Source of the DNA: a virus | Lineage: Duplodnaviria; Heunggongvirae; Uroviricota; Caudoviricetes | Reading direction: 5' to 3' (one strand) | Virus record (IMG/VR): IMGVR_UViG_3300048598_000131 | Length of the DNA: 64,000 nt | Shown: in pieces, positions 1-64,000 of the stretch | Numbering within the stretch: position 1 is the stretch's first letter | How the letters are laid out: every line of letters begins with the position of its first letter | Position numbers and translations under genes: made by a program | Notes under the pieces: generated by a model | Database searches by the model: none | What the model saw: only the letters and a program-made list of their open reading frames with translations | Told to the model about the DNA's origin: nothing

Positions 1-215
1 GTTATAAGGATGGGTTTGGTATTGATAGGGGAACAAGCACATGTTCGTTCCCGAAAGGGGAGGAGAAAATTCTTTATAAGGATTTGTACTTGGTAGAGGT
101 GAGTTGTGCGCGGTTGACTAGTCAAATGTGCTGGATGGTCTGAGAGTCTAACTAGGATATTTCTTCTGGAAGGGTTGGACGATTTTTCTGCTAATAAATA
201 GAAACTAAGTATATT

Positions 216-650
216 ATGATAAGATATGTTTTAGGATTCATGTTTTTGGACAACGAGCGTGTTGCGTTGATTCGTAAGAAACATCCAAAATGGCAAGAGG
301 GATGTTTAAACGGGATTGGCGGCAAAATCAATGATGGTGAGTTTCCCGACGCAGCAATGCAGCGAGAGTTTAAGGAGGAAACAGGTTTGGATACTTCACA
401 CGTCGGCTGGTATAAATTCTGTGTGATGGGAAATAGCTTGTTTGATTGCAAATGCTATACTGCGCATTGCTCGTTGCACGAGTGGGAGGCTATCGCCACT
501 CAGACCGATGAAGAGGTGGTAAAGCTGCCTATTAGCAAGATTAAGCAGCATAAGTGCATATCCAACGTGCCCTGGCTCGTTGAAATGGCTCTAAATGGCT
601 TGAATCATGATTTTGAGGCTGAAGTGCGCTATCCTTTTGAGAAGGAATAA
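216..650 (+). CDS. NUDIX (MutT-like) hydrolase
   Basis: Nudix box in the translation: GGKINDGEFPDAAMQREFKEETGL fits G-x5-E-x7-REUxEExGU. Preceded by an VALIRKK...W segment typical of Nudix folds. Start could also be the in-frame ATG at 240. Confidence 0.8.
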   Translation: MIRYVLGFMFLDNERVALIRKKHPKWQEGCLNGIGGKINDGEFPDAAMQREFKEETGLDTSHVGWYKFCVMGNSLFDCKCYTAHCSLHEWEAIATQTDEEVVKLPISKIKQHKCISNVPWLVEMALNGLNHDFEAEVRYPFEKE

Positions 651-652
651 TT

Positions 653-937
653 ATGATATATCCATACTCTGTAAATTTAAGCAATGAACAGCTAGTAAAG
701 CTGTTGAAAGATTTAAAGCACCTTGGAGTTGGCGGGCTACTTTCTGTAAGATTTAAAACAGAGAGCGGGCCAATTGAGGCGTTCACAGGTTATGTCTGGC
801 AACTTGATGCAAAGTATGAGCACGTGGTTCTGACGCAGATAGAAGAGCCCTACGCGTCAAAAGACCTTGTGATTAAGGACATTGTTAGCATTCTGTGGCG
901 TGATCCCCTTGTGTTCAACTGTTCAGGCGGCGAATAA
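653..937 (+). CDS. hypothetical protein
   Basis: 94-aa ORF tightly packed after the NUDIX gene (3-nt gap). No recognisable motif. Confidence 0.45.
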   Translation: MIYPYSVNLSNEQLVKLLKDLKHLGVGGLLSVRFKTESGPIEAFTGYVWQLDAKYEHVVLTQIEEPYASKDLVIKDIVSILWRDPLVFNCSGGE

Positions 938-980
938 ATTAAAAATAAATGTTGACAATGACGTAGATAATGTATACATT
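936..980 (+). promoter_or_regulatory. sigma70-type promoter with conserved A/T-rich upstream element (AAATTAAAAATAAATGTTGACA)
   Basis: TTGACA at 952-957. A TACATT -10-like hexamer follows 17 bp later at 975-980. The upstream AAATTAAAAATAAAT element recurs at at least 9 other sites in the window. The downstream ATGTATACATTT is shared with the 11.9-kb copy. Confidence 0.5.
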
Positions 981-1002
981 TTAGTCCAATAAATCTATTT
1001 TT

Positions 1003-1665
1003 ATGCACGAATACAGTAATCAATCAACTCCGGTAGAGCCTACCGAACAAAAAGTTAAAGCCAAAGCACGTAAGGTGCGCAAAACTGCTAAAGTCAGCAA
1101 AGCGCGGAATGCGTGTAAAGCGCGTAATCGATTGCTTGAGCGCACAAGCCGATTGCTTAAGGACTATGCGCAGTTGAAATCGCCATACTATGCGACTTAC
1201 GGTCCAGGTGTCGTTTATCCGGTGTTTAGTATCGTGAAGGTAGCACGAGATATCGCTACGGCAAAGTACGACAATTCTTTTTATCATGAAACTTGGTCGG
1301 ATCACCGTGCCGGGGTTGCTGCTAATGCACAGTCTGCTGTGAGCGAATTAAACGGTGTATTCACTAAGATAGGTAAGCTATCTCGATCATCGGTGGCTTG
1401 GACACCGCAGCATTCATTGTGTGCAACGGTATGTGTTGATCAAACGAATGTAACAGTGCCCTTATTTGCTGTGCACGTGTGTAATTGCGATGGCATAGAC
1501 GGTATCAAGATCGTGATCGGACCATCTGATCTGGCTGCTGAAGCTAACGCAGATAACGATAAGCCCGTGTTCATTCCTTTTACTAAGACAAACTACAAAG
1601 AGGCAATCAACACATTTCGGTTGTGGTGCACGGCTTATCTGTCTAACCTAATCGTAGTATATTAA
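1003..1665 (+). CDS. hypothetical protein, paralog family A (member 1, divergent)
   Basis: The C-terminus IPFTKTNYKEAINTFRLWCTAYLSNL is homologous to the C-termini of the next two ORFs (VPLLLYYTDNDYKSVLSTFRTWLIKYISNLL). Confidence 0.55.
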   Translation: MHEYSNQSTPVEPTEQKVKAKARKVRKTAKVSKARNACKARNRLLERTSRLLKDYAQLKSPYYATYGPGVVYPVFSIVKVARDIATAKYDNSFYHETWSDHRAGVAANAQSAVSELNGVFTKIGKLSRSSVAWTPQHSLCATVCVDQTNVTVPLFAVHVCNCDGIDGIKIVIGPSDLAAEANADNDKPVFIPFTKTNYKEAINTFRLWCTAYLSNLIVVY

Positions 1666-1668
1666 ATC

Positions 1669-2382
1669 ATGAAAAAATCAACAAAGCACAAAATGAATAA
1701 GTGCAACGGAATAACATCGGTTGAGATAGAGCGCATGCTTGAACTCGAAGGAAAAGCGCTTAAGCACACCATCAGTAAGGCTGAACAAGCTGAGCTTGAT
1801 GCACTCAGGGAAAGTCATCCAGATATTGATGCTAACGGATTGAGTGGGTTATACCTGCTTGGGAATCTTATAACAATAAACGCATTAGCAAATCAGTATG
1901 CAGGAAAACATACTGATGAGCGTCAAGAGCCTAAGAGCGAATGCAATGATGGTGACATATATGCTCAAGCTCAGACACGTGCAGCGGCTCGGAATAGCGC
2001 GGCTAGAGCTGAAGAGAAGGCGAAGGCTACCTGGTATGAGGTTAGGCTGGCTATTCAGCGCTATTTGCGCGATTTGGATGGCAAGTCTAGTAAGATCGGT
2101 AAGTTAGGAGTAGCGTTCGATAACGCACCAGATAATGACGAAATTGCTACGTTATACGCTACAAGTTCATGCGGTGAAGGTTTTACACTGTTCACGGTTG
2201 ATGCTACGCGTAATGCTACGAATGAAGGCTTTAAGGTGAGTGCTGGAAACTCCTCCTTGGCTGTATCTGCGAGCGAATATAGCGCTGTTCCTTTGTTGCT
2301 GTATTATACGGATAATGATTATAAGTCAGTGCTGTCTACTTTTAGAACGTGGCTCATTAAGTATATATCAAATCTTTTGTAA
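1669..2382 (+). CDS. hypothetical protein, paralog family A (member 2)
   Basis: 237 aa. The N-terminus MKKSTKHKMNKCNGITSVEIERMLELEGKALKHTISKAEQAELDAL and the C-terminus VPLLLYYTDNDYKSVLSTFRTWL are shared with 2410..3123. Confidence 0.6.
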   Translation: MKKSTKHKMNKCNGITSVEIERMLELEGKALKHTISKAEQAELDALRESHPDIDANGLSGLYLLGNLITINALANQYAGKHTDERQEPKSECNDGDIYAQAQTRAAARNSAARAEEKAKATWYEVRLAIQRYLRDLDGKSSKIGKLGVAFDNAPDNDEIATLYATSSCGEGFTLFTVDATRNATNEGFKVSAGNSSLAVSASEYSAVPLLLYYTDNDYKSVLSTFRTWLIKYISNLL

Positions 2383-2409
2383 TCCTTTAGCATTTTATTT
2401 TTATAAATT

Positions 2410-3123
2410 ATGAAAAAGCGTAATGAAGCAAACAAGTGTAAAGGTATGACAATGACTGAGGCAGAACGTTGGCTTGATCTCGGAATGAAGGAGCTTAAGC
2501 ATACCATCAGTCAGTCTGAGCAGGCCGAACTTGATGCACTCAATAAAAGCTATCCTAGCGCTGACATCAAAGCATTAAGTGCACTAACCTTATTGGTACG
2601 CACTTTGACTGGGGCTGTAGACACAAAAGTAGCGAGTGACTGTCAGTCTCAAGAGCCTAAGAGCGATGAGTCAAATAGTAGCGTATACTCTGATGCTGTG
2701 CAGCGAGCCGCAGACTTTCGGAAGGTGAAACCGACTAATTACACAGTAGGAAGCGTTGTCGAGCTTAAAGTTAGATCGGCTGTTCAGGACTACTTGAAAG
2801 AGCTGGACAATAAATCTGTTATATTTGATAGGCTTAACAAGCTTAGAACGCTTACACCTGAGAGTAACGTGTCTACGACTGAAATTGCTTCGTTGAAGGC
2901 TACAACTTCGTGCGGTGAAGACATTACTCTGTTTATTGTTACGGCTGTGTGCGCGAATGGTAAACAGGGCATTAAGGTGAATGTCGGGCCTACAGACATA
3001 GCAATAGCTTCAAATAATTACAGCGAAGTTCCGCTATTGTTAGTATATACAGACGATGATTATGCGACAATGCTCAGCACTTTTAGAACTTGGCTGGTAG
3101 ATTATGTCGCACGCTTGCTGTAA
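2410..3123 (+). CDS. hypothetical protein, paralog family A (member 3)
   Basis: 237 aa, same length as 1669..2382. Carries the conserved KCKGMTMTEAERWLDLGMKELKHTISQSEQAELDAL and VPLLLVYTDDDYATMLSTFRTWL blocks. Confidence 0.6.
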   Translation: MKKRNEANKCKGMTMTEAERWLDLGMKELKHTISQSEQAELDALNKSYPSADIKALSALTLLVRTLTGAVDTKVASDCQSQEPKSDESNSSVYSDAVQRAADFRKVKPTNYTVGSVVELKVRSAVQDYLKELDNKSVIFDRLNKLRTLTPESNVSTTEIASLKATTSCGEDITLFIVTAVCANGKQGIKVNVGPTDIAIASNNYSEVPLLLVYTDDDYATMLSTFRTWLVDYVARLL

Positions 3124-3153
3124 CGACCTAATAGCTCTATTACATAAAATAGT

Positions 3154-3381
3154 ATGAATATCGATACATTTAAGCCCCTAGTCATTGAGAGACCTGTGCT
3201 AAAGTCTAAAACCGTCGCTTATGGTAATTTAGCCGCTGGCTGCTTCTTTGAAATAGGTAGCGAAGTATTTATTGCCATGGGCTCTGCTGAGAAGGCTTTT
3301 AGCCTTAAGAGTTTTTCAGTTAAGACTCTGCGTATGGACACGCTAGTTCTTCCACTTCGCGGTAGAGTAGTCATAGACTAA
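3154..3381 (+). CDS. small protein, paralog family B (G-VF...LF-AM...AFSL...LV-PL motif), member 1
   Basis: 75 aa. Shares the motif GCFFEIGSEVFIAMGSAEKAFSLKSF...DTLVLPL with the five downstream ORFs. Confidence 0.55.
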   Translation: MNIDTFKPLVIERPVLKSKTVAYGNLAAGCFFEIGSEVFIAMGSAEKAFSLKSFSVKTLRMDTLVLPLRGRVVID

Positions 3382-3387
3382 AAAGCT

Positions 3388-3630
3388 ATGGATACAAAAT
3401 GCTACGTAGTAAGGCCAGTATCCACCGCACATGATGCAAATAAGAATGAGCGTGTGCCTTATTCTAGCCTATCTCCTGGCGCCGTGTTTGTACTGGATGA
3501 CGAGCTGTTTATGGCCATAGCAACTAGTATGGAGGAGGCCTTTAGTCTTGATTCATATAAAATTAAGGAGATAGGCGGAGATACTTTAGTTATCCCTTTG
3601 CATGATGTAATATTGAGTTTAATAAAATAA
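3388..3630 (+). CDS. small protein, paralog family B, member 2
   Basis: Contains GAVFVLDDELFMAIATSMEEAFSLDSY...DTLVIPL. Confidence 0.55.
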   Translation: MDTKCYVVRPVSTAHDANKNERVPYSSLSPGAVFVLDDELFMAIATSMEEAFSLDSYKIKEIGGDTLVIPLHDVILSLIK

Positions 3631-3635
3631 ACGCT

Positions 3636-3869
3636 ATGAAATCGAATAATAAACCTATGCGAATAAAGCGTGAATCACACGCGTGTAAGGCAATAGCTTA
3701 TGACGTTATAGAGCCTGGATGCGTATTTGAGAGCGAAGGTGAGCTGTTCATAGCTATGTCCACGACTGTTGGTGCGGCTTTTAGTTTAAAGACTTTTGAG
3801 ATTAAGCCAGTGAATTTAGATGTCCTCGTTACACCATTACGCAGTGCAACTTTAACCTTGGTTGATTAA
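3636..3869 (+). CDS. small protein, paralog family B, member 3
   Basis: Contains GCVFESEGELFIAMSTTVGAAFSLKTF...DVLVTPL. Confidence 0.55.
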   Translation: MKSNNKPMRIKRESHACKAIAYDVIEPGCVFESEGELFIAMSTTVGAAFSLKTFEIKPVNLDVLVTPLRSATLTLVD

Positions 3870-3874
3870 GCAGT

Positions 3875-4162
3875 ATGAAATTAAATAAAACAAAATCTAA
3901 GGAGTCAGATACTGAGGAGTTTACACCACTGATTATCACGCGCGAAAAACCGCAGCCCAAGAAGTATGCGTGTAGAACATTACAGGCGGGCACGGTATTC
4001 GAGTTCGAAGAAAATCTATACCTGATAATGTCGAACAAGGATGGACACAATAGTGGTGTCGAATTTCCGGTTTTTTGCCTTAGTACGTGCACCGTTAATT
4101 ACATAAGTTCAGATGCACTTGTGCGTCCAGTGAAGAGCGCAGAATTGACTATAAATTACTAA
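3875..4162 (+). CDS. small protein, paralog family B, member 4
   Basis: Contains GTVFEFEENLYLIMS...ALVRPV. Confidence 0.5.
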   Translation: MKLNKTKSKESDTEEFTPLIITREKPQPKKYACRTLQAGTVFEFEENLYLIMSNKDGHNSGVEFPVFCLSTCTVNYISSDALVRPVKSAELTINY

Positions 4163-4167
4163 GTAAT

Positions 4168-4464
4168 ATGAAAGAACAAGAAAACAACAACAATGAGTCT
4201 AGTTCAGCTGAGCTTAATCAGGCAGGTGCCCCTGAATTTGCACAAATCGCTGTGCACGTTGCCAAGAGAAAGCCTAAGCTAGTGAAGCTTAGGCATCTAG
4301 GCGTTGGTCGTGTGTTTAAATTTGAGGATAAGCTGTATCTATCAGTCGACTACGTGAATAACGATAGTTACGCTTTGCTCTTGGAATCATTTTCTCTGCG
4401 CCATGTAGGTGCAGATTCTCTAGTGCAGCCCTTGTACAATTCGGTGATACTTGCAGAAGACTAG
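4168..4464 (+). CDS. small protein, paralog family B, member 5
   Basis: Contains GRVFKFEDKLYLSV...SFSLRHV..DSLVQPL. Confidence 0.5.
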   Translation: MKEQENNNNESSSAELNQAGAPEFAQIAVHVAKRKPKLVKLRHLGVGRVFKFEDKLYLSVDYVNNDSYALLLESFSLRHVGADSLVQPLYNSVILAED

Positions 4465-4783
4465 CTACAACAGACTAAAAATAGGATATACTATGATGCC
4501 AAATGATACAGCAGAACATGGAGAAATGCCTGCAAGCTTTAGCAGACTCGTTGCCGATAAGTCCGAGCAGTTGTCCGTGCGCTATGTTGAGCGTGAGGCT
4601 GAGGAAGTCCGTTACAGTACCCTGTGTGTAGGACAAGTGTTCAAGTATAAGGGTATACCTTACGTAGCTGCGATCTCGGAAACAGGTTCGGCATTTAACC
4701 TACATGCGTTTAAGATGGATTGCATTGGCCGTGAGGCACTCGTTCGTCCGTTGCACAATCCAGTGCTAAGCGTATCGCGTTAA
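4451..4783 (+). CDS. small protein, paralog family B, member 6
   Basis: Contains GQVFKYKGIPYVAAISETGSAFNLHAF...EALVRPL. The real start may be the ATG at 4493. Confidence 0.5.
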   Translation: MQKTSYNRLKIGYTMMPNDTAEHGEMPASFSRLVADKSEQLSVRYVEREAEEVRYSTLCVGQVFKYKGIPYVAAISETGSAFNLHAFKMDCIGREALVRPLHNPVLSVSR

Positions 4784-4788
4784 TCGGT

Positions 4789-5094
4789 ATGAGAACAAAA
4801 AGTGTTGATCTGGAATTTAAGGTGCATACGCGACGGCTTTTGCAAGAGATTGCTAACCATACAAATCAGCCGACACTGTGTCAGCCTTTGAGTATATTTG
4901 CCTCTATCTTAGTTCAGGTCGCTACCAGGGCCTCTGAGCTGAATGATGACAGGCTGAATGCACTGATGTGCCAGTTGGCGCTCTACGATGTCGCAGATCC
5001 TGATAGCGCGTTATACGACGTAAAGCTAGTTGAATCAATCATTGCTAAAGGAGAAATTCATGAAGACAAAACACAAGACAAAGCTGTCGTCTAA
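4789..5094 (+). CDS. hypothetical protein
   Basis: 101-aa ORF. Its 3' end overlaps the Lar-like ORF that follows. Confidence 0.4.
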   Translation: MRTKSVDLEFKVHTRRLLQEIANHTNQPTLCQPLSIFASILVQVATRASELNDDRLNALMCQLALYDVADPDSALYDVKLVESIIAKGEIHEDKTQDKAVV

Positions 5095-5296
5095 AGCGAA
5101 GATCGTTTTAAAACCTTGCCCGTTCTGCGGTAATACCAATATAGAGATTCGGTCAAATGGCATTGGAGACTACTACTGTATCTGTGCTGGCCATGATGAT
5201 GACGACGAAGGCTGTGGTGCTCGAACAGATGATGCTAGGTGCGAAATACAGGAGCAAGCGATTGAGCGTTGGAATAGGCGCTGTGCGAAGGATTAG
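5060..5296 (+). CDS. Lar-family zinc-ribbon protein (restriction-alleviation-like)
   Basis: Contains KPCPFCG...YYCIC..C.......AIERWNRRC, i.e. a CxxC..CxC zinc ribbon plus a C-terminal W-N-R-R, typical of Lar family. Start chosen at the ATG at 5060, preceded by AAAGGAGAAATTC (strong SD). The longest ORF begins at 5030. Confidence 0.6.
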   Translation: MKTKHKTKLSSKAKIVLKPCPFCGNTNIEIRSNGIGDYYCICAGHDDDDEGCGARTDDARCEIQEQAIERWNRRCAKD

Positions 5297-5298
5297 CC

Positions 5299-5493
5299 AT
5301 GAATAAGCTAGAAGAGGCGCTTAGCATGTTGAAGCACGTGCAGTGGGTTGAATACTACAATCCCGATAGTGGTATAGATTGTTTTTGTCCTGTCTGTCGA
5401 GCGGACATGAACGTCGGGCACTATGCTAGCTGCGAGCTGGCTAACCTGATTAATAGAATCCAGCAGGAGTTAGCCGTGAAGAAGACTGAGTAA
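5299..5493 (+). CDS. small CxxC zinc-ribbon protein
   Basis: 64 aa with CFCPVCRAD...C. Confidence 0.45.
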   Translation: MNKLEEALSMLKHVQWVEYYNPDSGIDCFCPVCRADMNVGHYASCELANLINRIQQELAVKKTE

Positions 5494-5507
5494 TTGAATA
5501 CGCGTAT

Positions 5508-5945
5508 ATGAACGATGTATATAGTTTATACTGCCTATTTGCATATAAGCCTTTTAGCATTGATGAGGATGGAATGATACATCAAGGTGCCTCCATAGTG
5601 CGGCAAGACGTCAGAAAGATGAGTATCATTGAGCATGTTCAGCTTATTCTAAGCGTCAATGCACACTTGGCTAAAGATGAGCTGGGCTTTGGAGAGATTA
5701 AAATTGCACAGAGCCGACACATGTATGTCGAAGGTGATGAAGATGATAACGAATTTGATCCGACAGATTACGGTATGTATTTCTGGTTAAAGGAGTCAAG
5801 CCGTGAATATCAGGAGATCATAGCAGAAGCGAAGGCACGCAATATTGTTCTAGGCCACATAGAAAAAGTTGAAAATGAAATACAGCCTGAAGCTAAAGAG
5901 CGAGCGCTGTACAAACGATTAAAGGAAAAATATGAAGGAAAATAG
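5508..5945 (+). CDS. hypothetical protein
   Basis: 145-aa ORF. Begins YSLYCLFAYKPFS, similar to the start of the next ORF (YLYCIIAYKRNS). Confidence 0.5.
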   Translation: MNDVYSLYCLFAYKPFSIDEDGMIHQGASIVRQDVRKMSIIEHVQLILSVNAHLAKDELGFGEIKIAQSRHMYVEGDEDDNEFDPTDYGMYFWLKESSREYQEIIAEAKARNIVLGHIEKVENEIQPEAKERALYKRLKEKYEGK

Positions 5946-6411
5946 TCTTATCCATGAACCTGCGCCTGATAATAAAGGCCAGTATCTTTACTGTATAATT
6001 GCATATAAGCGCAATAGTGGTTGTATTGACTACGGCTTATATTCTAGTGATAGTATTCTACGTAGGCATATATCAGAGGCTGATGTCACTGCTGAGTGGT
6101 CAAACATAATGTGGATAGATGCACAACGTGAGAATGATGAGGTTGCTTACGAAGATGTCAACATATTAAAGAGCACACGTGCTATTGGTGAGGATGAATT
6201 ATGGGATGACGTTCCTTACGTCTGGTTGAATGGCTACAGCGATGAAGCTAAACGGTTGTACGTAAAGGCGGAAGAGATTTTTGTTCAGAGGATGCAGAAA
6301 GAAAAGGATGAGAAGGCTGCTAGAGAAAAGCAGGAATCGGAGGAAAATATAGCACGTGTGCAGGCCGAAGAAAGGCGTGAATACGAACGGTTAAGAGCTA
6401 AGTTCGAATGA
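5932..6411 (+). CDS. hypothetical protein (paralog of 5508..5945 N-terminal region; Glu/Lys-rich C-terminus)
   Basis: 159 aa. The N-terminal block QYLYCIIAYKRNSGCIDYG resembles that of the preceding ORF. Confidence 0.5.
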   Translation: MKENSLIHEPAPDNKGQYLYCIIAYKRNSGCIDYGLYSSDSILRRHISEADVTAEWSNIMWIDAQRENDEVAYEDVNILKSTRAIGEDELWDDVPYVWLNGYSDEAKRLYVKAEEIFVQRMQKEKDEKAAREKQESEENIARVQAEERREYERLRAKFE

Positions 6412-6426
6412 TAGGACAAGCCGTAT

Positions 6427-6684
6427 TTGTGTTACCAGAGGCAATTAAGTTTATGGGGAGGTGCTACGAAAATATATACTAAGCCAGATAAAAATTGCCC
6501 ATCGTGTAGTGGGACAGGAATTACTGATACCGGTGGTTTCACTCCGTGGGGAAGTCCTATTTTTGACAAGTGTCCTTGCATCACGCTGGTTGAAGTTGCT
6601 GATTCTAGGAAAAGACATAATAGGTCTTTATACTGTTTAAATAGTAAGTTTAAACAGAAATACGCTAAACGTGTTTCTGTTTAG
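6427..6684 (+). CDS. hypothetical Cys-containing small protein
   Basis: 85-aa ORF containing CPSCSGTG...CPC. Confidence 0.4.
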   Translation: MCYQRQLSLWGGATKIYTKPDKNCPSCSGTGITDTGGFTPWGSPIFDKCPCITLVEVADSRKRHNRSLYCLNSKFKQKYAKRVSV

Positions 6685-6687
6685 TTT

Positions 6688-6957
6688 TTGCAAAGTTTTA
6701 TGAGTGTAGAAGTTGATATTAAGTGTCTTAACTCGTGCAATGCTTTTGAACATGATCCGTGGAGCGTCGTAGCGGACCGTTTAAAGCCATACAGCATCAG
6801 TCTTAATGGCTATATCAATGAGATGGATTGGATTGGCTATGCCACTTGGCGCAATGTTAAGGTGGTGATTTCTACAGAAGACGGGTTATGCGCAGAATTT
6901 AATCTATCAGCTCCAGTGCCCTGTAGCGCTAAGTTTAAAAATGTTAGGATAATTTAG
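6688..6957 (+). CDS. hypothetical protein
   Basis: 89-aa ORF lying 3 nt after the previous stop. Confidence 0.45.
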   Translation: MQSFMSVEVDIKCLNSCNAFEHDPWSVVADRLKPYSISLNGYINEMDWIGYATWRNVKVVISTEDGLCAEFNLSAPVPCSAKFKNVRII

Positions 6958-6970
6958 ATATTACTCCGTT

Positions 6971-7387
6971 ATGACTAGAGTATCATCACCTGTTCCATTA
7001 GACTGCACTAAAGCGCGCTATATTGAGGAGGTGGATTTCATAGGTAACACTACACTTTTCTGGCAGTATGAGATCGAGCACGGAAAAGTCACGCACATGA
7101 GCGTGGATAGCCTTGTAGTAGAAGGCAGGCTATTTGTTACAACAGAGATATTAGAGAAGCAGATGCTTAATGGTAAAAAGAAATGGAAAGAGCCAGAGGC
7201 GGTGGCTAACTATTTTCGAAGCGGTTTCAAGTTAGAGATTCTGCCTAAGGATTGGAATATTTACATGATACGTCACTATCCGCTTACAGTCAAAACACTT
7301 TCGATACTAGTTCCTGGAGGCTTATACTTGGATTTTGTTAAGCGCAGAGCCACAGTGTCTTATGGATATAATTTGTGCTATAACTAG
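6971..7387 (+). CDS. hypothetical protein
   Basis: 138-aa ORF. Confidence 0.5.
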   Translation: MTRVSSPVPLDCTKARYIEEVDFIGNTTLFWQYEIEHGKVTHMSVDSLVVEGRLFVTTEILEKQMLNGKKKWKEPEAVANYFRSGFKLEILPKDWNIYMIRHYPLTVKTLSILVPGGLYLDFVKRRATVSYGYNLCYN

Positions 7388-7390
7388 CCA

Positions 7391-7434
7391 AATTAAATAA
7401 ATTTGTTGACGATTGAACTGTTCAATGATAGATT
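7391..7434 (+). promoter_or_regulatory. sigma70-type promoter (AATTAAATAAATTTGTTGACG ... TAGATT)
   Basis: TTGACG at 7406-7411. After a 17-bp spacer, TAGATT at 7429-7434. The predicted TSS falls at about 7441, i.e. at the ATG at 7442. Confidence 0.5.
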
Positions 7435-7441
7435 GTGTACT

Positions 7442-8005
7442 ATGAATATCTCATTGGCCATGTTTGATGATTGCGATGAATCTGAACTCACCGCGATTGA
7501 AGTATCGGCAAAAGCCGAGCTTGAAACGGCTGCTACAGCCGCATGTAAGGATTGGGCGCAGAAAGGCGATTGGGGTGAAAATGGCGCCGTTGTTCATGTG
7601 CATTGGGAAGTTGTTGGTGTGGATGGAAGTACGGCGCACGAGTTGGTCGGGGAATCGGGTGATGTGGATGTTGAAATTGAGCCAGATCATGCGAGCTTAA
7701 TCAGGCGGTGCGGCGGCGCAGATCACAAGACAGAGGATGGTCGATGTGGCTCAGATCCAGCCAGCCATGACTGGACAAGCGCAGGCGAAGATGGGTGCTC
7801 GGACAATCCAGGTGTATTTGCACTCGGAGGCACCAAGATAGAATACAACACGCATTGCCGACGCTGCGGACTGCACCGAAGGATAATTAATCCAGGTGAA
7901 GCTCGGAATCGTGATGATCATGCAGTGTATGAATATCACATGTTGACCGATGACGCAATCTCTCAGCACCGTAATGAGGGCAGCATGGATAGTGATTTAG
8001 ATTAA
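7442..8005 (+). CDS. hypothetical protein (acidic, His/Cys-containing)
   Basis: The ORF-track start at 7403 is a TTG that lies inside the promoter -35 element. The in-frame ATG at 7442 is more plausible and may give a leaderless mRNA. Confidence 0.5.
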   Translation: MNISLAMFDDCDESELTAIEVSAKAELETAATAACKDWAQKGDWGENGAVVHVHWEVVGVDGSTAHELVGESGDVDVEIEPDHASLIRRCGGADHKTEDGRCGSDPASHDWTSAGEDGCSDNPGVFALGGTKIEYNTHCRRCGLHRRIINPGEARNRDDHAVYEYHMLTDDAISQHRNEGSMDSDLD

Positions 8006-8011
8006 CAGTTT

Positions 8012-8497
8012 ATGAATATTTTTTCTTGGTTCAAACGAAAGAATCCAAACAGCTTGATTCAGATCGATTATGGTAAGCTCAGCGATCGAGTGCTGAAGGA
8101 CATAGAGAGCAATTTTAGGTTTGAGCCACGCGGGTTTAATTTGAGCGATGCGGATCGAGCCTTTTTAGGCGTTGACATAAAAGTAACAGAGATCACGGCT
8201 TACTACTGCACGCCTGAGACTTCTCTATGGGAAAAGGACCGAAGATGCTATTATTTGTTTGTCGTAGATAAGAGCAGATTTACTGAGACTGTCGGAGGTC
8301 CTATCTACTATATTTCGCCTTACTACACTAGTTTAAGCAATTATCAATTTTCACAGCTGAGATTTCGAGACGCTAAGCAATTGGCGGATTTCACTGCGGC
8401 TATAACGCGCTTGCAGTTTAGGCTTAGCACGAACACAACTAATGCTCACGCTAAGCGCATTCTTAGCTGTTTTCCAGGCGTGGATTATAAGTTATAA
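8012..8497 (+). CDS. hypothetical protein, paralog family C (member 1)
   Basis: MNIFSWFKRKNPNSLIQIDYGKLSDRVLKDIESNF is similar to the start of 8504..8995. Confidence 0.55.
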   Translation: MNIFSWFKRKNPNSLIQIDYGKLSDRVLKDIESNFRFEPRGFNLSDADRAFLGVDIKVTEITAYYCTPETSLWEKDRRCYYLFVVDKSRFTETVGGPIYYISPYYTSLSNYQFSQLRFRDAKQLADFTAAITRLQFRLSTNTTNAHAKRILSCFPGVDYKL

Positions 8498-8503
8498 CTT
8501 AGC

Positions 8504-8995
8504 ATGAATATTTTAGCTCTATTCAAGCGAAAGAAGCTTAGTGTGTCACTTGAGCTTGATTACTGTAAACTCAGTAATCAAGTGATCAAGGACATGGAAG
8601 ACGTGTCCAAGTTTGAGGAGCGTGAATCGGATTTTACAGATAAATTGAAGTCATTCGCAGGTTGTAAAGCCGATTCAGATGCTATATGCCTTTTCTATTG
8701 CAATGTTAATCCGTCCATGTGGCTAAAGTATAGGTGTCCTTACTATTTGATTAGAGTAGACTACAGTTGGAATAGCGAGAGCAGCGATTTTGGATACTAC
8801 ATTGCGCCTGCGTCTCAGACCACGGCTTGCACTGAATTTACTCGGCTTCGTTTTGAGAACGAGGATCATCATAAAGCTTTTGTGACAGCTTTTGATAATG
8901 TATACTTAGCATTATCTAGCAAGCATAACAGCGCTAAGTACAGAGATATTGCAGAATGTTTTCCAGATGTAGTGCATAAAAGCTATGAGCATTAA
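8504..8995 (+). CDS. hypothetical protein, paralog family C (member 2)
   Basis: MNILALFKRKKLSVSLELDYCKLSNQVIKDMEDVS. The two genes have nearly equal lengths (163 and 161 aa). Confidence 0.55.
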   Translation: MNILALFKRKKLSVSLELDYCKLSNQVIKDMEDVSKFEERESDFTDKLKSFAGCKADSDAICLFYCNVNPSMWLKYRCPYYLIRVDYSWNSESSDFGYYIAPASQTTACTEFTRLRFENEDHHKAFVTAFDNVYLALSSKHNSAKYRDIAECFPDVVHKSYEH

Positions 8996-9326
8996 GCTGC
9001 TTGTTTATTTGTATTTAGCGGTCTCTATCATTTTTGAAATGTGTGGAGATTATTGTGTAAAGATTGCGTCTATAAGCGTAGGTAGTAAATCCAAATTTAT
9101 GTGGATTGTATCGCTCGTAGCTTATAATTTTATGCTTATCGCTTGGATGATTGCAGTAAAGTATGCCAAAGTGATTACGATTCCTGGCACTGTTTGACTT
9201 GTATGCGGTCAGATAGCCGTAATAGTCGTAGGCGTGGGCATACTGCATGAACATGTCACGCTAATACAGCTTGTAGGTCTAGGCTTAGCCGTTGTAGGTT
9301 TGGCACTATTAGGATCAACAAATTAA
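8985..9326 (+). pseudogene. SMR-family (EmrE/SugE-like) small multidrug-resistance transporter interrupted by an in-frame TGA at 9195-9197
   Basis: Residues 1-70 (LAVSIIFEMCGDYCVKIAS ... IPGTV) and the in-frame continuation after the TGA (LVCGQIAVIVVGVGILHEHVTLIQLVGLGLAVVGLALLGSTN) together form a 113-aa, 4-TM protein. Its motifs align with SMR proteins: the TM1 Glu, IP.GTAYA.W.G.GAV, and ILLLGE/LLSLGLIVAG. The stop sits in the same frame. It is a UGA followed by C. Confidence 0.5.
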
Positions 9327-9446
9327 CTTTTATTTTAATTTGATTTAACTTTGTGCCGTGCTATAGTAGCAATGATTTAAGACTAGTCCCGTTTCTTCTA
9401 CTGAGGATTGGCCTTAAAACTTTCATAATAATTAATATAACATATA

Positions 9447-9479
9447 AGCTAGCATAGTTAGAAGCTGTGCTAGCTTTTT
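9447..9479 (+). terminator. hairpin + T-run (intrinsic-terminator-like), repeat copy 1
   Basis: AGCTAGCA tagttagaagctg TGCTAGCT, then TTTT. Confidence 0.5.
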
Positions 9480-9598
9480 AGCGTACGACACGGCTTTAAT
9501 TTGACTTAGCTCTGCGTTGTGATACAGTATCATTGCTTAAGGCTAATCTCAACGCTGTTCGTTGAGGGAGTGGCCTTGAAATTACATATATCATATTT

Positions 9599-9634
9599 AA
9601 GCTAGCATGGTGTAGCAATCATGTTAGCTTTTTA
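9599..9634 (+). terminator. hairpin + T-run, repeat copy 2
   Basis: AAGCTAGCATG gtgtagcaat CATGTTAGCTT, then TTT. One G-U pair in the stem. Confidence 0.5.
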
Positions 9635-9728
9635 GTGTACGACACAAATATAATTTGACATTCACTGCGCTTGCTGTAATTTGTAATCATTAAGACTGCA
9701 AGTCCTCGTTAGTCCTAGGCGATAGTTG

Positions 9729-9762
9729 AGCTAGCATAGATCATAAGCTGTGCTAGCTTTTT
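9729..9762 (+). terminator. hairpin + T-run, repeat copy 3
   Basis: AGCTAGCA tagatcataagctg TGCTAGCT, then TTTT. Confidence 0.5.
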
Positions 9763-9848
9763 AGCGTACGCCTTAGTTTCGATTTGACATTCTGTGCACA
9801 CGTGTTACATTCATTTTACTTTTAAGTAGGCCTGCCGACTAATCCGGT

Positions 9849-9886
9849 AGCTAGCATAGTTATAAGCTGTGCTAGCTTTTTCTTTT
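9849..9886 (+). terminator. hairpin + T-run, repeat copy 4 (immediately 5' of the tRNA)
   Basis: AGCTAGCA tagttataagctg TGCTAGCT, then TTTTCTTTTG. Ends 1 nt before tRNA position 1. Confidence 0.5.
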
Positions 9887-9962
9887 GTCTCTATAGCTCA
9901 AATGGATAGAGCACGAGATTTCTAATCTTGTGATTTTGGTTCGATTCCAAATAGAGACACCA
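9887..9962 (+). tRNA. tRNA-Arg (anticodon UCU), CCA encoded
   Basis: Hand-folded cloverleaf. The acceptor stem GTCTCTA pairs with TAGAGAC. The D-arm is GCTC/GAGC. The anticodon stem CGAGA/TCTTG encloses the loop TTTCTAA, giving anticodon TCT. The T-arm is TTTGG-TTCGATT-CCAAA. ACCA is at the 3' end. Length 76 nt. Confidence 0.9.
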
Positions 9963-9965
9963 TCA

Positions 9966-10010
9966 AATTAAAAATAAATGTTGACTACTGTACAGTCTAT
10001 GCTACTGTGT
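9966..10010 (+). promoter_or_regulatory. sigma70-type promoter motif (AATTAAAAATAAATGTTGACT)
   Basis: TTGACT at 9981-9986 with the conserved upstream element. The -10 is unclear. Confidence 0.4.
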
Positions 10011-10091
10011 ATTCATCACATAGCTCTACCCTATCAGGTGTGATTAAACCCGAGCAACTACGCTCGCAAAATGAGCTTGAAAGGAAATGAA

Positions 10092-10910
10092 ATGAAAGTG
10101 CATGTGAAGCAAGACGTGGCCGCAGCAATTCGAGCTGGGATTGAACCAAGTGAACTTACAGAGATCGATTTACCGATCAGTCTTTTAACTGCGGAACAAC
10201 GCGATTATATCGCTGATCGCAGGCATTATGTTTGGCCCGTGACAAAAGGCACCCCTGAGGAGGTGATCGCGGTCCTCGATAAAGATATCGCCGAATATAA
10301 GCGTTGTCAGGCGGAAGCCGAGGCTGAAGTCAAAGTCTGGCTGAAAGAGGCTAAGCCACAGCCAAAGGGGCACAGGAGCGAAGAAGGCATTAGCTGGATG
10401 GAATATGCAGTATACTACCCAAATTGTTATTCGCAAGGTATAGCGGCTTGGGCTGATAAAGAAATGAGTGAGAAAGTGGCTAAGCGCTACGCGGAGCTTG
10501 AGGCAGAGTGCAAGAAGCTTAATGCTGAATCACGTGCAAAGGTTCAGCCGCAGATCGACCGGATTAAAGCTCAGAGGGAAGAACGGGCACGGATTGAGGC
10601 AGAGCATGAGATGTTAGCGACTAAGGCTAAAGAGGAGGAACGCCTTAAGACCGGCATTGTGCGCATTCATTTAGAGCGGGGCACGCGTAGTACTTGGGGA
10701 GAGCCCTGGATTGCTATAGTGATTCCTCAGAACGGTCGTCGCCCAGAGTACGACTTCAGCAAAGGGAAGTACGACGAGACAACAGAGGAGCTGTCGATTC
10801 CGGCCAAGCCCGGTGATGTGATTGCTTATGGCCAGAGAAATTATAAAAAGGCCAGTGACACGATACATCACGTTGTTACCTTCTTAAAAGACGGTTCTTT
10901 TAAGGAATAA
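10092..10910 (+). CDS. hypothetical protein with central Ala/Glu/Lys-rich coiled-coil segment
   Basis: The longest ORF starts at 10071. The in-frame ATG at 10092 is preceded by AAGGAAA (SD, spacer about 5). The region ...AEAEAEVKVWLKEAKPQ...KAKEEERLK reads as coiled-coil. Confidence 0.55.
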   Translation: MKVHVKQDVAAAIRAGIEPSELTEIDLPISLLTAEQRDYIADRRHYVWPVTKGTPEEVIAVLDKDIAEYKRCQAEAEAEVKVWLKEAKPQPKGHRSEEGISWMEYAVYYPNCYSQGIAAWADKEMSEKVAKRYAELEAECKKLNAESRAKVQPQIDRIKAQREERARIEAEHEMLATKAKEEERLKTGIVRIHLERGTRSTWGEPWIAIVIPQNGRRPEYDFSKGKYDETTEELSIPAKPGDVIAYGQRNYKKASDTIHHVVTFLKDGSFKE

Positions 10911-11230
10911 TGACAGCAAAAGAATTTAAATCCATTCGTGCCCAGCTCGAATTAAAACAATACGAGCTGGGTAAAAAGTTAGGCATACGCGCTTCTCGTA
11001 CATGCCGCTACGAAAATGGTATGAGTAGAATTCCAGAGGATGTAGCTACGAAGTTGCTGCACTTACAGCAATTAGATACTTATGCTAGATCACTCAATAA
11101 ATTTATTAAGTCTAAAGAGGGAAAGGCCGCTGTACGTTTAGCGCTTACGCGAACAGAAGTTGCGATTAAGCAGTTGCATGAATCGTGTGAGGCCTATAGA
11201 ACGTTTCTGGACGATGAGGTAACTATCTAA
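10910..11230 (+). CDS. XRE-family helix-turn-helix transcriptional regulator
   Basis: Contains LKQYELGKKLGIRASRTCRYENGMSRIPEDVATKLLHL, a canonical HTH_XRE pattern. The ATG overlaps the upstream stop (TAATG). Confidence 0.7.
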   Translation: MTAKEFKSIRAQLELKQYELGKKLGIRASRTCRYENGMSRIPEDVATKLLHLQQLDTYARSLNKFIKSKEGKAAVRLALTRTEVAIKQLHESCEAYRTFLDDEVTI

Positions 11231-11243
11231 TAACATTTAGTAT

Positions 11244-11552
11244 ATGCCATTCTTTAAAAAGAAAATTGATGTAAAGTCAGTAGGTAGTGCAGAGATGAAA
11301 AGCACCTTGGTATTCTTAAAGGAACGTCGAGACTCTTTGGAGTCAGAGGTGAAAGAATTACGCGTTACGCTTAAGGAAAAAGAAACTAGGTTGACTAATC
11401 TAATAAGAGTTTACAATAATTTGTCGTTGTTAGACATGGAGATTAAAGCTAAGCTAGCTAAGATCAGTGAACGGGACATAATTAAAGAGCGGGATAGAAT
11501 CAGAGAGCGACAGGCTAGACTGCATGAAGCAGGTATAACTGAAGGTTTATAA
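11244..11552 (+). CDS. hypothetical coiled-coil protein
   Basis: 102 aa with heptad-like charged repeats. Confidence 0.5.
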   Translation: MPFFKKKIDVKSVGSAEMKSTLVFLKERRDSLESEVKELRVTLKEKETRLTNLIRVYNNLSLLDMEIKAKLAKISERDIIKERDRIRERQARLHEAGITEGL

Positions 11553-11566
11553 TTTAGCCACATATG

Positions 11567-11599
11567 AAAGCTCGTAGATTGAATCTCTACGAGCTTTTT
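11567..11599 (+). terminator. rho-independent terminator between convergent genes
   Basis: AAAGCTCGTAGA ttgaatc TCTACGAGCTTT followed by TT. A perfect 12-bp stem. Confidence 0.7.
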
Positions 11600-11608
11600 G
11601 CTGTACGA

Positions 11609-11893
11609 CTATAACCTGATTAATTGTTCGAACTCAGGTGTGAGCCGTTTGATCGTGGGCAGGTTAGTGCTTAGGACTTGGGCACAGCGGCGTAGAGACG
11701 ACACAGCTTGGTTCTCGATGCCGGAAAGAAAAGCCAATTTGCATATAGCCGTATAGGCTGCGTTTACCTCGTGCTTTAGAAGGTCTTCACATCCAAGTGC
11801 TTTGAACATTTCCACTTCTTTCGGTGAAAATTCTGGGTAAGTTTCGTCTCTCAGTTGTTGATTTTGGGCTGTTGAATTCATGTCGTCTACCAT
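11609..11893 (-). CDS. hypothetical protein (one of only 6 minus-strand genes called)
   Basis: 94-aa ORF convergent with the upstream plus-strand block. Divergent from the promoter region at 11.9 kb. Confidence 0.5.
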   Translation of the reverse strand: MVDDMNSTAQNQQLRDETYPEFSPKEVEMFKALGCEDLLKHEVNAAYTAICKLAFLSGIENQAVSSLRRCAQVLSTNLPTIKRLTPEFEQLIRL

Positions 11894-11915
11894 ATCTTAA
11901 AATGTATACAAGTCA

Positions 11916-11969
11916 AATTAAAAATAATTGTTTACATTTGAAAATCGTGTGCTACGTTATGTATACATT
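11916..11969 (+). promoter_or_regulatory. sigma70-type promoter motif (AAATTAAAAATAATTGTTTACA ... ATGTATACATTT)
   Basis: TTTACA at 11931-11936 with the conserved upstream element. The downstream ATGTATACATTT block is identical to the one after the 952 promoter. Confidence 0.4.
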
Positions 11970-11978
11970 TACTAGCCT

Positions 11979-12440
11979 ATGTTAACCTATAGAAAGTCAC
12001 ATACAGATCACGCAGAATTACATACTAATGAGCGTAAGATGCTCGATCAAATCGATACGTACATCGATTTGATTTACATCTATTTTAAGGCTAATCAAAA
12101 GGAGGAGACAGCACGAGATTATCTGCTCTATACGTTTTTGCTTAAGCTGGATGAGATGATGATAGATCAGCTTGAGCGGCCTGCGCTGTTCGCTCAGTAT
12201 GAGTTTGACGTATTTGCCTACATTAAGGAGGCGCGTATCCCGGTGCTTAAGCAGCTGAAGCTTGTGGACGGCTGTATGCTCTTTGAGATGGAAGACGGCT
12301 CGTGTAAGTCAATCTATGATTTACGCGTTATTTTGGAAGCACAGTACGACAGTGAGAGTAAGCTACGTGCTTTGACATGGGACTACAATGCGTTTTTGCT
12401 GAGTGCCTGGGGGCTAGGATCTGTTAGTAAGAAGAGATAA
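11979..12440 (+). CDS. hypothetical protein
   Basis: 153-aa ORF. Confidence 0.5.
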   Translation: MLTYRKSHTDHAELHTNERKMLDQIDTYIDLIYIYFKANQKEETARDYLLYTFLLKLDEMMIDQLERPALFAQYEFDVFAYIKEARIPVLKQLKLVDGCMLFEMEDGSCKSIYDLRVILEAQYDSESKLRALTWDYNAFLLSAWGLGSVSKKR

Positions 12441-12463
12441 CTATTTAATATAAACTAAATACT

Positions 12464-12949
12464 ATGACTGATAATGAAATTGAAAAATTGATACGGGCAA
12501 AGATTGATGAAGCACTAGGAGACCGATCTTTGCTAATTGCGCGCTGGCGTGCGCTCGATCCTAAGGCCGATGCTAGCCGTATCAATGTGTTTCCAAATCA
12601 TAAATTCAGGCACTATCACTATAGCTCAGGCAAAGACGCGTGGTCGGTTGAAGTTTCAGCTCCATGGGATGTTCACGTAAGAGCCGTGAAGTATCCTGTG
12701 GAATTGAGCGATAATGCTGTGTCATTTAATGTTAAAGCCGTGTTGGAGCGCTATAAGCTAATTGTTGATGCTTTGGTTGATCTTGCAAAGAAAGATTCTG
12801 GTGAACGTGCTCTTGCACAGGCTATTCCGAAGCACGATGATCCAACAATTTCCATTTATGTTGAAAATGGGGCTTACACACTTAGTCTTTGTAGACGTCA
12901 TCTTACGTTAGATGACGTGAATTCACTGTTGGCTAAGCTTAAATCTTAA
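12464..12949 (+). CDS. hypothetical protein
   Basis: 161-aa ORF. Confidence 0.5.
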   Translation: MTDNEIEKLIRAKIDEALGDRSLLIARWRALDPKADASRINVFPNHKFRHYHYSSGKDAWSVEVSAPWDVHVRAVKYPVELSDNAVSFNVKAVLERYKLIVDALVDLAKKDSGERALAQAIPKHDDPTISIYVENGAYTLSLCRRHLTLDDVNSLLAKLKS

Positions 12950-12953
12950 TCAT

Positions 12954-13823
12954 ATGAAAGACACATTATTTGAACCTGTAGTCGGAATACCAAAGTCATT
13001 TGAACAGTATGCAGAGAAGTTAAAGGGCGAAGATGATTCAAAATCATGCTTTCTTACTTTAGTCTCTGGTGCGAAAGAGCCAGAAGTCTGTAGCTGGGCA
13101 CATGACATGATGAATATGTACAAAGCTTGGTTTGAGAGCCTGGGCATGAAGTGTATTGTGCTGCATACAGCGTGCCTTGATGGTAAGCCAGAGCTTATCG
13201 CACGTGCGACGTTGCTGATAGTGGGTAACTATGCTTATGGCATTGGCAAGTGTGAGACGGGCATTCATCGGTGTAGTCGCTGGACGAAATTTAAGCCGAC
13301 GGCTATGCTGTGTACATGCTTTGTCTCAGTAGAGGTTTTACCGTTTGACGCTATAAGCGTTAAAGACTACGAAGCTGAGTTATTCTATTCTGTAGGTTTC
13401 GACTTTTTGGCTGGATCGTCTACGACGATTATTACTGCGATGCGTGAAGGAGCCGAAGCGAGTGTTACACTTACACCTGCTACTGAAATTAGCGTGATCG
13501 GGGCTTGCGTTAAAAATGACATAGCTGTTCCTAAGACAGAATATAAAGAGTCGGATGTTGCTACAGTTAAGGGAGGCAACTTAGAATCGGATATTATGGT
13601 TGCTATGGTCAAGCACCTGCTTGCCGCGAGATTGAACAACGGAGCGTTTAGCATAGCGTGGGGTAACATTATTCGCAGCTATGTGTTTGCGCCGTATACG
13701 GCGATAAAGGACAGCCGTAATGGCTATGAGACGGCTAACGTGAACGGAGTAGTGAACGGCGATTTAAACGAGTTAGTTGCCTTGTGGTTTGAGCACGGTT
13801 GTCCTAATACCTGCTCAGCATAG
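12954..13823 (+). CDS. hypothetical protein
   Basis: 289-aa ORF with good coding look. No motif recognised. Confidence 0.55.
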   Translation: MKDTLFEPVVGIPKSFEQYAEKLKGEDDSKSCFLTLVSGAKEPEVCSWAHDMMNMYKAWFESLGMKCIVLHTACLDGKPELIARATLLIVGNYAYGIGKCETGIHRCSRWTKFKPTAMLCTCFVSVEVLPFDAISVKDYEAELFYSVGFDFLAGSSTTIITAMREGAEASVTLTPATEISVIGACVKNDIAVPKTEYKESDVATVKGGNLESDIMVAMVKHLLAARLNNGAFSIAWGNIIRSYVFAPYTAIKDSRNGYETANVNGVVNGDLNELVALWFEHGCPNTCSA

Positions 13824-13831
13824 CGTGTTTT

Positions 13832-13877
13832 AAATTAAAATTTAATGTTGACATTTAAATAGGATGCACTATATTAA
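13832..13877 (+). promoter_or_regulatory. sigma70-type promoter (AAATTAAAATTTAATGTTGACA ... ATATTA)
   Basis: TTGACA at 13848-13853. After a 17-bp spacer, ATATTA at 13871-13876. The predicted TSS falls at about 13883, which coincides with the ATG (possible leaderless transcript). Confidence 0.5.
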
Positions 13878-13882
13878 ATAGT

Positions 13883-14314
13883 ATGAACATTGTTTTGGAC
13901 ATTACAGTAGTCGATGTTGAACGATCGGGGAGTGTGCTCGAAGCGATTAGGCGTAACATATATTACTCGAACAATCTGTACGAAGGGCAGGTTGGCTCGT
14001 CAAAGATGACGACGTTTACAGGTAAGGTCGTAAATCGCACTGTAGACGACTACGCTGAGACAGCACTGATTGACTTGGATGCTGATGCTTATATCGACGT
14101 AGAGAGTGGCAGGGCGGCTTATCTGGATGAGGATAAGCGCGTTCAATGGACGCCTAAGAGCCGAGTTTGCCTAGTACCCCCGGACTACACGCAAATAGCT
14201 CAGTATCCGGCTTCAACAGCCAAGATGATTGAGGCGCTGAATGTTCATGTAGATTGTAGCGATTTGGTAAGATGGAAAGAAATCAGTGAAACAATTGAAA
14301 ACAAAAATCGATAA
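13883..14314 (+). CDS. hypothetical protein
   Basis: 143-aa ORF. Confidence 0.5.
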   Translation: MNIVLDITVVDVERSGSVLEAIRRNIYYSNNLYEGQVGSSKMTTFTGKVVNRTVDDYAETALIDLDADAYIDVESGRAAYLDEDKRVQWTPKSRVCLVPPDYTQIAQYPASTAKMIEALNVHVDCSDLVRWKEISETIENKNR

Positions 14315-14319
14315 GAATT

Positions 14320-14511
14320 ATGACTAGATACTATGCGTTAGTTGAAGTGGTAAAAGACAACATAACAGGCACTGAACCTTTCGTGGTCGTACAGTCGACG
14401 AAGGACAGACAGCCTGTGGTCTTGCACGATCAAGCGATGGAAGAGGATATCACGTGGGTAGGCCCGGTGCGCGTTAAGATGTTCAATCTTGGAGTGCTTC
14501 ACGCGGACTAG
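14320..14511 (+). CDS. hypothetical small protein
   Basis: 63-aa ORF. Confidence 0.4.
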   Translation: MTRYYALVEVVKDNITGTEPFVVVQSTKDRQPVVLHDQAMEEDITWVGPVRVKMFNLGVLHAD

Positions 14512-14526
14512 GCACAATTTCTAGTA

Positions 14527-14757
14527 ATGAACGCTAAACAACAGGTTTTATCTGATCAACTTTGGTCGGTGGTTAAGCCAAGGTGTGGCACCGCTGATGC
14601 CATTGAAGAAATGAATGCTAAGATGTTGGCTTTTCATTCAGCGTTGCATTCTACGCGAAAATCTGATCCCAGGCTTGTTCATTACGCGAAGGCGGTGATG
14701 GAGCGCGATATTTCAGCGGCTGAGCTGTTCAGAAGTATAATTAGTAGTAATTACTAG
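14527..14757 (+). CDS. hypothetical small protein
   Basis: 76-aa ORF. Confidence 0.4.
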   Translation: MNAKQQVLSDQLWSVVKPRCGTADAIEEMNAKMLAFHSALHSTRKSDPRLVHYAKAVMERDISAAELFRSIISSNY

Positions 14758-14784
14758 GTAAATGTTTTTAACAAGGAATAATGT

Positions 14785-15210
14785 ATGAGCGATTCTAGTG
14801 AAGATCCGGTTATTGAGTCTGCAATAGCTGGGCTTAAAGATGTCACGGGCAAAGAAGTTAAGCGCACGGACGAAGGCTTGGTCTTCTACGATCATTTTAC
14901 CGGGAGATACTGGCTTGCTCCTTGGACGACCGCGCGTGCTTTTGCCAATTGGACGCGCAACGTCGGAGGCTATAACGCGTGGCGACTAAATTTTGAATTC
15001 ATACGACTGAGCTATTATAGTCCGGCTGAGGCGGCTAAAGCTATTCAGAGATCGAATGAACCACGCAATGATCCTGATGAGTATGTTGAATATTTCATGG
15101 CTTTGTTCTATAGAAAGCCCACAAAAGATGAGCTGGCTTACGCAGATATTTTTGAGATGTGCGAGAATAAAGTAGAAGAGATTAGTGCATCGAACAAAAT
15201 GAAAGATTAG
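14785..15210 (+). CDS. hypothetical protein
   Basis: 141-aa ORF. Confidence 0.5.
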   Translation: MSDSSEDPVIESAIAGLKDVTGKEVKRTDEGLVFYDHFTGRYWLAPWTTARAFANWTRNVGGYNAWRLNFEFIRLSYYSPAEAAKAIQRSNEPRNDPDEYVEYFMALFYRKPTKDELAYADIFEMCENKVEEISASNKMKD

Positions 15211-15213
15211 CCT

Positions 15214-15438
15214 ATGAATATCATATTGGATAAAGGTGTGTGTTTTGGAGAGCTTAAACCGGGTGATGTATTTGTGCGCCGTGATGATTCGAGTATGATT
15301 ACACTTATAAAAGCTGAAGTCTCCGCGTGGCACGGTACTGCAAATGCCTATAGTATTCGTAACGGTGGTGCTTACAGCCTTAAATCTGATTGTAAGTGCA
15401 TTCGGCGTTCTGCGGAAATTGTAATTAGCGATTTATAA
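15214..15438 (+). CDS. small protein related to paralog family B
   Basis: LKPGDVFVRRDDSSMITLIKAE resembles the G.VF..(D/E)..L(F/Y) core of family B at 3.1-4.8 kb. Confidence 0.45.
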   Translation: MNIILDKGVCFGELKPGDVFVRRDDSSMITLIKAEVSAWHGTANAYSIRNGGAYSLKSDCKCIRRSAEIVISDL

Positions 15439-15445
15439 ACTAGGT

Positions 15446-15664
15446 ATGAAAATAACAGATAATAGGTCAAAAAGCATATTTCTTAGGATAAGAGATATTA
15501 AGCCGGGTGAAGCCTTTACAATAGATAAAGACAATACTCCATACATGAAAACAGATGAAGGTGATAATGATTGTGCGCTTAATCTTGTTACTAGCGAACC
15601 TCAGCTAGTTGATCCAGGAGTTCCTGTTGTGCGGCTTAATGCCATAGTTATAACCGGCGCGTAA
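15446..15664 (+). CDS. small protein related to paralog family B
   Basis: IKPGEAFTIDKDNTPYMKTDE shows the same pattern. Confidence 0.45.
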   Translation: MKITDNRSKSIFLRIRDIKPGEAFTIDKDNTPYMKTDEGDNDCALNLVTSEPQLVDPGVPVVRLNAIVITGA

Positions 15665-15667
15665 AGA

Positions 15668-15711
15668 TATTTAAATTTAATGTTGACTTTCGGTACACGT
15701 GCATTATCTTA
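15668..15711 (+). promoter_or_regulatory. sigma70-type promoter motif (TTAAATTTAATGTTGACT)
   Basis: TTGACT at 15683-15688. A TATCTT-like -10 lies 16-17 bp downstream. Confidence 0.45.
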
Positions 15712-15723
15712 TCCGTATAACCT

Positions 15724-16158
15724 ATGAGCACGACAAACAATTACTCGGTGGTCCTTATCCCAAAGAAAAATGGGAAATGGACGGTCATCAGCGGACATGG
15801 CAACTATAAAGGTACTTTCAGCAGTGAATTCGCTGCTAGAAGCTACTGCCTTAAAGCCAAGCTCACTCCTATTGATGCCAATAGCACCCTTGGGATGAGC
15901 GCGATCAAGAATTATCGGCACGGTAATGGAAGCCGACGTATGACCGTGGTAACTGTGGATAACACGTCGTACGACGTTACCGTGAAAGGCGACAAGATAG
16001 ACTTTAAGCATTACGCCAAAGGTCCCTATTTGGCTGTAAGCGGCAAGAATAAGGTGTTGGCCGCTGCTCGTAGGGGCGATGACGTTGTTCAGCTTAAGAC
16101 CACTGATTTCTTGGGTGAAACATGGGATGTGAACGAATTAGTAGCCTATTTGGGCTAG
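15724..16158 (+). CDS. hypothetical protein
   Basis: 144-aa ORF. The overlapping minus-strand ORF is judged spurious. Confidence 0.55.
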   Translation: MSTTNNYSVVLIPKKNGKWTVISGHGNYKGTFSSEFAARSYCLKAKLTPIDANSTLGMSAIKNYRHGNGSRRMTVVTVDNTSYDVTVKGDKIDFKHYAKGPYLAVSGKNKVLAAARRGDDVVQLKTTDFLGETWDVNELVAYLG

Positions 16159-16159
16159 T

Positions 16160-16658
16160 GTCTAGCCCTGCTTGCCAGTTTGTTGTGGCGATGGATTGGC
16201 AAGAGCACGCATGCAGAAACATCCCAATGCTGTATGCGTGCATCCTTTCTTGGCTGAACTTGCGATGATTCAGCCAAGATAATATGACACCTGCGCGTAA
16301 TCAGGTTACTCAGTTATTCGCAGGCGTAGTTTAGCAGCGTTGCTGATGTTTAGGATTTGTACATCAGTTGATACGCGCTGACTAAGCCAGTAGTCTTACG
16401 CTGCTGGCTTCATCAATTTGCTGCGGTTTCAGCCTGTGCTCATATGCCGGTGGTCTTCCGGCAACTGAGATCGCAGCGACTATTTTGTGATAGGTCAGTA
16501 GTGTATTATGGTTAATGGTTGGAACTATTAGCTGTGTGCACGCATAGGCAGTATTGGCCTATCACGCTAATTTAGCAGGTTGGTTCGTAGAATAGGGCAC
16601 TGATTGGTGGTAGGTGCTGAAGTGGGGATGACCAACCTGCTATTAAATTTTACTGCGT
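16160..16658. other. about 500-bp ORF-free, GC-richer, hairpin-dense region (candidate structured ncRNA / cis element)
   Basis: No ORF of at least 60 aa on either strand. Multiple inverted repeats: CTTGCCA..TGGCAAG, GGCTGAA..TTCAGCC, GCCAG..CTGGC, and AGCAGGTTGGT..GACCAACCTGCT (11 bp). Confidence 0.35.
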
Positions 16659-16928
16659 ATGTCACATTTTCGATTAGTGTTAATCATCCTGCTGCTAAAA
16701 GTAGTAGGTTTATTTTTAATAGTCGCTGGAGGTTATGCTGCGATTCAGACGGGTTACTGGATAATTTACATGCTTTCTGAAATGAAGTCTGGAGAGCTAT
16801 TCATGAGCATTTTGATTTTAATTTTTAAGCTCTGCTGGATTGTTTCGTCCGAAGTGTGCGCTAACCTGTGCATTGCTCAGTGTCATGCGTATAGTTCAGG
16901 GCTATTGATGATTAACAATACTAAGTAG
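16659..16928 (+). CDS. possible small hydrophobic protein
   Basis: 89-aa ORF that is very hydrophobic. Its odd composition means it could be non-coding. Confidence 0.3.
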   Translation: MSHFRLVLIILLLKVVGLFLIVAGGYAAIQTGYWIIYMLSEMKSGELFMSILILIFKLCWIVSSEVCANLCIAQCHAYSSGLLMINNTK

Positions 16929-16947
16929 CTTTATTTTACGAAATATT

Positions 16948-17130
16948 ATGGCTAGTGAACCTGAGTCAGTGATTATTGGTCAATACTCTGGAGATAATAA
17001 AATCCAGGATTATGCGCGCAGTGCACATGACTGTGCAAAGGCTAGTGCACAAAATCCAGGACTAACTGCAATTGTGGATTATGCAAAGGCTATGAACGAT
17101 TATATGACTTCAGTAAAAAAGCTTACTTAA
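16948..17130 (+). CDS. hypothetical small protein
   Basis: 60-aa ORF. Confidence 0.35.
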   Translation: MASEPESVIIGQYSGDNKIQDYARSAHDCAKASAQNPGLTAIVDYAKAMNDYMTSVKKLT

Positions 17131-17178
17131 GCCACTCGTGAACTTGTTGAGTGCGTCTGTAAAATTGCTGAGTTACAG

Positions 17179-17451
17179 ATGGCTAAGGCCGAGGTTAAGC
17201 AGCCTGAGGTTAAGGTGATCAGCAGGAATCGATGCGACTATTTAAGTGAGACTGTAGACTATATCGAAGAACTTGCCCGGCAGTCAAAAGCTAAGGTTGA
17301 ACATATTGAAAAAATTGTCAGTCAGGTAGATGCTATATGGAAAGATGCGTCAGATCATAAAGCTTCGTCTTCTACATCTGATTCAGACGGTAATGGTTTA
17401 GACGAAGACTTAGGCGAAGACTTAGGAGACGGCTATGATGTATACAAATAG
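17179..17451 (+). CDS. hypothetical protein with acidic C-terminal tail
   Basis: 90 aa, ending DSDGNGLDEDLGEDLGDGYDVYK. Confidence 0.5.
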   Translation: MAKAEVKQPEVKVISRNRCDYLSETVDYIEELARQSKAKVEHIEKIVSQVDAIWKDASDHKASSSTSDSDGNGLDEDLGEDLGDGYDVYK

Positions 17452-17505
17452 CATAAGGTTTAATACTTATACTATACTAAGCAAATTTGATTATAGTGTA
17501 CAATT

Positions 17506-17844
17506 ATGACTATTAACAAAGAGGCCTTACTGATGGCTAGACAATCATTATCTAAAGCTATTGCTTGGATGCTGAAGTTGGAGCTTGTTGGATTTTTGGG
17601 TATGACCGCTTTCTATTGTGGTCTTGCACGCCGCGTGCATGCGGATATAGATTTGGCTACATTTTCGTTTGTTGTGCCTTATTGGATTGTTTGCACATTT
17701 TATAATGTATTCATCTATGCTAGCTGCTTAGGCCCTGAATACGATTATGCCGTCGATAAACTAAAGGACGAACAGGCTAAGAAAGATGCTGAACAGATAA
17801 AACGTGGTTTGCAAAATAAATTAATTAAGTATGAAACAAACTAA
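17506..17844 (+). CDS. hypothetical membrane protein
   Basis: 112 aa with two predicted TM segments. Confidence 0.45.
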   Translation: MTINKEALLMARQSLSKAIAWMLKLELVGFLGMTAFYCGLARRVHADIDLATFSFVVPYWIVCTFYNVFIYASCLGPEYDYAVDKLKDEQAKKDAEQIKRGLQNKLIKYETN

Positions 17845-18301
17845 AAATAAGACTGTGTGCACAGATGTGAAGCGCTGCGCACGATGTGGCAAAAATCATT
17901 TAGGCATTAAATTTGTGCCATTTAAACGTTGTGGTAGTTCACATTTCTCGCATTGGGCACCTTGTCCTACGACGCACGAGCCTATCCTGATGACTGTATT
18001 GCCCGATACACCAGAAGTCGAATCAGGCATAACACAGCTCCGTAAAATGCTGCAAGATGTTTTGGATGGCTCAATTAAGAGCATCAATTATGCGTCAACG
18101 AAGCCTGTAACTGTAGTCTATAGCTGTTTACAACCAGGTAGCATTTTTAAGCATGGCGGCGATTTTTATTTTGAGCTGCCGACGTGCTGTGATTTGCGAA
18201 TGGGTGCAGTTAGTCTGAGTAAGTTAAAGCCCGCGAGTTTTGACCGTAGGACAAAGGTTAGCGTGTTTGGCACGGTTGACATAAATTGGACACAAAAATA
18301 A
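17831..18301 (+). CDS. hypothetical Cys/His-containing protein
   Basis: 156 aa with CARCGKNH...C. The start overlaps the previous gene. Confidence 0.5.
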   Translation: MKQTKNKTVCTDVKRCARCGKNHLGIKFVPFKRCGSSHFSHWAPCPTTHEPILMTVLPDTPEVESGITQLRKMLQDVLDGSIKSINYASTKPVTVVYSCLQPGSIFKHGGDFYFELPTCCDLRMGAVSLSKLKPASFDRRTKVSVFGTVDINWTQK

Positions 18302-18311
18302 TAATAATAGT

Positions 18312-18590
18312 ATGAGTAACGATAATCTAATAAATAAAGTGATTGGCAAGCCAGAGGATCAACCCGCAGGAGCTACCGGTATTAAGCTGTTAGAGCCGTA
18401 CAAACTGAGAGACATGATTGATAATATCAATCATCTGATCGAGCTTAATCTTGCTAAGAATGAAAAGCTTGAAGAGATGAAAAACGCGCTTATCAGTAGA
18501 CACGGCTATTATACCGATTCATCGGGAAAGGTTAGAAGTAAGTGCGATGATACTGTGCTGTATATTCCGAAGCCTGTAGGCAAAGTCTAG
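18312..18590 (+). CDS. hypothetical protein
   Basis: 92-aa ORF. Confidence 0.45.
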   Translation: MSNDNLINKVIGKPEDQPAGATGIKLLEPYKLRDMIDNINHLIELNLAKNEKLEEMKNALISRHGYYTDSSGKVRSKCDDTVLYIPKPVGKV

Positions 18591-18604
18591 TAGAAAGTTC
18601 GTGT

Positions 18605-18907
18605 ATGGATAATGAGTATTATAGTGTTGGGTTAGACATGCTTAGCGCTAGCGAGCTATCTATACAGAAAAGTATTAAGAATATAAGTAAGCTAACGGAA
18701 AACGGAGCCACATCAGATAAGCAGAGGCTTGTGCTCGAACAGCTTGATGCCATCTTTATGGCAGAGGCTGTTCGCAAGAAACTATTAGAGAAGTATCGCA
18801 TGAGCATACTAGGTAAATTTGCGCTCACATTGTCTAAAGATGATAGATCGGATAGACTACTTGTTCACGACAAGACTGGATTTATAGATTACGAGTTTAA
18901 ATTCTAG
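18605..18907 (+). CDS. hypothetical protein
   Basis: 100-aa ORF. Confidence 0.45.
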   Translation: MDNEYYSVGLDMLSASELSIQKSIKNISKLTENGATSDKQRLVLEQLDAIFMAEAVRKKLLEKYRMSILGKFALTLSKDDRSDRLLVHDKTGFIDYEFKF

Positions 18908-18965
18908 CCTAAAAGTAAGCAAAAATATTTATTGTAATTTTATGATTACAGGTTAAATTGTACCT

Positions 18966-19334
18966 ATGAATAAAGATTGTTGTCCCATGTGCGGGTGTCC
19001 CATCGTTGCTACGGCAGAAGGATTAGGCGATGATCCTTTATGCTACTGTGAATGCTGGCACTGCAAGATGCGGACAGAAGCAGGTCCAGACATTGATACA
19101 GCAAGGAACAACTGGGAAACATACACAAAAACGTACAGACCAGCTTGGGTGTCTTCCGCAGATTTGAAACCATTTCGGGATACTCGTGTAATCGCTCGGG
19201 TTGAAAGTGATACTGATTTTGAATATTGTGCCGCCCACTACGATTCAAAGGACCGTGCTTGGATTATCGAAAATGGAAAATTGCCAAACGGCGTGGTTGT
19301 TCGTTGGATTAACGCTTGCCCGATTAAAATTTAA
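18966..19334 (+). CDS. Lar-like zinc-ribbon domain protein, paralog family (member 1)
   Basis: CCPMCGCPIV...CYCECWHCKMRTEAGPDIDTARNNWE is an N-terminal Lar-type ribbon with a conserved W-N motif. The C-terminal domain ends WINACP. Confidence 0.55.
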   Translation: MNKDCCPMCGCPIVATAEGLGDDPLCYCECWHCKMRTEAGPDIDTARNNWETYTKTYRPAWVSSADLKPFRDTRVIARVESDTDFEYCAAHYDSKDRAWIIENGKLPNGVVVRWINACPIKI

Positions 19335-19346
19335 CACCTCAATTGT

Positions 19347-19745
19347 ATGAATAAATCCGATAAGGTGACTAATGCTAATTTACCTGCTTGCCCGGTGTGC
19401 GGCTGCACGGTTATTAAAAATATTCTGCTATTTCCAGATAAGTTTATGCACATGAAAGAATGTGCGAACTGTCATGCAGTTTCGCCTGCGGCTAAGACAG
19501 AAGATGAAGGGATAGACAGTTGGGTAAATTTTGTTAATACTCAGCTTCCTACCTGGATTCCTGTTACCTCTTTTTTGCCTTACCCTTTTGCGCGTGTTAT
19601 TGTGCGCTTAGCCACTGATTCTCACGTCAGATATAGCTTAGCCTACTATGATGGCGACTTAGATAAGTGGATTGTAATAGGCGATGAATTGCAAAACAGC
19701 ACGATCACTCACTGGATCAACGCAGCTCCGACAACAAATGGATAA
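19347..19745 (+). CDS. Lar-like zinc-ribbon domain protein, paralog family (member 2)
   Basis: CPVCGC...CANCHAVSPAAKTEDEGIDSWVNF. The C-terminus HWINAAP matches members 1 and 3. Confidence 0.55.
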   Translation: MNKSDKVTNANLPACPVCGCTVIKNILLFPDKFMHMKECANCHAVSPAAKTEDEGIDSWVNFVNTQLPTWIPVTSFLPYPFARVIVRLATDSHVRYSLAYYDGDLDKWIVIGDELQNSTITHWINAAPTTNG

Positions 19746-19748
19746 AAT

Positions 19749-20183
19749 ATGTCTAGTCGTTTAATTAGTATGAGGAGTGGAAAATACGGAGAGGTTAAGT
19801 CCTGCGCTTGGTGTGGTAGCACTGATGTTGGAGGAGTTAAGCACATAGACAAAGACGCGTTTATTGTGCAGTGTCATAACTGTGGTAATGCGCTAGAGCA
19901 CGGAGTAGACACAGTAGATGGTGCTGTCGTCGCTTGGAACAAAATTAACACAAATGTGTGCCCATTGTGGCATTTTTCTAATAAAATATTACCTGACACG
20001 ACTCGTTTGGTAATGGCTATTGTGGCTGTGTATGATAGCAATAATAGCGATGTTGATAGGCATTTTTACACATGCCAAGCTCGCTATGATAAGAGTAGTG
20101 ACATTTGGACGTTACCAAGTTGGTTTGAGGGCTTGAGGATTTGTGTAATTCAATGGTCTCCTTTGGCTTTAGTCCAGGACTAA
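19749..20183 (+). CDS. Lar-like zinc-ribbon domain protein, paralog family (member 3)
   Basis: CAWCGS...CHNCGNALEHGVDTVDGAVVAWNKIN. The C-terminus reads IQWSP. Confidence 0.5.
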   Translation: MSSRLISMRSGKYGEVKSCAWCGSTDVGGVKHIDKDAFIVQCHNCGNALEHGVDTVDGAVVAWNKINTNVCPLWHFSNKILPDTTRLVMAIVAVYDSNNSDVDRHFYTCQARYDKSSDIWTLPSWFEGLRICVIQWSPLALVQD

Positions 20184-20213
20184 CATTAAAATAGTTAAAG
20201 TATTTATCAAATT

Positions 20214-22214
20214 ATGATTAAATTGGAACATACTGTTAAAAACCGAAATGCAGTTGGTATAGTGACATTACCAGCTAATGTGAAATCTCCATTTGAGTGC
20301 GGCACTGCCTTTGCGTTTACTATCGATGTAGCAACAATAGGCAATAAAATTAAATACATACTGGAATGCAGGCGTAACTCCGATGCGGGCGTACTGGGAA
20401 TACATGGTTCGTTTGACACGTTTAAATATGCTACAGACTATGCAGAGCGTGAGCTTGAACGCTACATAGCTGTTGCACATGTTAAGTCTTATGTGACATG
20501 GACGTGCTCGGATAGGTGTAAGGCGTGTGGTCTATCTGATTTTTCTATTCATTTTCCTCCGCTTAAAGATATAGTATATTTCGCTATTCAGGAATTACCA
20601 GATGCAGACGGCATAGTGCGCTATGCACTATCAGTTATAGTTCACGCTGGAAATGATTTGCATTATGTTGCTTACGATACGTTTACAGTTGAGTATAGTG
20701 CCATGGACTACGCTATGACTCAATTTTTTGAGTATCTTAAACAACGGCGGTTAGTTGATAGGTTTGGCATTAGGCTAGGCTGCGCTAAAGTGAAGTCTAC
20801 GGAATTTTCTAAGGCTAAAGATGAAGTTAAACTTGGGACTAAAGGCAGTAATCTGAGTGCTATGATTAAGACAGACAAATCAGCAGAGGACTGGCTTAAG
20901 CCTAGTGATTACATGCCGTACGACTACGTAGTAGTAGAGATTAATTATACTACTGATTTTCGTTCAGATGACACGCTTTCGTGCTTAGCCTATCACGCTA
21001 AATCAAGTTGGTACATTGCTGGTACACCAAAGCGTGTAAGACGCGTAGTGGCTAGCTGGAGGCCACATCCTGCTGATATGATAAACTTGAACGAAGTTAA
21101 ACCTGAATCTGACGTGCCTAAGCTTAGCTGGTTCGACGCTAAAAAGGTTTTGCCTGCTAAGAAGGGTTGCGTTTTGGGCTATTATAAGTCAGGTGAACAA
21201 GGGATGTATGCCTCGGTTTACTATAGCGCCGAGAGAAAGCGCTTTATTGGCTATGACGATATGGATGGCTGTCGTTTTTATACTGAACCAACGCACTGGG
21301 CCTACCATGAAGACGTTCTTACTTGGTATAGTGCTGGAAACTATATTCCTAGAACGAATAGTGTCATAGTGGCAAAGTTTGAAGAGTTTAAATACGAAGA
21401 CGTGTGTGTATCAATGTCCTATGACAAGGATAGCCGACAGTGGATCGCTCCATTTCCACGTCCTGATTCAAAAGGCCAAACCGTGGCTTTTGCCGAGATT
21501 CCAAATGGTCCAGACATAACTGTAGGGCCTACTCCTAGCATGAGTGAGGCAGAAATTGCAGTATTAAGTTGTATAAAGGCTGCTCCTGCGGGAAATGTTA
21601 AAAATGCGACGGTATCTGATGATTTGAAAGCTATAGATAGCAAGCTGGATGTGATTGGAATAAACGAGCTTAATCCCAATGAAGTTGTTAAGCACGAGAT
21701 AGATAGTAAGACTGTGGCGTGCTTTAATAAGGTTATTCATAGTTTATCGGACAAGGCCAGTGGATATATTAAATATGCTCCATCCGATTGGACATTTTGG
21801 CATCCTATTGCGGATATGATTGTGGATATAGTTGGCCCGAGATCAGGCCAGTCATGCTTGTATAAATTTAGTAATAATAAGCTGCGTTTAGTCTCGCGTA
21901 ATACACAACAGCACGCAAATGACCTAGACTGCTGTGTGAAGACTAATTTGCGCATAATTGATGCTGTTAGCGTTGCTTCAAATCTGGCCGTTATAAGTGA
22001 CGTAATTGAGCGCATAAACCGCGATGCAGTTAGATGCGATTTTTGTAATAGTCCGATTACTTGGCATCACTCTGATAGTCATCCAGATGATGGACGCGAT
22101 GTGCTGGCATGCTTTGTCTCTGGACAGTATTTGCTATTGCGCATCAGCCGTATTGTAGCCGGTGAATGGAGCTTTGATTTTGGTCCTGGTCAGTTTTTGT
22201 GGGCTGACATGTAA
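20214..22214 (+). CDS. hypothetical large protein (666 aa)
   Basis: Long uninterrupted ORF. No motif recognised by eye. Confidence 0.6.
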   Translation: MIKLEHTVKNRNAVGIVTLPANVKSPFECGTAFAFTIDVATIGNKIKYILECRRNSDAGVLGIHGSFDTFKYATDYAERELERYIAVAHVKSYVTWTCSDRCKACGLSDFSIHFPPLKDIVYFAIQELPDADGIVRYALSVIVHAGNDLHYVAYDTFTVEYSAMDYAMTQFFEYLKQRRLVDRFGIRLGCAKVKSTEFSKAKDEVKLGTKGSNLSAMIKTDKSAEDWLKPSDYMPYDYVVVEINYTTDFRSDDTLSCLAYHAKSSWYIAGTPKRVRRVVASWRPHPADMINLNEVKPESDVPKLSWFDAKKVLPAKKGCVLGYYKSGEQGMYASVYYSAERKRFIGYDDMDGCRFYTEPTHWAYHEDVLTWYSAGNYIPRTNSVIVAKFEEFKYEDVCVSMSYDKDSRQWIAPFPRPDSKGQTVAFAEIPNGPDITVGPTPSMSEAEIAVLSCIKAAPAGNVKNATVSDDLKAIDSKLDVIGINELNPNEVVKHEIDSKTVACFNKVIHSLSDKASGYIKYAPSDWTFWHPIADMIVDIVGPRSGQSCLYKFSNNKLRLVSRNTQQHANDLDCCVKTNLRIIDAVSVASNLAVISDVIERINRDAVRCDFCNSPITWHHSDSHPDDGRDVLACFVSGQYLLLRISRIVAGEWSFDFGPGQFLWADM

Positions 22215-22232
22215 TTTTTAAAACTATGAAGT

Positions 22233-22256
22233 CTGAGTAGTGTACTCAGGCTTTTT
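22233..22256 (+). terminator. rho-independent terminator
   Basis: CTGAGTA gtg TACTCAG, then GCTTTTT. Confidence 0.6.
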
Positions 22257-22279
22257 GTTAACTATTTAAATCCTAGTAT

Positions 22280-23635
22280 ATGCAATCATTTGATATTCAT
22301 ACTTTTGCTTGGCTGGCATTTCTGGCGCCGTTAGGACTATTTTGGCAGCAGGTAAGATCATTTGTGCTACGGCTGCTTGGCATTTTGATTAAGACTAGAA
22401 TGATTGAAGACTATACATTTTCAGAGGTGTACTACGTGTACTTGCACGATAAGTATCCTTGGTATAGGACAGATAATTATAAAATAGCACGTAACGGAGC
22501 ACAGTCTAAGGAATACAAGTGCATGGTTGAAGCGTACTTAAAGCTTCCGACTACTGAGATTATTCTGTATAAGTATTTCATACCTGTAATTGTTAGGGGC
22601 AGAAAAAATCGTGGAGTACAGATAATATATTTTAAATGGACATTTCCTTTTGAAAATCTATTTCGTATCTTAGACAGAGACTATGTAGCTAGCAGAATGG
22701 ATGCGTCTAAAAAGAGGCAAGAATTAAATGGTACAGGTAGAGATAGATTCGAAATAATTACTGAATCAGGTAGTTTAGGCCAAAAGTCTGACGGCCCTAT
22801 GAGCTACGCGGATAAGGCGATAAGAGATAAAGCTGAATCTGTTTCTGAACAGAATAAGACTGATGAAGATGCTGCTATTTTTGGCACGTATTCGGCTATA
22901 AATAGACGAGACACTTGGTGCAGCCTAGGATGGGATGTACTGGATTATGAATATTGTAGCGCTAATCCAGAAAAGGATCGGTTTCAAGAAACACCTGTGG
23001 CCAAAAAGGTGTTTAATCAGCTTAATACGTGGATTAGAGCTAAGCAGTGGTATGGAGAGCGTAATATACCTTGGAGGATAGGCTACATGTTCTACGGTGA
23101 TCCAGGTAATGGCAAGTCCACTCTAGCCGTGGAAATTGCTAAAAGGTTACAAATTTCATTGACCGTGTTTAATCTGCCTAGCATGACCGATTATGATTTT
23201 ATACGCGCGTGTCAAAGGGATGCGTGTAATAATGAAGTAGGTGTAGTGCTATTTGAAGATATAGATACTGTGTTTGAAAAAAGAAAAAATGTTAATGATA
23301 CAAGCATGCAGCATGGTGTGACATTTCAGTGTTTTTCAAACAAGCTAAGTGGTGCAGAAGGAATAAGGAATAGAATTATAATAATGACTGCAAATAATCT
23401 ATCTCAAATAGATCCAGCACTGTTGCGCAAGGGTCGGATAGATGAGCAGTTATTTATTGGACCGTTAACGCAGGCTGAAAAAGCAAAATTTGCTGCTACT
23501 ATTTTTGATGACGCTGAAACTATTCAGCGCGTAGTCAACGAGGGTGTTGACGATACTACAGCTGCGTTTGAATATCGGTGTACGTCAGAAGCACTGAATC
23601 AGTTCTGGAAAAATAAACATGTGGATAATTTATGA
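22280..23635 (+). CDS. membrane-anchored AAA+ ATPase (BCS1-like)
   Basis: N-terminal hydrophobic segment. Walker A GDPGNGKST. Walker B VVLFEDID. Sensor/Arg-finger region MTANNLSQIDPALLRKGRID. Confidence 0.75.
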   Translation: MQSFDIHTFAWLAFLAPLGLFWQQVRSFVLRLLGILIKTRMIEDYTFSEVYYVYLHDKYPWYRTDNYKIARNGAQSKEYKCMVEAYLKLPTTEIILYKYFIPVIVRGRKNRGVQIIYFKWTFPFENLFRILDRDYVASRMDASKKRQELNGTGRDRFEIITESGSLGQKSDGPMSYADKAIRDKAESVSEQNKTDEDAAIFGTYSAINRRDTWCSLGWDVLDYEYCSANPEKDRFQETPVAKKVFNQLNTWIRAKQWYGERNIPWRIGYMFYGDPGNGKSTLAVEIAKRLQISLTVFNLPSMTDYDFIRACQRDACNNEVGVVLFEDIDTVFEKRKNVNDTSMQHGVTFQCFSNKLSGAEGIRNRIIIMTANNLSQIDPALLRKGRIDEQLFIGPLTQAEKAKFAATIFDDAETIQRVVNEGVDDTTAAFEYRCTSEALNQFWKNKHVDNL

Positions 23636-23979
23636 GGCTAATCGATTTAATAACAAAAATACTAAATAAAAGCATAAACAACGTGCCGGATGTTAAGTGT
23701 AGTCCTGCACATCACGACTGCTGGTCGTCTGGGTGTCGAGCGGTGGTGAAGGCCGTGGATAAGGCTCTGTGCGAATTAGAGCCTGAGCTTAAGCTTAGTG
23801 ATGATCAGCTAGACGCGTGGGCAGCAAAATATGACATTGGCCTATCGCCGGTTGATTTAAGGTCTGCGGTTGATGACTTGCTGACAAGTTTTGAAGATAC
23901 AGCAGAAGCTAAGGACAAGCAGTTAGAGCCACTGGCTAATGATGTTGAATGGCCACCGATGCAGGAAGTGAAGTTCTAG
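23632..23979 (+). CDS. hypothetical protein
   Basis: 115 aa. The ATG overlaps the upstream stop (ATGA). Confidence 0.5.
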   Translation: MRLIDLITKILNKSINNVPDVKCSPAHHDCWSSGCRAVVKAVDKALCELEPELKLSDDQLDAWAAKYDIGLSPVDLRSAVDDLLTSFEDTAEAKDKQLEPLANDVEWPPMQEVKF

Positions 23980-23991
23980 TAACAGTTCTAT

Positions 23992-24699
23992 TTGCGCATG
24001 AATAATTCAAGCATTACGCCGGATAATTGGCTGTTAGCCAGGAATCTAGACGCTGAAAATCATAGCCCGTTGTCATTAGAAACCGAATTAAAACACGTTG
24101 CAGCTCGCTATGAATTAGAAGCATACACGCATGGAATCGCTGATGGCATAAAAGGGTTCTATAAGTATAAGTCTATAGATATTAACTCAGTTTCTAAAGA
24201 GGAGTTAATAGCGTTGATAGCTAGCGAATACGATTCTGTGATGAAAAAGTGGAGAGATAAAGTGTGCCCAGCTGCTAAAGGCTTGTCCAGTGAATATGAC
24301 AAAAATGAGCCAACAGCTTTTATTCCGTGTGACGCGTTTCTTGCTTATGTTTTAAAGTACACAAAATCAATATCGTTTAGGAGGATAGACGAGATATTAT
24401 CAAAAATACACGATACTAGGCCCTGTTATTGCATCCTCTGGGATAACACTTCTGTGTTGGAAGCAGCTACGAATTATCCTAATCTAATTTACTATGAGCG
24501 CGGAACTAATTGCGTTAGCAGAAGAGACGATGATCATTATGACGCGACTTATGTGGAAAATGCATTTCATGAGGATGGACAGCTAAGATTTGCTGAAGAG
24601 GTGGCTAAAGACTTAGACACTATTTTGACTGATTATTTTAAGCGCTATAACCAAATGCCTGAGGAAAGTAGAGCAGAAAGAAAAAGTAGTAAAGTGTAA
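23992..24699 (+). CDS. hypothetical protein
   Basis: 235-aa ORF. Confidence 0.5.
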   Translation: MRMNNSSITPDNWLLARNLDAENHSPLSLETELKHVAARYELEAYTHGIADGIKGFYKYKSIDINSVSKEELIALIASEYDSVMKKWRDKVCPAAKGLSSEYDKNEPTAFIPCDAFLAYVLKYTKSISFRRIDEILSKIHDTRPCYCILWDNTSVLEAATNYPNLIYYERGTNCVSRRDDDHYDATYVENAFHEDGQLRFAEEVAKDLDTILTDYFKRYNQMPEESRAERKSSKV

Positions 24700-24734
24700 G
24701 TCCATTTCGTCCTAGCTACAGCGGTAGTTAAGGC

Positions 24735-25298
24735 ATGAAGAAGTTAGTGGGATCGGACATTGGATCATATGTGTTTACTCCAGCTAGTCGCACAATCGCA
24801 ATTAGTGGAGTGTCCGGTTTGTCGTTAAATCAATTTTTGCTTATTACTAACGTAACTAGTAATAAAATAGTATATAATTTCGCAGATTCTACCCTTGGTG
24901 GCACGCTATCCGGTAATATTCTGACATTAGCCTACGATACAACGGCAATGTCAGCCGATGATTCGTTACAGATATACATCGATCAACCTTATGCCACGGA
25001 TGACGAAATTACTCTTCTTAGACGTATTGTCAAACTTCTCGAATCTTCAGCTACTGTAGATAGCTCTAATAGGCAAAAAATCATTGTAGATAACATTGCT
25101 GCGGTTGCTCCAACTGTAAACGTAGCAGGGCCTAACGGTACACTAACAAGCAATAATCCGTCCGCTAACTTATACAGCGGATCTAGCGTAACGCCTGTAG
25201 GCATATTTGAAACTCCTGTTGATCAGCGCTGGCGCATCATTGATGCTGCTCATGCAACATACGCTGCTTGTATTCGTTCACAACTAGTTAATTCATAG
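24735..25298 (+). CDS. hypothetical protein (possible virion structural component)
   Basis: 187 aa, Ser/Thr/Asn-rich. Lies immediately upstream of the large repeat protein. Confidence 0.5.
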   Translation: MKKLVGSDIGSYVFTPASRTIAISGVSGLSLNQFLLITNVTSNKIVYNFADSTLGGTLSGNILTLAYDTTAMSADDSLQIYIDQPYATDDEITLLRRIVKLLESSATVDSSNRQKIIVDNIAAVAPTVNVAGPNGTLTSNNPSANLYSGSSVTPVGIFETPVDQRWRIIDAAHATYAACIRSQLVNS

Positions 25299-25300
25299 AT

Positions 25301-28159
25301 ATGGCAATCACTAATAACCTTAAAAAGGGTATAGATTTACCGACATGGGAATGGCTTAGATTTCAACCAGCTGTAAGCACAGCAGGCACAGTAATGTGTA
25401 CTTCAGATGACGGATCTGATCGGTACATCTATTACTTGAATACTACTACATTTTATCGTTATGATGCTTGGACTGACGGCTGGCAAACGCTAGCTCCTGC
25501 CATAACAGCCCCATCGACAGCAGCTTCTTTAAAATATACAGTGTATGGAGGATATCGCGGTAACTGCTTAGGTGCCACGTCTAATACAATTACTATTCCT
25601 GGGTTAAAGAATAACGCGCTTTTAGGTTATAAAATTAGAATTTTGTCAGGGACAGGAATGGGGCAGGAAAGAACTATCTCTAGTATAACCGATGCGACTA
25701 TTCAAGATTCAGGCATTATTACTGCGGGTGGCAACACATCTTTAACCGATAGCACTAAGAAATGGGCAATAAATCAATGGGTTGGATATCAAGTGCGCAT
25801 AGTCATGGGCACAGGTCTTTCTCAGATAAGGAAAGTGTTATATAACGATTCAACTAATATATACTGGTATGATGCTAATTACCAGCAGCTTGAACCCTGG
25901 GCCAATACTACGTTACCTACAGCCTTGTCTGCTACAGCTCCAAACCAAGCTCACTACTATATCGAATCATCAATTGCTACTGTTGATTCTAATTGGACAG
26001 TACAACCTGATGCTTCATCTAGCTTTTGCGTGCTAAGCGGTGGCGTTTGGTATCTCACATCGGCTACAACGACTCCTTACGGTATTCTTTTCTTTTATGA
26101 CGTGGTTAGCGATACTTGGACAACTAAAACAGGTATGTTCGGTGTATTGCCAACATCAGCTTTGACACAAGCAGGTTCTCCAGAATTTCCATTAGAGCGA
26201 ACAGGTGAAGTAGGGGGTGCGTATCTAACAGGCACAGCGACCGCAGCAAGCAATACTGACAGGTCTTTGACTGATTCGTCTAAGGCATTAACCGTGGGAA
26301 TGTACAATAACTATCAAATTCGTATCACAGGAGGTACAGGAATTGGGCAAAGGCGCAGGATAGTTACGTCTACAGCGGATATGTTCTATATTGAATATCC
26401 GTGGGATATCGTTCCAGATACTACTTCAACCTATTCTATTTTTGCGAATGTTGATAATATCTACGTAATGGGTGGATCGAATGGTTCTACTATTTTTAAT
26501 TACTCAGTAGAAAAGGATTTATGGACTTATGGACATGTCATAGATTGTGGCACTGTTACTACCTTTTCTGCGGCTTATGCGGGGCAAGAACCGTTCGGAC
26601 TATCTTCAGGAACACGTAATGCGGGAGGAATTTACACCGTAAATGCAACACCAGTTGCAGCAGGTTCAGGCTATGTTGTAGGAGACCTATTGACATTAAC
26701 TACTGGGGGTTCAAATGGTACTGTTAGAGTTACAGGCATATCAGGACTTGGGGCAATCACATCTGTATCATTATACCGTTGCGGATCTGGTTATTCAACA
26801 GGAACATCAGCAACTTCTGGCGGAACAGGTTCTAGCGCGACAATCAGTATTACAGCGGTTGGTTATACAGGATATCTAACAACAGTCGTAAATCACAATC
26901 TATGTGTGGGAGATTCTGTTGTCATAACGGGTAGTAATGAAACAAATTGGAATAGCACATTCACTCTTATTGGTTGTAACTCTCTTACAACTTTCGAGAT
27001 AGCAATACCTTCGTCTACAGGTTCTGCCGGTCCTAGTACGAATATTACTAGCACAACTATTACTGATTCAACAGCAAGTTGGGCAACGAATGAACTTGCA
27101 GGCTGTATTTGTATGCTTCAGGCACCTGGCACAACGCCAGCCACAGTTTATCAGCGCAGAATTGCAAGTAATGCAGCAACATATCTCACGTTTACCACAA
27201 CAATGGCGTCAAATCCTGTTAGTGGCACTTGGCGTTATGCAATTACGAGGCAATGGGGACTAGGGTCTGACACTCAATATAAGACTGCTAATCAAAGTAA
27301 TACAGGGTTTGCTACAAGTGGAACAACGACTACATTGGTAGATTCTTCAAAAGCTTGGAAAGCAGGTCAATGGCTTGGTTATAAATTAATCGTGGTGTCT
27401 GGCACAGGCTGGGGAACAGGTGAAATAACTATTAATAGTAATTCAACTAATTCTTTAGTTTTTTCTACTCAAACTTTTACACCGGATGCAACTACACGAT
27501 ACATTATTGCAGACGGCTTTGGAACAGCTTCTGCCACAGGTACAACCACAACTTTAATAGATAGCTCTAAAAACTGGATTACCAATCAATGGGCTGGACA
27601 GCAGGTGCGAATGCTCTCTGGAACAGGAGCTGCGCAGTTTTCAACAATTCAAAGCAATACCGCGACAACTTTAACATTTACTGCTGTAACAACAGCACCT
27701 GTGGCCGACACACAATACATGATTCAAGGAGTGCTCCCAAGAGGTGCTGGTTGCAGTAATCAATGGGCCTTTGGCGGGACTGATGCAACTAAAGCAGGTA
27801 AATATCTTTATAGTGCTAGAGGTGGCGGTACTACAGGGTTTGATCGTTATGATATTACGACTAACTTATGGGATATAAACTTATCCGCTTTACCATTAAG
27901 CGAAACGCTCAATACTGGAACAATGGTAGCATATGATGGAGTGAACCGTATTTATTTCACAGTTAATGCCACTGGTCGTGTGCTCTATGTCGATTTGACT
28001 ACGCTAAAGATAGGCTCATTGAGCACAACACCATTTGCTCAGGGCACAGCGCTAACCGGTAATAAAATGGAAATAATTACTACTCCTGATGGCTTGAACT
28101 ATTTGTATGTTATGAGACATACAGGTCAGGAATTCTTCCGAACTCTTATTTTCCTATGA
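25301..28159 (+). CDS. large internally repeated protein (952 aa), probable structural/fibre-like protein
   Basis: At least 5 copies of a roughly 35-aa module T/I-DS-x-K-x-W-x-x-N-Q/E-W/L-x-G-Y/Q-x-x-R-I/M-x-x-G-T-G. Examples: TDSTKKWAINQWVGYQVRIVMGTG, TDSSKALTVGMYNNYQIRITGGTG, VDSSKAWKAGQWLGYKLIVVSGTG, IDSSKNWITNQWAGQQVRMLSGTG. Confidence 0.65.
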   Translation: MAITNNLKKGIDLPTWEWLRFQPAVSTAGTVMCTSDDGSDRYIYYLNTTTFYRYDAWTDGWQTLAPAITAPSTAASLKYTVYGGYRGNCLGATSNTITIPGLKNNALLGYKIRILSGTGMGQERTISSITDATIQDSGIITAGGNTSLTDSTKKWAINQWVGYQVRIVMGTGLSQIRKVLYNDSTNIYWYDANYQQLEPWANTTLPTALSATAPNQAHYYIESSIATVDSNWTVQPDASSSFCVLSGGVWYLTSATTTPYGILFFYDVVSDTWTTKTGMFGVLPTSALTQAGSPEFPLERTGEVGGAYLTGTATAASNTDRSLTDSSKALTVGMYNNYQIRITGGTGIGQRRRIVTSTADMFYIEYPWDIVPDTTSTYSIFANVDNIYVMGGSNGSTIFNYSVEKDLWTYGHVIDCGTVTTFSAAYAGQEPFGLSSGTRNAGGIYTVNATPVAAGSGYVVGDLLTLTTGGSNGTVRVTGISGLGAITSVSLYRCGSGYSTGTSATSGGTGSSATISITAVGYTGYLTTVVNHNLCVGDSVVITGSNETNWNSTFTLIGCNSLTTFEIAIPSSTGSAGPSTNITSTTITDSTASWATNELAGCICMLQAPGTTPATVYQRRIASNAATYLTFTTTMASNPVSGTWRYAITRQWGLGSDTQYKTANQSNTGFATSGTTTTLVDSSKAWKAGQWLGYKLIVVSGTGWGTGEITINSNSTNSLVFSTQTFTPDATTRYIIADGFGTASATGTTTTLIDSSKNWITNQWAGQQVRMLSGTGAAQFSTIQSNTATTLTFTAVTTAPVADTQYMIQGVLPRGAGCSNQWAFGGTDATKAGKYLYSARGGGTTGFDRYDITTNLWDINLSALPLSETLNTGTMVAYDGVNRIYFTVNATGRVLYVDLTTLKIGSLSTTPFAQGTALTGNKMEIITTPDGLNYLYVMRHTGQEFFRTLIFL

Positions 28160-28314
28160 GCATCGATGAACTAGTTCAGATACTAACTAATGAATTAACT
28201 GATCTAATTAACAGGCAACAACTTGCGTTACAACTTGGCGATGTTGATGCCTATACCGAACTAGAGCAAAAGATCGCAGATACTAAGGTTAGTCTGAACA
28301 AACTAAAAAGTTGA
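28156..28314 (+). CDS. possible small coiled-coil protein (52 aa) translationally coupled to the 952-aa gene
   Basis: ATGA start/stop overlap at 28156-28159. Reads MSIDELVQILTNELTDLINRQQLALQLGDVDAYTELEQKIADTKVSLNKLKS. Below the ORF-track size cutoff. Confidence 0.35.
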   Translation: MSIDELVQILTNELTDLINRQQLALQLGDVDAYTELEQKIADTKVSLNKLKS

Positions 28315-28360
28315 TTTATACTAACCGTATAAGGCTTACATCTGATTTTAGCGCGGAAGT

Positions 28361-28400
28361 AAAATTAAATGTTTACAATGGCTAAAATCAAGTGTAAGCT
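28361..28400 (+). promoter_or_regulatory. sigma70-type promoter motif (AAAATTAAATGTTTACA ... TAAGCT)
   Basis: TTTACA at 28372-28377 and TAAGCT at 28395-28400 (17-bp spacer). Confidence 0.4.
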
Positions 28401-28433
28401 CATTTTGTGTACAAATATAGCGTTCTCTAAACT

Positions 28434-28805
28434 ATGAGAAATGATTTGTTGTTAAAGCTAAATCAGATCAGGGAGTCAAGTGACATTCCTACAATGCTCT
28501 TGGCTAGAATTATTCGTTTGATTTATCAGATGCCGTACAACGTGTGTGCGACTGAAATAGCCCAGGTGAATCATAACTGTTTTGAACTTACATGGAACGG
28601 CTGTAGCGGAGAGTTTAATACTGAACTAAAATTAAACATTACAGATAAGACGGCGGATTATGTGTATATTTTGGGTAAGGTTAAAAAGACAGGAAAATTT
28701 GATATCAAAGCTAAAAAAGCACTTAATCCGAGTGTGTTTAATTTAATTAGCGTATTTGTTGAAGATGATAGTCAAACTAATCTAATACAGACAAAGGCGT
28801 TGTAG
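28434..28805 (+). CDS. hypothetical protein
   Basis: 123-aa ORF. Confidence 0.5.
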   Translation: MRNDLLLKLNQIRESSDIPTMLLARIIRLIYQMPYNVCATEIAQVNHNCFELTWNGCSGEFNTELKLNITDKTADYVYILGKVKKTGKFDIKAKKALNPSVFNLISVFVEDDSQTNLIQTKAL

Positions 28806-28854
28806 TCCATCTTAGCTACGCTGATCTATGCGCATAAAATTAAGTAGTTAAAAT

Positions 28855-29229
28855 ATGGATTCTTACTCTACAAATTTAGTTGAAGAAATTAAAAAATATC
28901 TATGCACGCAGTATGACTGTCAATCGTGGGAGGACTTTGTAGATGGGCAAGAAAACGGCGATTGCCAGCTTATTGTGTCCTATATTGCAAGCGAATTTCC
29001 ATCTGTTAAAAAGTGCTTTGGAGAGATTGAACGTGATATTCCTTACATAGATGAAGATGATGAAGAACAAATTCTACAGGTGCATCATTGGGTGGAAATA
29101 TCGGGAAGATATTTCGATTTTTCAAAAGGAACGCTGAAAGATTGTATTAATTTTGAACATATTTACGATCCATATGTAGACGACTGTGATTTATTTCGAT
29201 ACAGGACTATGGCTAGACGTAATCGATAA
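28855..29229 (+). CDS. hypothetical acidic protein
   Basis: 124-aa ORF. Confidence 0.5.
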   Translation: MDSYSTNLVEEIKKYLCTQYDCQSWEDFVDGQENGDCQLIVSYIASEFPSVKKCFGEIERDIPYIDEDDEEQILQVHHWVEISGRYFDFSKGTLKDCINFEHIYDPYVDDCDLFRYRTMARRNR

Positions 29230-29239
29230 GGACTAATGT

Positions 29240-29506
29240 ATGTGTGACTCTGATATTAGAGGCGAAGGTCTTATAACTGCTGGCGGTACGTTCGGACCGC
29301 GCAAACCATTCGAAATTGAGTCTTCGTGCCTGATTTTGGTTGCTAGAGTAAAAGAAGATCAATGGTGTACAACGATAAACTATGAGGCTTACTCAGACTC
29401 TGATCTTACGTACATGCAACAGGCGACTTTAAAAATCTGGTGCAAGAACCAAGGATTAGACTATGACCGGTTTTTGGAGAAAAATTTACTTGGTATAGAA
29501 AGCTAA
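29240..29506 (+). CDS. hypothetical protein
   Basis: 88-aa ORF. Confidence 0.45.
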   Translation: MCDSDIRGEGLITAGGTFGPRKPFEIESSCLILVARVKEDQWCTTINYEAYSDSDLTYMQQATLKIWCKNQGLDYDRFLEKNLLGIES

Positions 29507-29728
29507 TAACTATGGAATTCTTGTTCGAATACCACATAGACATGTTGCTATTAACGCCTTCAGTGCGACTTGTGCGTGGTACGTGCACAAATCCGGCGTG
29601 TAAGGCTAATCACTATATGTTGGAAATTGGATGGTTCTTTTGGACGATAGGCTTAGCGCGGTAGCGCTATACCAATTTATATCATGTTATAACCACTTTT
29701 GGATATAACCTGATATAAATGATTATAA

Positions 29729-30058
29729 TTGAACGGTATGAAAGAAAAAGAGCAGCTAAAGCCAAATTATGCACCTGTGTATGCAGCAGCGCTCTATCCT
29801 GGACTTGCACGTATAGCTCATCAGCACGGTTATGCTCTTGCTGCGCATGGTTCTTGCGCAAACGATTTTGATTTGATTTTTGTACCGTGGACAGAGCAAT
29901 GTTCGTCTATGGACACTGTTGTTAAGGAAATTACGACAGAATTTGCCATTACGGAATGCGGCAGTCCGTCAGTGCGACCGCACGGCAGGATAAGCCGGTT
30001 CTTTTCAGTCGGTTTTGGAAGATGCGCGCTAGATATTTCCTTTTTTCCACAGGTGTAA
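29729..30058 (+). CDS. hypothetical protein
   Basis: 109-aa ORF following a 220-bp non-coding gap. Confidence 0.5.
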   Translation: MNGMKEKEQLKPNYAPVYAAALYPGLARIAHQHGYALAAHGSCANDFDLIFVPWTEQCSSMDTVVKEITTEFAITECGSPSVRPHGRISRFFSVGFGRCALDISFFPQV

Positions 30059-30173
30059 ATGTAGCTACACTTAAAATAATTAAAAAATAATGTAGACAGT
30101 TAATCAAAAGTGTGCAATAGGTTATTAAGTGTTAGATTTATACTAACTTAAAATTAACTTAAAACAAAGTACC

Positions 30174-30419
30174 ATGGCTAAAAATACAAAAAATAAAACG
30201 GTCCGCTCTGCCGGACAAAAACTGATCAGTATCCCTGTGTCGGATGATTTCATGTACGCAGTGGATGAAGGCCTGCCAAAAGTTGGGTTCGCTTCGCGTT
30301 CAGAGATGATTCGCATGGCGATCATCAAGCTTTACGAAGCAAATGGGATCAAAATTGATCCCAGCTTGGCTATGCCACCGTCTCGTGTAGGCAAAGGTGG
30401 CCGTCCTCCCAAAAAGTAA
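30174..30419 (+). CDS. ribbon-helix-helix (CopG/Arc-like) DNA-binding protein with basic C-terminal tail
   Basis: ISIPVSDDFMYAVDE....GFASRSEMIRMAIIKLYE gives the beta-strand, helix and helix pattern of RHH. Ends GKGGRPPKK. Preceded by the AATTAAAAAATAATGTAGACA promoter-like motif at 30078-30098. Confidence 0.55.
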   Translation: MAKNTKNKTVRSAGQKLISIPVSDDFMYAVDEGLPKVGFASRSEMIRMAIIKLYEANGIKIDPSLAMPPSRVGKGGRPPKK

Positions 30420-30494
30420 TATCTGAAATCTACGCGGACGGCAGCGTGTAATCGCCGTGGCAGCTCGGAAAGACGAGCCTTCTTAAAATTCCCT

Positions 30495-31532
30495 ATGAAA
30501 AACAAAAGAGATATTCTGTACTCAGATGACGGCGATAAGTCGCAGATTAAATCCAGTGTATTTGAATCAGCATCAGCGGTTGAGCTGGTGCTTTTATTTG
30601 TGATTATAGCCATGGTGTTGGTGTTTGGAGCTATGAGCACGGTGTTTACTGTGGCCGCTAGTGATGAGGCTGTTGTGACACAATTTGGAGCATACGACCG
30701 GACTGTCGGCCCGGGCATTCACATGAAATTTCCATGGATCGAGAACGTTCGAAAAGTTCCTGTCAAAAGCCAGCTACGCATGGAATTTGGCTTTAGAACA
30801 GGCGCTACACGCGATACAGAGCAGCGGGCTGGCGGTGGTAGTCGTAATCGCACACATTATACAGATGCGCCTAAAGATGAGGCTGAAGTGCTTACAGGAG
30901 ACTTATATGTCATTCACCTAGAGTGGAGCACGCAGTTTCGAATCACGTCAGCTAAAGATTGGCTGTTTAGCTTGCGAGATCCATTAGCTACATTTGCTGA
31001 CTTGAATGAAGCTACGGTGCGCGAAATACTTGGTGATCGCACGTTTGATGAGGCTCTAACCACAGGTAGAACTGAGATACAAGAAGAAGTGCACCGAGTC
31101 TTGCAAGCTAGGTGTAAGCTGTATGGATTACCCATAACTGTGGATCAAGTCATTTTGCAGGATGTGGCGCCGCCAGCATCAGTGCAACAAGCGTTCATTG
31201 AAGTGAATGGCGCACTTCAAGAGAAAGAGACGTTGATCAATAACGCTCAAAAGGAATATAACGCTGTAATTCCAAAAGCTAGAGGAGAGGCCATTGCTCT
31301 AGTCTCTAAAGCAATTGGAAATGCCACGGAGCAAACAAATAAAGCTTACGGTGATATTGCGCGGTTCAGGGCGCTATACGCGTCATACACGAACTCACCG
31401 GAAATGACGCGAATTCAGCTTTATATCGATGCGATGAATTCGTTTAGTACTTGCGGTGTGTCAAAAGTAGTCGTTGATGATAAGTTGCCGCCTGGTTTTA
31501 TCTATGCTCCAAACCTTAAGTTAACAAAGTAA
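30495..31532 (+). CDS. SPFH/band-7 protein, HflK-like
   Basis: N-terminal TM, then VVTQFGAYDRTVGPGIHMKFPWIENVRKVPVKSQ and ...AQKEYNAVIPKARGEA..., which are typical of HflK. Confidence 0.75.
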   Translation: MKNKRDILYSDDGDKSQIKSSVFESASAVELVLLFVIIAMVLVFGAMSTVFTVAASDEAVVTQFGAYDRTVGPGIHMKFPWIENVRKVPVKSQLRMEFGFRTGATRDTEQRAGGGSRNRTHYTDAPKDEAEVLTGDLYVIHLEWSTQFRITSAKDWLFSLRDPLATFADLNEATVREILGDRTFDEALTTGRTEIQEEVHRVLQARCKLYGLPITVDQVILQDVAPPASVQQAFIEVNGALQEKETLINNAQKEYNAVIPKARGEAIALVSKAIGNATEQTNKAYGDIARFRALYASYTNSPEMTRIQLYIDAMNSFSTCGVSKVVVDDKLPPGFIYAPNLKLTK

Positions 31533-31544
31533 TCTGTACAAATT

Positions 31545-32471
31545 ATGAAACGTTTAAGCTTAATCGTAATGACAGTTATGGCCTTTTTCTTGCTGTCGCT
31601 CATCATGGGATGCTATTGGATAGTTGAAGAAGGCAATCAAGGTTTTTTGACCACGTTTGGAAAGCCCGCTAGTGCAACTTATACGAATGCAGGGTATTAT
31701 GTAAAGTTTCCATTTATTCAGTCAGAACATATCTTTGAAAAGCGTGTTTTGGATTGGGATGGAAATCCAAACCTAGTATCAACCAGAGATAAGCGAATGA
31801 TTTACATTGATCCGTTCGCTCGTTGGAGAATTACGGATGCTAAGACATTCTATAGCAAATTTGTGGACGAAAGCACAGCTATTGTGCGCCTGGACGACGT
31901 GTTAGATGGCGCTACGAAAACTGTTGTTGCTGAGCACGATTTAGCGGATGTAGTCAGGTCTAAGCCGCGCAAAGACGATCCAACTCTAGTGACTTTTAGC
32001 TCTGGAAGAGAACAACTAGAGTCGGAGATATTGGCTTTGGCTAGATCGAGCATCACCAATTGGGGAATTGAAATCCTGGACGTGCGTTTGCAGCGCGTTA
32101 AATATGAATCAGATAACTTGGCAAAGATTACTGTACGTATGGCCGCAGAGCGCAGAGCTGTTGCCGAGAAATACCGGTCAGAAGGACAAGGTGAAGCCGA
32201 GCAAATCCTTGGCAATAGGGACAAAGAGCAAAAGGTGTTAATGTCTGATGCTCAGCGTAAAAGTGCAGAGATAGCAGGTAAAGCCTTGGAAAAGTCTATG
32301 GCGATCTATGCGAGTATTGTGCAAGATAGTCAAGGTAATCCGAGCGCAGATGCTGAAAGGCTTTATGAATATAGCGCGATGCTATCTTTATATACTAAGA
32401 TGTTTTCAACTAATGATGTTGTTGTTCTATCTACAACAAACAGCTTTTTGACGCACCTCAAGGGAAAATAG
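31545..32471 (+). CDS. SPFH/band-7 protein, HflC-like
   Basis: N-terminal TM, then GNQGFLTTFGKP...YYVKFPFIQSEHIFEKRVLDWDG...WRITDAKTFY, which matches the HflC pattern. Adjacent to the HflK-like gene, as in bacterial hflKC operons. Confidence 0.75.
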   Translation: MKRLSLIVMTVMAFFLLSLIMGCYWIVEEGNQGFLTTFGKPASATYTNAGYYVKFPFIQSEHIFEKRVLDWDGNPNLVSTRDKRMIYIDPFARWRITDAKTFYSKFVDESTAIVRLDDVLDGATKTVVAEHDLADVVRSKPRKDDPTLVTFSSGREQLESEILALARSSITNWGIEILDVRLQRVKYESDNLAKITVRMAAERRAVAEKYRSEGQGEAEQILGNRDKEQKVLMSDAQRKSAEIAGKALEKSMAIYASIVQDSQGNPSADAERLYEYSAMLSLYTKMFSTNDVVVLSTTNSFLTHLKGK

Positions 32472-32476
32472 CACGT

Positions 32477-32510
32477 AATCCCTTGGGCTAATTCGGCTCA
32501 AGGGATTTTT
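32477..32510 (+). terminator. rho-independent terminator after the HflKC-like pair
   Basis: AATCCCTTG ggctaattcggct CAAGGGATT, then TTT. Confidence 0.7.
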
Positions 32511-32550
32511 AAATATTTTTGTTTACTTTTAGCTAAAAGTCTGTAGATTA
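32511..32550 (+). promoter_or_regulatory. sigma70-type promoter (ATATTTTTGTTTACT ... TAGATT)
   Basis: TTTACT at 32522-32527 and TAGATT at 32544-32549. Confidence 0.4.
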
Positions 32551-32555
32551 CTGTT

Positions 32556-32834
32556 ATGCAAGAAAAAGTCTATATCACCTACGATGCTTTAACAAAGGGC
32601 ATAGTTTGCGCAAATGCCGAAGTGTGCGGTAGCAATCACGAAGACATTTCTGTGCACATACCATATTCTCTTTATGTAAAGTATTACAAAAAAGGAGATT
32701 GGTTTCGCACGAAGGAGGAGGCCGTAGCTAGAGCCGAAGCAATGCGCAAAAAGCGAATAGCTTTGATTAACCGGCAGTTGGAAAAGTTGTCTAAGCTGGA
32801 TTACAACGTGATCTGTGATCGCACAGTTTCTTAA
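32556..32834 (+). CDS. small protein, paralog family D (member 1)
   Basis: MQEKVYITYDALTKGIVCANAEV...WFRTKEEAVARAEAMRKKRIALINRQLEKLSKL. Confidence 0.55.
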   Translation: MQEKVYITYDALTKGIVCANAEVCGSNHEDISVHIPYSLYVKYYKKGDWFRTKEEAVARAEAMRKKRIALINRQLEKLSKLDYNVICDRTVS

Positions 32835-32875
32835 TCACTTTTGTGCATGCTTAAATAACTTAGAAAGTTTAATCT

Positions 32876-33136
32876 ATGAAAGAAAAATTTTATGTCACGA
32901 ACTATGCCCTAACAAAGGGAATATTGTGTATGACAGGTGAGGTAGACGCTAGCAGACAAGATGTGCTTATTTCGGGTTTTCAATTTTTTCACAAAAATGA
33001 GTGGTTTCGAACGAAGGAGGAGGCTGTAGCTAGAGTTGAAGCTATGCGTCAGGAGAAGATTGAGTCCATTAATCGGCAATTGGCTAAGTTGACTAAAATG
33101 GATGTTACAAAGGTTACAGACACTACTACAGACTAG
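32876..33136 (+). CDS. small protein, paralog family D (member 2)
   Basis: MKEKFYVTNYALTKGILCMTGEV...WFRTKEEAVARVEAMRQEKIESINRQLAKLTKM. Confidence 0.55.
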   Translation: MKEKFYVTNYALTKGILCMTGEVDASRQDVLISGFQFFHKNEWFRTKEEAVARVEAMRQEKIESINRQLAKLTKMDVTKVTDTTTD

Positions 33137-33155
33137 ATACTTATAAATTAGTGCT

Positions 33156-33413
33156 ATGCAAGAAAAAGTTTACATCACGAAGTACGCGCTGACTAAAGGC
33201 ATTTATCATTTATCTGCGGAAATTGATGGAAAGTATGCGCATGCTACATTGCCGGGGGCGCACTTTCCTTCGGTGTTTTCTGCTAGCGAGTGGACTCGTT
33301 CGAAAATAGACGCTGAAGATAGGGCCACTGATATGCGCTGCAAGAAAATTAAGGCTTTAGAAAGAAAAGCAGCTGTGTTAGTTAGGATAAATACAAAAAT
33401 TGTGGAGATTTAA
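33156..33413 (+). CDS. small protein, paralog family D (member 3)
   Basis: MQEKVYITKYALTKGIYHLSAEI... Confidence 0.5.
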   Translation: MQEKVYITKYALTKGIYHLSAEIDGKYAHATLPGAHFPSVFSASEWTRSKIDAEDRATDMRCKKIKALERKAAVLVRINTKIVEI

Positions 33414-33415
33414 TT

Positions 33416-33694
33416 ATGGAAAAACAAATTTATGGAGAGCGTAAAGGCTATTGGCACACACGGTGCCATACGGATGATCACGGGCATGATATCGCGTGCC
33501 GGATCATGACGCCTGATAACGGAGCTATCTACGCTAAAACTGAGGCTGACGCAATCTGGCTTTGCCATCAGCTTAACACACTTACAACTCAAGTTGAATC
33601 TCTTACAGCTTGTTGTAAGATTTTGGACGCTAAAGTGAAGGAATGTTCTAGGCAACCACATCATGAGCAAGAATCAGACATTATTTACAAATAA
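33416..33694 (+). CDS. hypothetical His/Cys-rich small protein
   Basis: 92-aa ORF. Confidence 0.4.
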   Translation: MEKQIYGERKGYWHTRCHTDDHGHDIACRIMTPDNGAIYAKTEADAIWLCHQLNTLTTQVESLTACCKILDAKVKECSRQPHHEQESDIIYK

Positions 33695-33706
33695 TGTCTA
33701 AAGCAT

Positions 33707-34036
33707 ATGAGAGTTACCAGCGATGAAGCTAAGTTTGCAGTGCTTGGATATCTTACCGGAGGTAGTGGCATGTTCGAACGTAAATTATCTAAAGAAGATT
33801 TGTCTGAAAGTGAAGATTTACTTCGTGAGATACTGCGCGAGTTACAGCATATTTCACGGTGCGTAGAGGCATGCGCAAAGAACAATTTAGCCACAGCAGA
33901 AGAGGTGGAAAGTGTAAAGAACTTGATAGTCGCGGACATGACGTATCGAAACGTTCCTCTGGTGGTCTACACTGAAATTCCTGAAAGCTTAAGAAATGTT
34001 AAAATAGACGAGAGTAAAGATCGCATTGACATCTAA
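33707..34036 (+). CDS. hypothetical protein
   Basis: 109-aa ORF. Confidence 0.45.
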   Translation: MRVTSDEAKFAVLGYLTGGSGMFERKLSKEDLSESEDLLREILRELQHISRCVEACAKNNLATAEEVESVKNLIVADMTYRNVPLVVYTEIPESLRNVKIDESKDRIDI

Positions 34037-34140
34037 GATAAGTCTTAGCCTCATGAATTTTAAATATTCATACGCGGTATTTGAGCTATTCATAATCATA
34101 CTCGCGTTGCTGGTTATAGCCCAGCTTACAATTTTATACT

Positions 34141-34494
34141 ATGACATTATTAAATAGTTATACAGATGGAAAGAAACAAGTAACAGCATACATTGTAAAA
34201 GATGCAGTAAACACAGGAATTATATGCGCTACAGGGTGCGTGTATAAAAGGTCTCCGCATACCCTATACGCCGTGGTCAACGGACGAGAATGTGTGTATA
34301 AACAGAGTGAGTGGGACTATTCAAAAGAAGAAGCAGAGAAGAAAGCCTTGCGTTTAAAAACTGATTATCTTCTGAAAGGCCAGAAGATATTAACCACGAA
34401 ACTAGGCCATCTTGTTCGGCTCCAGCAAGAGATCGACGCATTTAAACGGCAACTAAAAACTGTGGAAGATCGGCCTCTATACGCCGCATCCTAA
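34141..34494 (+). CDS. small protein, paralog family D (member 4, divergent)
   Basis: TAYIVKDAVNTGIICATGCV...SEWDYSKEEAEKKALRLK follows the same YxTxxALTKGIxC...W..(S/T)KEEA pattern. Confidence 0.5.
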   Translation: MTLLNSYTDGKKQVTAYIVKDAVNTGIICATGCVYKRSPHTLYAVVNGRECVYKQSEWDYSKEEAEKKALRLKTDYLLKGQKILTTKLGHLVRLQQEIDAFKRQLKTVEDRPLYAAS

Positions 34495-34683
34495 ATATAT
34501 ATTATGTCAGCTACATCTTACTATTTGGCGCTGGGCGTAGTTGCTCTATGTAATTTTTTACTCATAGTCGTGCTTTTGTGCAATCGGCCTCGTAGCGACG
34601 AAGAAATGCTAAGACCGAATAAGCCTGCGCCTAAAGCGGATGATGCCGATTACTGCCGTGATCGTGTAGATTCTATTTGAAAT

Positions 34684-35028
34684 ATGGCCTACGTGCTATC
34701 AGATGACTACTACAATCTCAATAAGGGACAACCTATTGAGATTGTTTCATTTAAGGCATCAATAGATGAAGCTTGGGCATTATTTAATCGGAGATTGTTC
34801 AAGCTTCCAATGTCTATGCTTAGGCATAGACCTGATGTTGGAGAGAGCGTTCTTGTGCACAATAGAGATAGGATTTTGGAACGTTTACCCGTAGTAGCCG
34901 TATTAGATAGTCAGTATTTAATTAAATCTGGATTATCTGTCTATCGCGCCTACGACGTTCTGAATTATGGGCACGAATACTGGGCAGAGAAAAGCCTGCC
35001 TAGTCATTGGAAAGAATTGCTATGCTAA
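34684..35028 (+). CDS. hypothetical protein
   Basis: 114-aa ORF. Confidence 0.5.
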   Translation: MAYVLSDDYYNLNKGQPIEIVSFKASIDEAWALFNRRLFKLPMSMLRHRPDVGESVLVHNRDRILERLPVVAVLDSQYLIKSGLSVYRAYDVLNYGHEYWAEKSLPSHWKELLC

Positions 35029-35309
35029 AGATCGATAATGTGCACACTGATGATGCAGGTAGGTTAGTCGTGAACTATATTGTTAGTCATTCTACTCCTG
35101 GAAGAGAAGGTACAACTGTGTCTGAACCAATGACACTAACCTGTGCTAATAGAGGCAGCGGCGAATGGACGTGCAGCATGAAAATAGAAGACGCTACTGG
35201 TGATACGCCGCAAGCTGTATTGCTCAAGCTTCAATCTTGGCTTGAGCGCTTAAGCATTGCGCTAAAAGATAGCGAGAAGGCTACTGTGACACTGCCAGGT
35301 AGATTTTAG
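35007..35309 (+). CDS. hypothetical protein
   Basis: 100-aa ORF. Confidence 0.45.
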   Translation: MERIAMLKIDNVHTDDAGRLVVNYIVSHSTPGREGTTVSEPMTLTCANRGSGEWTCSMKIEDATGDTPQAVLLKLQSWLERLSIALKDSEKATVTLPGRF

Positions 35310-36439
35310 GCCTTGATGACGTCAATCTTGAGTGTTTTGTCTGCCTTTTCGACACTTAATTCATACTTTGTTCCACTGAGTGTGCAGCCAATAGCAGTGA
35401 GCAATCCTGTGATTTCAGCGATCTTTTCAGCGCTTTGAACTAAGCAATCATAGTGGCCGTAGGGTGAATCATAGTCATCGCTTACTTTGTAGTAATGAAG
35501 CATGTCACCCTTAATCGCAACATTGCCTACCTCAGTGACAGTTATGCTCTTATTACTGACAGAGCGTGCGCGAATGGTAATCTCAGGATTATCAAGTTTA
35601 CCCTCTGTGAATCCAGTGATTGGTCGGGCAAGGAGCAGAGTTAACTTCAAAATTAATCCATTTTTTGCTTCTAAAGCCTTTTCAGCTTCTGTCGGCTGAA
35701 TTGCGATACCAATCCATTCAAATCGATATCCAGGCTTTTCGTTGAAAGCGTCCAGATCATCAATAGCATCGGCAGACAGATAGTATTCAGCGGTATGGCG
35801 TAGCTGGACGTAGTTGATATCTTTAACCCTGTGAGTAGAACCATCGGGCATCTCTTTGCTCTTGCAAACAAAGCGCTTGATGGGGCAGTCTGGACGTATC
35901 TTGTAGCCGTATTTTTGAGCCTCCGTAGCTGCCATTTCAACCGTCATCTCAGGCATGCTCGCCGCAGCAGGTAATTTAGGTGCAGCTTGTTTCGGCGCAG
36001 CCTGCTGGTTTACGATGGCATTGGCTTTAGCAGCTGTCTCAGCGTCAGGAGCCATCCAGCACTTGTTATCCGAATTCCAGCGGCATCCAAGGGCTTTCAG
36101 CCTGTCTTTCACAGGATAGGTATTTCCGGTGATCGGTACCTGCTGTGCACGCTTTTGTGCGAATGCTGCGTCAGCAGCTGTGGCCGCATCAAGATCTGCT
36201 TGATTTGGATTGCTTAAGCCAGCAATCAGTTGTCGAATAGACCGGTCCCCAGTGACAGTCCATCGAGGATCATTTTCGCCGTTGCCTGATCTAGCCCAAA
36301 ATTTTCCACCATGCTTTTTGATGATTTCTCGATACTTACGCGTATCACCTCTGATTACAGCAGTAGGCCTGGTGTAATCAGTTAAAATTTTCACAACTAA
36401 TTCTGCCGGTAATTTCTGTGTTTTATATTCGGCGCTCAT
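35306..36439 (-). CDS. hypothetical protein (377 aa), minus strand
   Basis: Long minus-strand ORF. Its own conserved promoter motif lies upstream on the minus strand. Confidence 0.6.
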   Translation of the reverse strand: MSAEYKTQKLPAELVVKILTDYTRPTAVIRGDTRKYREIIKKHGGKFWARSGNGENDPRWTVTGDRSIRQLIAGLSNPNQADLDAATAADAAFAQKRAQQVPITGNTYPVKDRLKALGCRWNSDNKCWMAPDAETAAKANAIVNQQAAPKQAAPKLPAAASMPEMTVEMAATEAQKYGYKIRPDCPIKRFVCKSKEMPDGSTHRVKDINYVQLRHTAEYYLSADAIDDLDAFNEKPGYRFEWIGIAIQPTEAEKALEAKNGLILKLTLLLARPITGFTEGKLDNPEITIRARSVSNKSITVTEVGNVAIKGDMLHYYKVSDDYDSPYGHYDCLVQSAEKIAEITGLLTAIGCTLSGTKYELSVEKADKTLKIDVIKA

Positions 36440-36444
36440 GTTTG

Positions 36445-36485
36445 TACTATGGCATACTTTAACTATTCGTCAACATTAAATTTTA
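36445..36485 (-). promoter_or_regulatory. sigma70-type promoter on minus strand (reverse complement of AAAATAAAATTTAATGTTGACG)
   Basis: On the plus strand, GTCAACATTAAATTTTATTTT at 36468-36489. Drives the minus-strand gene that starts at 36439. Confidence 0.45.
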
Positions 36486-36571
36486 TTTTGTTTTGTAAGT
36501 TGACAAATAGGCTATGAGTTGTAGGTTAAACGCTGTTAATTCCATAGTTGTTTTAGTTGTTTAATCGTGTA

Positions 36572-36600
36572 AACAGCGTACTATTTAGTACGCTGTTTTT
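36572..36600 (+). terminator. rho-independent terminator-like hairpin
   Basis: AACAGCGTAC tattta GTACGCTGTT, then TTT. Confidence 0.5.
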
Positions 36601-36604
36601 GTTA

Positions 36605-36643
36605 AAATTAAAAGTTGACATAGCGCTATTAAGCTTTTAATTT
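36605..36643 (+). promoter_or_regulatory. sigma70-type promoter (AAAATTAAAAGTTGACA ... TAATTT)
   Basis: TTGACA at 36615-36620 and TAATTT at 36638-36643 (17-bp spacer). Confidence 0.45.
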
Positions 36644-36736
36644 AATACATGTCCTTCTTTTTAAAAATCTTTTCAAAAAGGCACAAGAAGAAGCGACAGC
36701 CTTCGCTACCCACAGAATCACAGAATAGACACATAT

Positions 36737-37204
36737 GTGTATACTGTGAGTATAAGAAGAAACCATTTTGTGACTGTAGTTTGTGTCAAAAATGTAATGA
36801 GTAGTATGGCTAAGACAAAAAAATCAGTGCATCAAGCACACCAAATAAATCATGTAAATCAAGTAAAGCGAGTCCAACCCACGAAAGGCCCGTACACGCG
36901 CAGTGATTGTGCAGTAAAAGGTCCAAAGGGCGAGCCAATAATTTATTGCTCTTCTTGTTGGGGTACTCATACTTTTCAAGATCCAGAGCGGGGGCAGGAA
37001 AGCTGCACAGATTACAGTGTAAACGATGATGAGGCCAGAGCAAATGCTGACTTTATTGTTAAAGCCTGCAACAATTACGAAGTGATGCGTGATCTCTTGG
37101 ACAAGGCTTCAGCACAGCTATTTAAGATAGCAACATCTTCAGAGGAGAATGAATTGGCTCTTAATATCGCTGCTCTTCTGCACAAGCTTGAAATTACGGG
37201 CTAA
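36737..37204 (+). CDS. hypothetical Cys-containing protein
   Basis: 155-aa ORF. Alternative in-frame starts at 36797 and 36806. Confidence 0.45.
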   Translation: MYTVSIRRNHFVTVVCVKNVMSSMAKTKKSVHQAHQINHVNQVKRVQPTKGPYTRSDCAVKGPKGEPIIYCSSCWGTHTFQDPERGQESCTDYSVNDDEARANADFIVKACNNYEVMRDLLDKASAQLFKIATSSEENELALNIAALLHKLEITG

Positions 37205-37573
37205 ATCTGTGATGCGCCTTAAGCGTTTTTTACGCTGTTCCTACTTGGCAATGTATATTGCTATAACGAGAGAACAATACATCCGCAGAAAGTGTATGTA
37301 TGTGCATTATTTTGTTAACAGCTATCTAGCTGTAGTTCCAAATACTTGGTTTTGTAATTACTGTAAGAGACAATCGAATAATTTGATATACAAGCGAATT
37401 CCTAGAGTTTATAGAAAAAAGAATTTAAAAGGTCTGCTGCTTTGCGTTACTCACTTTAAGGTTACGCCTGCGTACTTAGACGGTGGTGAGGGCATGTATA
37501 TTGCCGCAGGTCCCTACTTAACACCGCTGCGCAAAAGACGCCGGTTCTTAGACAACGTTCGCTATCTGCTAGG

Positions 37574-37587
37574 TGTTCCACGTGGAA
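37574..37587. promoter_or_regulatory. perfect 14-bp palindrome GTTCCACGTGGAAC 4 nt upstream of the ATG at 37592
   Basis: Read directly from the sequence. Candidate operator or translational-control site. Confidence 0.3.
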
Positions 37588-37591
37588 CAAA

Positions 37592-38089
37592 ATGACACTC
37601 ACTGAAAATAACATTGCTCAGCTGATAATATCACGGTCTAGGTCTCGTATTATAATGCCACGATATACTCCGTCTAACTGGTGGGAGTGTGATGTTTACG
37701 AGATCACGGATTCTGGTTACGCACGAGAGTACGAGATTAAGCTGAGTGTTTCGGATTTTAAGGCCGATGCTGATAAGTGGGACAGAAAGCACACGCGCAA
37801 TAAGCACTGTTTACTCGAATCAGCTGATGAACAGTGTCCCAAACATTTCTATTTTGTAGTGCCAGAATCTTTGATATCAGTGGCTGAAGTCCCAGTTTGG
37901 GCTGGTCTCATTTACGTAATTGACAATCATCCAGGCAGTTTGTTTGGAACTGTTTACTCAAGATTTTGCTTAAGCACCGTGAAAGAAGCTCCAGTGATTA
38001 ACGCTAAAAAAGTTTCTGACAAACAAATTAATGCTGTCAAAGAAACTGGTTATTGGAGATATAGGTCTATGCTTTTAAATTCTAAATAG
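37592..38089 (+). CDS. hypothetical protein (possible PD-(D/E)xK-like motif ECDVYEIT...EYEIKLS)
   Basis: 165-aa ORF. The nuclease assignment is only a motif-level guess. Confidence 0.45.
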   Translation: MTLTENNIAQLIISRSRSRIIMPRYTPSNWWECDVYEITDSGYAREYEIKLSVSDFKADADKWDRKHTRNKHCLLESADEQCPKHFYFVVPESLISVAEVPVWAGLIYVIDNHPGSLFGTVYSRFCLSTVKEAPVINAKKVSDKQINAVKETGYWRYRSMLLNSK

Positions 38090-38344
38090 TTATGGAAAGT
38101 ACCAAGCTCTCGAAAGAACGACGCGTAGCTGAAACAAAAATTGCGTTAGATCGCACTAAATCACTTGATTTTAAACTTGTTGCCTATCTCGCCTTTAATC
38201 GAAGAAAATCTGGGCTAAAACAGGCGTAATTAGGCTATAACAATTTTAAAATAAGATTGTTGCACTATGTAGAATACTGTGTTATGCTGAGACTAGGCTA
38301 AATTCGAGCAGGCGTTCTAAACTGACAGCGTATTTAAAACAGCT

Positions 38345-38977
38345 ATGATTCCTACAAACCCATATGGAAATGTGGATTTAACGCACGGTGATGTTCCTAA
38401 AGGCTGTGTACACGTTCCAGGACAGCGGTTATCGGTTACGTGCAAGTCTATAGGCATTGAATGTGCTCCAGCAGTTACAGGATGGTCCAAAAATCGTTAC
38501 GGTTATTCTCCGGTTACAGACGGTGTTGTAATCCACGCTAAGGACAAAGCTAAGTTGCTCGCAGCTATTGCCAAGCGCGATAAAAATCGTTTATCTCCAG
38601 CTTCAAGACTGGCTCTACGTGCAAAGAGACAAAAGCGTGATACAGCTGATTTTTCTGAGCTGATACGCCAAAGATATCCATCAATGCCAGAAAGCGATGT
38701 AATGGCCTGTGCTGAGCATGCTACAGAGATAGGAAGTGGCAGAGTTGGCCGGACGTCAGATGATGTGGATACTGTGCGTTGTGCGGTTGTAGCTTATGCA
38801 CGTCACAACTACACAGACTATGATAGTCTACTTAGCAGATATAGAAGTTCAGGTAGTGATGGCCGAGACCAGGCCAGAGAAGAAGTATCGGATGATATTC
38901 GCAAAAAGGTAGCTGAGTGGGAAACGCCTAAGCCATCAGTTGCCGAGTGTATTGTGTCCAGTTTGATTAGTCAATAA
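38345..38977 (+). CDS. hypothetical basic protein
   Basis: 210-aa ORF. Confidence 0.5.
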   Translation: MIPTNPYGNVDLTHGDVPKGCVHVPGQRLSVTCKSIGIECAPAVTGWSKNRYGYSPVTDGVVIHAKDKAKLLAAIAKRDKNRLSPASRLALRAKRQKRDTADFSELIRQRYPSMPESDVMACAEHATEIGSGRVGRTSDDVDTVRCAVVAYARHNYTDYDSLLSRYRSSGSDGRDQAREEVSDDIRKKVAEWETPKPSVAECIVSSLISQ

Positions 38978-39012
38978 TTTCCTGCCGTTGTCTTAATCTT
39001 AGACGACGCTTA

Positions 39013-39047
39013 TAGCGCCCAAGGTGCTTTTCCGTCACCTTGGGCGC
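39013..39047. terminator. strong hairpin between convergent genes (bidirectional terminator candidate)
   Basis: AGCGCCCAAGGTG cttttccgt CACCTTGGGCGCT. A 13-bp perfect stem. Confidence 0.6.
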
Positions 39048-39059
39048 TCTTATGTACAG

Positions 39060-39440
39060 TTATACCGTTTTACAGTCGTTTTCATCTTTTACGACATAGC
39101 CTGTGTCTTGCCTATTTAGATTTATTTTATTTTTAGCGACGTAAGCTGCGTACATATCATCTGCGCTGATGCCCATGACTTGTGCTAGGCTGATGATGAA
39201 GTGCAGCATGTCAACAATCTCAACTTTTGCATTTTGCTTATCGAATTTTTGATAGTGTGCCCACCATTTCCAAGGCACGCTGTCTGTGAGCTCAGCAAGC
39301 TCTTGCGAGAGTGCACGACAGTAGTTCAGGGTCCATTTTATTTGCTCGGCTTCTGTCATACTGTCGGTATCAACACCGATTCTGGCGTTGAGTGCCTTTT
39401 GCATTTGAAATAGCGAATTTAATTTATCTGAATTTTCCAT
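39060..39440 (-). CDS. MazG-like / all-alpha NTP pyrophosphohydrolase (dimeric dUTPase-like)
   Basis: EAEQIKWTLNYCRALSQELAELTDSVPWKWWA and DMLHFIISLAQVMG have a MazG/dimeric-dUTPase-like helical pattern. Confidence 0.5.
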   Translation of the reverse strand: MENSDKLNSLFQMQKALNARIGVDTDSMTEAEQIKWTLNYCRALSQELAELTDSVPWKWWAHYQKFDKQNAKVEIVDMLHFIISLAQVMGISADDMYAAYVAKNKINLNRQDTGYVVKDENDCKTV

Positions 39441-39519
39441 TCAAAATAGAACAAATTATATTTTTGTGTTGACTATACAATAGCTTGGCCTATAAAAGGT
39501 AAAAATCATTGCAACTCTT

Positions 39520-39714
39520 ATGACAAATCATATTCTATTAAGCGTGAATAACGCGATTAAACGTTGTAAAATACTCGCAGTTATCGATGACTATTACCTG
39601 GTTAAAGTCGGTAACGGATTAAATAGATTCAGAGTATATTGCGACGGATTCACAAGTTATAAGGAATATTCAGATTTGCCACATAGGTGGCAGCGAGCAA
39701 TTAAGACAGTATGA
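39520..39714 (+). CDS. hypothetical small protein
   Basis: 64 aa. Overlaps the thyA start (ATGA). Confidence 0.4.
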
Positions 39715-40505
39715 AGCAATATCTACAATTATTAGATCACGTATTAACACACGGTAAATTACGTCATAATCGAACAGGAGTGGATACCTGCTCTGTGTTT
39801 GGCGCACAAACCACATTCGATTTAAGTCAAGGGTTTCCTTTGTTAACCACGAAGAAAATGCACCTAAAATCGGTCATTTATGAACTGCTTTGGTTCATAA
39901 AAGGAGACACTAATATTAAGTATTTAAACGATAATGGTGTCTCTATCTGGAATGAGTGGGCAGACGCAAATGGAAACTTAGGTCCTGTATACGGTGAGCA
40001 ATGGCGGCGTTGGAAAACTTCAGATGGCAGAGTTGTTGACCAACTTGGAAATGTGATACAGGAAATCAGGAGTAATCCAAGTAGTAGAAGACTTATCGTA
40101 TGTGCGTGGAATCCAGGAGAAGTGGATAAGATGGCGCTTCCTCCGTGTCATACCCTTTTTCAATTTTACGTCCACGACGGCTTATTGGATTGTCAGCTTT
40201 ATCAGCGTAGCGCCGATTTATTTCTGGGCGTTCCGTTTAATATCGCATCGTATGCCCTATTGACGATGATGGTTGCACAAGTATGCAATCTTGAACCAGG
40301 TAACTTTGTGCATACTTTTGGCGATCTTCACCTTTATTCAACACATTTAGACTTAGCCCGGATGCAGCTAAAGCGCGAGCCACGGCCATTACCGACAATG
40401 CAGCTAAATCCAGTTATAATTGATATTGATGCTTTTGGCTATAGCGATTTTACGCTTACCGGATACTATCCTCACGAAGCAATTAAGGCAGAGGTTGTGG
40501 TGTAG
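39711..40505 (+). CDS. thyA: thymidylate synthase
   Basis: Near-complete match to the classical ThyA signature: RTGVDT..FG, LLWF.KGDTN, ALPPCH..FQFYV (catalytic Cys), [25 protein letters not shown] (Asn giving dUMP specificity), GDLHLY. Confidence 0.92.
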
Positions 40506-40518
40506 ACAACAATAATTT

Positions 40519-40803
40519 ATGAAAAATTTGAGTGCAGAAGAAATTACTAATATATACGCAGAAACCATAAAAGAGGCTAAAAGGCGATTTGACGAAGCCA
40601 TGTTTAGCCTAAGGTCAATAGACTATACGATTGGCACTAACGTGCGCTATATGGATAAAAGTGACTGGGTACAGGCTGTAGTTGTTGATCACAGCTTAAG
40701 CTATCCGTCTACGATTATTGTAAAGCGTAAAGACGATGGCACACTAGTTAGGGTAGATCTAATTGATGTTAAAAAATCAGTGGAGACAAAAAATGACCTT
40801 TGA
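40519..40803 (+). CDS. hypothetical protein
   Basis: 94-aa ORF. Confidence 0.45.
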   Translation: MKNLSAEEITNIYAETIKEAKRRFDEAMFSLRSIDYTIGTNVRYMDKSDWVQAVVVDHSLSYPSTIIVKRKDDGTLVRVDLIDVKKSVETKNDL

Positions 40804-41056
40804 AGAATCTGTTAGTTGCTTAGCCGACGCTCTCAAACAATCTCAGGACAAACTGGTTGCTGACTATAATCGAGATGTGCTTAAGCTGTGTGAGAAAGAA
40901 CTGCCTGTTGGAACAGCTGTACATTGGATGTGCTGTGATGGCACTAGCGAAGATGGCGTTGTAGTAGGCTACAGTACAAATGCTACAGTGATTGCGCGTA
41001 TGTTCGACGGTCTTACTGAAGAGTTGAACGTGGATCAGATTGTAAAAAACAGTTAG
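40763..41056 (+). CDS. hypothetical protein
   Basis: The likely true start is the in-frame ATG at 40793, preceded by GGAGA. Confidence 0.45.
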   Translation: MMLKNQWRQKMTFEESVSCLADALKQSQDKLVADYNRDVLKLCEKELPVGTAVHWMCCDGTSEDGVVVGYSTNATVIARMFDGLTEELNVDQIVKNS

Positions 41057-41098
41057 TTACGCAAGTAAAATCAAGTTAGCTGCGTAAACGTAGTTAAC

Positions 41099-43495
41099 TT
41101 GATGTTTGCGAGTAATGCCTACTATCAGTACGTTGATGCACACGGGCGCCTAATCTTTGTATCTGGCGGAAGTCTCATAGACAAAGGGGATTGGACGGCC
41201 TTGTCAGATTATGCGTACGGAAATGTAGTAGCTTACTCAGATAATCTTTATGTTGCTTTAGGGACAATTAGTGCACCTGGATCAACACCGGCGGCTTTAA
41301 CCTACGGTTACACAGATAATCCACTGTGGGCTGAGCTAACGTTAAAGATGGTGAGTGTTCCATCCACAGGTGGAACTACGGTTACACCGCCTACTACAGC
41401 TGTTAGTAGCTTAGATACGGGAGCTGTCTATCAGATTGTAAATGGCTATGGAATATCGAAGTACATATCTGGTAGTAATGTAACACTAAAGGGACCTTGG
41501 GACACTACGGTATCTTACATTGTAAATGACGCTGTAATTTACAACGGTGTTATTCTTGTGTGCGTAGTTCCTGTATCTCCTCCACAGACTTATCCTTATT
41601 TAGGCGTCTATGGCACAGGTAACTTTACTTATTGGTCTTATCTTACATTGACTAGCTACACTAGCTCGTCAGTGCTAGTAACCGGGTACACTGCTTATCA
41701 GAGCCAAGTTGTACTAGGTGGTCCTACTGGTCCAACAGGCTATACAGGCTACACAGGTTCATCTGGTGATCAGGGTTCGACGGGTTTTACCGGCTATACA
41801 GGATATACGGGTCCATTGGGATTCACAGGTTACACAGGCTATACTGGACCTTTTGGCTTGGGTGACACAGGATATACAGGATACACTGGAACTACGGGAC
41901 CTCAGGGCATACCTGGAATTCAAGGCTCAACCGGTTATACAGGTTACACAGGACCACAAGGTCAAGATTCTACAGTAACGGGTTATACGGGATTTACAGG
42001 CTACACGGGTTCTCCAGGAACTAATGGAATTCAAGGTTCAACCGGTTATACAGGGTACACCGGTCCTACTGGACCTGGAAATTTTACAGGTTACACTGGC
42101 TATACAGGCGTTTCTGGATCACAGGGATCCACAGGTTACACAGGATTTACAGGTCCACAGGGAAACCAAGGTAATCAAGGTTTAATCGGTTACACTGGAT
42201 TTACAGGATATACTGGAAGTCAAGGTGGAGTAGGCAGCACAGGCTACACTGGCTATCAAGGTCCTACAGGATACACTGGTTATACTGGTCCACAAGGTAT
42301 TCAGGGTGTAACAGGGTATACCGGCTACACAGGATATACCGGAAGAACGGGTTACACAGGGTACACCGGACCTACAGGCGTTACAGGATACACAGGGTAC
42401 ACTGGACCGTCTGGAAGTAACGGTAGTCAAGGGACTACCGGTTATACAGGTTACACTGGAAATCAAGGATCCACGGGCTATACAGGATATACTGGTCCAA
42501 CAGGAACTGCTTCGAATGTAACGGGTTACACTGGATATACCGGTCCGCAGGGATCATCCTATACGGGTTACACAGGATATACTGGTGGATTAGGGAGCAC
42601 AGGACAGACCGGTTACACCGGTTATACTGGCCCGGCAGGACTAGCATCCACTGTAACTGGATACACTGGCTATACGGGACCTTCAGGCAGCAATGGAAGT
42701 CAGGGCACTACCGGTTATACGGGATATTCAGGTTCATCAGGCACTACGGGATATACAGGCTACACCGGTCCTTCAGGAAGTAACGGTAGTCAAGGTTCAA
42801 CAGGCTACACAGGTTACACAGGACCTGCTGTAACAGGCTATACCGGTTTTACAGGTCCAGCTTCTACAGTAACAGGATATACTGGCTACACGGGATATAC
42901 CGGTAGGACAGGTTATACAGGATACACTGGTCCACAAGGACAAACAGGATATACGGGTTATACTGGTCCAACGGGTGCTGCTTCTACTATTACAGGATAC
43001 ACTGGATACACGGGCTACACAGGTTCGTCTGGAGCTGCATCTACGATTACTGGTTATACAGGTTACACTGGGCCTTCAGGTAGTAACGGAAGCCAGGGCA
43101 ACACAGGATATACGGGTTATACAGGATACGCGTCAACAGTTACGGGTTATACCGGTTACACAGGCCCACAAGGATTAGCCTCTACAATAACAGGGTATAC
43201 CGGTTATACCGGTTCTCAAGGTGGCATAGGTTCTACGGGATATACAGGTTACACAGGTTCATCTGGTAATACTGGTTCATCCGGTTCAACTGGTTACACA
43301 GGGTACACAGGATATACAGGACCACAAGGGATAGCTTCCACCATAACTGGATACACAGGATACACCGGAATATCAGGTTCAACTGGCTATACTGGCTATA
43401 CAGGTCCTCAGGGTCCAACCGGTCCAAGCGGCTCAGGCGGATCAGGCGACGTAACAGCAGCCTATGTGGCTGCGATTGCAATTGCACTAGGATAA
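41099..43495 (+). CDS. collagen-like triple-helix-repeat protein (Gly-Tyr-Thr triplets), fibre protein 1
   Basis: About 200-aa N-terminal non-repeat domain (..[16 protein letters not shown]..). Then about 600 aa of uninterrupted G-X-Y triplets, dominated by [20 protein letters not shown]. Confidence 0.75.
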
Positions 43496-43499
43496 ATCT

Positions 43500-44627
43500 A
43501 TGAATTACGACGGAGCTACTGGCTACACAGGTTATACAGGTTACACTGGCCCTTCAGGAGGACCGGCAGGACCTCGCGGAGTAGACGGTCCAACAGGTTA
43601 CACTGGCTACACAGGTCCACAAGGCGCTACAGGTCCAGGTTATACGGGGCCTCAAGGAGCCATGGGGCTAAAAGGCACTACGGGCTATACGGGCTATACT
43701 GGTGCATCTGGCTCGGACGGCAGAAGCTATACAGGTCCTCAAGGCGTCCAAGGAGGGACTGGCTATACAGGTTATACAGGATACACTGGATCAACTGGAT
43801 CAACAGGTCCAGGCTATACAGGTCCACAGGGACCAGCCGGATTAAAAGGAAGCACTGGTTACACTGGCTATACCGGCGCAGCAGGCAGAGATGGTGCTAG
43901 CTATACAGGTTACACAGGACCTCAAGGCCTAAGGGGATTTACAGGCTATACGGGTTACACTGGAGTAGGCGGCGTCACCGGTTACACAGGCTACACAGGT
44001 CCAATGGGAATTATGGGGAGTAGAGGATACACTGGCCCTCAGGGCGATACCGGCTACACCGGTTATACTGGCTATACTGGAAGTAGAGGGCTGTCCGTGA
44101 CTGGCTACACTGGCTATACAGGTCCTAGTGGCACAGTAGGCACGACAGGCTCACAAGGCACTACGGGCTATACCGGCTACACAGGTTCAGCCTCTACAGT
44201 CACTGGCTATACGGGTTACACAGGCCCGCAGGGCATAATAGGCAAGGGTGGTAGTCAAGGTCCTGTCGGTTATACTGGATACACTGGTTATACCGGCCAA
44301 TCTGGTGACATGGGTCCACGTGGATTTACAGGATATACCGGTTACACTGGTCCTAAGGGACCAGCAGGTGGTGGAATACGCGGTGTAAGCGGCGTTATTG
44401 ATTTGGACACGTCTTCTGTATCGGGCAGCTTCAGCGTAGCCGTTGATTTTAGCACATTAACGTCTGTAGTGCTTACAGTAGCACGGCCACATGGATCTTC
44501 GGTTATTTATGCCAATCTGGATAGCTCTGCCACGTATTATAGTAATGGTTCTATCGTCGTAGGCTACGATCTAAGCGCACTTCCAGCAACAGATGCCTAT
44601 CGTCTGCATTATGTGATTTTAGCTTAA
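43500..44627 (+). CDS. collagen-like triple-helix-repeat protein, fibre protein 2
   Basis: G-X-Y triplets for about 290 aa. The C-terminal roughly 85-aa non-collagen domain is [12 protein letters not shown]...YRLHYVILA. Starts 4 nt after the previous collagen-like gene. Confidence 0.75.
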
Positions 44628-44638
44628 TTAAAGACAAA

Positions 44639-44673
44639 TGTTAACGTGCGTCTAGTTCTAGCACACGTTAACA
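44639..44673. promoter_or_regulatory. inverted repeat TGTTAACGTG-N15-CACGTTAACA
   Basis: 10-bp perfect arms at 44639-44648 and 44664-44673. Lies directly after the collagen-like gene 2 stop. No T-run follows. Confidence 0.3.
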
Positions 44674-44729
44674 ATATACAGGAGTTTAACACTTGAATTT
44701 GTTTAAGTCAGTATAGAACTATTTAAACT

Positions 44730-44972
44730 ATGACAATTTCTGCTAGTTTAGTCTACCGTGCTGTTAATGGAGACGATACGGCACATAATCAACTTGTAGC
44801 TTTTATTTCTGAAAATATAGCTAATGGCTTTAATTTTGATGATTTAGTCGTTGAAGCTGCGGATTGTGAAGCTAGTCAAGTACCAACAGACTATCAATTA
44901 GATTGCTATCAGCAGAGGCTAATAAAAGACGTAGCGCATCATTTCATTGAGCACAAACTTGTAATTAAATAA
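44730..44972 (+). CDS. hypothetical protein
   Basis: 80-aa ORF. Confidence 0.45.
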   Translation: MTISASLVYRAVNGDDTAHNQLVAFISENIANGFNFDDLVVEAADCEASQVPTDYQLDCYQQRLIKDVAHHFIEHKLVIK

Positions 44973-45349
44973 TGCTGCGATACAAGGACATACACATTAC
45001 TGCTGTAGGCGACGGATTTGTTGTAGCTAGATACGTTGTAGATGGACACAGTAGACATTTAGTTTACTGGAATAACGATAATGCGCAGTGGTTGTCTAGC
45101 TGTGCAAAACCGATGTCGTACGCGTTAGCTAATACTCTACAGCATAAGCTGGCTGATGCAGAGCTACAAGAACTATACACTTATGATTCAGTAGCATATC
45201 TAAGATCAGTTAATCCTATATTAGGACTGCGATTAGTTCTTAAAAAACTAATTTCTAAGCACAAGCTAGCAGGCTATTCTGCGCGCTGTTTTAGATATAA
45301 GCTGTCCAAGTGTAGGCTTAAAATTGCGAAAGCATTATGCGAACACTAG
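44972..45349 (+). CDS. hypothetical protein
   Basis: 125-aa ORF. Confidence 0.45.
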   Translation: MLRYKDIHITAVGDGFVVARYVVDGHSRHLVYWNNDNAQWLSSCAKPMSYALANTLQHKLADAELQELYTYDSVAYLRSVNPILGLRLVLKKLISKHKLAGYSARCFRYKLSKCRLKIAKALCEH

Positions 45350-45864
45350 CTAAAATTTATTCAGATATAGTAAAAGAATTTCCTTATCATTCAGATAAGG
45401 GTAGTAGTCACAGTTATATATCAGTATACGATAGTTTATTTGATAGCATCAAAGACAATAAGATGCGCGTACTAGAGATAGGTGTTGAGTACGGAACATC
45501 TTTGATAATGTGGGCTCGCTATTTTAAAAATTCGGAAGTTGTAGGCCTAGACATCAATACGGCTAATGTAAAATACGATGTTAGTCCGGCTAAGCTTATT
45601 CAGGGTAATTCACTAGATAAAAGCCTTAATTTAGGCATGTTTGATCTTATAATTGATGATGGGGGCCACGATGTAGAAACGCAGGCTAATACGATTTTGA
45701 ATATGCGTGATAGGCTATATCCTGGCGGGCATTATGTGATAGAGGACATCTTTGTTGAGAATGTTAAAAGTTTAAGTAACCTATTAGGTAAAAATACGTG
45801 TGTATACGATTTACGTGCACTAAAATATAGAGCTGATGACATAGTAATATGTTCTGTAAAGTAA
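45337..45864 (+). CDS. class I SAM-dependent methyltransferase (sugar/macrolide O-methyltransferase-like)
   Basis: DKGSSHSY..YD.LF......VLEIGVEYGTSLIMWARYF....VVGLDI.......G....IIDDGGHD is a Rossmann SAM-binding pattern. Confidence 0.6.
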   Translation: MRTLAKIYSDIVKEFPYHSDKGSSHSYISVYDSLFDSIKDNKMRVLEIGVEYGTSLIMWARYFKNSEVVGLDINTANVKYDVSPAKLIQGNSLDKSLNLGMFDLIIDDGGHDVETQANTILNMRDRLYPGGHYVIEDIFVENVKSLSNLLGKNTCVYDLRALKYRADDIVICSVK

Positions 45865-45879
45865 ACAAAATAAGATTAT

Positions 45880-46482
45880 ATGGATGATACAACAGCTACA
45901 ACTCCAAGTACAACGGTAACTAGTACTGACACAGCTACTACAGTTACAACTCCTAGCACTGATACAGTAACTCCTAGCACGAGCACTGTTACTGATACAG
46001 TAACTCCTAGCACAAGCACTGATACAATAAGCACAACAACTACAGCTCCAACTACAGCTCCAAGTACAACTCCAAGTACAACATCAAGCACAACGGTGTC
46101 GAATACAAGTGTGGATACGACGACTACAGCTACAAGTACGGATACTGTAACTCCTAGCACAACGGCTACCACAACAACTACCACAACAACTACTACGCCT
46201 ACGCAAGTTACAGCTTATGCAGTGAGTAACGGGGACGACATTCCAAGCGTGCTGTTTACGGATAAGCAAGTAGCTGATCATCTTAATCTAAGTAGAGGAA
46301 TATCTTCAGAATACACAGTAAGCGTTGATCCTAACGACGATAGCATTGGCACGATTACAATTACGCGTAAAGTTGCGTTAGATAATACAGTAGCTAGTGA
46401 CTTTTTTAAAAGCAGTGCTTTGTCTAAGCTTACTACAGATGAAGTAACTGCGCTTAAGAGTGCTTGGAATGTTAAAAGCTAA
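45880..46482 (+). CDS. Thr/Ser/Pro-rich mucin-like low-complexity protein with C-terminal globular domain
   Basis: The first roughly 110 aa are almost only T/S/P/A/V/D (TTATTPSTTVTSTDTATTVTTPSTDTVTPSTSTV...). The C-terminal 90 aa are ordinary. Confidence 0.55.
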   Translation: MDDTTATTPSTTVTSTDTATTVTTPSTDTVTPSTSTVTDTVTPSTSTDTISTTTTAPTTAPSTTPSTTSSTTVSNTSVDTTTTATSTDTVTPSTTATTTTTTTTTTPTQVTAYAVSNGDDIPSVLFTDKQVADHLNLSRGISSEYTVSVDPNDDSIGTITITRKVALDNTVASDFFKSSALSKLTTDEVTALKSAWNVKS

Positions 46483-46885
46483 ATTTTTTGAATAGCCATT
46501 CAACGCTAACTTTAGCTACGGCTGTGATGGCTATTACAGCAAGGACTGCAATTATAGCCCATTTTCCGGTAAAATATTGCTTCCAATCCCATAAGGTGTT
46601 TAGCCTAGGACTTATAGACTCCGAGATATCTTTTTTAATTCCGTCTATGTCGCTATAGCGCAACTCAGTTTCCGCCAGTCGCTTTTCTGCCTCTGAAAAA
46701 CGTTTGCTGTGTTCGATTACGGTATTGAGCGTCCAATTCGACTGATTTTCCAGTTTACTCACAGCTTCCACGAGATAACGTTCATCATCTGGTAAATTTT
46801 TTATCAGATGACTTGGAATGCTGCTTTTAAACACTGGAATGGGCGAATCAACTGAATTGTCGCTTCCACAGCTCATGTCTTTCAT
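46472..46885 (-). CDS. hypothetical protein with C-terminal transmembrane anchor
   Basis: 137 aa on the minus strand. The C-terminus reads WAIIAVLAVIAITAVAKV. Confidence 0.5.
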   Translation of the reverse strand: MKDMSCGSDNSVDSPIPVFKSSIPSHLIKNLPDDERYLVEAVSKLENQSNWTLNTVIEHSKRFSEAEKRLAETELRYSDIDGIKKDISESISPRLNTLWDWKQYFTGKWAIIAVLAVIAITAVAKVSVEWLFKKFSF

Positions 46886-47115
46886 TTCAACATTAAATAC
46901 AGTTTAACATCAACAGTGCTAAGATATAGCACTCATTTAGTTCTAACAGGCTAGGGCAGTCAAAAAGTGCGTACACGAATACTATTAGCTATAATGATTA
47001 CACTAATATTAATACTGAATACATCGCAAGTGCTGCTACGCTAGACGCTGTAGATAAAGTGCCCAAAATTACATAAAATGTGCTAGTCGTATTTAAGACT
47101 TAAATGTAGTTAACT

Positions 47116-47376
47116 ATGAAGCGAGTGATCATATTAGTTTCGTTGGTTGTGCTAATGAGCCTATTTGGATGTGCAGCAGGAAAAAATAGGGTATATCCTG
47201 TAGTTGGCTTTGGATGGATATCTGTTGCAACAAATACTGAGGATTTGTCTGTAATAAAAACAACTCTTATAGGGCCTGGAATAAATATGAGATCACAGTC
47301 AGTAGTTGTTGGTTACGAACAGTCTGTGATAGTAAAAGCAAAGACAAATGCTGATAACATAATTGAGGTAAAATGA
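47116..47376 (+). CDS. putative lipoprotein
   Basis: Signal peptide plus lipobox: MKRVIILVSLVVLMSLFGC. Confidence 0.55.
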   Translation: MKRVIILVSLVVLMSLFGCAAGKNRVYPVVGFGWISVATNTEDLSVIKTTLIGPGINMRSQSVVVGYEQSVIVKAKTNADNIIEVK

Positions 47377-47765
47377 GAAATATTTACGTTGCTTTAGCCG
47401 CTATATGCTTAATCTGTGGGTGCAAAGCGCCGACATCGAGCACAATTGTTTTTACGACAACAGTGCTAGGTTTTGAAGTAGCTCAGAATCCAGTCAGTCA
47501 GATGTATCAGGCAAGATTGGGCTATGTTAGAGCAGAAGCTGCTTACACTCCATCGACTAATTCTGATTTGATAACTGAAATGAGATGGAATTCTATTTTT
47601 ACGACTGGAGGGCTTTATCAGCGCATGGCCATCGGCAAGACGGCTGTTGATAATTCAATGTACATGTTCGTAAAAGACGATAACGGAAAAATAGATACGA
47701 ATACGGTAACAAAGCTGATATCGATAGGTGAAGCTAAAATCAAAGCAGCGAATACAAATCGGTAG
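47373..47765 (+). CDS. putative lipoprotein
   Basis: MRNIYVALAAICLICGC has a lipobox-like cysteine. The start overlaps the upstream stop (ATGA). Confidence 0.55.
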   Translation: MRNIYVALAAICLICGCKAPTSSTIVFTTTVLGFEVAQNPVSQMYQARLGYVRAEAAYTPSTNSDLITEMRWNSIFTTGGLYQRMAIGKTAVDNSMYMFVKDDNGKIDTNTVTKLISIGEAKIKAANTNR

Positions 47766-47770
47766 AATTT

Positions 47771-48823
47771 ATGGCGTGGAATTCGGCGCTTAACTATGTC
47801 TATTTTGATAAGAGTTTAAAAACGTATTCAGTATATGGATATTCTTTAAACTTTAAAGGCACGTGGATACTGTCTACTCTCTATTCTAAACTTGATGTAG
47901 TAAGCGTAGGCACAGACCTGTACGTAGCCTTGTGCGCTAATCAAGGTATAAAGCCTAGTGGCACTGTTAGCACGCAGTGGTCAGCACTGATACAGGTAAA
48001 TAATACGTTGTCAGGCTCTGGAGGTTCTACAGGCTATACTGGACCTGCGGGTGCAGATGGAAGCATAGGGCCAACTGGATATACGGGTTACACAGGGCCT
48101 AAGGGAGATTCTGCTGATTTAGGCCCTGATGTCATAAATTGCAGTAATATCAACTGGGGTAACGGGACTGATCAGGTAAATTCTCAACAGATGCCCTACG
48201 CGAATAGTGGCTATCCTAGTTTAATCACTGTTGCTGCTGCGCTAGACCATTTGCTTTATGTACCGCTGGTAATAAATGCCTTCACTAATACGGTTAATGT
48301 GGTCGAAATTGGAGCGACTGTAAGCTCAGTTCAACTAGATTGGGTATATAACAAAAGTGTAACAAGCCAACATCTAAGCGTAGGTCCGTCTTCTTTAGAT
48401 GTGAGTCTTAGAGATTACACAGATAGTTCGTCATATACATCAAATAAAACATATACACTGTATGCTTCTGACGGAACAACGAGTCTAACGGCATCTACTT
48501 CTTTAATTTTTAGACCGAGAAATTATTATGGTCAAAGCGCGTCTAGCACGTTAAATAATTCAGGCGTACTTGCTTTAGCTTCAAATCCATTAGCTTCTGG
48601 AAAGGGCTTGAGTCTTAGCAACTATGTCATATCTAGCGCTTATATGTGGTTTTGTTATCCAGCTGGCTATGGCACGGCAAATTTTACGGTTAATGGATTA
48701 GCCAATACTGCTTGGACACTTACTACACTATCGCTTACAAATGCGTCTGGTTATACACAGAACTATTACTGTTATAGATCAAACAACGTGTTAAACGGAA
48801 CATATAGTTTTACATTATCTTAG
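47771..48823 (+). CDS. short collagen-like protein with C-terminal globular domain, fibre protein 3
   Basis: The N-terminal domain (..[17 protein letters not shown]..) resembles the N-terminus of 41099..43495. It has about 15 G-X-Y triplets ([28 protein letters not shown]), then a 230-aa non-repeat domain. Confidence 0.65.
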
Positions 48824-48827
48824 CAAT

Positions 48828-51800
48828 ATGCCTACCATACCAGGTACAGTAGTAGCAGCAGCAATAACAACGGGTGATACCAATCTTTTATTTTCAATTG
48901 GTGATACAAATGAAATGCAGGGAGGCCATCATTCAGTAGCAGCAGATACTGATAGAGACAATATACCTAGCGCGAGACGAACAGAAGGTATGAGCTGCTG
49001 GGTACAGACGAGCCAGAAACTTTATAGGCTTGTAGGTGGTATAGACAATTCTAATTGGACTGAAGTTACCGTAGCTCCAACCGGTTATACTGGTTACACT
49101 GGTCCTCAAGGTCCTGGAGGAGAAGATGGAGGCCCAACAGGATACACAGGGTACACTGGACCTACAGGAGTTACCGGTTATACCGGTTACACTGGGCCGC
49201 AGGGAAATGCATCAACAGTTACGGGCTATACCGGTTACACTGGTTCATCAGGTAGTCAAGGCAGCACTGGATTTACTGGTTTTACCGGGTACACCGGATA
49301 TCAAGGGATTCAGGGATCAACTGGCTACACTGGATTTACAGGACCACAAGGAATACAAGGAGTTACAGGATATACTGGCTACACCGGTTATACTGGAAGA
49401 ACTGGATATACAGGATATACTGGAAATCAAGGTTCAACCGGCTACACTGGTTATACTGGTCCATCAGGCGCGCAAGGGACTACAGGGTATACCGGTTATA
49501 GCGGTCAAACAGGCTATACGGGTTACACCGGACCGCAAGGAAGTCAAGGGAGTACCGGCTATACAGGATTTACAGGACCTATCGGAGCTGCATCAACTGT
49601 AACAGGGTATACGGGATACACTGGTTATACGGGAAGAACGGGATACACCGGTTACACTGGTTCACAAGGAATTCAAGGTGCTACTGGTTATACAGGATTT
49701 ACAGGACCACAGGGAGTGCAAGGCGTAACGGGTTATACGGGATACACAGGTAGTCAGGGTGCCCAAGGCAGTGCTGGATTAGCAGGCGATACAGGATATA
49801 CCGGATATACAGGTTATACAGGACCTCAAGGAATTACAGGATACTCGGGTTCTCCAGGTCCAACAGGCTACACTGGCTATAGTGGTCAAGGCTATTTAGC
49901 CCATAGCTATTCAGCGCTTACGCTTACACTAGGCTCAGTGGCCTATGCAACAGCAGAAACTAATTTAGCTTATGCCGTAAGTGATAGAGTGCAGTTAACA
50001 TGTACCAGCGATCCTGCTGTATGGATGGCTGGATTTATTACAAATTATGACGGTGTAAATTCGTACGTAATAAATGTAGACCTGCTTAATGGTAGTGGAT
50101 CATATACAAGTTGGTCAGTAAGCTTGACAGGTAGGCTAGGAGCAACCGGTTATACAGGCTATACCGGAGCACAAGGAATTCAAGGTGCTACCGGCTACAC
50201 AGGCTATCAAGGTCCTACAGGTTATACCGGATTTACCGGTCCACAAGGTATTCAGGGTGTAACAGGTTACACAGGATATACTGGTAGAACAGGATATACG
50301 GGTTATACTGGTCCGCAAGGACAAACAGGATATACGGGTTATACTGGTCCACAAGGAAGCCAAGGTTCTACAGGTTATACAGGTTATACAGGATTTACGG
50401 GCTATACGGGTTACACGGGGCCTTCAGGCAGCAATGGAAGTCAAGGCTCAACTGGTTACACCGGGTACACAGGAGCTGCATCAACAGTTACGGGGTACAC
50501 CGGCTACACAGGTGCTGCGTCTACTGTAACAGGCTACACAGGTTATACCGGTCCTGTAGGTGCTGCATCAACTGTAACAGGGTATACAGGATACACTGGT
50601 TCTACTGGTCAAACAGGATACACAGGCTACACTGGTCGAACAGGATATACGGGCTACACTGGATCTCAGGGAATTCAAGGATTTACGGGTTATACAGGAT
50701 ACACTGGTCCAGCAGGTAGCAACGGTAGTCAAGGTAATACTGGTTACACAGGGTACACTGGCTATACAGGTCCTGTTGGTGCTCCATCAACTGTGACAGG
50801 TTATACTGGTTATACAGGATCTTCTGTAACAGGCTATACCGGATACACCGGTCCTCAAGGGCCGCAAGGACCGGGTGGAGAGAGCGGAGGCCCTACAGGA
50901 TATACAGGATATACAGGAGTAACGGGCTACACAGGGTACACAGGCTATACGGGACCTCAAGGACTAACAGGCTATGCAGGTTCAGCTGGTCCGACTGGCT
51001 ACACAGGGTATACAGGTTCAGGCTATTTGGCTTACAGCTATTCTGCGCTTACCGTCACTCTAGGATCAGTTGCTTATGCTACAGTTGAATCGGGCTTGGC
51101 TTACAGTATAGGGGATAGAGTTCAGCTTACTTATACAAGTGACTATAATATATGGATGTCAGGTACGATAACCGGATTTGATGGCGTAAATTCGTACGTG
51201 ATAAATGTGGATGCCACAAGCGGCAGTGGCTCATATATAAGTTGGTCAGTAGGTTTAGCTGGTAGAATTGGTTTTACTGGCTATACTGGACCTCAGGGAA
51301 TTCAAGGCTCTACAGGCTATACTGGTTACACAGGCAGTCAAGGCAATACCGGCTATACAGGATATACAGGACCTCAGGGTATCACAGGATACACTGGATA
51401 TACAGGTCCTGCTTCTACAGTAACAGGCTACACAGGATATACTGGTAGAACGGGATACACGGGATATACGGGTGGAACTGGTTATACCGGTTATACAGGT
51501 TACACAGGACCTGTTGGTAGCGCTTCTACGGTTACTGGCTACACAGGATTTACAGGTTATACCGGTCCGCAGGGTATTCAAGGAACTACAGGGTACACAG
51601 GGTACACCGGTTACACAGGGCCTGCTTCAACTGTTACAGGTTACACAGGTTACACTGGACGAACAGGATATACAGGTTACACAGGCCCACAGGGCACTAC
51701 TGGATATACAGGTTACACTGGACCTGCTGGATCTGCGTCTACAATTACAGGCTATACCGGTTACACTGGATATACTGGTCCTAGCGGCGTAACAGGCTAT

Positions 51801-54800
51801 ACAGGTTTTCAAGGAACTACAGGCTATACAGGTTACACAGGCTACACAGGTCCCGCTGGATTACAGGGGCCTACTGGCTATAATGGGGATCAGGGACCTA
51901 CGGGCTACACTGGTTACACCGGTTCAGGCTATTTAGCGTCAACTACTTCAACCCTTACAATTACAACCGGATCTGTAGCTTTTTCTACACTTAATAGCGG
52001 ATTAGCCTACGAAATCGGAGATAGAATACAGGTAACATCCACGAGTAGCTCTGATTTATGGATGTCTGGATATATAACAGGATTTGATGGTGTTAATCTA
52101 TACACATTTAATGCTGATACTTGCAACGGTGCAGGATCTTACAGTAGTTGGTCAGTGAGCCTAGCAGGAAAACCTGGCTCTACTGGTTATACAGGCTATA
52201 CAGGTCCACAAGGAAATCAAGGAACTATAGGATTTACTGGCTATACTGGATACACTGGAGTAACAGGTTACACAGGTTACACAGGTCCGCAGGGAAATGC
52301 ATCTACTGTAACAGGATACACAGGATATACAGGCAGAACTGGCTATACAGGTTATACCGGTCCGCAGGGAGCAACCGGTTACACCGGATTTACTGGTCCT
52401 CAAGGAATTCAAGGTGTAACTGGTTATACAGGTTATACAGGTTCACAAGGTATTACGGGCTACACAGGCTACACCGGAGCTGCGTCTACGGTTACGGGTT
52501 ATACAGGATATCAAGGAATTCAAGGTAGTACAGGATATACAGGCTACACTGGATCACAAGGCAATACGGGTTATACTGGCTATACGGGTCCTACTGGTGC
52601 AGCGTCTACTATTACAGGTTATACAGGTTTTACTGGCTATACTGGTCCACAAGGGAATCAAGGTGTCACAGGCTACACAGGATTTACAGGTCCAGCTGGT
52701 GCTGCATCAACTGTTACTGGTTACACAGGCTATACCGGTTACACAGGTCCAACAGGATTGGCTTCTACAGTAACAGGCTACACTGGCTATACAGGGAGAA
52801 CTGGCTATACAGGTTACACTGGATCAAATGGTGCTACAGGTTATACAGGCTACACAGGTTCAGCCTCTACAGTTACTGGCTATACTGGCTACACAGGATA
52901 TACTGGTCCACAGGGATTAGCCTCTACTGTTACAGGTTACACTGGCTACACAGGACCGCAAGGGAATCAAGGTGTCACAGGCTACACAGGATATACGGGT
53001 TACACTGGACCATCTGGCGCCGCATCTACTGTTACGGGCTACACTGGATACACGGGCTACACTGGTTCGCAAGGAATTCAAGGTCCTACAGGCTATACAG
53101 GATTTACAGGCCCTACTGGTTCAGCATCTACTGTTACTGGATACACAGGATATACTGGCTACACAGGATATCAAGGGGTCACAGGATATACGGGCTACAC
53201 CGGTCCTTCAAGAGGCAACAATATTGTTGTAGCCCTTCCAGCTAATGTCGGTGATTATACAGAAATAGGAAATTGGCTAAAGGCGAACGGACCACACAGT
53301 CTTATTTTAACAGCTACTTTATCAGATTTAGGCATGTCGGTGTCTCAGACATATCTGATAAATACAAGGTTTAATCTTACCTCTGGAACGTGGTATCGGC
53401 TAGTTCCGTCTAATATAAACACGCAACCAGAGATAACTTTCGACATAGATTTAAGTCAGACAAATAGCTATCTATACTTAAGAATACGAAAAACAAATGG
53501 TACATCAGCTAGTAATGTAAATATATACATACTAAACACAGGATACGCTGATGACGCTTTTACACAGACATATGGAACAGGTAGCACAACTGTTCCGACT
53601 AATAGTCTTACATGCGGCGTAGGACCTACAGGATATACGGGTTATACTGGGCCTGCTTTAAGCAGAATGTTTGATTTAGGACTGTTGCCCGCTGCTACTG
53701 CTAATTATGCACGTTATTATAGATTTGCTACGTTGCCTGTTAGCAGTGCAAGTACTTTTGATACACTGTGGTTGCACATGACTACAGGGGGCTGGATATC
53801 TGCTTCAAAAACTTATATTGATTTTAAGTGCGGTAATAGAGGCGGGTTTTACTACACATGGAATTACACAGGTTCATCGCCTAGAACAGGCAGCTATAAT
53901 AGTTTACAGGCTTACATAGAATCTACAGGAGCAGTTACGCTATACGTGACGGTAGCGGCTAATTCATACAGCTGTAGCGGAGTTTCAGTCATAAACAGCG
54001 AAGGTGCTTCAGTTGAAACTAGCTTCGTATACTTGGGAGATAATGTCACGCCTACAGGCACTCTAGCCTTTGATAGCGCAACATATTCAGTGTATGATAC
54101 TGAAGGCTCCGTGACGTCGAATATGCTGGGTGATACCCACTGGGTTCCAGGGACTGTAGGATCGCAAGGAACGTATAAATATTATAATGCTTACGGCACT
54201 GGTTCAAATAACAGTGTGTCTGTGATACAGGGGCCACATACTGAAGACATTGTGGCATGGCATGCTCCAGCGACAGGTCAGTCTACCTATGATGGTGGAT
54301 TTGATACGCCTTACATGACGATAGACAATAATAAGGCGTATAGATATACATGCTGGGTAAGTGTTGCAAATGATAACACAAATGGTGCTTATATCTATTT
54401 TGGACATAATGCTGGCTCTCTTTTAAACTTAGATGGTTCCACTCAGGTTTCTCCGAATTTTACTTATGTACCTCCTTCAGCGCTTACTTTAGGCAGATGG
54501 TACTTGATGGTTGGATATATATGGCCTAATGCCACAAGTAGAACTGCATCATCTAATCTTGGCGGTATATACGACGGAGTAACTGGTGCACAGATAGCTA
54601 ATGGAACTGATTTTAAGTGGGCATCTACGTCAGTTACTGCGTCATTAGTTACCACGGCTTTAGCGTCCACGACAGCTGTTGGAGACTTTTACTGGTGTGA
54701 ACCAGCTATAGAAGAGCTAAGCGGCAAAGAAAGACCGCTTAGTACCATACTTGGGTTAAAATCGGCTGTGAGCACGGTAGTTTCAGTTGTACTTCCTACC

Positions 54801-57011
54801 AGTAGCGTAAACAGCTATACTGAAATTGGAAATTGGTCTATTCCGAGTGGTGGACACACACTGCTAGTGACTATTACAGCGTCTTACACGGGATTTTCAA
54901 CTTCTCAGACGTATTCTATAAATACTAGCTATAACTATACAGGCGGCGTGTGGTATAGATTAGTACCGGCAGGCGTAGCCTCTTACTGTTTTGATCTGGA
55001 TATGAGCCAGACAAACAATGGGCTTTATCTTCGAATTAGAAATATATACGGAACACTAACCGCAGGTTCTGCCACGGTTTACATGCTGAACCTTGGTTTG
55101 GCAAATGATATCTTTACGCAGACATACGGCACGGGAACGACTACTGCGCCTGCCTCTAGCATAAATAGTGGTTTAGGCCCTACAGGATATACTGGCTACA
55201 CTGGACCTCAGGGAGTTATCGGCTACACCGGCTACACCGGTCCACAGGGAGTTACGGGCTACACTGGATTTACAGGACCTACGGGTGTTACGGGTTACAC
55301 TGGATACACAGGTTATACCGGTCCTCAGGGAAATGTAGGTTATCAAGGTGCGCAGGGTAATCCTGGTGCTACAGGTTATACCGGCTACACTGGCCCAACT
55401 GGAGTAACAGGTTATACAGGTTACACAGGTTACACAGGAGGAACTGGCTACACAGGTTATACAGGCTACCAGGGAGTTACGGGCTATACCGGTTACACTG
55501 GTCCATCAGGTATTACTAAGGTATCTGTTGCACTTCCAGTTAATTTAAATGATTACACAGAAATCGGTAACTGGGTTATTGGCAACGGTCCACATAGCTT
55601 ATTTATATCCATTACAGTGGCTGGGTCTGGCATATCAATATCTCAGACATACACGATAAATACCTATTACAATTATACTCTAGGCACATGGTGCAAAGTA
55701 GTACCGGCGAATATCGCAGATTATCAGTATGAAAAGTATGATTTAGACATATGTCAGACAAATAATACGCTTTATCTGCGAATTAGAAACACCTACGGGA
55801 GTTTTACCGGCTATGCCAATGTTTACATGCTAAACCTTGGTTATGCAAATGATGTTTTTACACAGACATACGGCACAGGTAATACAACAGCGCCTACGTC
55901 TGTTTTAAGCGGAGGCTTAGGTCCAACTGGTTATACAGGTTACACAGGGCCTTCAGGTAGTAACGGAAGCCAAGGCTCAACAGGTTATACCGGTTACACA
56001 GGTCCAGCCGGAAGTAATGGTAGCCAAGGAAGCACGGGTTACACAGGGTATACAGGTCCTGCTGGAATTACTGGTTCAAATGGAAGTAATGGTAGTACGG
56101 GATATACGGGATATACTGGTTATACCGGACCTGCTTCTACGGTAACAGGATACACAGGTTACACAGGATATACAGGTAGAACAGGATATACAGGTTATAC
56201 TGGCCCACAGGGAGTTACAGGATATACAGGATATACTGGTCCATCCGGCGCTGCATCTACGGTAACAGGCTACACAGGTTATACCGGTAAAGGCTACTAT
56301 GCAACGAGTGCGTCAACGCTTACGCTTACCACCGGTTCTGTGGCGTTTACGACTAGTCAGTCTAATCTGGCGTATGCTGTAGGTTCGAGAGTAAGACTTA
56401 CCTATAATAGCAGCAATTGGATGGAGGGCTATTTAACTGCTTATGATGGCGCATCCCTGTTTACTGTTAGCGTTGATAGCGTAAAAGGCAGTGGAACATA
56501 TAACGCGTGGACGTGTAACATGAGCGGTGAATACGGTGCTACTGGTTATACCGGCTACACTGGTCCTACTCCATCATCCTACGTTGCGCGCATAATTGCC
56601 GGTACAAACGTTACAATTGATCCAACTACCGGTACTGGCACTGTTACAATAAGCGTGTCGTCATCGTCTGATTTGCGCGTTAAGAAAAATATAAGACCGT
56701 TTACTGACGGCTTGAGCGTTTTGGAAAAATTACCCATAGTTCAATGGGAATTTAATGGTGCAGGAAATACAGTCGACGGCAAACACGGAATGGGTATCAT
56801 AGCCCAAGAAGTCGTCGATAAAATACCTTATTGTATCGGAACACGTAAAGGAAAACTACATCCAGATGATAAGGATGAAACTGATATATATACTGTTTGC
56901 AATGCTGATCTTGTTTGGGTTCTCGTTGTTGCTTACCAAGAGCTGTTAAAGTCTCACAGGCTGCTTGAGGAACGCGTGGCTAAGCTTGAGACTACTAGCG
57001 CTAAATATTAG
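48828..57011 (+). CDS. giant modular collagen-like tail-fibre/tail-spike protein (2727 aa) with C-terminal peptidase-S74 intramolecular-chaperone domain
   Basis: Long GYTGYTG.. collagen-like stretches alternate with repeated globular modules. Module A is about 85 aa ([19 protein letters not shown]...W..G.IT.(F/Y)DG(V/A)N.Y) in 4 copies at about nt 49890, 51021, 51927 and 56292. Module B is about 140 aa ([13 protein letters not shown]......H.L.......G.S.SQTY.INT.(F/Y)N....G.W(Y/C).(L/V)VP......LYLRIR...G......[17 protein letters not shown]) in 3 copies at about nt 53213, 54775 and 55514. A unique roughly 370-aa domain sits at about 53650-54770. The C-terminus [14 protein letters not shown]...GIIAQEV matches the SD.R.K.NI start of the endosialidase/T5-pb1-type auto-cleaving chaperone. 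Confidence 0.8.
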
Positions 57012-57022
57012 TTCTAATTCAG

Positions 57023-60000
57023 GTGCTGACAGGCATAAACTATGATTTTTGCAATGGGTTGCACCTGAAATTAGATGGCTACGGAGATGCATCAGATCGA
57101 TTTGATGTAAACCTTTATGACACTAGTAACAGGCTTAGTTCATTGTACAAATCTATTGGTTATAATGAACTACTGTCAGTAGATAAAACGTATTATATAC
57201 CTTGGCGCATCGTTATTAGCCAAGGCCCTTCTGTACTGTTTGATTATACGCTGTCATTACAGGACAAAAAGGTCGTGATAGCTAGTAGCTTAGGACTAGG
57301 CGATACACTCGCGTGGATTCCTTATGTCGATGTATTTCAAAAAGTGCATAAGTGCGCTGTTACTTTCTGGTCGAATTATTCCGATCTTCTTAAATCAGGC
57401 TATCCAAACATTCAATTTACCTCAGATAGCCATTGCGATAATGTATATGCGATGTATCAGCTCGGTTGTAACGACACTATTGGGGGTAAACTATCTCCTG
57501 AGATTTGGTACAAGCAGAATTTGCAAGACGTAGCTAAAACAATATTAGGACTAACTGGTTACGGAGAATTAAAACCAAGTATTGTTTTAGAAGACAATTT
57601 ACAAGACGATCTGTTTAAAGTTGTGTGCATAGCTACAGAGGCTACGTTTGACTGTAAACAGTGGAATTATCCACACGGATGGGAGCACTTAGCTTTTTGG
57701 CTGAAACAGCAGGGCTATACTGTAGTCAACTTAAGTGTTGATAGTAAAAAGATAGCTGGAATAGTCAGCATAGGTAAAAATGCTTCGTTGTTGGATATTG
57801 CCCTTTACATTAAGCACTGTAAATTTTTCATTGGTTTATCCTCTGGGTTGTCCTGGTTAGCTTGGGCTTTTGGTAAAAACATGGCCGTAATATACGGTGC
57901 AACTGAAAGTTGGCATGAGTTCAAAGATAAAATAGCTATTTGTCCACCTGAAGGCGTGTGTCACGGGTGCATACACGCAGGACAGATAGACCGGTCTAAA
58001 CCGGATTGGTGTCCAATGGGTAAAAGTTTTGAATGCACTAAAAGCATAAATCCTCAGCAGGTCATCGATGCTATAAAAGGCTATTTAGTTGCGTCTAAAT
58101 CTACGTTCTTATCGACTATGAATAAACCGCTATGGTCATTTGTACTAATCGCAAAAAATGAGGCAAAGACACTGCCACGATTTATGGGTTCGATAAAAGA
58201 GTTCACGAATCGCGGAGGTATAACAGTGGTGGTGGACACGGGGTCTACAGACGGCACACCTGAGGTGGCGCGCAAATTGGGTTGCATTGTTTACGAAGAG
58301 GGGCGCCGATTTATGACAACAATTTCAGCGGATTTAGCCAATGGGATAAACACGCGGTTTATTGTTGGTGATGATAAGGCAGTTGTATCTAGTGGCCAAG
58401 AACTTTTTGATTATTCAGCAGCCAGAAACTACGCAGCGAGCAAGGCTCCTACTGATGTGATTGCTATGCCTGATTGCGACGAGGCTTGGACAAAATTAGA
58501 CATAGATGCGATCAACAAGGCCATAGAAGATGGTATTGAGCGCTTTGAATACAATTTCGTGTTTAGTCACGATCAATTTGGAAATGAAGTTGTTAAGTTT
58601 CTGCACAGTAAGTTTTATGACCGGAGAAAAGTGCACTGGGAAGGGATAATTCATGAGCTATTGATGGGTGATAGCCGCACAAAGTTTTTTGACGAAAGTG
58701 TGATGAAGTTAGAGCACTGGCAGAATCATGAAACAAATAGATCAGGCTATTTGACCGGATTGGCTCTAGATTGCTATCTGCATCCCGAGAAAGACAGAAA
58801 TAGTCATTATTTTGCGCGTGAAATGCTGTTTATGGGCCGCTATAAATCAGCGATCAAAGAATTTGAGCGGCATATGGCGATGGATAAGTGGCTTCCTGAA
58901 AAAGCGCAGAGCATGATTTATGTTGGAGATTGCTATATCGCGCTGGGAGAAATACAGAAGGGCTTAAACAGTTACTTTCAAGCTTACTGCATGGATGGTA
59001 GTAGACGCGAATCGCTGCTTAAGCTCGCGCATCACTACTATAGACAAAACGATGCACAGCGCACAGCTGCTTTTGCTGCGGCATCGTTGACCGTTCCTTG
59101 GAACAATTTCTATTGCAATACCATGACAGATTATACATTTGAGCCGCATCAGCTCATGTACTGGTCTCTTTGGTGGTTAGGCGATCGAAAAGGCTCTAAA
59201 GAACACTGGGATAAAGCCTTTAACTGTGCAAAGTTTAATCCAAAATTCATTCAAGATGGCGTGTTTTATAACGATTACAAAGAATCAGGAATTGATGGTT
59301 GGATGAACTACAAAGAATGCGTATGGCTACACGGCGTTGCCAATAAAATGGATTCTATTTGTGAGATTGGCTCTTGGAAAGGTCGTAGTACACACGCTTT
59401 ACTGAGTGGGACTAAAGGAACAGTAACGGCTGTTGATCATTTCAAAGGATCTGTCGGAGAAGATGGGCCACATGCAGAAGCGAAGCAACCGGATGATCCC
59501 GTGTACAGACAGTTTATAGAAAACACGAAAGGCTTTGACAACTTAAACGTGTATCGGTCATCCAGTTTAGAAGCAGCAGCACATTTTGAGGGCCAGAAGT
59601 TTGACATGGTTTTTATTGATGCTGAACATAGCTATGAAGCAGTTAAAAAAGACATAAAAGCATGGAAATCAAAAGCTAAGCTCTTAATTTGTGGTCATGA
59701 CTATTCAGATGATTGGCCAGGGGTAAAACGTGCTGTGCATGAAGAGATAGGACTGGTTGATCACTGCGAATCTATATGGTACAAGTGGCTGGTAAATCCA
59801 AAAGTGAGTATCGTTATACCGACGCTAGATCGGCCAGAAAAGCTGGAGAGACTGCTTAACGGAATTAAAGACTGTGCTGGATATTCAAACTATGAAGTAA
59901 TTGTAAAGCAAGACAGCTTTCCTCCGTATAATATCGGTGTTCCTGTGCTGGTTAAGACGGCTGTGGCCGAAAGTAGCGGTGATCTTGTAATGTATCTTGG

Positions 60001-61003
60001 AGATGATTGCGTGCCTAAGCCAGATTTCCTGTTGAATGCTGTGTTGGACATGGCCAGATGGTTTCCTAACTTAGACGGATTAATTGCGTTAAACGATGGC
60101 TACTGGAAGGGCGAGATGGCTACGCACTGGCTGGCGAGCAAAAAATTACTTCAATACCTTGGCGGTGAATTTTTCCATACTGGATATTATCATGCAGGTT
60201 GTGACAATGAGCTAACTGAGCGCTGTCGAATGCTAAACAAGTATGCTTGGAGTGAGCGTGCCTTGGTAGACCATGATCATCCAATTAAAACAGGTTTTAA
60301 GCCTGAACAAATGGATGCTACGATGCAGTTTGCCTATCAAGATGTTCGGCGAACTCATGACCAAAATCTACTTGAAAAACGGTCTAAAATGTTTGGTTTT
60401 ACAGTTAAAGATTTTCATATTGAGCCAGTTGTTCCTAGACAAATATATACTATATGGCTTAATGACAGCCTAGACTATCCTGACTTGATTAAAAAGTGCA
60501 TAGCTACTCACAATTGGCCTGGCTATAGACATCGACTTATTACACTGGATAACTGTAATAAGGATTCAAATTACGTTAAGCGCTGTATTGAGTTAAGACA
60601 GTGGGCTCGCGCCGCAGACTATTTGCGAGCATACTATCTATGGAAAACAGGCGGTATTTACATCGATGCAGACATGGAGGTGCTTAAAGACTTTGACGAC
60701 TATTTAACCTCTCCATTAACTTGTGACAGAGAAGACAACGGATTTATTGCCAATAGCTTTATAAGCGCAAATCAAGGTAATAGAATACTGAAGGCTTATA
60801 TGGACGGTCTTGACGGTAAAGAATTTGACATGAGCGCCGATAGCACGTGGCATAACGGAATGGGCGCGTGGACAGTGCTCATTCAAAACGAATTGAATGG
60901 AGGCGCTAAAGACATCAATGTGCTGGATATTGGTAGCCTACGAGGTAGACTGCTGCATTACTATTCAAGGTCGTGGACGCAAACACCGGCGGTGCTTAAG
61001 TAA
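57023..61003 (+). CDS. multidomain glycosyltransferase/methyltransferase polyprotein (1326 aa): GT9-like, GT2, TPR, SAM-MTase, GT2, GT32-like (DXD)
   Basis: GT9 (heptosyltransferase-like): KVVIASSLGLGDTLAWIPY...GYPNIQF with FIGLSSGLSWLAWAFGKNMAVIYG. GT2: WSFVLIAKNEAKTLPRFMGSI...VVVDTGSTDGT. TPR-like helices at about 600-680. SAM-MTase: ICEIGSWKGRSTHALLSG...FIDAEHSYEAVKKDI...ICGHDY. Second GT2: KVSIVIPTLDRPEKLERLL...YLGDDCVP. C-terminal Gly_transf_sug/GT32-like: IYTIWLND...YLRAYYLWKTGGIYIDADMEV. Confidence 0.8.
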   Translation: MLTGINYDFCNGLHLKLDGYGDASDRFDVNLYDTSNRLSSLYKSIGYNELLSVDKTYYIPWRIVISQGPSVLFDYTLSLQDKKVVIASSLGLGDTLAWIPYVDVFQKVHKCAVTFWSNYSDLLKSGYPNIQFTSDSHCDNVYAMYQLGCNDTIGGKLSPEIWYKQNLQDVAKTILGLTGYGELKPSIVLEDNLQDDLFKVVCIATEATFDCKQWNYPHGWEHLAFWLKQQGYTVVNLSVDSKKIAGIVSIGKNASLLDIALYIKHCKFFIGLSSGLSWLAWAFGKNMAVIYGATESWHEFKDKIAICPPEGVCHGCIHAGQIDRSKPDWCPMGKSFECTKSINPQQVIDAIKGYLVASKSTFLSTMNKPLWSFVLIAKNEAKTLPRFMGSIKEFTNRGGITVVVDTGSTDGTPEVARKLGCIVYEEGRRFMTTISADLANGINTRFIVGDDKAVVSSGQELFDYSAARNYAASKAPTDVIAMPDCDEAWTKLDIDAINKAIEDGIERFEYNFVFSHDQFGNEVVKFLHSKFYDRRKVHWEGIIHELLMGDSRTKFFDESVMKLEHWQNHETNRSGYLTGLALDCYLHPEKDRNSHYFAREMLFMGRYKSAIKEFERHMAMDKWLPEKAQSMIYVGDCYIALGEIQKGLNSYFQAYCMDGSRRESLLKLAHHYYRQNDAQRTAAFAAASLTVPWNNFYCNTMTDYTFEPHQLMYWSLWWLGDRKGSKEHWDKAFNCAKFNPKFIQDGVFYNDYKESGIDGWMNYKECVWLHGVANKMDSICEIGSWKGRSTHALLSGTKGTVTAVDHFKGSVGEDGPHAEAKQPDDPVYRQFIENTKGFDNLNVYRSSSLEAAAHFEGQKFDMVFIDAEHSYEAVKKDIKAWKSKAKLLICGHDYSDDWPGVKRAVHEEIGLVDHCESIWYKWLVNPKVSIVIPTLDRPEKLERLLNGIKDCAGYSNYEVIVKQDSFPPYNIGVPVLVKTAVAESSGDLVMYLGDDCVPKPDFLLNAVLDMARWFPNLDGLIALNDGYWKGEMATHWLASKKLLQYLGGEFFHTGYYHAGCDNELTERCRMLNKYAWSERALVDHDHPIKTGFKPEQMDATMQFAYQDVRRTHDQNLLEKRSKMFGFTVKDFHIEPVVPRQIYTIWLNDSLDYPDLIKKCIATHNWPGYRHRLITLDNCNKDSNYVKRCIELRQWARAADYLRAYYLWKTGGIYIDADMEVLKDFDDYLTSPLTCDREDNGFIANSFISANQGNRILKAYMDGLDGKEFDMSADSTWHNGMGAWTVLIQNELNGGAKDINVLDIGSLRGRLLHYYSRSWTQTPAVLK

Positions 61004-61021
61004 TCATCTTGACGCCAGCAT

Positions 61022-61486
61022 TCAGTTGCTGGCGTCTTTTTGTACAGCTTGGCCAGATTTGTCTACGTGTGATAGCATTGATCCAAGTAAAGGCACGCGG
61101 TCTTCAACGCGCTTTAGGAGCCATTTGTGCGCTAGCCACGCGCCAGCGCCTATGATTGCTCCTAGAAGTATGTTTCGCCCTAGCCAGACTCTGAAGCTTG
61201 TATGCGCAGGTATGTCTGAAATTAGCGGGGTAAAGGTCATGCCCCACAGGATACACGCTAGCGGTATGCCGTTATTTGGGAAGTTTTTAGCTAATCTCAG
61301 TGCATAGCCAAAAATTATGCAAGTTATGCCCACAAGCAGACTAGAGGGTAGTCCGTACAGCGAATTGAGCAGCTGTATGAAACTATCTGAAAAGCTGTTG
61401 TCTACGTCATAGAGGCTCGGAACGTTTGTGTCTCCATAGGCGCAAAACGCACTCGTCACTAAGCATAAACAAATGCAGTATTTCAT
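61022..61486 (-). CDS. hypothetical secreted/membrane protein
   Basis: 154 aa with an N-terminal signal-like segment MKYCICLCLVTSAFCAYG. Three more hydrophobic segments follow. Confidence 0.5.
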   Translation of the reverse strand: MKYCICLCLVTSAFCAYGDTNVPSLYDVDNSFSDSFIQLLNSLYGLPSSLLVGITCIIFGYALRLAKNFPNNGIPLACILWGMTFTPLISDIPAHTSFRVWLGRNILLGAIIGAGAWLAHKWLLKRVEDRVPLLGSMLSHVDKSGQAVQKDASN

Positions 61487-61489
61487 AAT

Positions 61490-61939
61490 TTAACTACGCC
61501 AGTTATGCTCAGGGCAAGCTTCTGTTTTTAGCTTGGCCTTGCTGAATACAATACATCTGCATATTTGGCATTGAAACCAACGATAGTTTTTGCATGCTTT
61601 GCACGCTGTAATTCTATCGGTATATTCAGTGTCTGACACTAGTGGATAGCCTGCTTCTTTCCAGAGCTTAACAGCTTCGAATAAGTGTTTAAAGACATCA
61701 GACCAGGCTAATGGTTCTATTTCTTTGCTATTTTTAGCCCCGCAGCACCTTTTAATTTTTGTATTTTCGGTTTTATTAGCTGCGATCGGCATGTAACCAA
61801 CAGCCTGTATTCCTGGAAATTTTTTAAGCGGACAACCTAATGTATTTTGCAGTGAATGTCCGAGCATGCAAACACCTTTCCAATTTGCGCAATTAGTACA
61901 AATGGCTTTGCGTGCATAAAATATTTTAGAGTCAATCAT
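61490..61939 (-). CDS. hypothetical Cys-rich protein
   Basis: 149 aa with about 17 Cys, including CTNC...C, CKAC and CQIC pairs. Confidence 0.5.
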   Translation of the reverse strand: MIDSKIFYARKAICTNCANWKGVCMLGHSLQNTLGCPLKKFPGIQAVGYMPIAANKTENTKIKRCCGAKNSKEIEPLAWSDVFKHLFEAVKLWKEAGYPLVSDTEYTDRITACKACKNYRWFQCQICRCIVFSKAKLKTEACPEHNWRS

Positions 61940-61955
61940 CTCAAGTAGTTACGAT

Positions 61956-63635
61956 GTGAAAGTGAACACAATTGTTACACGGCTGATAGAGATGAATTTG
62001 ATTAATGGAAAAGCTCTAGACCAAGAGCTAGATCAAATATCTTCGGGAATCATTGATCCTAAGCTGGAAGTATGGTTTAAGAAAGTCGTAAGATATTGGG
62101 TGTTTAATTTAGATAAGTTAAATCAGCCATATCATGCACAGGCAGAACCTAGGTCTAAACGCGTTGGCGGAAGACCATCAGATTTTTACGTTAATCCAGG
62201 CCCTGGACCACTGTATGATCCTAGCCAAGCTCCAAAGGATAAATCGGGTGTATGTCCTGTGTGCAAAGGCCAAAAAGGGGTTTACACTGATGATAAATGG
62301 ACTGCATGCAAATACTGTAATGGCACAGGTGCGTACGAGGTTCCTTATGGAGGCGGTTCAAAATGTGAACTGTGCAAAGGAAAAGGCCGTGTTAAAAAGC
62401 AGAATGGTTTAACGATTCCTGCCGATACAGATGATCCTGATTCAAAAGAATGTCCAGCGTGCAAAGGCATAGGTAGCAAAGAAACATGCAGAGCTTGTAA
62501 TGGAAGAGGGCACAAAGGGGCTACAAATGAGCCGTGTGATGTGTGTAAAGGCAGTGGAATTAGACCGGTTAAATCTGCTATAGGAAGTGAAGGATTTCAT
62601 ATAGGAGATTCTAAAGTAGTTGATTTGGTAAATTCTATACTAAATGAGGTTAATGATAATTATGATCCAGCGGATAGAACGTATGCTACTGCGCTTAATA
62701 CAGGTGGTAATGAATGTGAGACGTGCCGTGCTATTGGTAAAATAGATCCTGATTGTCCATACTGCCATGGAACAGGAATCATTGACGCTGATACAGCAAG
62801 AGACATAAAGGCTAATTTTAATAAGTTTGATCCGAGTCAGGCCAAAGATTCAAGATTTTACGGCGAAGCTCCTACAAAGAGTGAATTAGAGCCGTGGATG
62901 AAAGGTAACGACTATCAATTTTTTGATCCTATTCGAACAAGTGATAGATATCTATTTGAACTTCTTAATAATTTAGTACACTATTTGAATTTTATACATG
63001 ATAATTTAGAACTACCTGATGAAACGCATACTGAAATATACGGCGAAATTGATGATGTAAAAGATTTGCGTAAAAGGATAGAGGCTAGAAAACTACAGGC
63101 TAAAAGTGCGTATAAAAAAATAGAACAATCATTGGCACATCCTAACGATATTGATGTGTTTAAATCAATAATGTCTGATTGTTATGACTGGATAGATAAA
63201 ATACATAATAATTATGTATTTTCATTAGTTAATGGTTTTCGCACATTAAAACGGGAGGGTTCATTTGTGCTTAAGCAGTGTTTGTCTGTAGACGCAGTGT
63301 TGAAGGGAGCAAGTGTGCCTTGGCTTGTTATGCCTAGGGAGACAAAACATGAATGGTGTTTAAATCGACCGTATAGTGCTAATGACTATTTTAATCACGG
63401 TACGATATACTACGTAGAAAAAGACGGAATGGCATATTTCTCTATATACGTTTCAGCAAAAGATAGTAGGTACTTTAATCAGTGTAAGTTACCTAATAAT
63501 GAAGTGTTAGACAAAGTTCCTGACATCGAGAAAGAAGTTGCTCCGTTTCTAGTAGACACTAATTTTGAGCCAGAAGATTTTAAGCCTGATGCTAAAAATT
63601 TGGGCGATATGATTCAGGCTATGCGCTTGGCGTAA
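61956..63635 (+). CDS. protein with eight DnaJ-type CxxCxGxG zinc-finger repeats plus a large C-terminal domain
   Basis: The repeats are CPVCKGQKG, CKYCNGTGA, CELCKGKGR, CPACKGIGS, CRACNGRGH, CDVCKGSGI, CETCRAIGK and CPYCHGTGI. The spacing is like the DnaJ cysteine-rich domain. There is no J domain. Confidence 0.65.
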   Translation: MKVNTIVTRLIEMNLINGKALDQELDQISSGIIDPKLEVWFKKVVRYWVFNLDKLNQPYHAQAEPRSKRVGGRPSDFYVNPGPGPLYDPSQAPKDKSGVCPVCKGQKGVYTDDKWTACKYCNGTGAYEVPYGGGSKCELCKGKGRVKKQNGLTIPADTDDPDSKECPACKGIGSKETCRACNGRGHKGATNEPCDVCKGSGIRPVKSAIGSEGFHIGDSKVVDLVNSILNEVNDNYDPADRTYATALNTGGNECETCRAIGKIDPDCPYCHGTGIIDADTARDIKANFNKFDPSQAKDSRFYGEAPTKSELEPWMKGNDYQFFDPIRTSDRYLFELLNNLVHYLNFIHDNLELPDETHTEIYGEIDDVKDLRKRIEARKLQAKSAYKKIEQSLAHPNDIDVFKSIMSDCYDWIDKIHNNYVFSLVNGFRTLKREGSFVLKQCLSVDAVLKGASVPWLVMPRETKHEWCLNRPYSANDYFNHGTIYYVEKDGMAYFSIYVSAKDSRYFNQCKLPNNEVLDKVPDIEKEVAPFLVDTNFEPEDFKPDAKNLGDMIQAMRLA

Positions 63636-63687
63636 TCATTATTTTTTACTTGCAAATCTTGCGTTGATGGTGTTCTTTTGTATACAA

Positions 63688-64000
63688 ATGAATGTCATTA
63701 ACGTATGCGACGTTGAAAAACGCGTTAATTGCTACTCTGCACGAGCAAAATTACCAGCAGTGCGCTGTTGGATTAATACTGTTGCACGAAATCATTTCTT
63801 AGGCAAATTAAGTGCGAGCGATATTGAGGCAAATTTCAAGAAATATGATCCAAATGATGTCTTTATGGCCAAGAGGGAGGAATTACCTGATTGGGCTAAA
63901 TGTGCGCTGAAACGCAATGAACCACTAATGTGGTTTGATTTGCACCGTTCTCAGAATGCTGGCATTTGGAATGTCCTAGATAACATTTTGCTGTGGTTTA
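63688..64000 (+). CDS. hypothetical protein, 3'-truncated by window end
   Basis: Open from the ATG at 63688 to the window edge, with no stop: MNVINVCDVEKRVNCYSARAKLPAVRCWINTVARNHF.... Confidence 0.4.
   Translation, partial: MNVINVCDVEKRVNCYSARAKLPAVRCWINTVARNHFLGKLSASDIEANFKKYDPNDVFMAKREELPDWAKCALKRNEPLMWFDLHRSQNAGIWNVLDNILLWF

Follow-up and report, generated by a model that had tools for sequence, protein, structure and literature searches.

A conserved family of probable two-block promoters with predicted leaderless first cistrons in a phage genome

Twelve intergenic sites in the 64-kb window (the whole stretch of DNA analyzed, part of a 99-kb contig from an uncultivated phage) share an extended block, AAATTAAAAwTwAATG-TTGAC, which continues directly into a -35 hexamer. 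We consider it probable (about 0.78) that these sites are functional UP/-35/(TG)/-10 promoters, likely read by the host primary sigma70/sigmaA holoenzyme straight after genome entry. Computation from the sequence established the motif and where it lies, its two-block geometry, the spacing to the ATG and the absence of Shine-Dalgarno (SD) sequences. Multi-copy use of a strong promoter is a well-known phage strategy, found here in a new genome and involving no new mechanism.

The promoter family and its placement

The first-pass annotation had described this family at 11 sites. All 11 were located, showing that the family is real, and their coordinates were accurate to 1-11 nt, with the offset depending on which block base is counted first. 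A weight-matrix scan, using a matrix built from the family sites and 100 Markov shuffles as the null, added a twelfth at 39469. Family sites scored 10.9-32 bits in leave-one-out analysis, and the best score per shuffle had a mean of 10.7 and a maximum of 17.5 bits. The twelfth site, at 16.4 bits, lies slightly below that top shuffle score. Beyond it, the 40-64 kb region held only two sub-threshold scores (12.8 and 13.4 bits), both within the shuffle range, and the 143-kb control genome of phage Pam2 contained a single site above 12 bits. A generic TTGACA/TATAAT scan showed no excess over shuffles (50 vs 43, 49 vs 50 and 39 vs 43). Therefore, the signal resides in the extended family, which is where the annotation had placed it. 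With the exception of two strays, AAAGCACCTTGG and ACTATGCTAGCT, the 12-mers occurring at least three times in the first 41 kb came either from this family or from a family of terminator hairpins at 9.4-9.9 kb.

The sites are listed below with their matrix scores. Plus-strand ranges begin at the first base of the 16-nt A/T block.

936..980, + strand: family promoter 1, 33.4 bits; A/T block 936-951, -35 TTGACA 952-957, 17-nt spacer, -10 TACATT 975-980; palindrome AATGTATACATT 969-980, overlapping the -10; next ATG 1003, leader ~16 nt
7390..7444, + strand: family promoter 2, 25.4 bits; -35 TTGACG 7406-7411, 15-bp palindrome ATTGAACtGTTCAAT 7412-7426 in the spacer, TGn immediately 5' of -10 TAGATT 7429-7434; ATG 7442, 7 nt past the -10, in agreement with the IMG gene call; leaderless candidate
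9965..10008, + strand: family promoter 3, 33.2 bits, immediately 3' of tRNA-Arg; -35 TTGACT 9981-9986, palindrome ACTGTACAGT 9987-9996 in the spacer, TGc and -10 TACTGT 10003-10008; next ATG 10071
11915..11968, + strand: family promoter 4, 31.0 bits; -35 TTTACA 11931-11936, TGc and -10 TACGTT 11953-11958, palindrome ATGTATACAT 11959-11968 over the predicted start site; next ATG 11979
13832..13885, + strand: family promoter 5, 32.9 bits, 11/12 consensus matches; -35 TTGACA 13848-13853, -10 TATATT 13870-13875; ATG 13883, 7 nt past the -10; leaderless candidate
15667..15710, + strand: family promoter 6, 27.2 bits; -35 TTGACT 15683-15688, -10 TATCTT 15705-15710; ATG 15724, leader ~7 nt
28356..28400, + strand: family promoter 7, 26.3 bits; -35 TTTACA 28372-28377, -10 TAAGCT 28395-28400; ATG 28434
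30077..30123, + strand: family promoter 8 (variant), 26.1 bits; -35 TAGACA 30093-30098; -10 uncertain, either TAGGTT (19-nt spacer) or TGc-AATAGG (17-nt spacer); next ATG 30174, 81-aa protein, ribbon-helix-helix-like by eye only
32506..32558, + strand: family promoter 9 (variant, T-rich upstream block), 18.7 bits, leave-one-out 10.9; -35 TTTACT 32522-32527, 14-bp palindrome CTTTTAGCTAAAAG 32526-32539, -10 TAGATT 32544-32549; ATG 32556, 6 nt past the -10; leaderless candidate
36437..36489, - strand: family promoter 10, 29.6 bits; A/T block 36489-36474, -35 TTGACG 36473-36468, TGc and -10 CATAGT 36451-36446; ATG 36439, 6 nt past the -10; leaderless candidate
36599..36651, + strand: family promoter 11, 24.8 bits; -35 TTGACA 36615-36620, palindrome ATAGCGCTAT 36620-36629, -10 TAATTT 36638-36643; ATG 36649, 5 nt past the -10; leaderless candidate
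39453..39496, + strand: family promoter 12, outside the range first annotated, 16.4 bits; -35 TTGACT 39469-39474, -10 TATAAA 39491-39496; ATG 39520, followed by thymidylate synthase at 39711-40505
11879..11916, - strand: weaker divergent promoter, non-family (T at -36); -35 TTGACT 11916-11911, near-palindrome TTGTATACAT in the spacer, -10 TATGGT 11894-11889; ATG 11881, 7 nt past the -10, 90-aa product; leaderless candidate

All twelve family sites are intergenic, in a window with only 6.5% intergenic DNA, and all are oriented toward the next gene. A TAnnnT hexamer follows the first hexamer at 16-17 nt in 9/12 sites, compared with 22 of 459 control TTGAC/TTTAC/TAGAC sites (4.8%; binomial P=2.6e-10). 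The earlier description of two-block sigma70-type promoters with an UP-like element thus holds for placement, orientation and -10 spacing. Information content is 18.9 bits for the -51..-36 block, 8.9 bits for the -35 and 5.3 bits for the -10, which is weak and lacks a clean TAnnnT at three sites. The G at -36 is present in all twelve and the TG at -37/-36 is nearly invariant; the strict TGn register occurs in only four. The A/T block overlies the position of the proximal UP subsite, placed at -45 to -37 (PMC2613000). Conservation ends abruptly at -51, and the -65..-52 segment is just 36-79% AT. Spacers and flanks are unrelated between copies, with the functional blocks alone conserved, a pattern that reflects selection on the sequence rather than recent duplication. 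The genes that follow family sites are small orphans, arranged in runs, together with an RF2-like gene and thymidylate synthase; no family site lies in the part of the window beyond 40 kb, where collagen-like fibres, a glycosyltransferase and a holin-like gene are situated.

First cistrons, terminators and candidate operators

Some of these promoters had been predicted to produce leaderless mRNAs, because at two sites the ATG closely follows the -10. The 7-nt gaps at 7442 and 13883 are as described, and the count rises to five family members (ATGs 7442, 13883, 32556, 36439 on the minus strand, and 36649). A gap of 5-7 nt at 5/12 sites has P ~1.7e-4 under a uniform gap of 0-60 nt. Because the ATG lies so close to the -10, leaderless first cistrons are predicted at these five members: transcription would begin on the A of the first ATG or one base away from it, and ribosomes would translate a leaderless mRNA. 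Such a mode is consistent with the lack of SD use in this genome, where SD-like words were found upstream of 13% of starts compared with a 16% background. The minus-strand gene at 36439 is the strongest leaderless candidate, as the first gene on its strand with no other promoter in view. Independent IMG gene calls agree with 4/5 of the starts. At 32556, the next in-frame Met is only at residue 63 of 92, and ATG 36649 begins an uncalled Cys-rich 51-aa ORF (36649-36804), with 1 nt separating its end from the called gene at 36806. The divergent promoter provides a sixth candidate outside the family, at 11881(-), for which the IMG call starts at ATG 11893 instead.

A well-known leaderless mRNA is that of lambda cI transcribed from PRM. 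The phage candidates resemble it, and also the "TA-led" genes of Actinobacteria and Deinococcus, in which TAnnnT has its first T ~12 nt before the ATG (PMC3160421); here that T lies 11-13 nt 5' of the ATG. Like those mRNAs, they lack SD sequences, and they start with ATG rather than GTG or TTG. They differ in that the predicted leaderlessness is bound to one promoter family, and the leadered genes of this phage also lack SD sequences.

The annotation had further proposed that the promoters partition the region into transcription units, and this stands at only 3/12 sites, where a terminator lies shortly upstream: hairpin 9849-9877 and the tRNA before 9981, hairpin 36571-36598 before 36615, and hairpin 11567-11597, on the far side of the divergent gene, before 11931. 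The remaining sites lie 0-45 nt from the upstream stop codon, and no hairpin was found there. Nested, read-through transcripts are therefore more likely at these sites, so that most of the promoters would add to read-through RNA instead of delimiting units.

As noted previously, ATGTATACATTT at 970 and 11959 is common to promoters 1 and 4, and a third copy with one mismatch lies at 11902. The shared ATGTATACAT is a perfect palindrome whose offset differs between the two promoters, and it forms a separate operator-like element outside the promoter consensus. Short loopless palindromes were found between -35 and +5 in 6/12 family promoters compared with 13.7% of control windows (P=0.003). These are AT-rich, with loops of 0-1 nt and RNA folding energies of -0.8 to -6.2 kcal/mol, and such weak folding indicates that they are not terminators. 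The palindromes in the six promoters may be operators, at which phage repressors would later switch off individual promoters.

Candidate readers of the family

In the proposed recognition mode, sigma region 4 would bind the G-TTGAC block, sigma region 2 would bind TAnnTT 16-17 bp downstream, and one alpha C-terminal domain would contact the A-tract at about -46 to -38; the combined contacts could let phage promoters outcompete those of the host. Among the closest parallels are the early promoters (Pe) of T4 and T4-like phages (RB49, RB43, Aeh1, 44RR), which have a composite UP/-35/TG/-10 structure (PMC1524935, PMC2988021) also described as the "uber UP/-35/TGn/-10" class (PMC2988021). Their consensus has GTTTAC or GTTGAC at -36 to -31, an A-rich stretch at -40 to -44 and T-12/A-11/T-7 (PMC1524935), and our sites share the G at -36 followed by TTTAC or TTGAC, the A-richness around -40 to -46, and the same three -10 bases. 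Many copies precede small orphan genes or lie beside tRNA genes in both systems, with few terminators between. This phage shows no T4-like genes, however. Its A/T block extends further and has a more specific sequence (AAATTAAAAwTwAATG), only 4/12 sites keep the strict TGn register, no SD follows the promoter, and five copies have an ATG at the predicted start site. Strong promoters such as E. coli rrnB P1 have UP elements in which an A/T-rich block likewise abuts the -35 with its A-tract over -45 to -37 (PMC2613000), but the distal subsite is not conserved here, and alpha-CTD binding is putative.

The sites precede orphan-gene runs and avoid the region with the fibres, glycosyltransferase and holin, a distribution compatible with early or pre-replicative expression. 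An early class would not be clean, however, since promoter 15683 has virion-protein-like genes downstream of it, at 24.7-28.2 kb. The annotation had called the family a phage-specific early-promoter dialect; both the timing and the specificity to the phage are putative. The lack of SD sequences suggests a host among Bacteroidota or some cyanobacteria (PMC6847099). The host hints conflict: thymidylate synthase matches are mostly Bacteroidales among mixed phyla, tRNA-Arg is nearest to crAss-like phage tRNAs, and the tail protein is nearest to a Pseudanabaena phage. TTGACA/TATAAT is not used by the Bacteroidota primary sigma factor, and host RNA polymerase would thus not read the family sites if the host belonged to that phylum. 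We found no relatives for phylogenetic footprinting, and no deposited phage was similar at the DNA level.

The possibility of a Bacteroidota host, allowed by the absence of SD and some gene affinities, is one reason to consider a phage-encoded sigma70-family factor or a phage-modified host RNA polymerase in place of the unmodified holoenzyme. The 16-nt block with TG at -37/-36 would then be the factor's recognition site, and the class possibly middle rather than immediate-early. Also in its favour, the information held in the upstream block exceeds the needs of a generic UP element, the TG of the block hardly varies, and large phages do carry sigma factors (e.g. Pam2 gp08, contig L023). Among the scanned ORFs of the 64-kb window, we found no sigma factor or RNA polymerase gene, with a further ~35 kb of the contig lying outside this search. 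Moreover, both hexamers fit the primary sigma factor consensus, and T4-type phages have G-36 and an A-rich extension yet use unmodified or Alt-modified host polymerase. A phage also needs at least a few promoters that the host can read in order to get started, and the orphan-gene blocks are preceded by no other candidate class. We regard this reading as unlikely.

A main role of the repeats in shuffling orphan genes, as PeSL-type recombination cassettes or as duplication remnants, with promoter activity secondary or lost at many copies, is improbable. The layout recalls PeSLs of RB49/phi1, T4/PST and KVP40/nt-1 (PMC2839356, PMC4122927): intergenic position, a stop codon in or beside an A/T-rich stretch, a near-consensus sigma70 promoter, an inverted repeat either in the spacer or across the -10, a downstream start codon and flanked orphan genes, and the palindrome excess is in keeping with it. 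Unlike those of PeSLs, however, the inverted repeats of this phage are AT-rich and loopless and fold too weakly for termination, and there is no SD element. Copies are identical over just 15-21 nt, a short stretch for homologous exchange, and no related genome was found that could show indels at the sites. A cassette role would in any case supplement promoter function, not replace it. Less probable still is that the conserved 22-nt block is itself a promoter for a single-subunit, T7-like phage RNA polymerase, with transcription starting just past TTGAC and an incidental -10. The block has about the length of T7, SP6 or Syn5-type promoters and is better conserved than the -10, but this reading, very improbable overall, leaves the correctly spaced TAnnnT unexplained, makes the 5-7 nt ATG spacing at five sites a coincidence, and must contend with a 3' end that matches the sigma70 -35 consensus and with a window in which no RNA polymerase gene was seen.

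A non-family promoter array and other observations

Four sigma70-like promoters outside the family lie within 9340..9886, a candidate small-RNA array.

9340-9367, + strand: array promoter
9501-9528, + strand: array promoter
9655-9682, + strand: array promoter
9784-9811, + strand: array promoter

These promoters contain AATTTGAC, with T rather than G at -36 and no long A/T block. A 16-nt spacer is followed by TAnnnT, with TG just 5' of the -10 flagged in 3/4, and each promoter precedes a body of ~65-110 nt that ends in a near-identical terminator hairpin. We also observed a structured 500-nt non-coding stretch, the absence of GGQ from the RF2-like gene, and a GTAGTTA motif adjoining start codons.

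The promoter family and how it may be read

The first-pass annotation described an A/T-rich block fused to a consensus -35 and reused across the left part of the window. All 11 of the sites it reported are present, and their gap-free alignment reads AAATTAAAAwTwAATG, then TTGAC. In a weight-matrix search of the whole window, these sites scored 10.9-32 bits by leave-one-out, while the best scores in shuffled sequence averaged 10.7 bits and reached 17.5 at the highest. The same scan gave one extra member, at 39469 (16.4 bits, slightly below the highest shuffle score), and beyond 40 kb it returned only two sub-threshold scores of 12.8 and 13.4 bits. Named by the start of the -35, the 12 family sites are 952, 7406, 9981, 11931, 13848, 15683, 28372, 30093, 32522, 36615 and 39469 on the plus strand and 36473 on the minus strand. 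Every one of them is intergenic and directed toward the next gene, in a window of which 6.5% is intergenic.

The -35 hexamer begins TTGAC at eight sites, TTTAC at three and TAGAC at one. A TAnnnT element follows 16 or 17 bp after it at 9/12 family sites, compared with 4.8% of the other 459 TTGAC/TTTAC/TAGAC sites (P = 2.6e-10); the three exceptions have CATAGT, TATAAA and a 19-bp spacer. The segment from -51 to -36, with a G at -36 in 12/12 sites, carries 18.9 bits of information, against 8.9 bits for the -35 and 5.3 bits for the -10. The conserved stretch from -51 to -37 is A/T-rich, and conservation drops abruptly in the distal part, beyond -51; the A-tract coincides with the proximal UP subsite, which has been placed at -45 to -37 (PMC2613000). 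Eleven of the 12 sites have a TG in the 5 nt preceding the -10, and the exact TGn register is seen in four (7406, 9981, 11931 and 36473). A generic TTGACA/TATAAT scan of the window showed no enrichment over shuffles, so the evidence lies in the extended family and not in consensus matching. With the exception of two stray words, the 12-mers occurring at least three times in the first 41 kb all come from this family or from the family of terminator hairpins at 9.4-9.9 kb.

Spacers and flanks showed no kinship between family copies. Because conservation is specific to the elements and the flanks are unrelated, we attribute it to selection on function rather than to recent duplication. Two blocks at this spacing are the hallmark of a sigma70-family holoenzyme and support promoter function at these sites; they speak against both a simple protein-binding repeat and promoters of a single-subunit RNA polymerase. 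The family is genuine and well supported statistically; its kind is familiar, and the phage that carries it is novel. We infer, rather than observe, that the family is read by host sigma70, acts early and is specific to the phage, as the first-pass annotation held. The Bacteroidota sigmaABfr consensus is -33 TTTG/-7 TAnnTTTG, with T-8, T-7, T-6 and G-5 near-invariant (PMC6847099). TTTG was found at positions 5-8 of the downstream element in none of the 12 family sites, the nearest approach being TACATTTT at 975, and a Bacteroidota-type promoter was rejected because the -7 element lacks TTTG. If the host does belong to the Bacteroidota, its RNA polymerase would not read the family sites, and reading would depend on a factor from the phage, either a sigma of its own or one that modifies the host polymerase, acting at the same sites.

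The closest known likeness is to the early promoters of T4-type phages, which are "uber" promoters of the UP/-35/TGn/-10 type (PMC2988021). Their consensus has GTTTAC at -36 to -31 (GTTGAC in RB49, RB43 and Aeh1) and is A-rich at -40 to -44 (PMC1524935). Both hexamer variants and G-36 are shared with the window's family, in which A predominates at -46 to -42. By analogy, the family would work like a T4-type early promoter. The phage itself does not belong to the T4 group, since PHROG and Pfam scans of about 70 window ORFs found no T4-like families and a megablast against 50,697 deposited phage records found no nucleotide match to the window. The family indicates that the uber-promoter strategy of T4-type phages recurs in an unrelated lineage. 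It offers an immediate transcription map of the left 40 kb, in a phage that otherwise resists annotation and whose proteins form singletons in a 15-billion-sequence collection. Its 22-nt consensus could help to spot relatives, serve in the design of expression parts and, when a host has been suggested, guide a search for strong promoters native to that host. The current understanding of transcription is unchanged by these results.

Predicted leaderless starts, translation context and host

Leaderless starts are predicted at five of the 12 family sites, more than the two seen in the first-pass annotation. From the -10 to the first ATG there are 7 nt for the starts at 7442 and 13883, 6 nt for those at 32556 and 36439 (minus strand), and 5 nt for that at 36649; five gaps this short among twelve have P of about 1.7e-4, assuming uniform gaps over 0-60 nt. 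"TA-led" leaderless genes have TAnnnT beginning about 12 nt before the AUG and no Shine-Dalgarno (SD) sequence (PMC3160421). In the window, the first T of the -10 lies 13, 13, 12, 12 and 11 nt before these five ATGs, respectively, which matches that spacing. The start at 36649 opens an ORF that IMG does not call:

36649-36804, plus strand: 51-aa Cys-rich ORF (CxxC...CxC..CxxC), beginning 5 nt after the -10 of promoter 36615

This ORF stops 1 nt short of the called gene at 36806, a type of junction that is usual in this genome. After the first ATG, no in-frame Met follows until residue 63 of 92 for the gene at 32556 and about residue 129 of 377 for that at 36439, so far downstream that the ATG at the start site is the sole plausible start in both. 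The gene at 36439 is also the first of its strand, and its mRNA is therefore predicted to be leaderless by necessity; the plus-strand candidate genes could also be translated from read-through RNA. A sixth leaderless candidate, 11881 (minus strand), is served by a weaker divergent promoter at 11916 (minus strand) outside the family.

SD-like words precede 13% of starts and 16% of random positions in the window, indicating no SD use. T (U in the mRNA) stands at -1 in 75% of window genes and A at +4 in 63%. In the anticodon loop of initiator tRNA, positions 33-37 are complementary to the resulting UAUGA. For 22 of 97 genes the ATG is immediately preceded by TAnnnT, which by eye is mostly an upstream stop codon plus three nucleotides ending in T. 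Strong promoters, leaderless first cistrons and an SD-free genome would make this phage a compact case of immediate translation in SD-independent hosts.

SD-free genomes are found in Bacteroidota and some cyanobacteria (PMC6847099), and a pyrimidine right before the start has been noted in cyanobacteria and other groups (PMC3160421). Matches to the thymidylate synthase (ThyA) are 65-71% identical and spread over many phyla, with Bacteroidales in the majority; the tRNA-Arg is about 80% identical to tRNAs of crAss-like phages; and the affinity of the tail protein points to a cyanophage. The hints from ThyA, tRNA and translation context disagree, and no single host is indicated.

A broader proposal is that host ribosomes ignore SD sequences and that the phage's take-over programme is built around this property through four features acting jointly, a combination that we consider improbable. 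Every strong promoter would supply a leaderless first cistron, and internal cistrons would use U(-1)AUG A(+4), extending the pairing with initiator tRNA. The 16-nt block with its invariant TG at -37/-36 would not be a generic UP element and would instead dock a phage-supplied factor; this would be either a phage sigma or an Alt-like modifier of the alpha subunit that is delivered by the virion, and it would make transcription phage-exclusive. The differing spacer palindromes would be operators through which several phage repressors time individual promoters.

Transcription units, palindromes and candidate small RNAs

Clear intrinsic terminators lie at 11567-11597, 22229-22253, 36571-36598 and 39015-39047, in addition to those of a small-RNA array. 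The proposal that the family partitions the region into transcription units held only in part, as a terminator precedes only three family promoters and the others lie 0-45 nt after the upstream stop codon. The scarcity of terminators before family promoters suggests that they add transcription to read-through RNA and do not divide it up, a pattern also known from T4 early regions. Downstream of family sites are blocks of orphan genes, an RF2-like gene and ThyA, and the fibre/glycosyltransferase/holin region is without family sites. Promoter 15683 has virion-protein-like genes downstream of it, at 24.7-28.2 kb, which blurs an early assignment. A second short word marks another set of genes:

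24724, 28844, 41090, 47106, 61497 (minus strand) and 61945: GTAGTTA in sense orientation, 2-5 nt before the start codon of six genes

GTAGTTA has 7 copies in 64 kb against 13 expected, and six of the seven are sense-oriented at starts. Informative family matches were obtained for 4/6 of these genes (virion-structural-like, collagen-like fibre, holin-like and DnaJ-like). The word is too near the ATG to be the -10 of the adjoining gene; it could mark late genes or act in translation or processing. The GTAGTTA set and the promoter-family set are consistent with two gene classes.

Palindromes were sought in the -35 to +5 interval following the work on PeSL (promoter-early stem-loop) cassettes of RB49 and phi1 (PMC2839356). 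Six of the 12 family promoters contained an exact inverted repeat whose arms measure 5-7 bp around a loop of 0-1 nt, compared with 13.7% of control windows (P = 0.003). [quoted passage not shown] However, the PeSL stem-loop is stable and acts as a terminator or attenuator, whereas RNA folding of the window palindromes yields just -0.8 to -6.2 kcal/mol, too weak for terminators. In addition, the PeSL 3' end comprises a Shine-Dalgarno sequence and start codon, and the window's family has no SD. Operators for dimeric repressors are the better guess. These operator-like palindromes, together with the wider leaderless feature, extend the first-pass description of the family.

That description also had two family promoters sharing ATGTATACAT, and this word indeed occurs exactly twice in 64 kb, at those promoters and nowhere else. 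Its offset differs, as it lies over the -10 at 970 (969-980) and over the start site at 11959 (11959-11968). A copy with one mismatch occupies the spacer of the divergent promoter, at 11902 (11902-11911). The gene 11609-11893 (minus strand) and the ATGTATACAT sites resemble a repressor gene under its own control, together with the operators. No DNA-binding domain emerged when the small proteins beside palindromes were searched against Pfam and PDB sequences. One further small product has the look of a regulator by eye:

30174-30419, plus strand: 81-aa product downstream of variant promoter 30093, with a ribbon-helix-helix appearance (ISIPVSDDFMYAVDE...SRSEMIRMAIIKL)

Its assignment as a ribbon-helix-helix regulator was unsupported by Pfam and PDB sequence searches. 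The ATGTATACAT copies overlap core elements of three promoters, and two of them flank the divergent 90-94-aa orphan gene at 11609-11893.

Several stretches carry a tRNA or candidate structured RNAs:

9325-9886, plus strand: four tandem mini transcription units, each with its own promoter, a 65-110-nt variable body and a terminator hairpin that is nearly the same in all four
9887-9962, plus strand: tRNA-Arg(TCT), directly after the mini-unit array
36500-36605, plus strand: promoter with G-TTGACA, 16 nt and TAGGTT, with the terminator hairpin 36571-36598 about 40 nt on
16159-16658: 500-nt ORF-free stretch with about ten consecutive strong hairpins

The mini-unit promoters have AATTTGAC, a 16-nt spacer, TG just 5' of the -10 and TAnnnT, and the terminator hairpins have the form AGCTAGCATAG..CTGTGCTAGCT followed by TTTTT. 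The bodies of units 1 and 2 contain a 5' hairpin around TTAAGnCT. Fold z-scores for the array range from -2.2 to -5.5. No Rfam match and no similar array among deposited phages were found for it, and we regard it as a candidate phage small-RNA array. Similarly, 36500-36605 is a candidate for a small RNA of ~70 nt between two divergent family promoters (fold z = -3.8). The stretch at 16159-16658 folds at -209.9 kcal/mol, compared with -163 +/- 6.9 for shuffles (z = -6.8). An Rfam search over the non-coding stretches, including this one, returned only the tRNA.

Gene content and relatives

The window is part of a 99,354-bp JGI/IMG metagenome contig and is phage-like, with ~97 tightly packed genes, nearly all on the plus strand. 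Each protein looked up was a singleton cluster from this contig alone. One recognizable gene encodes an RF2-like protein:

12954-13823, plus strand: 289-aa RF2 homologue with a PCRF domain (E = 2e-34 to TIGR00020, at a score well under that family's cut-off)

This protein is about 31% identical to bacterial RF2; an RF-1 domain match is not on record for it, and the GGQ and SPF motifs were not seen. Stop-codon recoding, which an RF2-like gene might suggest, was rejected because all three stops are used (TAA 57, TAG 29, TGA 11), with no sign of recoding.

Searches of viral and metagenome contigs with the 952-aa tail-like protein gave matches of 29-53% identity, the full-length ones being 38-46% identical, and the matched contigs shared only a two-gene module with the window and had no family sites. 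No relatives of use emerged when the 377-aa, 289-aa and 187-aa proteins served as queries. Collection-wide scans for AAATTAAAANTNAATGTTGAC and for TTAATGTTGAC-N16/17-TANNNT returned single unrelated matches per contig, and a comparable promoter family was absent from every locus examined after these scans. Pam2, a 143-kb Pseudanabaena phage, provided the sole cultured-phage homologue in two protein searches of deposited phages, a tail-module protein of 41% identity; it has only the 952-aa protein and ThyA in common with the window. Three freshwater viral contigs (L013, L014 and L017) share only the 187-aa and 952-aa tail-like proteins. L014 (IMGVR_UViG_3300005758_000578) has the same start context as the window, without SD and with U at -1 in 71% of genes, and to judge from this sequence context its host may be similar in kind to that of the window phage.

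In the right part of the window, a holin-like gene and, elsewhere, thymidylate synthase are also recognizable, along with the following large genes:

41099-57011, plus strand: three collagen-repeat proteins (798, 375 and 2727 aa) and a protein of 350 aa that matches collagen repeats weakly
57023-61003, plus strand: 1326-aa fusion of GT9-like, GT2, methyltransferase and DXD-sugar-binding glycosyltransferase domains
61956-63635, plus strand: 559-aa protein adjoining the 1326-aa fusion, with a DnaJ-type CXXCXGXG zinc-finger domain

The 2727-aa collagen-like protein ends in a Peptidase_S74 intramolecular chaperone domain, and the collagen-repeat proteins look like very long tail fibres. Repeat searches of the window were dominated by the repeats of these collagen proteins.

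Follow-up and report, generated by a model that had tools for sequence, protein, structure and literature searches.

The stretch of DNA analysed here, referred to as the window, covers 64 kb out of a 99-kb contig and is a tailed-phage genome with collagen-like tail fibres, a tape-measure-like protein and giant ORFs. At one of its loci lies a small gene whose product resembles the small multidrug resistance (SMR) proteins. The gene starts on the plus strand with an ATG at 8985, and its first 11 nt are shared with the tail of the gene before it (8504-8995). This ATG opens an ORF of 70 codons (8985..9194), which is closed by an in-frame TGA at 9195..9197, with a C following at 9198. Past the TGA, the same frame stays open for a further 42 codons (9198..9326, plus strand), up to a TAA at 9324-9326. 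Read through, the gene gives a product of 113 aa, MSIKLLVYLYLAVSIIFEMCGDYCVKIASISVGSKSKFMWIVSLVAYNFMLIAWMIAVKYAKVITIPGTV[*]LVCGQIAVIVVGVGILHEHVTLIQLVGLGLAVVGLALLGSTN. An earlier note, made from the letters alone, had described exactly such an ORF with an in-frame TGA-C and a 113-aa read-through product, and this layout was confirmed.

The N-terminal segment holds the first transmembrane helix (TM1), in which E18 and D22 lie, then TM2, in which Y47 and W54 lie, and it runs into the beginning of TM3 (ITIPGTV). The TGA occupies the codon of a near-invariant Trp of TM3. The C-terminal segment, which is translated only upon read-through of the TGA, holds the remainder of TM3, a loop with a conserved E89, and TM4 with G98. 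The 70-aa fragment itself is identical to a database protein (P0001), which, through a protein search, was found to be known from a single 99,354-bp JGI contig. No second SMR-like partner gene was seen adjoining the gene in the window. An apparent SMR pair at another locus (L009) was also considered and rejected, as the partner there is not homologous.

The phage itself stands alone. Scans of IMG/VR, metagenomes and GTDB with the SMR-like protein and its alignments brought up no phage relatives; IMG/VR scans with three other phage proteins found the query alone, and so did a search of 5.8 billion proteins with the adjacent gene. The enterobacterial frame in which the earlier note had placed the gene is not borne out. 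No DNA-level relative was found by megablast against the GenBank phages, and the only protein-level phage match is that of the tape-measure-like protein, which is 40% identical to its counterpart in the Pseudanabaena cyanophage Pam2. Further, a Shine-Dalgarno-like core lies upstream of just 12 of 84 genes. Sparse motifs of this kind are usual among, for instance, Bacteroidota or cyanobacterial hosts.

Fold and family of the encoded protein

The SMR family (TCDB class 2.A.7.1) is represented by Gdx-Clo/SugE and EmrE. Against its Pfam profile PF00893 (Multi_Drug_Res), the read-through product scored 22.5 bits (E=1.7e-4), the gathering score being 23.7. Taken alone, the window protein thus supports the SMR assignment weakly. 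The trimmed sequence of its closest intact homologue (P0002) reached 28.4 bits, which is above the gathering score, and 17 of 32 clade members matched the profile at E<=0.01. When the clade profile was compared with the PDB, Gdx-Clo was retrieved (8vxu at E=5e-5 and 6wk5 at E=2e-4), and EmrE followed at E of about 0.01-0.1. The structural model, which is that of the homologue P0002 and not of the window protein, was predicted by AlphaFold2 with a mean pLDDT of 83.6 and has four helices behind a spurious N-terminal extension. Through a Foldseek search of the PDB with this model, it was observed that the top 11 matches were all Gdx-Clo or EmrE, with TM-scores of 0.68-0.77 and probabilities of 0.99-1.00. 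As these top matches are all SMR structures, the SMR fold is supported, and the earlier note was right in recognising a four-helix, SMR-like gene.

The likeness to the known proteins (PF00893; PDB 6wk5, 8vxu and 7mgx) covers the length of about 110 aa, the four transmembrane helices and the Gly-rich TM4. In TM1, the counterparts of E18 of the window protein are E13 in Gdx-Clo and E14 in EmrE, and K26 pairs with the TM1 Lys. In TM2, Y47 and W54 pair with Y40 and W45 of EmrE.

Nevertheless, the clade departs from the family at several positions. [quoted passage not shown] Unlike Gdx-Clo and EmrE, the clade has an extra conserved acidic residue in TM1, D22, in a 'GD/GE' motif, and this residue is better kept than the Glu. 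In the wider clade, the TM1 Glu is found in 35 of 122 relatives, and a D/E four residues on ('G[DE]Y..K' motif) in 105 of 122.

The subtype models point in the same direction. The best NCBIfam scores were those of MdtJ (20.6 bits against a cut-off of 122), QacG (19.6 against 200) and ArnE (15.5 against 92), and the models for MdtJ, QacG/J/H, EbrA/B and ArnE as a whole matched at just 10-21 bits, where the cut-offs are 92-210. With all scores far below the cut-offs, the clade fits none of the functional SMR subtypes, of which there are four (Gdx, Qac, polyamine MdtIJ and lipid ArnEF). The gene encodes an SMR-fold protein whose clade is rare, uncharacterised and distinct from the four subtypes described so far, and this clade is a candidate fifth subtype. 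The labels 'EmrE/SugE-like' and 'efflux' of the earlier note claim too much: neither the Tyr switch nor the GXG motif is present in the clade, no subtype fits, and drug efflux is not established.

As for the membrane topology, with helix boundaries set by eye, three Lys+Arg residues fall in the N-terminus, loop 2 and the C-terminus together, as against three in loops 1 and 3. This balance, along with the lack of a partner gene, fits a dual-topology homodimer, which the protein probably forms.

Occurrence of the clade on chromosomes, mobile elements and phages

The clade is rare, with about 120 representatives among 1.84 billion, and occurs on chromosomes, on mobile elements and on two viral contigs besides the one studied here. 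At one locus (L001), the gene adjoins a tyrosine recombinase; at another (L003), it lies on a 47-kb phage-like contig with a large terminase containing an intein. A third copy (L005) is found on an element carrying a serine recombinase and a Rep protein, a fourth (L007) on a bacterial chromosome with rpoBC, trmD and rpsP nearby, and a fifth (L010) on a viral contig of IMG/VR. In the intact copies at these five loci, the Trp codon is TGG. The SMR-like gene is the only gene that the compared loci have in common with the window, and their contexts differ and are unrelated. Such differing contexts fit a dispensable accessory gene that moves horizontally, and on the basis of these neighbourhoods, the SMR-like gene would behave as a mobile accessory gene. 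What makes the clade noteworthy is that an SMR fold without the Tyr switch and GXG, and with an extra acidic residue in TM1, recurs on phages and mobile elements.

The earlier note had also held that a phage-borne SMR gene is uncommon. Uncommon it is, as EmrE-like genes are present in 80 of 50,697 GenBank phage records. Such genes are already known, though, and make up a PHROGs family of their own, PHROG 1395 ('QacE'), which the window clade matches at just E=0.004. The known examples from lambdoid E. coli phages and from Acinetobacter and Listeria phages are likewise small accessory genes of tailed phages. They are canonical Qac/EmrE-type genes and intact, whereas the window gene belongs to another clade and is interrupted. 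A tblastn search for the window clade among the 50,697 GenBank phage records gave no match.

The interrupted tryptophan codon

Through an exhaustive HMMER search of 1.84 billion cluster representatives, 123 matches were obtained at E<=1e-3; the stricter limit of E<=1e-10 was passed by 23, and nearly all the matches are 100-115 aa long. A family HMM was built from 31 relatives, with the window sequence excluded. Against this HMM, the N-terminal 70 aa scored 69.2 bits, matching positions 2-65 of the profile, while 32.4 bits were reached by the C-terminal 42 aa at positions 67-104, and the TGA is position 66, the sole profile position separating the two halves. The second half thus aligns with TM3-TM4 of the SMR proteins, as the earlier note had expected of it.

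The same continuity was seen in direct comparisons. By tblastx, single HSPs cross the stop unbroken against four independent homologous loci (L001, L002, L005 and L010). A word-indexed search of 5.8 billion proteins gave P0002 as the closest intact homologue, with 50% identity over 109 residues in an ungapped alignment spanning the stop; over the C-terminal segment, the identity is 49%, with no additional stop or frameshift. Across the stop site, P0002 reads ITIPGTVWLVCGQ (ITIPGTV-W-LVCGQ). Its DNA, at L001, has TGG followed by C at the equivalent codon, and therefore, the lesion in the window is a single G-to-A transition. Downstream, the near-invariant residues G83, E89 and G98 are all kept, and the ORF ends at the usual length of the family. 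Judged from these alignments, the continuity of the frame across the TGA is not a matter of chance.

At HMM position 66, Trp is found in 102 of 122 relatives (84%), Tyr in 7 and Phe in 6. In the profile alignment, the interrupted codon aligns with the binding-site Trp (W62 of Gdx-Clo, W63 of EmrE) and not with the Tyr switch. The window protein possesses this TM3 Trp only if the TGA is decoded as Trp; were the Trp aligned to Y60 instead, the binding-site Trp would be missing. The TGA does, as the earlier note had proposed, replace a conserved aromatic residue of TM3, and the codon in the closest homologue is TGG-C.

A stop at this codon was seen in none of the 122 relatives; among the 123 proteins, only the window's own fragment ends there. 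The homologous loci are intact in all seven cases examined (L001, L002, L003, L004, L005, L007 and L010), and two of these are viral, namely L003 with its terminase and the IMG/VR contig L010. Degenerate DNA patterns allowing either TGG or TGA at the codon gave no match in metagenome contigs and one true match in viral contigs, with TGG; the two matches in genome contigs were both due to chance. A few database proteins that look like further pseudogenes were rejected. The short form of P0005 is an artefact of the start chosen by the gene caller, and its locus (L004) encodes an intact gene, while P0013, P0037 and P0099 look truncated and neither start nor end at the Trp codon.

Decoding and origin of the TGA

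In bacteria, UGA followed by C is documented to terminate weakly, and misreading of UGA by tRNA-Trp is documented for E. coli and B. subtilis (PMC5289835). At the basal level, bacterial read-through amounts to 1e-3 to 1e-2 and rises to as much as about 10% under stress (PMC10057733). The leaky context, UGA then C, is present in the window gene; the context rules are those of E. coli and B. subtilis and may not be those of the host. The earlier note's description of UGA-C as a weak terminator misread by tRNA-Trp thus stands, and its enterobacterial setting does not.

Two further observations bear on the leakiness of UGA. In the gene, 42 single-base nonsense changes are possible. Trp-to-TGA, the sole kind among them whose read-through gives back the native protein, takes up 7-18% of their mutational weight, the value varying with the transition bias that is assumed. 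This rarity mildly favours a filter that tolerates leaky alleles, by at most about 5-14-fold. It was also observed that a TAA or TAG follows within 6 codons in 6 of 8 TGA-ended ORFs as against 23 of 86 others (Fisher p=0.0098, with the threshold picked post hoc; Mann-Whitney p 0.046). Such back-up stops after TGA give no more than a hint that UGA may be leaky in the host.

How the TGA came to be there, and what the cell makes of it, can be explained in several ways. It is very improbable that UGA means Trp here by design, be it that the host uses code 4 or that the phage encodes a suppressor tRNA beyond the window. Such a tRNA could lie in the other 35 kb of the contig, and short distances from TGA to TAA or TAG are also expected if TGA is non-terminating. 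However, TGA is an ordinary but rare stop in this phage, which ends 5 of the 50 long ORFs and, in the greedy gene set, 8 of 94; the long ORFs hold 258 TGG codons and no TGA, and Trp by TGG makes up 1.6% of codons. No other gene in the 64-kb window is split by a TGA. The only other TGA between same-frame ORFs of the plus strand (34680) separates two distinct genes, each with its own ATG. Recoding of TGA throughout the genome was rejected, as a single internal TGA in the 64 kb stands beside 258 TGG codons; a code-4 lineage at 42% GC would hold many TGA Trp codons. A tRNA-Arg(TCT) at 9887-9962 is the only tRNA found in the window; ARAGORN and Rfam detected no suppressor tRNA there, even when 9300-10100 was scanned permissively, and no other RNA was found in the 560-nt spacer downstream of the gene. 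Selenocysteine insertion was likewise rejected, as there is no hairpin at SECIS distance and the homologues have Trp, Tyr or Phe, not Cys. An equally slight chance is given to the two-helix 70-aa fragment being itself the functional product, which might for example poison or modulate a host SMR dimer, or to a frameshift product made at GUU-UGA-C. The fragment does keep TM1 and TM2 with their conserved acidic residues, and GUU UGA C bears a superficial likeness to the shift site of prfB, CUU UGA C (PMC5289835). Against this, no relative is naturally truncated at this codon, the +1 frame closes after 6 codons (GAC TTG TAT GCG GTC AGA TAG), translation in the -1 frame gives a hydrophilic peptide that does not look like SMR, and ahead of GUU UGA C there is no Shine-Dalgarno-like stimulator; the 32-bit homology of the second half is found in the zero frame only. 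Re-initiation to give a split protein was also discarded, the sole in-frame start downstream being a GTG at 9234, which would yield 30 aa with TM4 alone.

An artefact of sequencing or assembly, or a minority variant, deserves more weight, although it is still unlikely. Here, the population would carry TGG, and the A at 9197 would be a consensus error or a low-frequency allele. The sequence comes from one metagenomic assembly and was seen once among about 15 billion proteins, the gene has no other decay, and a single-base substitution is the smallest lesion possible; on the other hand, no comparable interruption was seen in other genes of the 64 kb. Substitution errors are rare in assembled consensus sequence. 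Somewhat less probable, and altogether doubtful, is the proposal that read-through is selected, with UGA-C kept as a 'dosage valve' by which the host tRNA-Trp yields a low, possibly stress-responsive dose of a possibly toxic membrane protein alongside the 70-aa fragment. The weak UGA-C misread by tRNA-Trp (PMC5289835) and the rates reached under stress (PMC10057733) agree with it, and so do the exact placing of the stop on a Trp codon, so that the wild-type sequence is restored, the full conservation of the downstream part and the small share of nonsense changes that fall to Trp-to-TGA by chance. The tendency of the window's TGA stops towards nearby back-up TAA or TAG would, for a 'dosage valve', reflect a host with an unusually leaky UGA. 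Perfect preservation apart from one base is, for its part, equally expected of a functional read-through gene and of a nonsense allele. What speaks against selection is that the stop occurs in no relative and at no homologous locus, not even the two viral ones, that there is no stimulatory structure or SECIS-like hairpin, that the E. coli context rules may not hold in the host of this phage, and that one genome cannot demonstrate maintenance. As for the structure, the UGA sits in the 5' arm of a weak 10-bp hairpin with three G-U pairs and not ahead of it, and the 111-nt region around it folds no better than shuffled controls (z = -1.05). Transporters of bacteria or phages are not known to be dosed by a leaky stop. 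For the 'programmed' read-through that the earlier note had offered as an alternative to an inactivated gene, no positive evidence was found: suppressor tRNA, structure and recoding are all absent from the window, and the stop is unique when set against the 122 relatives and seven loci.

The most likely reading, to which moderate confidence is given, is that a dispensable accessory gene has recently turned into a nonsense allele through a change from TGG to TGA. An accessory ('moron') gene of an orphan tailed phage would encode a four-helix SMR-like protein, and one G-to-A transition would have turned the near-invariant TM3 Trp codon from TGG into TGA. In line with this reading, Trp codons and two Gln codons are the only ones in the gene that a transition makes into stops. 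Normal termination would then leave a 70-aa fragment of two and a half helices, which presumably cannot form the SMR fold, and so the allele would be essentially null or a strong hypomorph. The change is likely to be recent, because the downstream 42 codons are undecayed. Full-length protein would arise, probably in small amounts, only when the ordinary near-cognate tRNA-Trp decodes the UGA, restoring the native residue; the UGA-C context would favour this as a by-product of the general leakiness of UGA and not as a dedicated signal.

UGA read-through by tRNA-Trp has been described for the A1 protein of coliphage Q-beta and for leaky UGA mutants of E. coli and Salmonella (PMC5289835, citing Weiner and Weber 1973 and Engelberg-Kulka 1981), and the window gene shares with these an in-frame UGA in a weak context, coding sequence downstream and the predicted insertion of Trp. 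In Q-beta, however, the stop closes a complete and functional coat protein, and the read-through extension is conserved and required. In the window gene, the stop lies inside an obligatory helix and is found in no relative, and it is improbable that the short product functions. Therefore, the window gene resembles a leaky nonsense mutant more than a programmed signal.

If this is a plain nonsense allele, an accessory gene has been lost or silenced in the phage, and its annotation should be that of a pseudogene. The locus would also be a clean natural test case for UGA-to-Trp read-through, as it is the native sequence that is restored. If the stop proved to be maintained, expression tuned by an internal leaky stop would have a rare example from a bacterial virus.

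Signature of the SMR-like clade and its homologue loci

Across the family alignment (A3) and the 122 relatives of the SMR-like gene, the clade carries a signature of its own in TM1 (SILFE..GDY.VK), TM2 (YN.ML.AW) and TM3 (I.IPGT.WL..GQ), and also ahead of TM4 (F.E.LT..Q..G). The acidic residue of G[DE] is kept in 105 of these relatives and the loop Glu in 119, whereas the canonical TM1 Glu is found in only 35. The clade may be an undescribed SMR subtype.

The closest intact homologue is present at locus L001 (817-1146, + strand), where it adjoins, in divergent orientation, the gene of a tyrosine recombinase with a Phage_int_SAM_4 N-terminal domain (2-601, - strand). A palindrome, GAGTTGCAACTC, lies 3' of the homologue's stop. 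The arrangement on this contig, which is only 1.2 kb in length, recalls that of an integron, with the integrase gene beside the first cassette. Another intact member of the clade is carried by the phage-like contig L003, alongside a large terminase (502-3183, - strand) into which an intein is inserted; the intein has a LAGLIDADG endonuclease domain.

Tandem genes and the spacer with tandem units

Directly upstream of the SMR-like gene are two tandem paralogous genes of around 160 aa (8012-8497 and 8504-8995) with similar N-termini, MNIFSWFKRK… and MNILALFKRK…. Further along the window, a tandem series of three to four paralogous genes of 85-117 aa (32556-33413 and 34141-34494) has the motif EKVYITxYALTKGI in common. 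Neither Pfam nor PHROG gave a match for any paralogue of the two sets, and for the 163-aa paralogue upstream of the SMR-like gene, no homologue was found among 5.8 billion proteins.

On the other side, a 560-nt spacer (9327-9886) separates the SMR-like gene from tRNA-Arg(TCT). Within it lie roughly four units in tandem, each 130-160 nt long. Three of them contain a promoter-like TTGAC-N16-TAnAGT (9340-9367, 9501-9528 and 9784-9811); a fourth promoter-like site, TTGACA, was seen by eye near 9655. Every unit is closed by a near-identical terminator hairpin, AAGCTAGCA…TGCTAGCTTTTT (9446-9480, 9599-9630, 9730-9762 and 9849-9881). The units resemble a row of short transcription units and may represent small RNAs or else tRNA cassettes that have decayed; Rfam contains no family matching them.

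Stop codons, translation starts and the host

TGA is uncommon as a stop in the window and ends 8 of the 94 ORFs, for example those at 5932-6411, 22280-23635, 25301-28159, 28156-28314, 39520-39714 and 47116-47376. An in-frame TAA or TAG follows within six codons in 6 of these 8, as against 23 of the 86 ORFs ended by TAA or TAG (Fisher p=0.01, with the six-codon distance threshold picked post hoc). Such codons may act as back-up stops that guard against UGA leakiness in the host.

A Shine-Dalgarno-like core is located upstream of only 12 of 84 genes, and A/T-rich stretches precede the start codons across the window (e.g. 216, 1003, 8012, 8504 and 8985). Together these features suggest that translation in the host starts independently of Shine-Dalgarno sequences; Bacteroidota and cyanobacteria are examples of such hosts. 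The sole GenBank phage match of the window is to Pseudanabaena phage Pam2, in a tape-measure-like protein with 40% identity.

Tail-fibre region

A set of collagen-repeat tail-fibre genes (41099-44627), where the GC content reaches a local peak of ~50% as compared with 42% elsewhere, is followed by two adjacent giant ORFs of 2727 aa (48828-57011) and 1326 aa (57023-61003).

Follow-up and report, generated by a model that had tools for sequence, protein, structure and literature searches.

The window, i.e., the whole 64-kb stretch of DNA that was analysed, belongs to a phage known from a single JGI metagenome contig of 99,354 bp. At positions 9325–9886, four co-oriented units (U1–U4) lie in tandem between an SMR-like gene and a canonical tRNA-Arg(UCU) gene (9887–9962), as a preliminary description of this DNA had reported. 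Each unit consists of a sigma-70-type promoter (TTGAYW, 16 nt, and mostly TGnTAnnnT), a body of 30–70 nt, and a hairpin followed by a T-run, and the array is confirmed as real, being well above chance expectation. The region is A+T-rich (GC 0.39 vs ~0.43) and non-coding, with no ORF of at least 20 aa that has an ATG start and a Shine-Dalgarno sequence. The upstream gene is designated SMR-like because its only homolog besides itself, at 51% identity, contains PF00893. This gene contains an in-frame TGA; genome-wide recoding of TGA was considered and rejected, since most TGA stops lie in ATGA overlaps. The features of the array and of the sequence immediately following it are:

9340..9367, + strand, U1 promoter: TTGATT (9340–9345), 16 nt, TG-n-TATAGT (9362–9367); predicted start ~9374/9375
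9375..9445, + strand, U1 body: 5' stem-loop at 9376–9418 (UUUAAGACUAGUCC ... GGAUUGGCCUUAAA) and A/U-rich single-stranded linker at 9419–9445
9446..9479, + strand, U1 intrinsic terminator: 14-bp hairpin (9446–9476) and T-run, then AGCGTACGAC; -18.6 kcal/mol
9501..9528, + strand, U2 promoter: TTGACT (9501–9506), 16 nt, TG-n-TACAGT (9523–9528); predicted start ~9535/9536
9536..9598, + strand, U2 body: 5' stem-loop at 9537–9579 with an 8-bp perfect apical helix, then A/U-rich linker
9599..9633, + strand, U2 intrinsic terminator: diverged hairpin (9599–9630) and T5, then AGTGTACGAC; -16.7 kcal/mol
9655..9682, + strand, U3 promoter: TTGACA (9655–9660), 16 nt, TAATTT (9677–9682); predicted start ~9689
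9689..9727, + strand, U3 short body: AUUAAGACUGCAAGUCC ... UUAGUCCUAGG
9728..9762, + strand, U3 intrinsic terminator: hairpin (9728–9759) and T5, then AGCGTACGCC; -17.6 kcal/mol
9784..9811, + strand, U4 promoter: TTGACA (9784–9789), 16 nt, TG-n-TACATT (9806–9811); predicted start ~9818
9818..9848, + strand, U4 short body: ACUUUUAAGUAGGCCUGCCGACUAAUCCGGU, with a small hairpin carrying ACUAAUC in its loop
9849..9886, + strand, U4 intrinsic terminator: 13-bp hairpin (9849–9877) and UUUUUCUUUU; -17.7 kcal/mol
9887..9962, + strand, tRNA-Arg: anticodon UCU, CCA encoded; ARAGORN (tct), Rfam RF00005 at 68 bits (gathering score 29)
9981..10008, + strand, P5: TTGACT, 16 nt, TG-n-TACTGT; promoter of the next protein gene (ATG at 10092, Shine-Dalgarno AGGAA)

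The promoters are consensus matches only, and the transcription starts are predicted from them. Five such promoter-like sites fall within 670 bp, all with 16-nt spacing, and four of the five (U1, U2, U4 and P5, but not U3) have the TG of an extended -10; the U4 promoter has 10 of 12 consensus matches in addition to its extended -10. The same type of promoter is found at the right distance before the protein genes at 952, 9981, 13848, 15683, and 36615, and the motif is therefore taken to be the working promoter of the phage. Because each unit carries the promoter type used before protein genes, the units are more than bare terminators. The view that they are not simple terminators is thus sustained, each combining a promoter with a structured non-coding segment in the orientation of the tRNA. 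The number of units given previously stands, but successive -35 boxes are 161, 154, and 129 bp apart, not 120–150 bp. The word AATTTGAC that had been attributed to every unit occurs in U2 and U3, while U1 has AATTTGAT and U4 has GATTTGAC.

Each hairpin is built from the arms AGCTAGCA...TGCTAGCT, which pair over 13–14 bp with a folding energy of -16.7 to -18.6 kcal/mol and are followed by T5 or TTTTTCTTTT. The pattern AGCTAGCA-N8–20-GCTAGCT is present three times in the 64 kb, always within the array, compared with 0.01 occurrences expected from shuffled sequences. These three hairpins are near-identical, loops included (U1 and U4 share 97% over 33 nt). The fourth copy, in U2, has GTTAGCT in its 3' arm, yet every change in it preserves pairing, and one is a compensatory change from A-U to G-C; across the four copies, pairing is kept in 96% of cells. 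Several pairs are G-U wobbles, which would be A-C mismatches on the opposite strand, and the helix is therefore kept as an RNA of the + strand. Likewise, the T-run is on the + side only. Of the ~10 strong intergenic terminators on the + strand of the 64 kb, four belong to the array. A spacing of N13 between the arms, previously assigned to all units, holds for U1 and U4, whereas U3 has N14 and U2, with its diverged 3' arm, has N15. Similarly, the word AGCGTACGAC, described as following each hairpin, follows that of U1 alone; AGTGTACGAC and AGCGTACGCC take its place in U2 and U3, and U4 has none. The last hairpin does not end 1 nt before the tRNA, as had been supposed, since its stem ends at 9877. 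It is the terminator that abuts tRNA position 1, because a 9-nt U/C run (9878–9886) occupies the gap, and the same stretch (9849–9886) doubles as the 5' leader of the tRNA.

The best-conserved block of the array is not a body but the junction between one terminator and the next -35 (repeat D1; 44 nt, 75–84% identity), as would be expected of a regulatory cassette. This block includes the 3' half of the hairpin, the T-run and GYGTACGAC and reaches as far as the -35, which at each of the three junctions lies 25 nt from the hairpin. The bodies themselves are of two kinds. The 5' stem-loop of U2 is a paralogue of that of U1 (repeats D2, D5, and D6), and the word GGCCTTRAAA, already noted as common to two units, is located at 9411–9420 in U1 and 9573–9582 in U2. 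When compared with shuffled sequences, the whole of U1 folds at -31 kcal/mol (z -5.0) and its body alone has a z of -2.1, while the values for U2 are -6.2 for the unit and -4.1 for the body. The bodies of U3 and U4 have no significant structure of their own (z +0.5 and +0.6). All four bodies have UUAAG near the predicted +1 as well as the word CUARUCC, and UUAAGRCU is also shared among them. At the DNA level, TTAAG lies ~8–13 nt after the -10 in all four units, and its retention despite diverged promoter spacers argues that the bodies are not random filler. The same is argued by the over-representation of TTAAGRCTARTC-like words (7 vs 1.3 expected), three of the seven being inside the array. 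The resemblance among the U1–U4 paralogues may derive solely from recent duplication or gene conversion.

Both ARAGORN and Rfam RF00005 agree on the canonical tRNA-Arg(UCU) that had been placed downstream of the array. No -35/-10 pair was read by eye in 9849–9886, and the U4 promoter is the sole promoter positioned to drive the tRNA. Lacking a promoter of its own, the tRNA therefore needs read-through of the U4 terminator and cleavage by RNase P.

Relatives of the phage were found in none of the collections searched, and no similarity was detected to T4-like phages or to any INPHARED phage. The SMR gene has one homolog only, on a 1.2-kb contig, and the flanking 272-aa protein has two distant ones (43% and 30% identity) on short contigs or in another context, with no array. 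In INPHARED, neither megablast of 8000–11500 nor tblastn of a 666-aa ORF gave a match, and a distant blastn of 9300–10080 returned only tRNA-Arg genes of unrelated phages. Scans of IMG/VR with the hairpin, post-terminator word and tRNA patterns yielded chance matches only, and protein scans of the same collection with two neighbouring genes yielded nothing. A metagenome scan with GCTAGCTTTTTAGYGTACG gave five unrelated matches; genome scans gave no match to the tRNA 3' half and, with the hairpin pattern, at least 120 ordinary bacterial terminators but no array. In Rfam 15, only the tRNA exceeds the gathering threshold. The search of this region proposed earlier thus recovered the tRNA but no small-RNA family for the units, the next-best scores (RsaD, 18 bits; rli40, 15 bits) being far below threshold and covering only the terminator and A/U-rich part.

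Our preferred reading, held with about even confidence, is that U1–U4 are four paralogous genes for small non-coding RNAs, arranged as a tandem family. On sequence criteria, every unit stands as a self-contained non-coding gene that has a promoter and a Rho-independent terminator to itself, as expected of a trans-acting base-pairing sRNA. Since every unit has both a promoter and a strong intrinsic terminator, four separate transcripts are predicted, of ~105 (U1), ~98 (U2), ~74 (U3) and ~68 nt (U4). Transcription of each RNA would begin at the conserved (A/G)N-UUAAG, from a host sigma-70-type promoter carrying an extended -10, and would be ended by the 13–14 bp hairpin with its U-run. The predicted U1 and U2 RNAs are laid out like a classic trans-acting bacterial sRNA: the 5' stem-loop leads into a single-stranded, A/U-rich linker, and the terminator hairpin comes last. 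U3 and U4 are short versions in which the shared C/U-rich CUARUCC is presented either by a small loop or by unpaired sequence near the 5' end. This word could pair with GGAYUAG-like sites containing a Shine-Dalgarno sequence on mRNAs of the host or the phage. The sequence anatomy of the units, their folding, non-coding nature and paralogy, and the tRNA are shown; promoter activity, accumulation of the RNAs and action through base-pairing are inferred. The 5-nt U-runs of the kind found in U1–U3 are short for Hfq-dependent sRNAs. Among 95 translation-initiation regions of the phage, none pairs better with the bodies than with shuffled bodies, and no antisense match longer than ~11–14 nt exists within the window. 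The excess of GGCTAATC (10 vs 1.8 expected) derives in part from Gly-Leu-Ala codons of collagen-like repeats and from Shine-Dalgarno-containing sites, and is not evidence of targets. The tRNA would derive from those U4 transcripts, and those started further upstream, that are not stopped by the terminator or terminators in their path. A cut by RNase P at 9886/9887 would then generate both the mature 5' end of the tRNA and a U4 RNA with a termination-like 3' end, and this U4/tRNA junction would be the only one in need of processing.

The array is a plausible new family of phage small RNAs, of an already known kind. A precedent is LhrC1-5, a set of sRNA genes present in several copies, each under its own promoter and with CU-rich motifs (PMC4132741). 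As with LhrC1-4/5 of Listeria, the array has side-by-side paralogous RNAs of ~100 nt, here predicted, every one of them with a separate promoter and Rho-independent terminator, and short C/U-rich words in loops or single strands (CUARUCC in the array, UCCC in LhrC). Unlike LhrC, the array is phage-encoded and adjoins a tRNA; its bodies diverge far more than the nearly identical LhrC copies, and there is no sequence similarity between the two. Further multicopy tandem sRNA genes of bacteria are PrrF1/PrrF2 and OmrA/OmrB. In phages, clusters of short intergenic transcripts have been observed (PMC9163698).

Phage small RNAs are few, mostly accidental finds and rarely understood. If the small-RNA reading is correct, four separately promoted paralogous RNAs in a lytic-type early region would have been recognisable from sequence alone, and the array could serve as a template for spotting others in uncultured phages. 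Expression of the tRNA would depend on read-through of an sRNA terminator, its dose being tied to the leakiness of that terminator, and the U4 RNA would be both an sRNA and a tRNA leader. At present this is a prediction from one metagenomic contig, the practical value of which is a well-defined 560-bp fragment to synthesise.

The main rival explanation, unlikely but of appreciable weight, is that U1–U4 are PeSL-like composite cassettes of terminator and promoter, stacked one after another, which serve as punctuation and whose transcripts are functionless. Such a stack would end a long upstream early operon, restart transcription and provide recombination substrates for modular shuffling, and the bodies would be remnants of deleted or exchanged inserts. 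By definition a PeSL is a stem-loop just 5' of a sigma-70-like early promoter; PeSLs are concentrated in plastic regions, and copies that are degraded or stacked closely together have been described (PMC4122927). Like PeSLs (PMC4122927, PMC2839356), the array has a repeated, highly conserved stem-loop directly 5' of such a promoter, in copies clustered in a variable early region and with possible recombination footprints in the flanks. Moreover, D1 corresponds exactly to a terminator-promoter composite, and the constant 25 nt at the three junctions is in its favour. A further composite is present at 36572–36620, and the post-terminator word GTACGAC also follows the terminator at 11568–11596. 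The sequence just before U1 (9316–9326, CAACAAATTAA) recurs after the tRNA in the upstream context of P5 (CATCAAATTAA; repeat D9), as would be expected after insertion by recombination between promoter regions. However, a PeSL has at its 3' end the Shine-Dalgarno sequence and start codon of an ORF, and PeSLs flank ORFs, whereas none of the units is followed by a Shine-Dalgarno sequence, a start codon or an ORF. PeSLs occur in many dispersed copies in the hyperplastic regions of T4-like genomes, in association with indels between close relatives; the 64 kb of this phage, which has no detectable similarity to T4-like phages, contain one further composite. The ~45 tightly packed small early ORFs of the window are not punctuated by such composites. 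In addition, the transcribed spacers of the array keep common words and structure, i.e., the shared 5' word in all bodies and the strongly folding stem-loop in U1 and U2. The cassette explanation is also compatible with short RNAs being made and denies only their function.

The two readings might be combined in an 'RNA cassette rack', which we regard as improbable. Here, the constant terminator-promoter junctions would be PeSL-like adaptors for the expression and recombination of swappable small-RNA bodies. The phage would collect or swap riboregulators, or RNA decoys directed against host mRNAs or host defence, beside its tRNA. UUAAG and CUARUCC might then be a common handle for binding a protein or target, and the variable parts would give each RNA its specificity. 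If so, the array would allow a test of PeSL-like junctions as shuttles for RNA genes besides ORFs.

It is similarly doubtful that the array is a control region for attenuation or antitermination, in the manner of lambda PR'-6S RNA-tR' or put-like RNAs, in which a phage factor would override the promoter-proximal terminators and thereby time the expression of the tRNA and downstream genes. In lambda, the 6S RNA (PR' to tR') and the oop RNA are abundant short RNAs made from a host-type promoter with an intrinsic terminator 70–200 nt later, and each is a lone unit, linked either to Q antitermination or to antisense control. The array likewise has each promoter shortly (65–105 nt) before an intrinsic terminator, upstream of a co-oriented tRNA and genes, and a second promoter/70-nt body/terminator/promoter module occurs before a gene at 36500–36736. 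The ORF at 61956–63635 matches a Q-like antiterminator PHROG, but the match is weak and partial (E = 6.5e-4). Unlike lambda, the array has four units in series, and no Q-binding or pause element was identified in it. Q-type control neither needs four serial promoter-terminator modules nor is known to use them, P5 serves the downstream gene as a promoter of its own after the tRNA, and no alternative antiterminator fold is evident in the predicted structures.

The preliminary description had favoured a co-transcribed cluster processed by RNases, reminiscent of T4, and in its full form, with four stable RNAs and the tRNA cut from a single long precursor by RNase P, RNase E or similar, this is highly improbable. 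The T4 cluster of eight tRNAs and the species 1/2 RNAs has one promoter at its start and one terminator at its end, and the species 1/2 RNAs are cut from a precursor of ~1.75 kb (PMC2330249). According to the T4 annotation, the start of rnaD lies 1 nt after tRNA-Arg. A tRNA-like T-arm is present in rnaC, and the 3' ends of rnaC and rnaD are CC/CA-like. The array is like rnaC and rnaD in placing small, predicted non-coding RNAs immediately beside a phage tRNA-Arg(UCU), and as in T4 one junction, that between U4 and the tRNA, needs processing of the RNase P type. The 5-U tracts of U1–U3 may also permit substantial read-through. Nevertheless, the array is upstream of the tRNA and each of its units has both a promoter and a terminator, whereas rnaC and rnaD are downstream and have neither. 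ARAGORN and Rfam detected no tRNA-like element in 9325–9886, and BLAST of rnaC and rnaD against the array found only words of 7–8 nt. Of the processed cluster, only the U4/tRNA junction survives.

Least probable of all is a DNA-level element, in which the eight GCTAGC-containing palindrome arms would be a protein-binding, origin, partition or packaging site; the near-identity of three hairpins, loops included, exceeds the needs of a terminator and the region is A+T-rich, but the G-U wobbles and one-sided T-run make the helices RNA- and strand-specific, GCTAGC is ordinary elsewhere in the window (22 found vs 22 expected), the cumulative GC skew has no turn at the array, and co-orientation and fixed promoter spacing would be left unexplained. 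Several other candidates were rejected. Degenerate or suppressor tRNAs were set aside after negative ARAGORN and Rfam results and because no loop bears a UCA-type anticodon, and a CRISPR-repeat mimic because stems of 13–14 bp with a U-run resemble terminators. A type III antitoxin repeat is contradicted by the separate promoter of every unit and by the lack of a toxin gene, a restriction-site decoy by the absence of GCTAGC depletion elsewhere, and small-peptide genes by the lack of ORFs of the kind defined above.

The anticodon UCU of the tRNA decodes AGA. AGA is the commonest Arg codon (27.8% overall), and its share is 32.3% in the 20–64 kb interval, where the presumed late genes lie, compared with 19.9% in 1–20 kb (Fisher p = 1.3e-4). 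As had been suggested, it is the preferred Arg codon in the fibre genes, accounting for 9 of 17 Arg codons in three collagen-like or fibre genes, and it provides 29 of 45 in the gene for a 2727-aa protein.

Read directly, positions 9325-9962 contain four co-oriented units followed by one tRNA. Each unit (U1-U4, 9325-9886) consists of a promoter-like site, a short body and a terminator hairpin, and no credible ORF was found in any of the four. Direct reading, ARAGORN and Rfam confirmed the preliminary description of this array and tRNA, with small corrections. The tandem repetition stands, but the period, put at about 120-150 bp, measures 161, 154 and 129 bp; the hairpins, described as near-identical, are present, although loop length and post-terminator word differ between units; and the last stem and the tRNA are separated by 9 nt, not 1 nt, taken up by a U/C run.

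Units of the array (promoter-like sites by sigma-70 consensus match, TTAAG regions by promoter-anchored alignment, hairpins by folding)
U1, + strand: TTGATT at 9340, 16-nt spacer, TATAGT; TTAAG region ATTTAAGACTAGTCC; terminator hairpin 9446-9476
U2, + strand: TTGACT at 9501, 16-nt spacer, TACAGT; TTAAG region CTTAAGGCTAATCTC; terminator hairpin 9599-9630
U3, + strand: TTGACA at 9655, 16-nt spacer, TAATTT; TTAAG region TTAAGACTGCAAGTCC; terminator hairpin 9728-9759
U4, + strand: TTGACA at 9784, 16-nt spacer, TACATT; TTAAG region CTTTTAAGTAGGCC; terminator hairpin 9849-9877

An extended -10 TG is present in U1, U2 and U4. Because the same motif, TTGACW-16/17-TAnnnT, lies at the right distance before the protein genes at 952, 9981, 13848, 15683 and 36615, with an A/T-rich stretch upstream, it is, judged from its sequence, the phage's working promoter for host polymerase. 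For U1-U4 the credibility of the promoters is a consensus argument, and their firing is a prediction. A fifth site (P5, 9981-10008) precedes the next gene beyond the tRNA (ATG 10092, Shine-Dalgarno AGGAA). The protein-gene promoters have in common an upstream AAATTAAAA(A/T)TAAATG stretch. One of them, TTGACA-16-TATATT (in the region 13848-13885), stops 7 nt short of ATG 13883, and for the one at 15683 (region 15683-15726) the distance to ATG 15724 is 13 nt; both genes would have little or no leader.

The units each close with a 13-14 bp hairpin based on AGCTAGCA...TGCTAGCT (-16.7 to -18.6 kcal/mol), followed by T5, or in U4 by TTTTTCTTTT. Within 64 kb the hairpin pattern is confined to the array, with 0.01 matches expected from shuffles, and 4 of the roughly ten strong + strand intergenic terminators in the window fall inside these 560 bp. 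Pairing is kept in 96% of cells over the four hairpins; what sets U2 apart is a single compensatory A-U to G-C change together with G-U wobbles, which would be mismatches on the opposite strand, so the helices are maintained as + strand RNA. The best conserved block is the D1 junction repeat (44 nt, 75-84% identity between copies), which comprises the hairpin 3' half, the T-run and GYGTACGAC up to the next -35, at a constant hairpin-to-(-35) distance of 25 nt. Elsewhere, a terminator AAGCTCGTAGA..TCTACGAGCTT plus T-run (11568-11609, + strand) is followed by GCTGTACGAC, the post-terminator word of U1-U3; of the four exact TTTTNNNNGTACGMC matches in the window, three fall in the array and one at this terminator. 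Adjoining it (region 11609-11930) is a lone minus-strand ORF (11609-11893, 94 aa) with its own promoter, AATTTGACT-16-TATGGT, divergent from a + strand promoter, TTTACA-16-TACGTT; the arrangement resembles a small regulator gene served by a divergent promoter pair.

The predicted primary transcripts of U1, U2, U3 and U4 are about 105, 98, 74 and 68 nt long. TTAAG, about 8-13 nt after the -10 and near the expected start, is kept in 4/4 units, unlike the promoter spacers, which have diverged. U1 and U2 are clearly paralogous, sharing repeats D2, D5 and D6, and are ordered as 5' stem-loop, A/U-rich single-stranded linker and terminator, with a conserved stem-loop base in which UUAAGRCUA pairs with UGGCCUURAA. 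Compared with shuffles, whole-unit folding gave z -5.0 (U1) and -6.2 (U2), and the bodies alone -2.1 and -4.1; for the short U3 and U4 bodies folding is not significant (z +0.5 and +0.6). All four units share a word (CUAGUCC, CUAAUCU, UUAGUCC, CUAAUCC), located in U3 and U4 in a 7-nt loop or single-stranded stretch.

A canonical tRNA-Arg(UCU) with encoded CCA occupies 9887-9962, on which ARAGORN and Rfam concur. By eye there is no -35/-10 pair between the U4 hairpin and the tRNA, so that the tRNA would depend on transcripts running through the U4 terminator, and possibly through upstream terminators too; from established tRNA processing, RNase P would then cut at 9886/9887, freeing a leader with the same 3' end as the terminated U4 RNA. 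The tRNA is not followed by a terminator. Among Arg codons AGA is used most (27.8% overall), and its proposed preference in the collagen-like or fibre genes held (9/17 in three of them); it makes up 29/45 in a 2727-aa protein and is richer in 20-64 kb than in 1-20 kb (32.3% vs 19.9% of Arg codons; Fisher p = 1.3e-4). These figures, a comparison within phage genes, are consistent with a tRNA supplying late genes.

We give about an even chance to the reading that the array encodes four independently transcribed paralogous small RNAs, with the tRNA obtained through terminator read-through and RNase P. By architecture, the closest match is to multicopy tandem sRNA genes such as Listeria LhrC1-5, with individual promoters, a stem-loop followed by a single strand and then a terminator, and CU-rich motifs that bind Shine-Dalgarno regions (PMC4132741). 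Clusters of short intergenic transcripts are known from phage transcriptomics (PMC9163698). In Rfam 15 the tRNA was the sole match and the array had none; under this most likely reading, U1-U4 would be a new, uncatalogued family of known kind.

The main rival, to which we assign roughly half that weight, is functionless PeSL-like punctuation stacked by recombination. The PeSL elements of T4-like phages pair a stem-loop with a sigma-70-like early promoter that follows it directly (PMC4122927). The terminator-promoter junctions fit this definition, and the sequence before U1, CAACAAATTAA, is repeated after the tRNA (repeat D9), compatible with insertion of the array by recombination between promoter regions. 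However, PeSLs lie beside ORFs and include an ORF's Shine-Dalgarno and start codon (PMC4122927), whereas the units have no Shine-Dalgarno, start codon or ORF; the 64 kb showed a single further composite (36572-36620), and the phage is not detectably related to the T4-like group. Attenuation or antitermination control appears improbable. Less likely still is a single precursor of the T4 type, where one promoter and one terminator bound a ~1.75 kb transcript of the tRNA cluster (PMC2330249). The suggested analogy with the T4 tRNA region is apt in position, because T4 rnaD and rnaC directly adjoin tRNA-Arg(UCU), as U4 does here. It fails for membership: U1-U4 have their own promoter-like sites and terminators, lack tRNA-like features such as the T-arm of T4 rnaC, and showed no sequence similarity to rnaC/rnaD, and they were rejected as species 1/2-type RNAs. 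A DNA-level element is very unlikely. The anatomy of the array is unusually clean, with none of it outside known biology, and lends itself to direct testing with a synthetic fragment of 560 bp.

The phage, known from one 99,354-bp JGI contig, is a singleton: searches of INPHARED, IMG/VR, the metagenome collection and GTDB genomes found no relatives; the proteins flanking the array have one or two distant homologs each, on short or unrelated contigs. No unit body paired with the phage translation-initiation regions better than shuffled bodies did, and no antisense match was outstanding. GGCTAATC/GATTAGCC is over-represented in the window (10 vs 1.8 expected); several copies encode Gly-Leu-Ala in collagen-like or GYTGYTG repeat genes (48828-57011, 41099-44627) and two directly precede start codons (5299, 15214), overlapping the Shine-Dalgarno, and most of the excess is explained by coding sequence or Shine-Dalgarno sites.

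The SMR (EmrE-like) gene immediately preceding the array (8985-9324, +) contains an in-frame TGA (9195-9197, context UGA-C) at a conserved Trp codon, where its sole non-self homolog (51% identity) has Trp (ITIPGTVWLVCGQ); the 42 codons beyond are open and conserved. A recent nonsense mutation could explain this, as could a sequencing error or functional read-through. Elsewhere in the window TGA does serve as a stop, though in few of the 95 genes (10, mostly ATGA overlaps; TAA 56, TAG 29). The ORF at 34504-34680 (+) stops at TGA and that at 34684-35028 follows one codon later in the same frame (TTTGAAATATG), which may be a second read-through pair or just two adjacent genes. The product of 12954-13823 (+; 289 aa; Pfam PCRF E = 2e-14), an RF2 homolog, shares ~30% identity with bacterial RF2 across 90% of its length, and 5.8 billion proteins include none closely related to it. 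It has lost both signature motifs: relative to Clostridium perfringens RF2, the stop-codon-reading SPF is SRW and the catalytic GGQ stretch AGGAGGQHVN is AGSSTTIITA, so that the protein looks like a release-factor mimic without catalytic activity. At 16159-16658, 500 bp without ORF or Rfam match hold four long inverted repeats (arms 12-18 nt, 82-100% complementary); this stretch may encode a structured RNA or act at the DNA level, for instance as an origin. A second module (36500-36640, +) has TTGACA-16-TAGGTT (36500), a ~70-nt non-coding body, a hairpin AACAGCGTACT-attt-AGTACGCTGTT plus T5 (36572-36602, z -4.2) and TTGACA-17-TAATTT (36615) ahead of the next gene; with the architecture of the array, it is a small-RNA or attenuator candidate.
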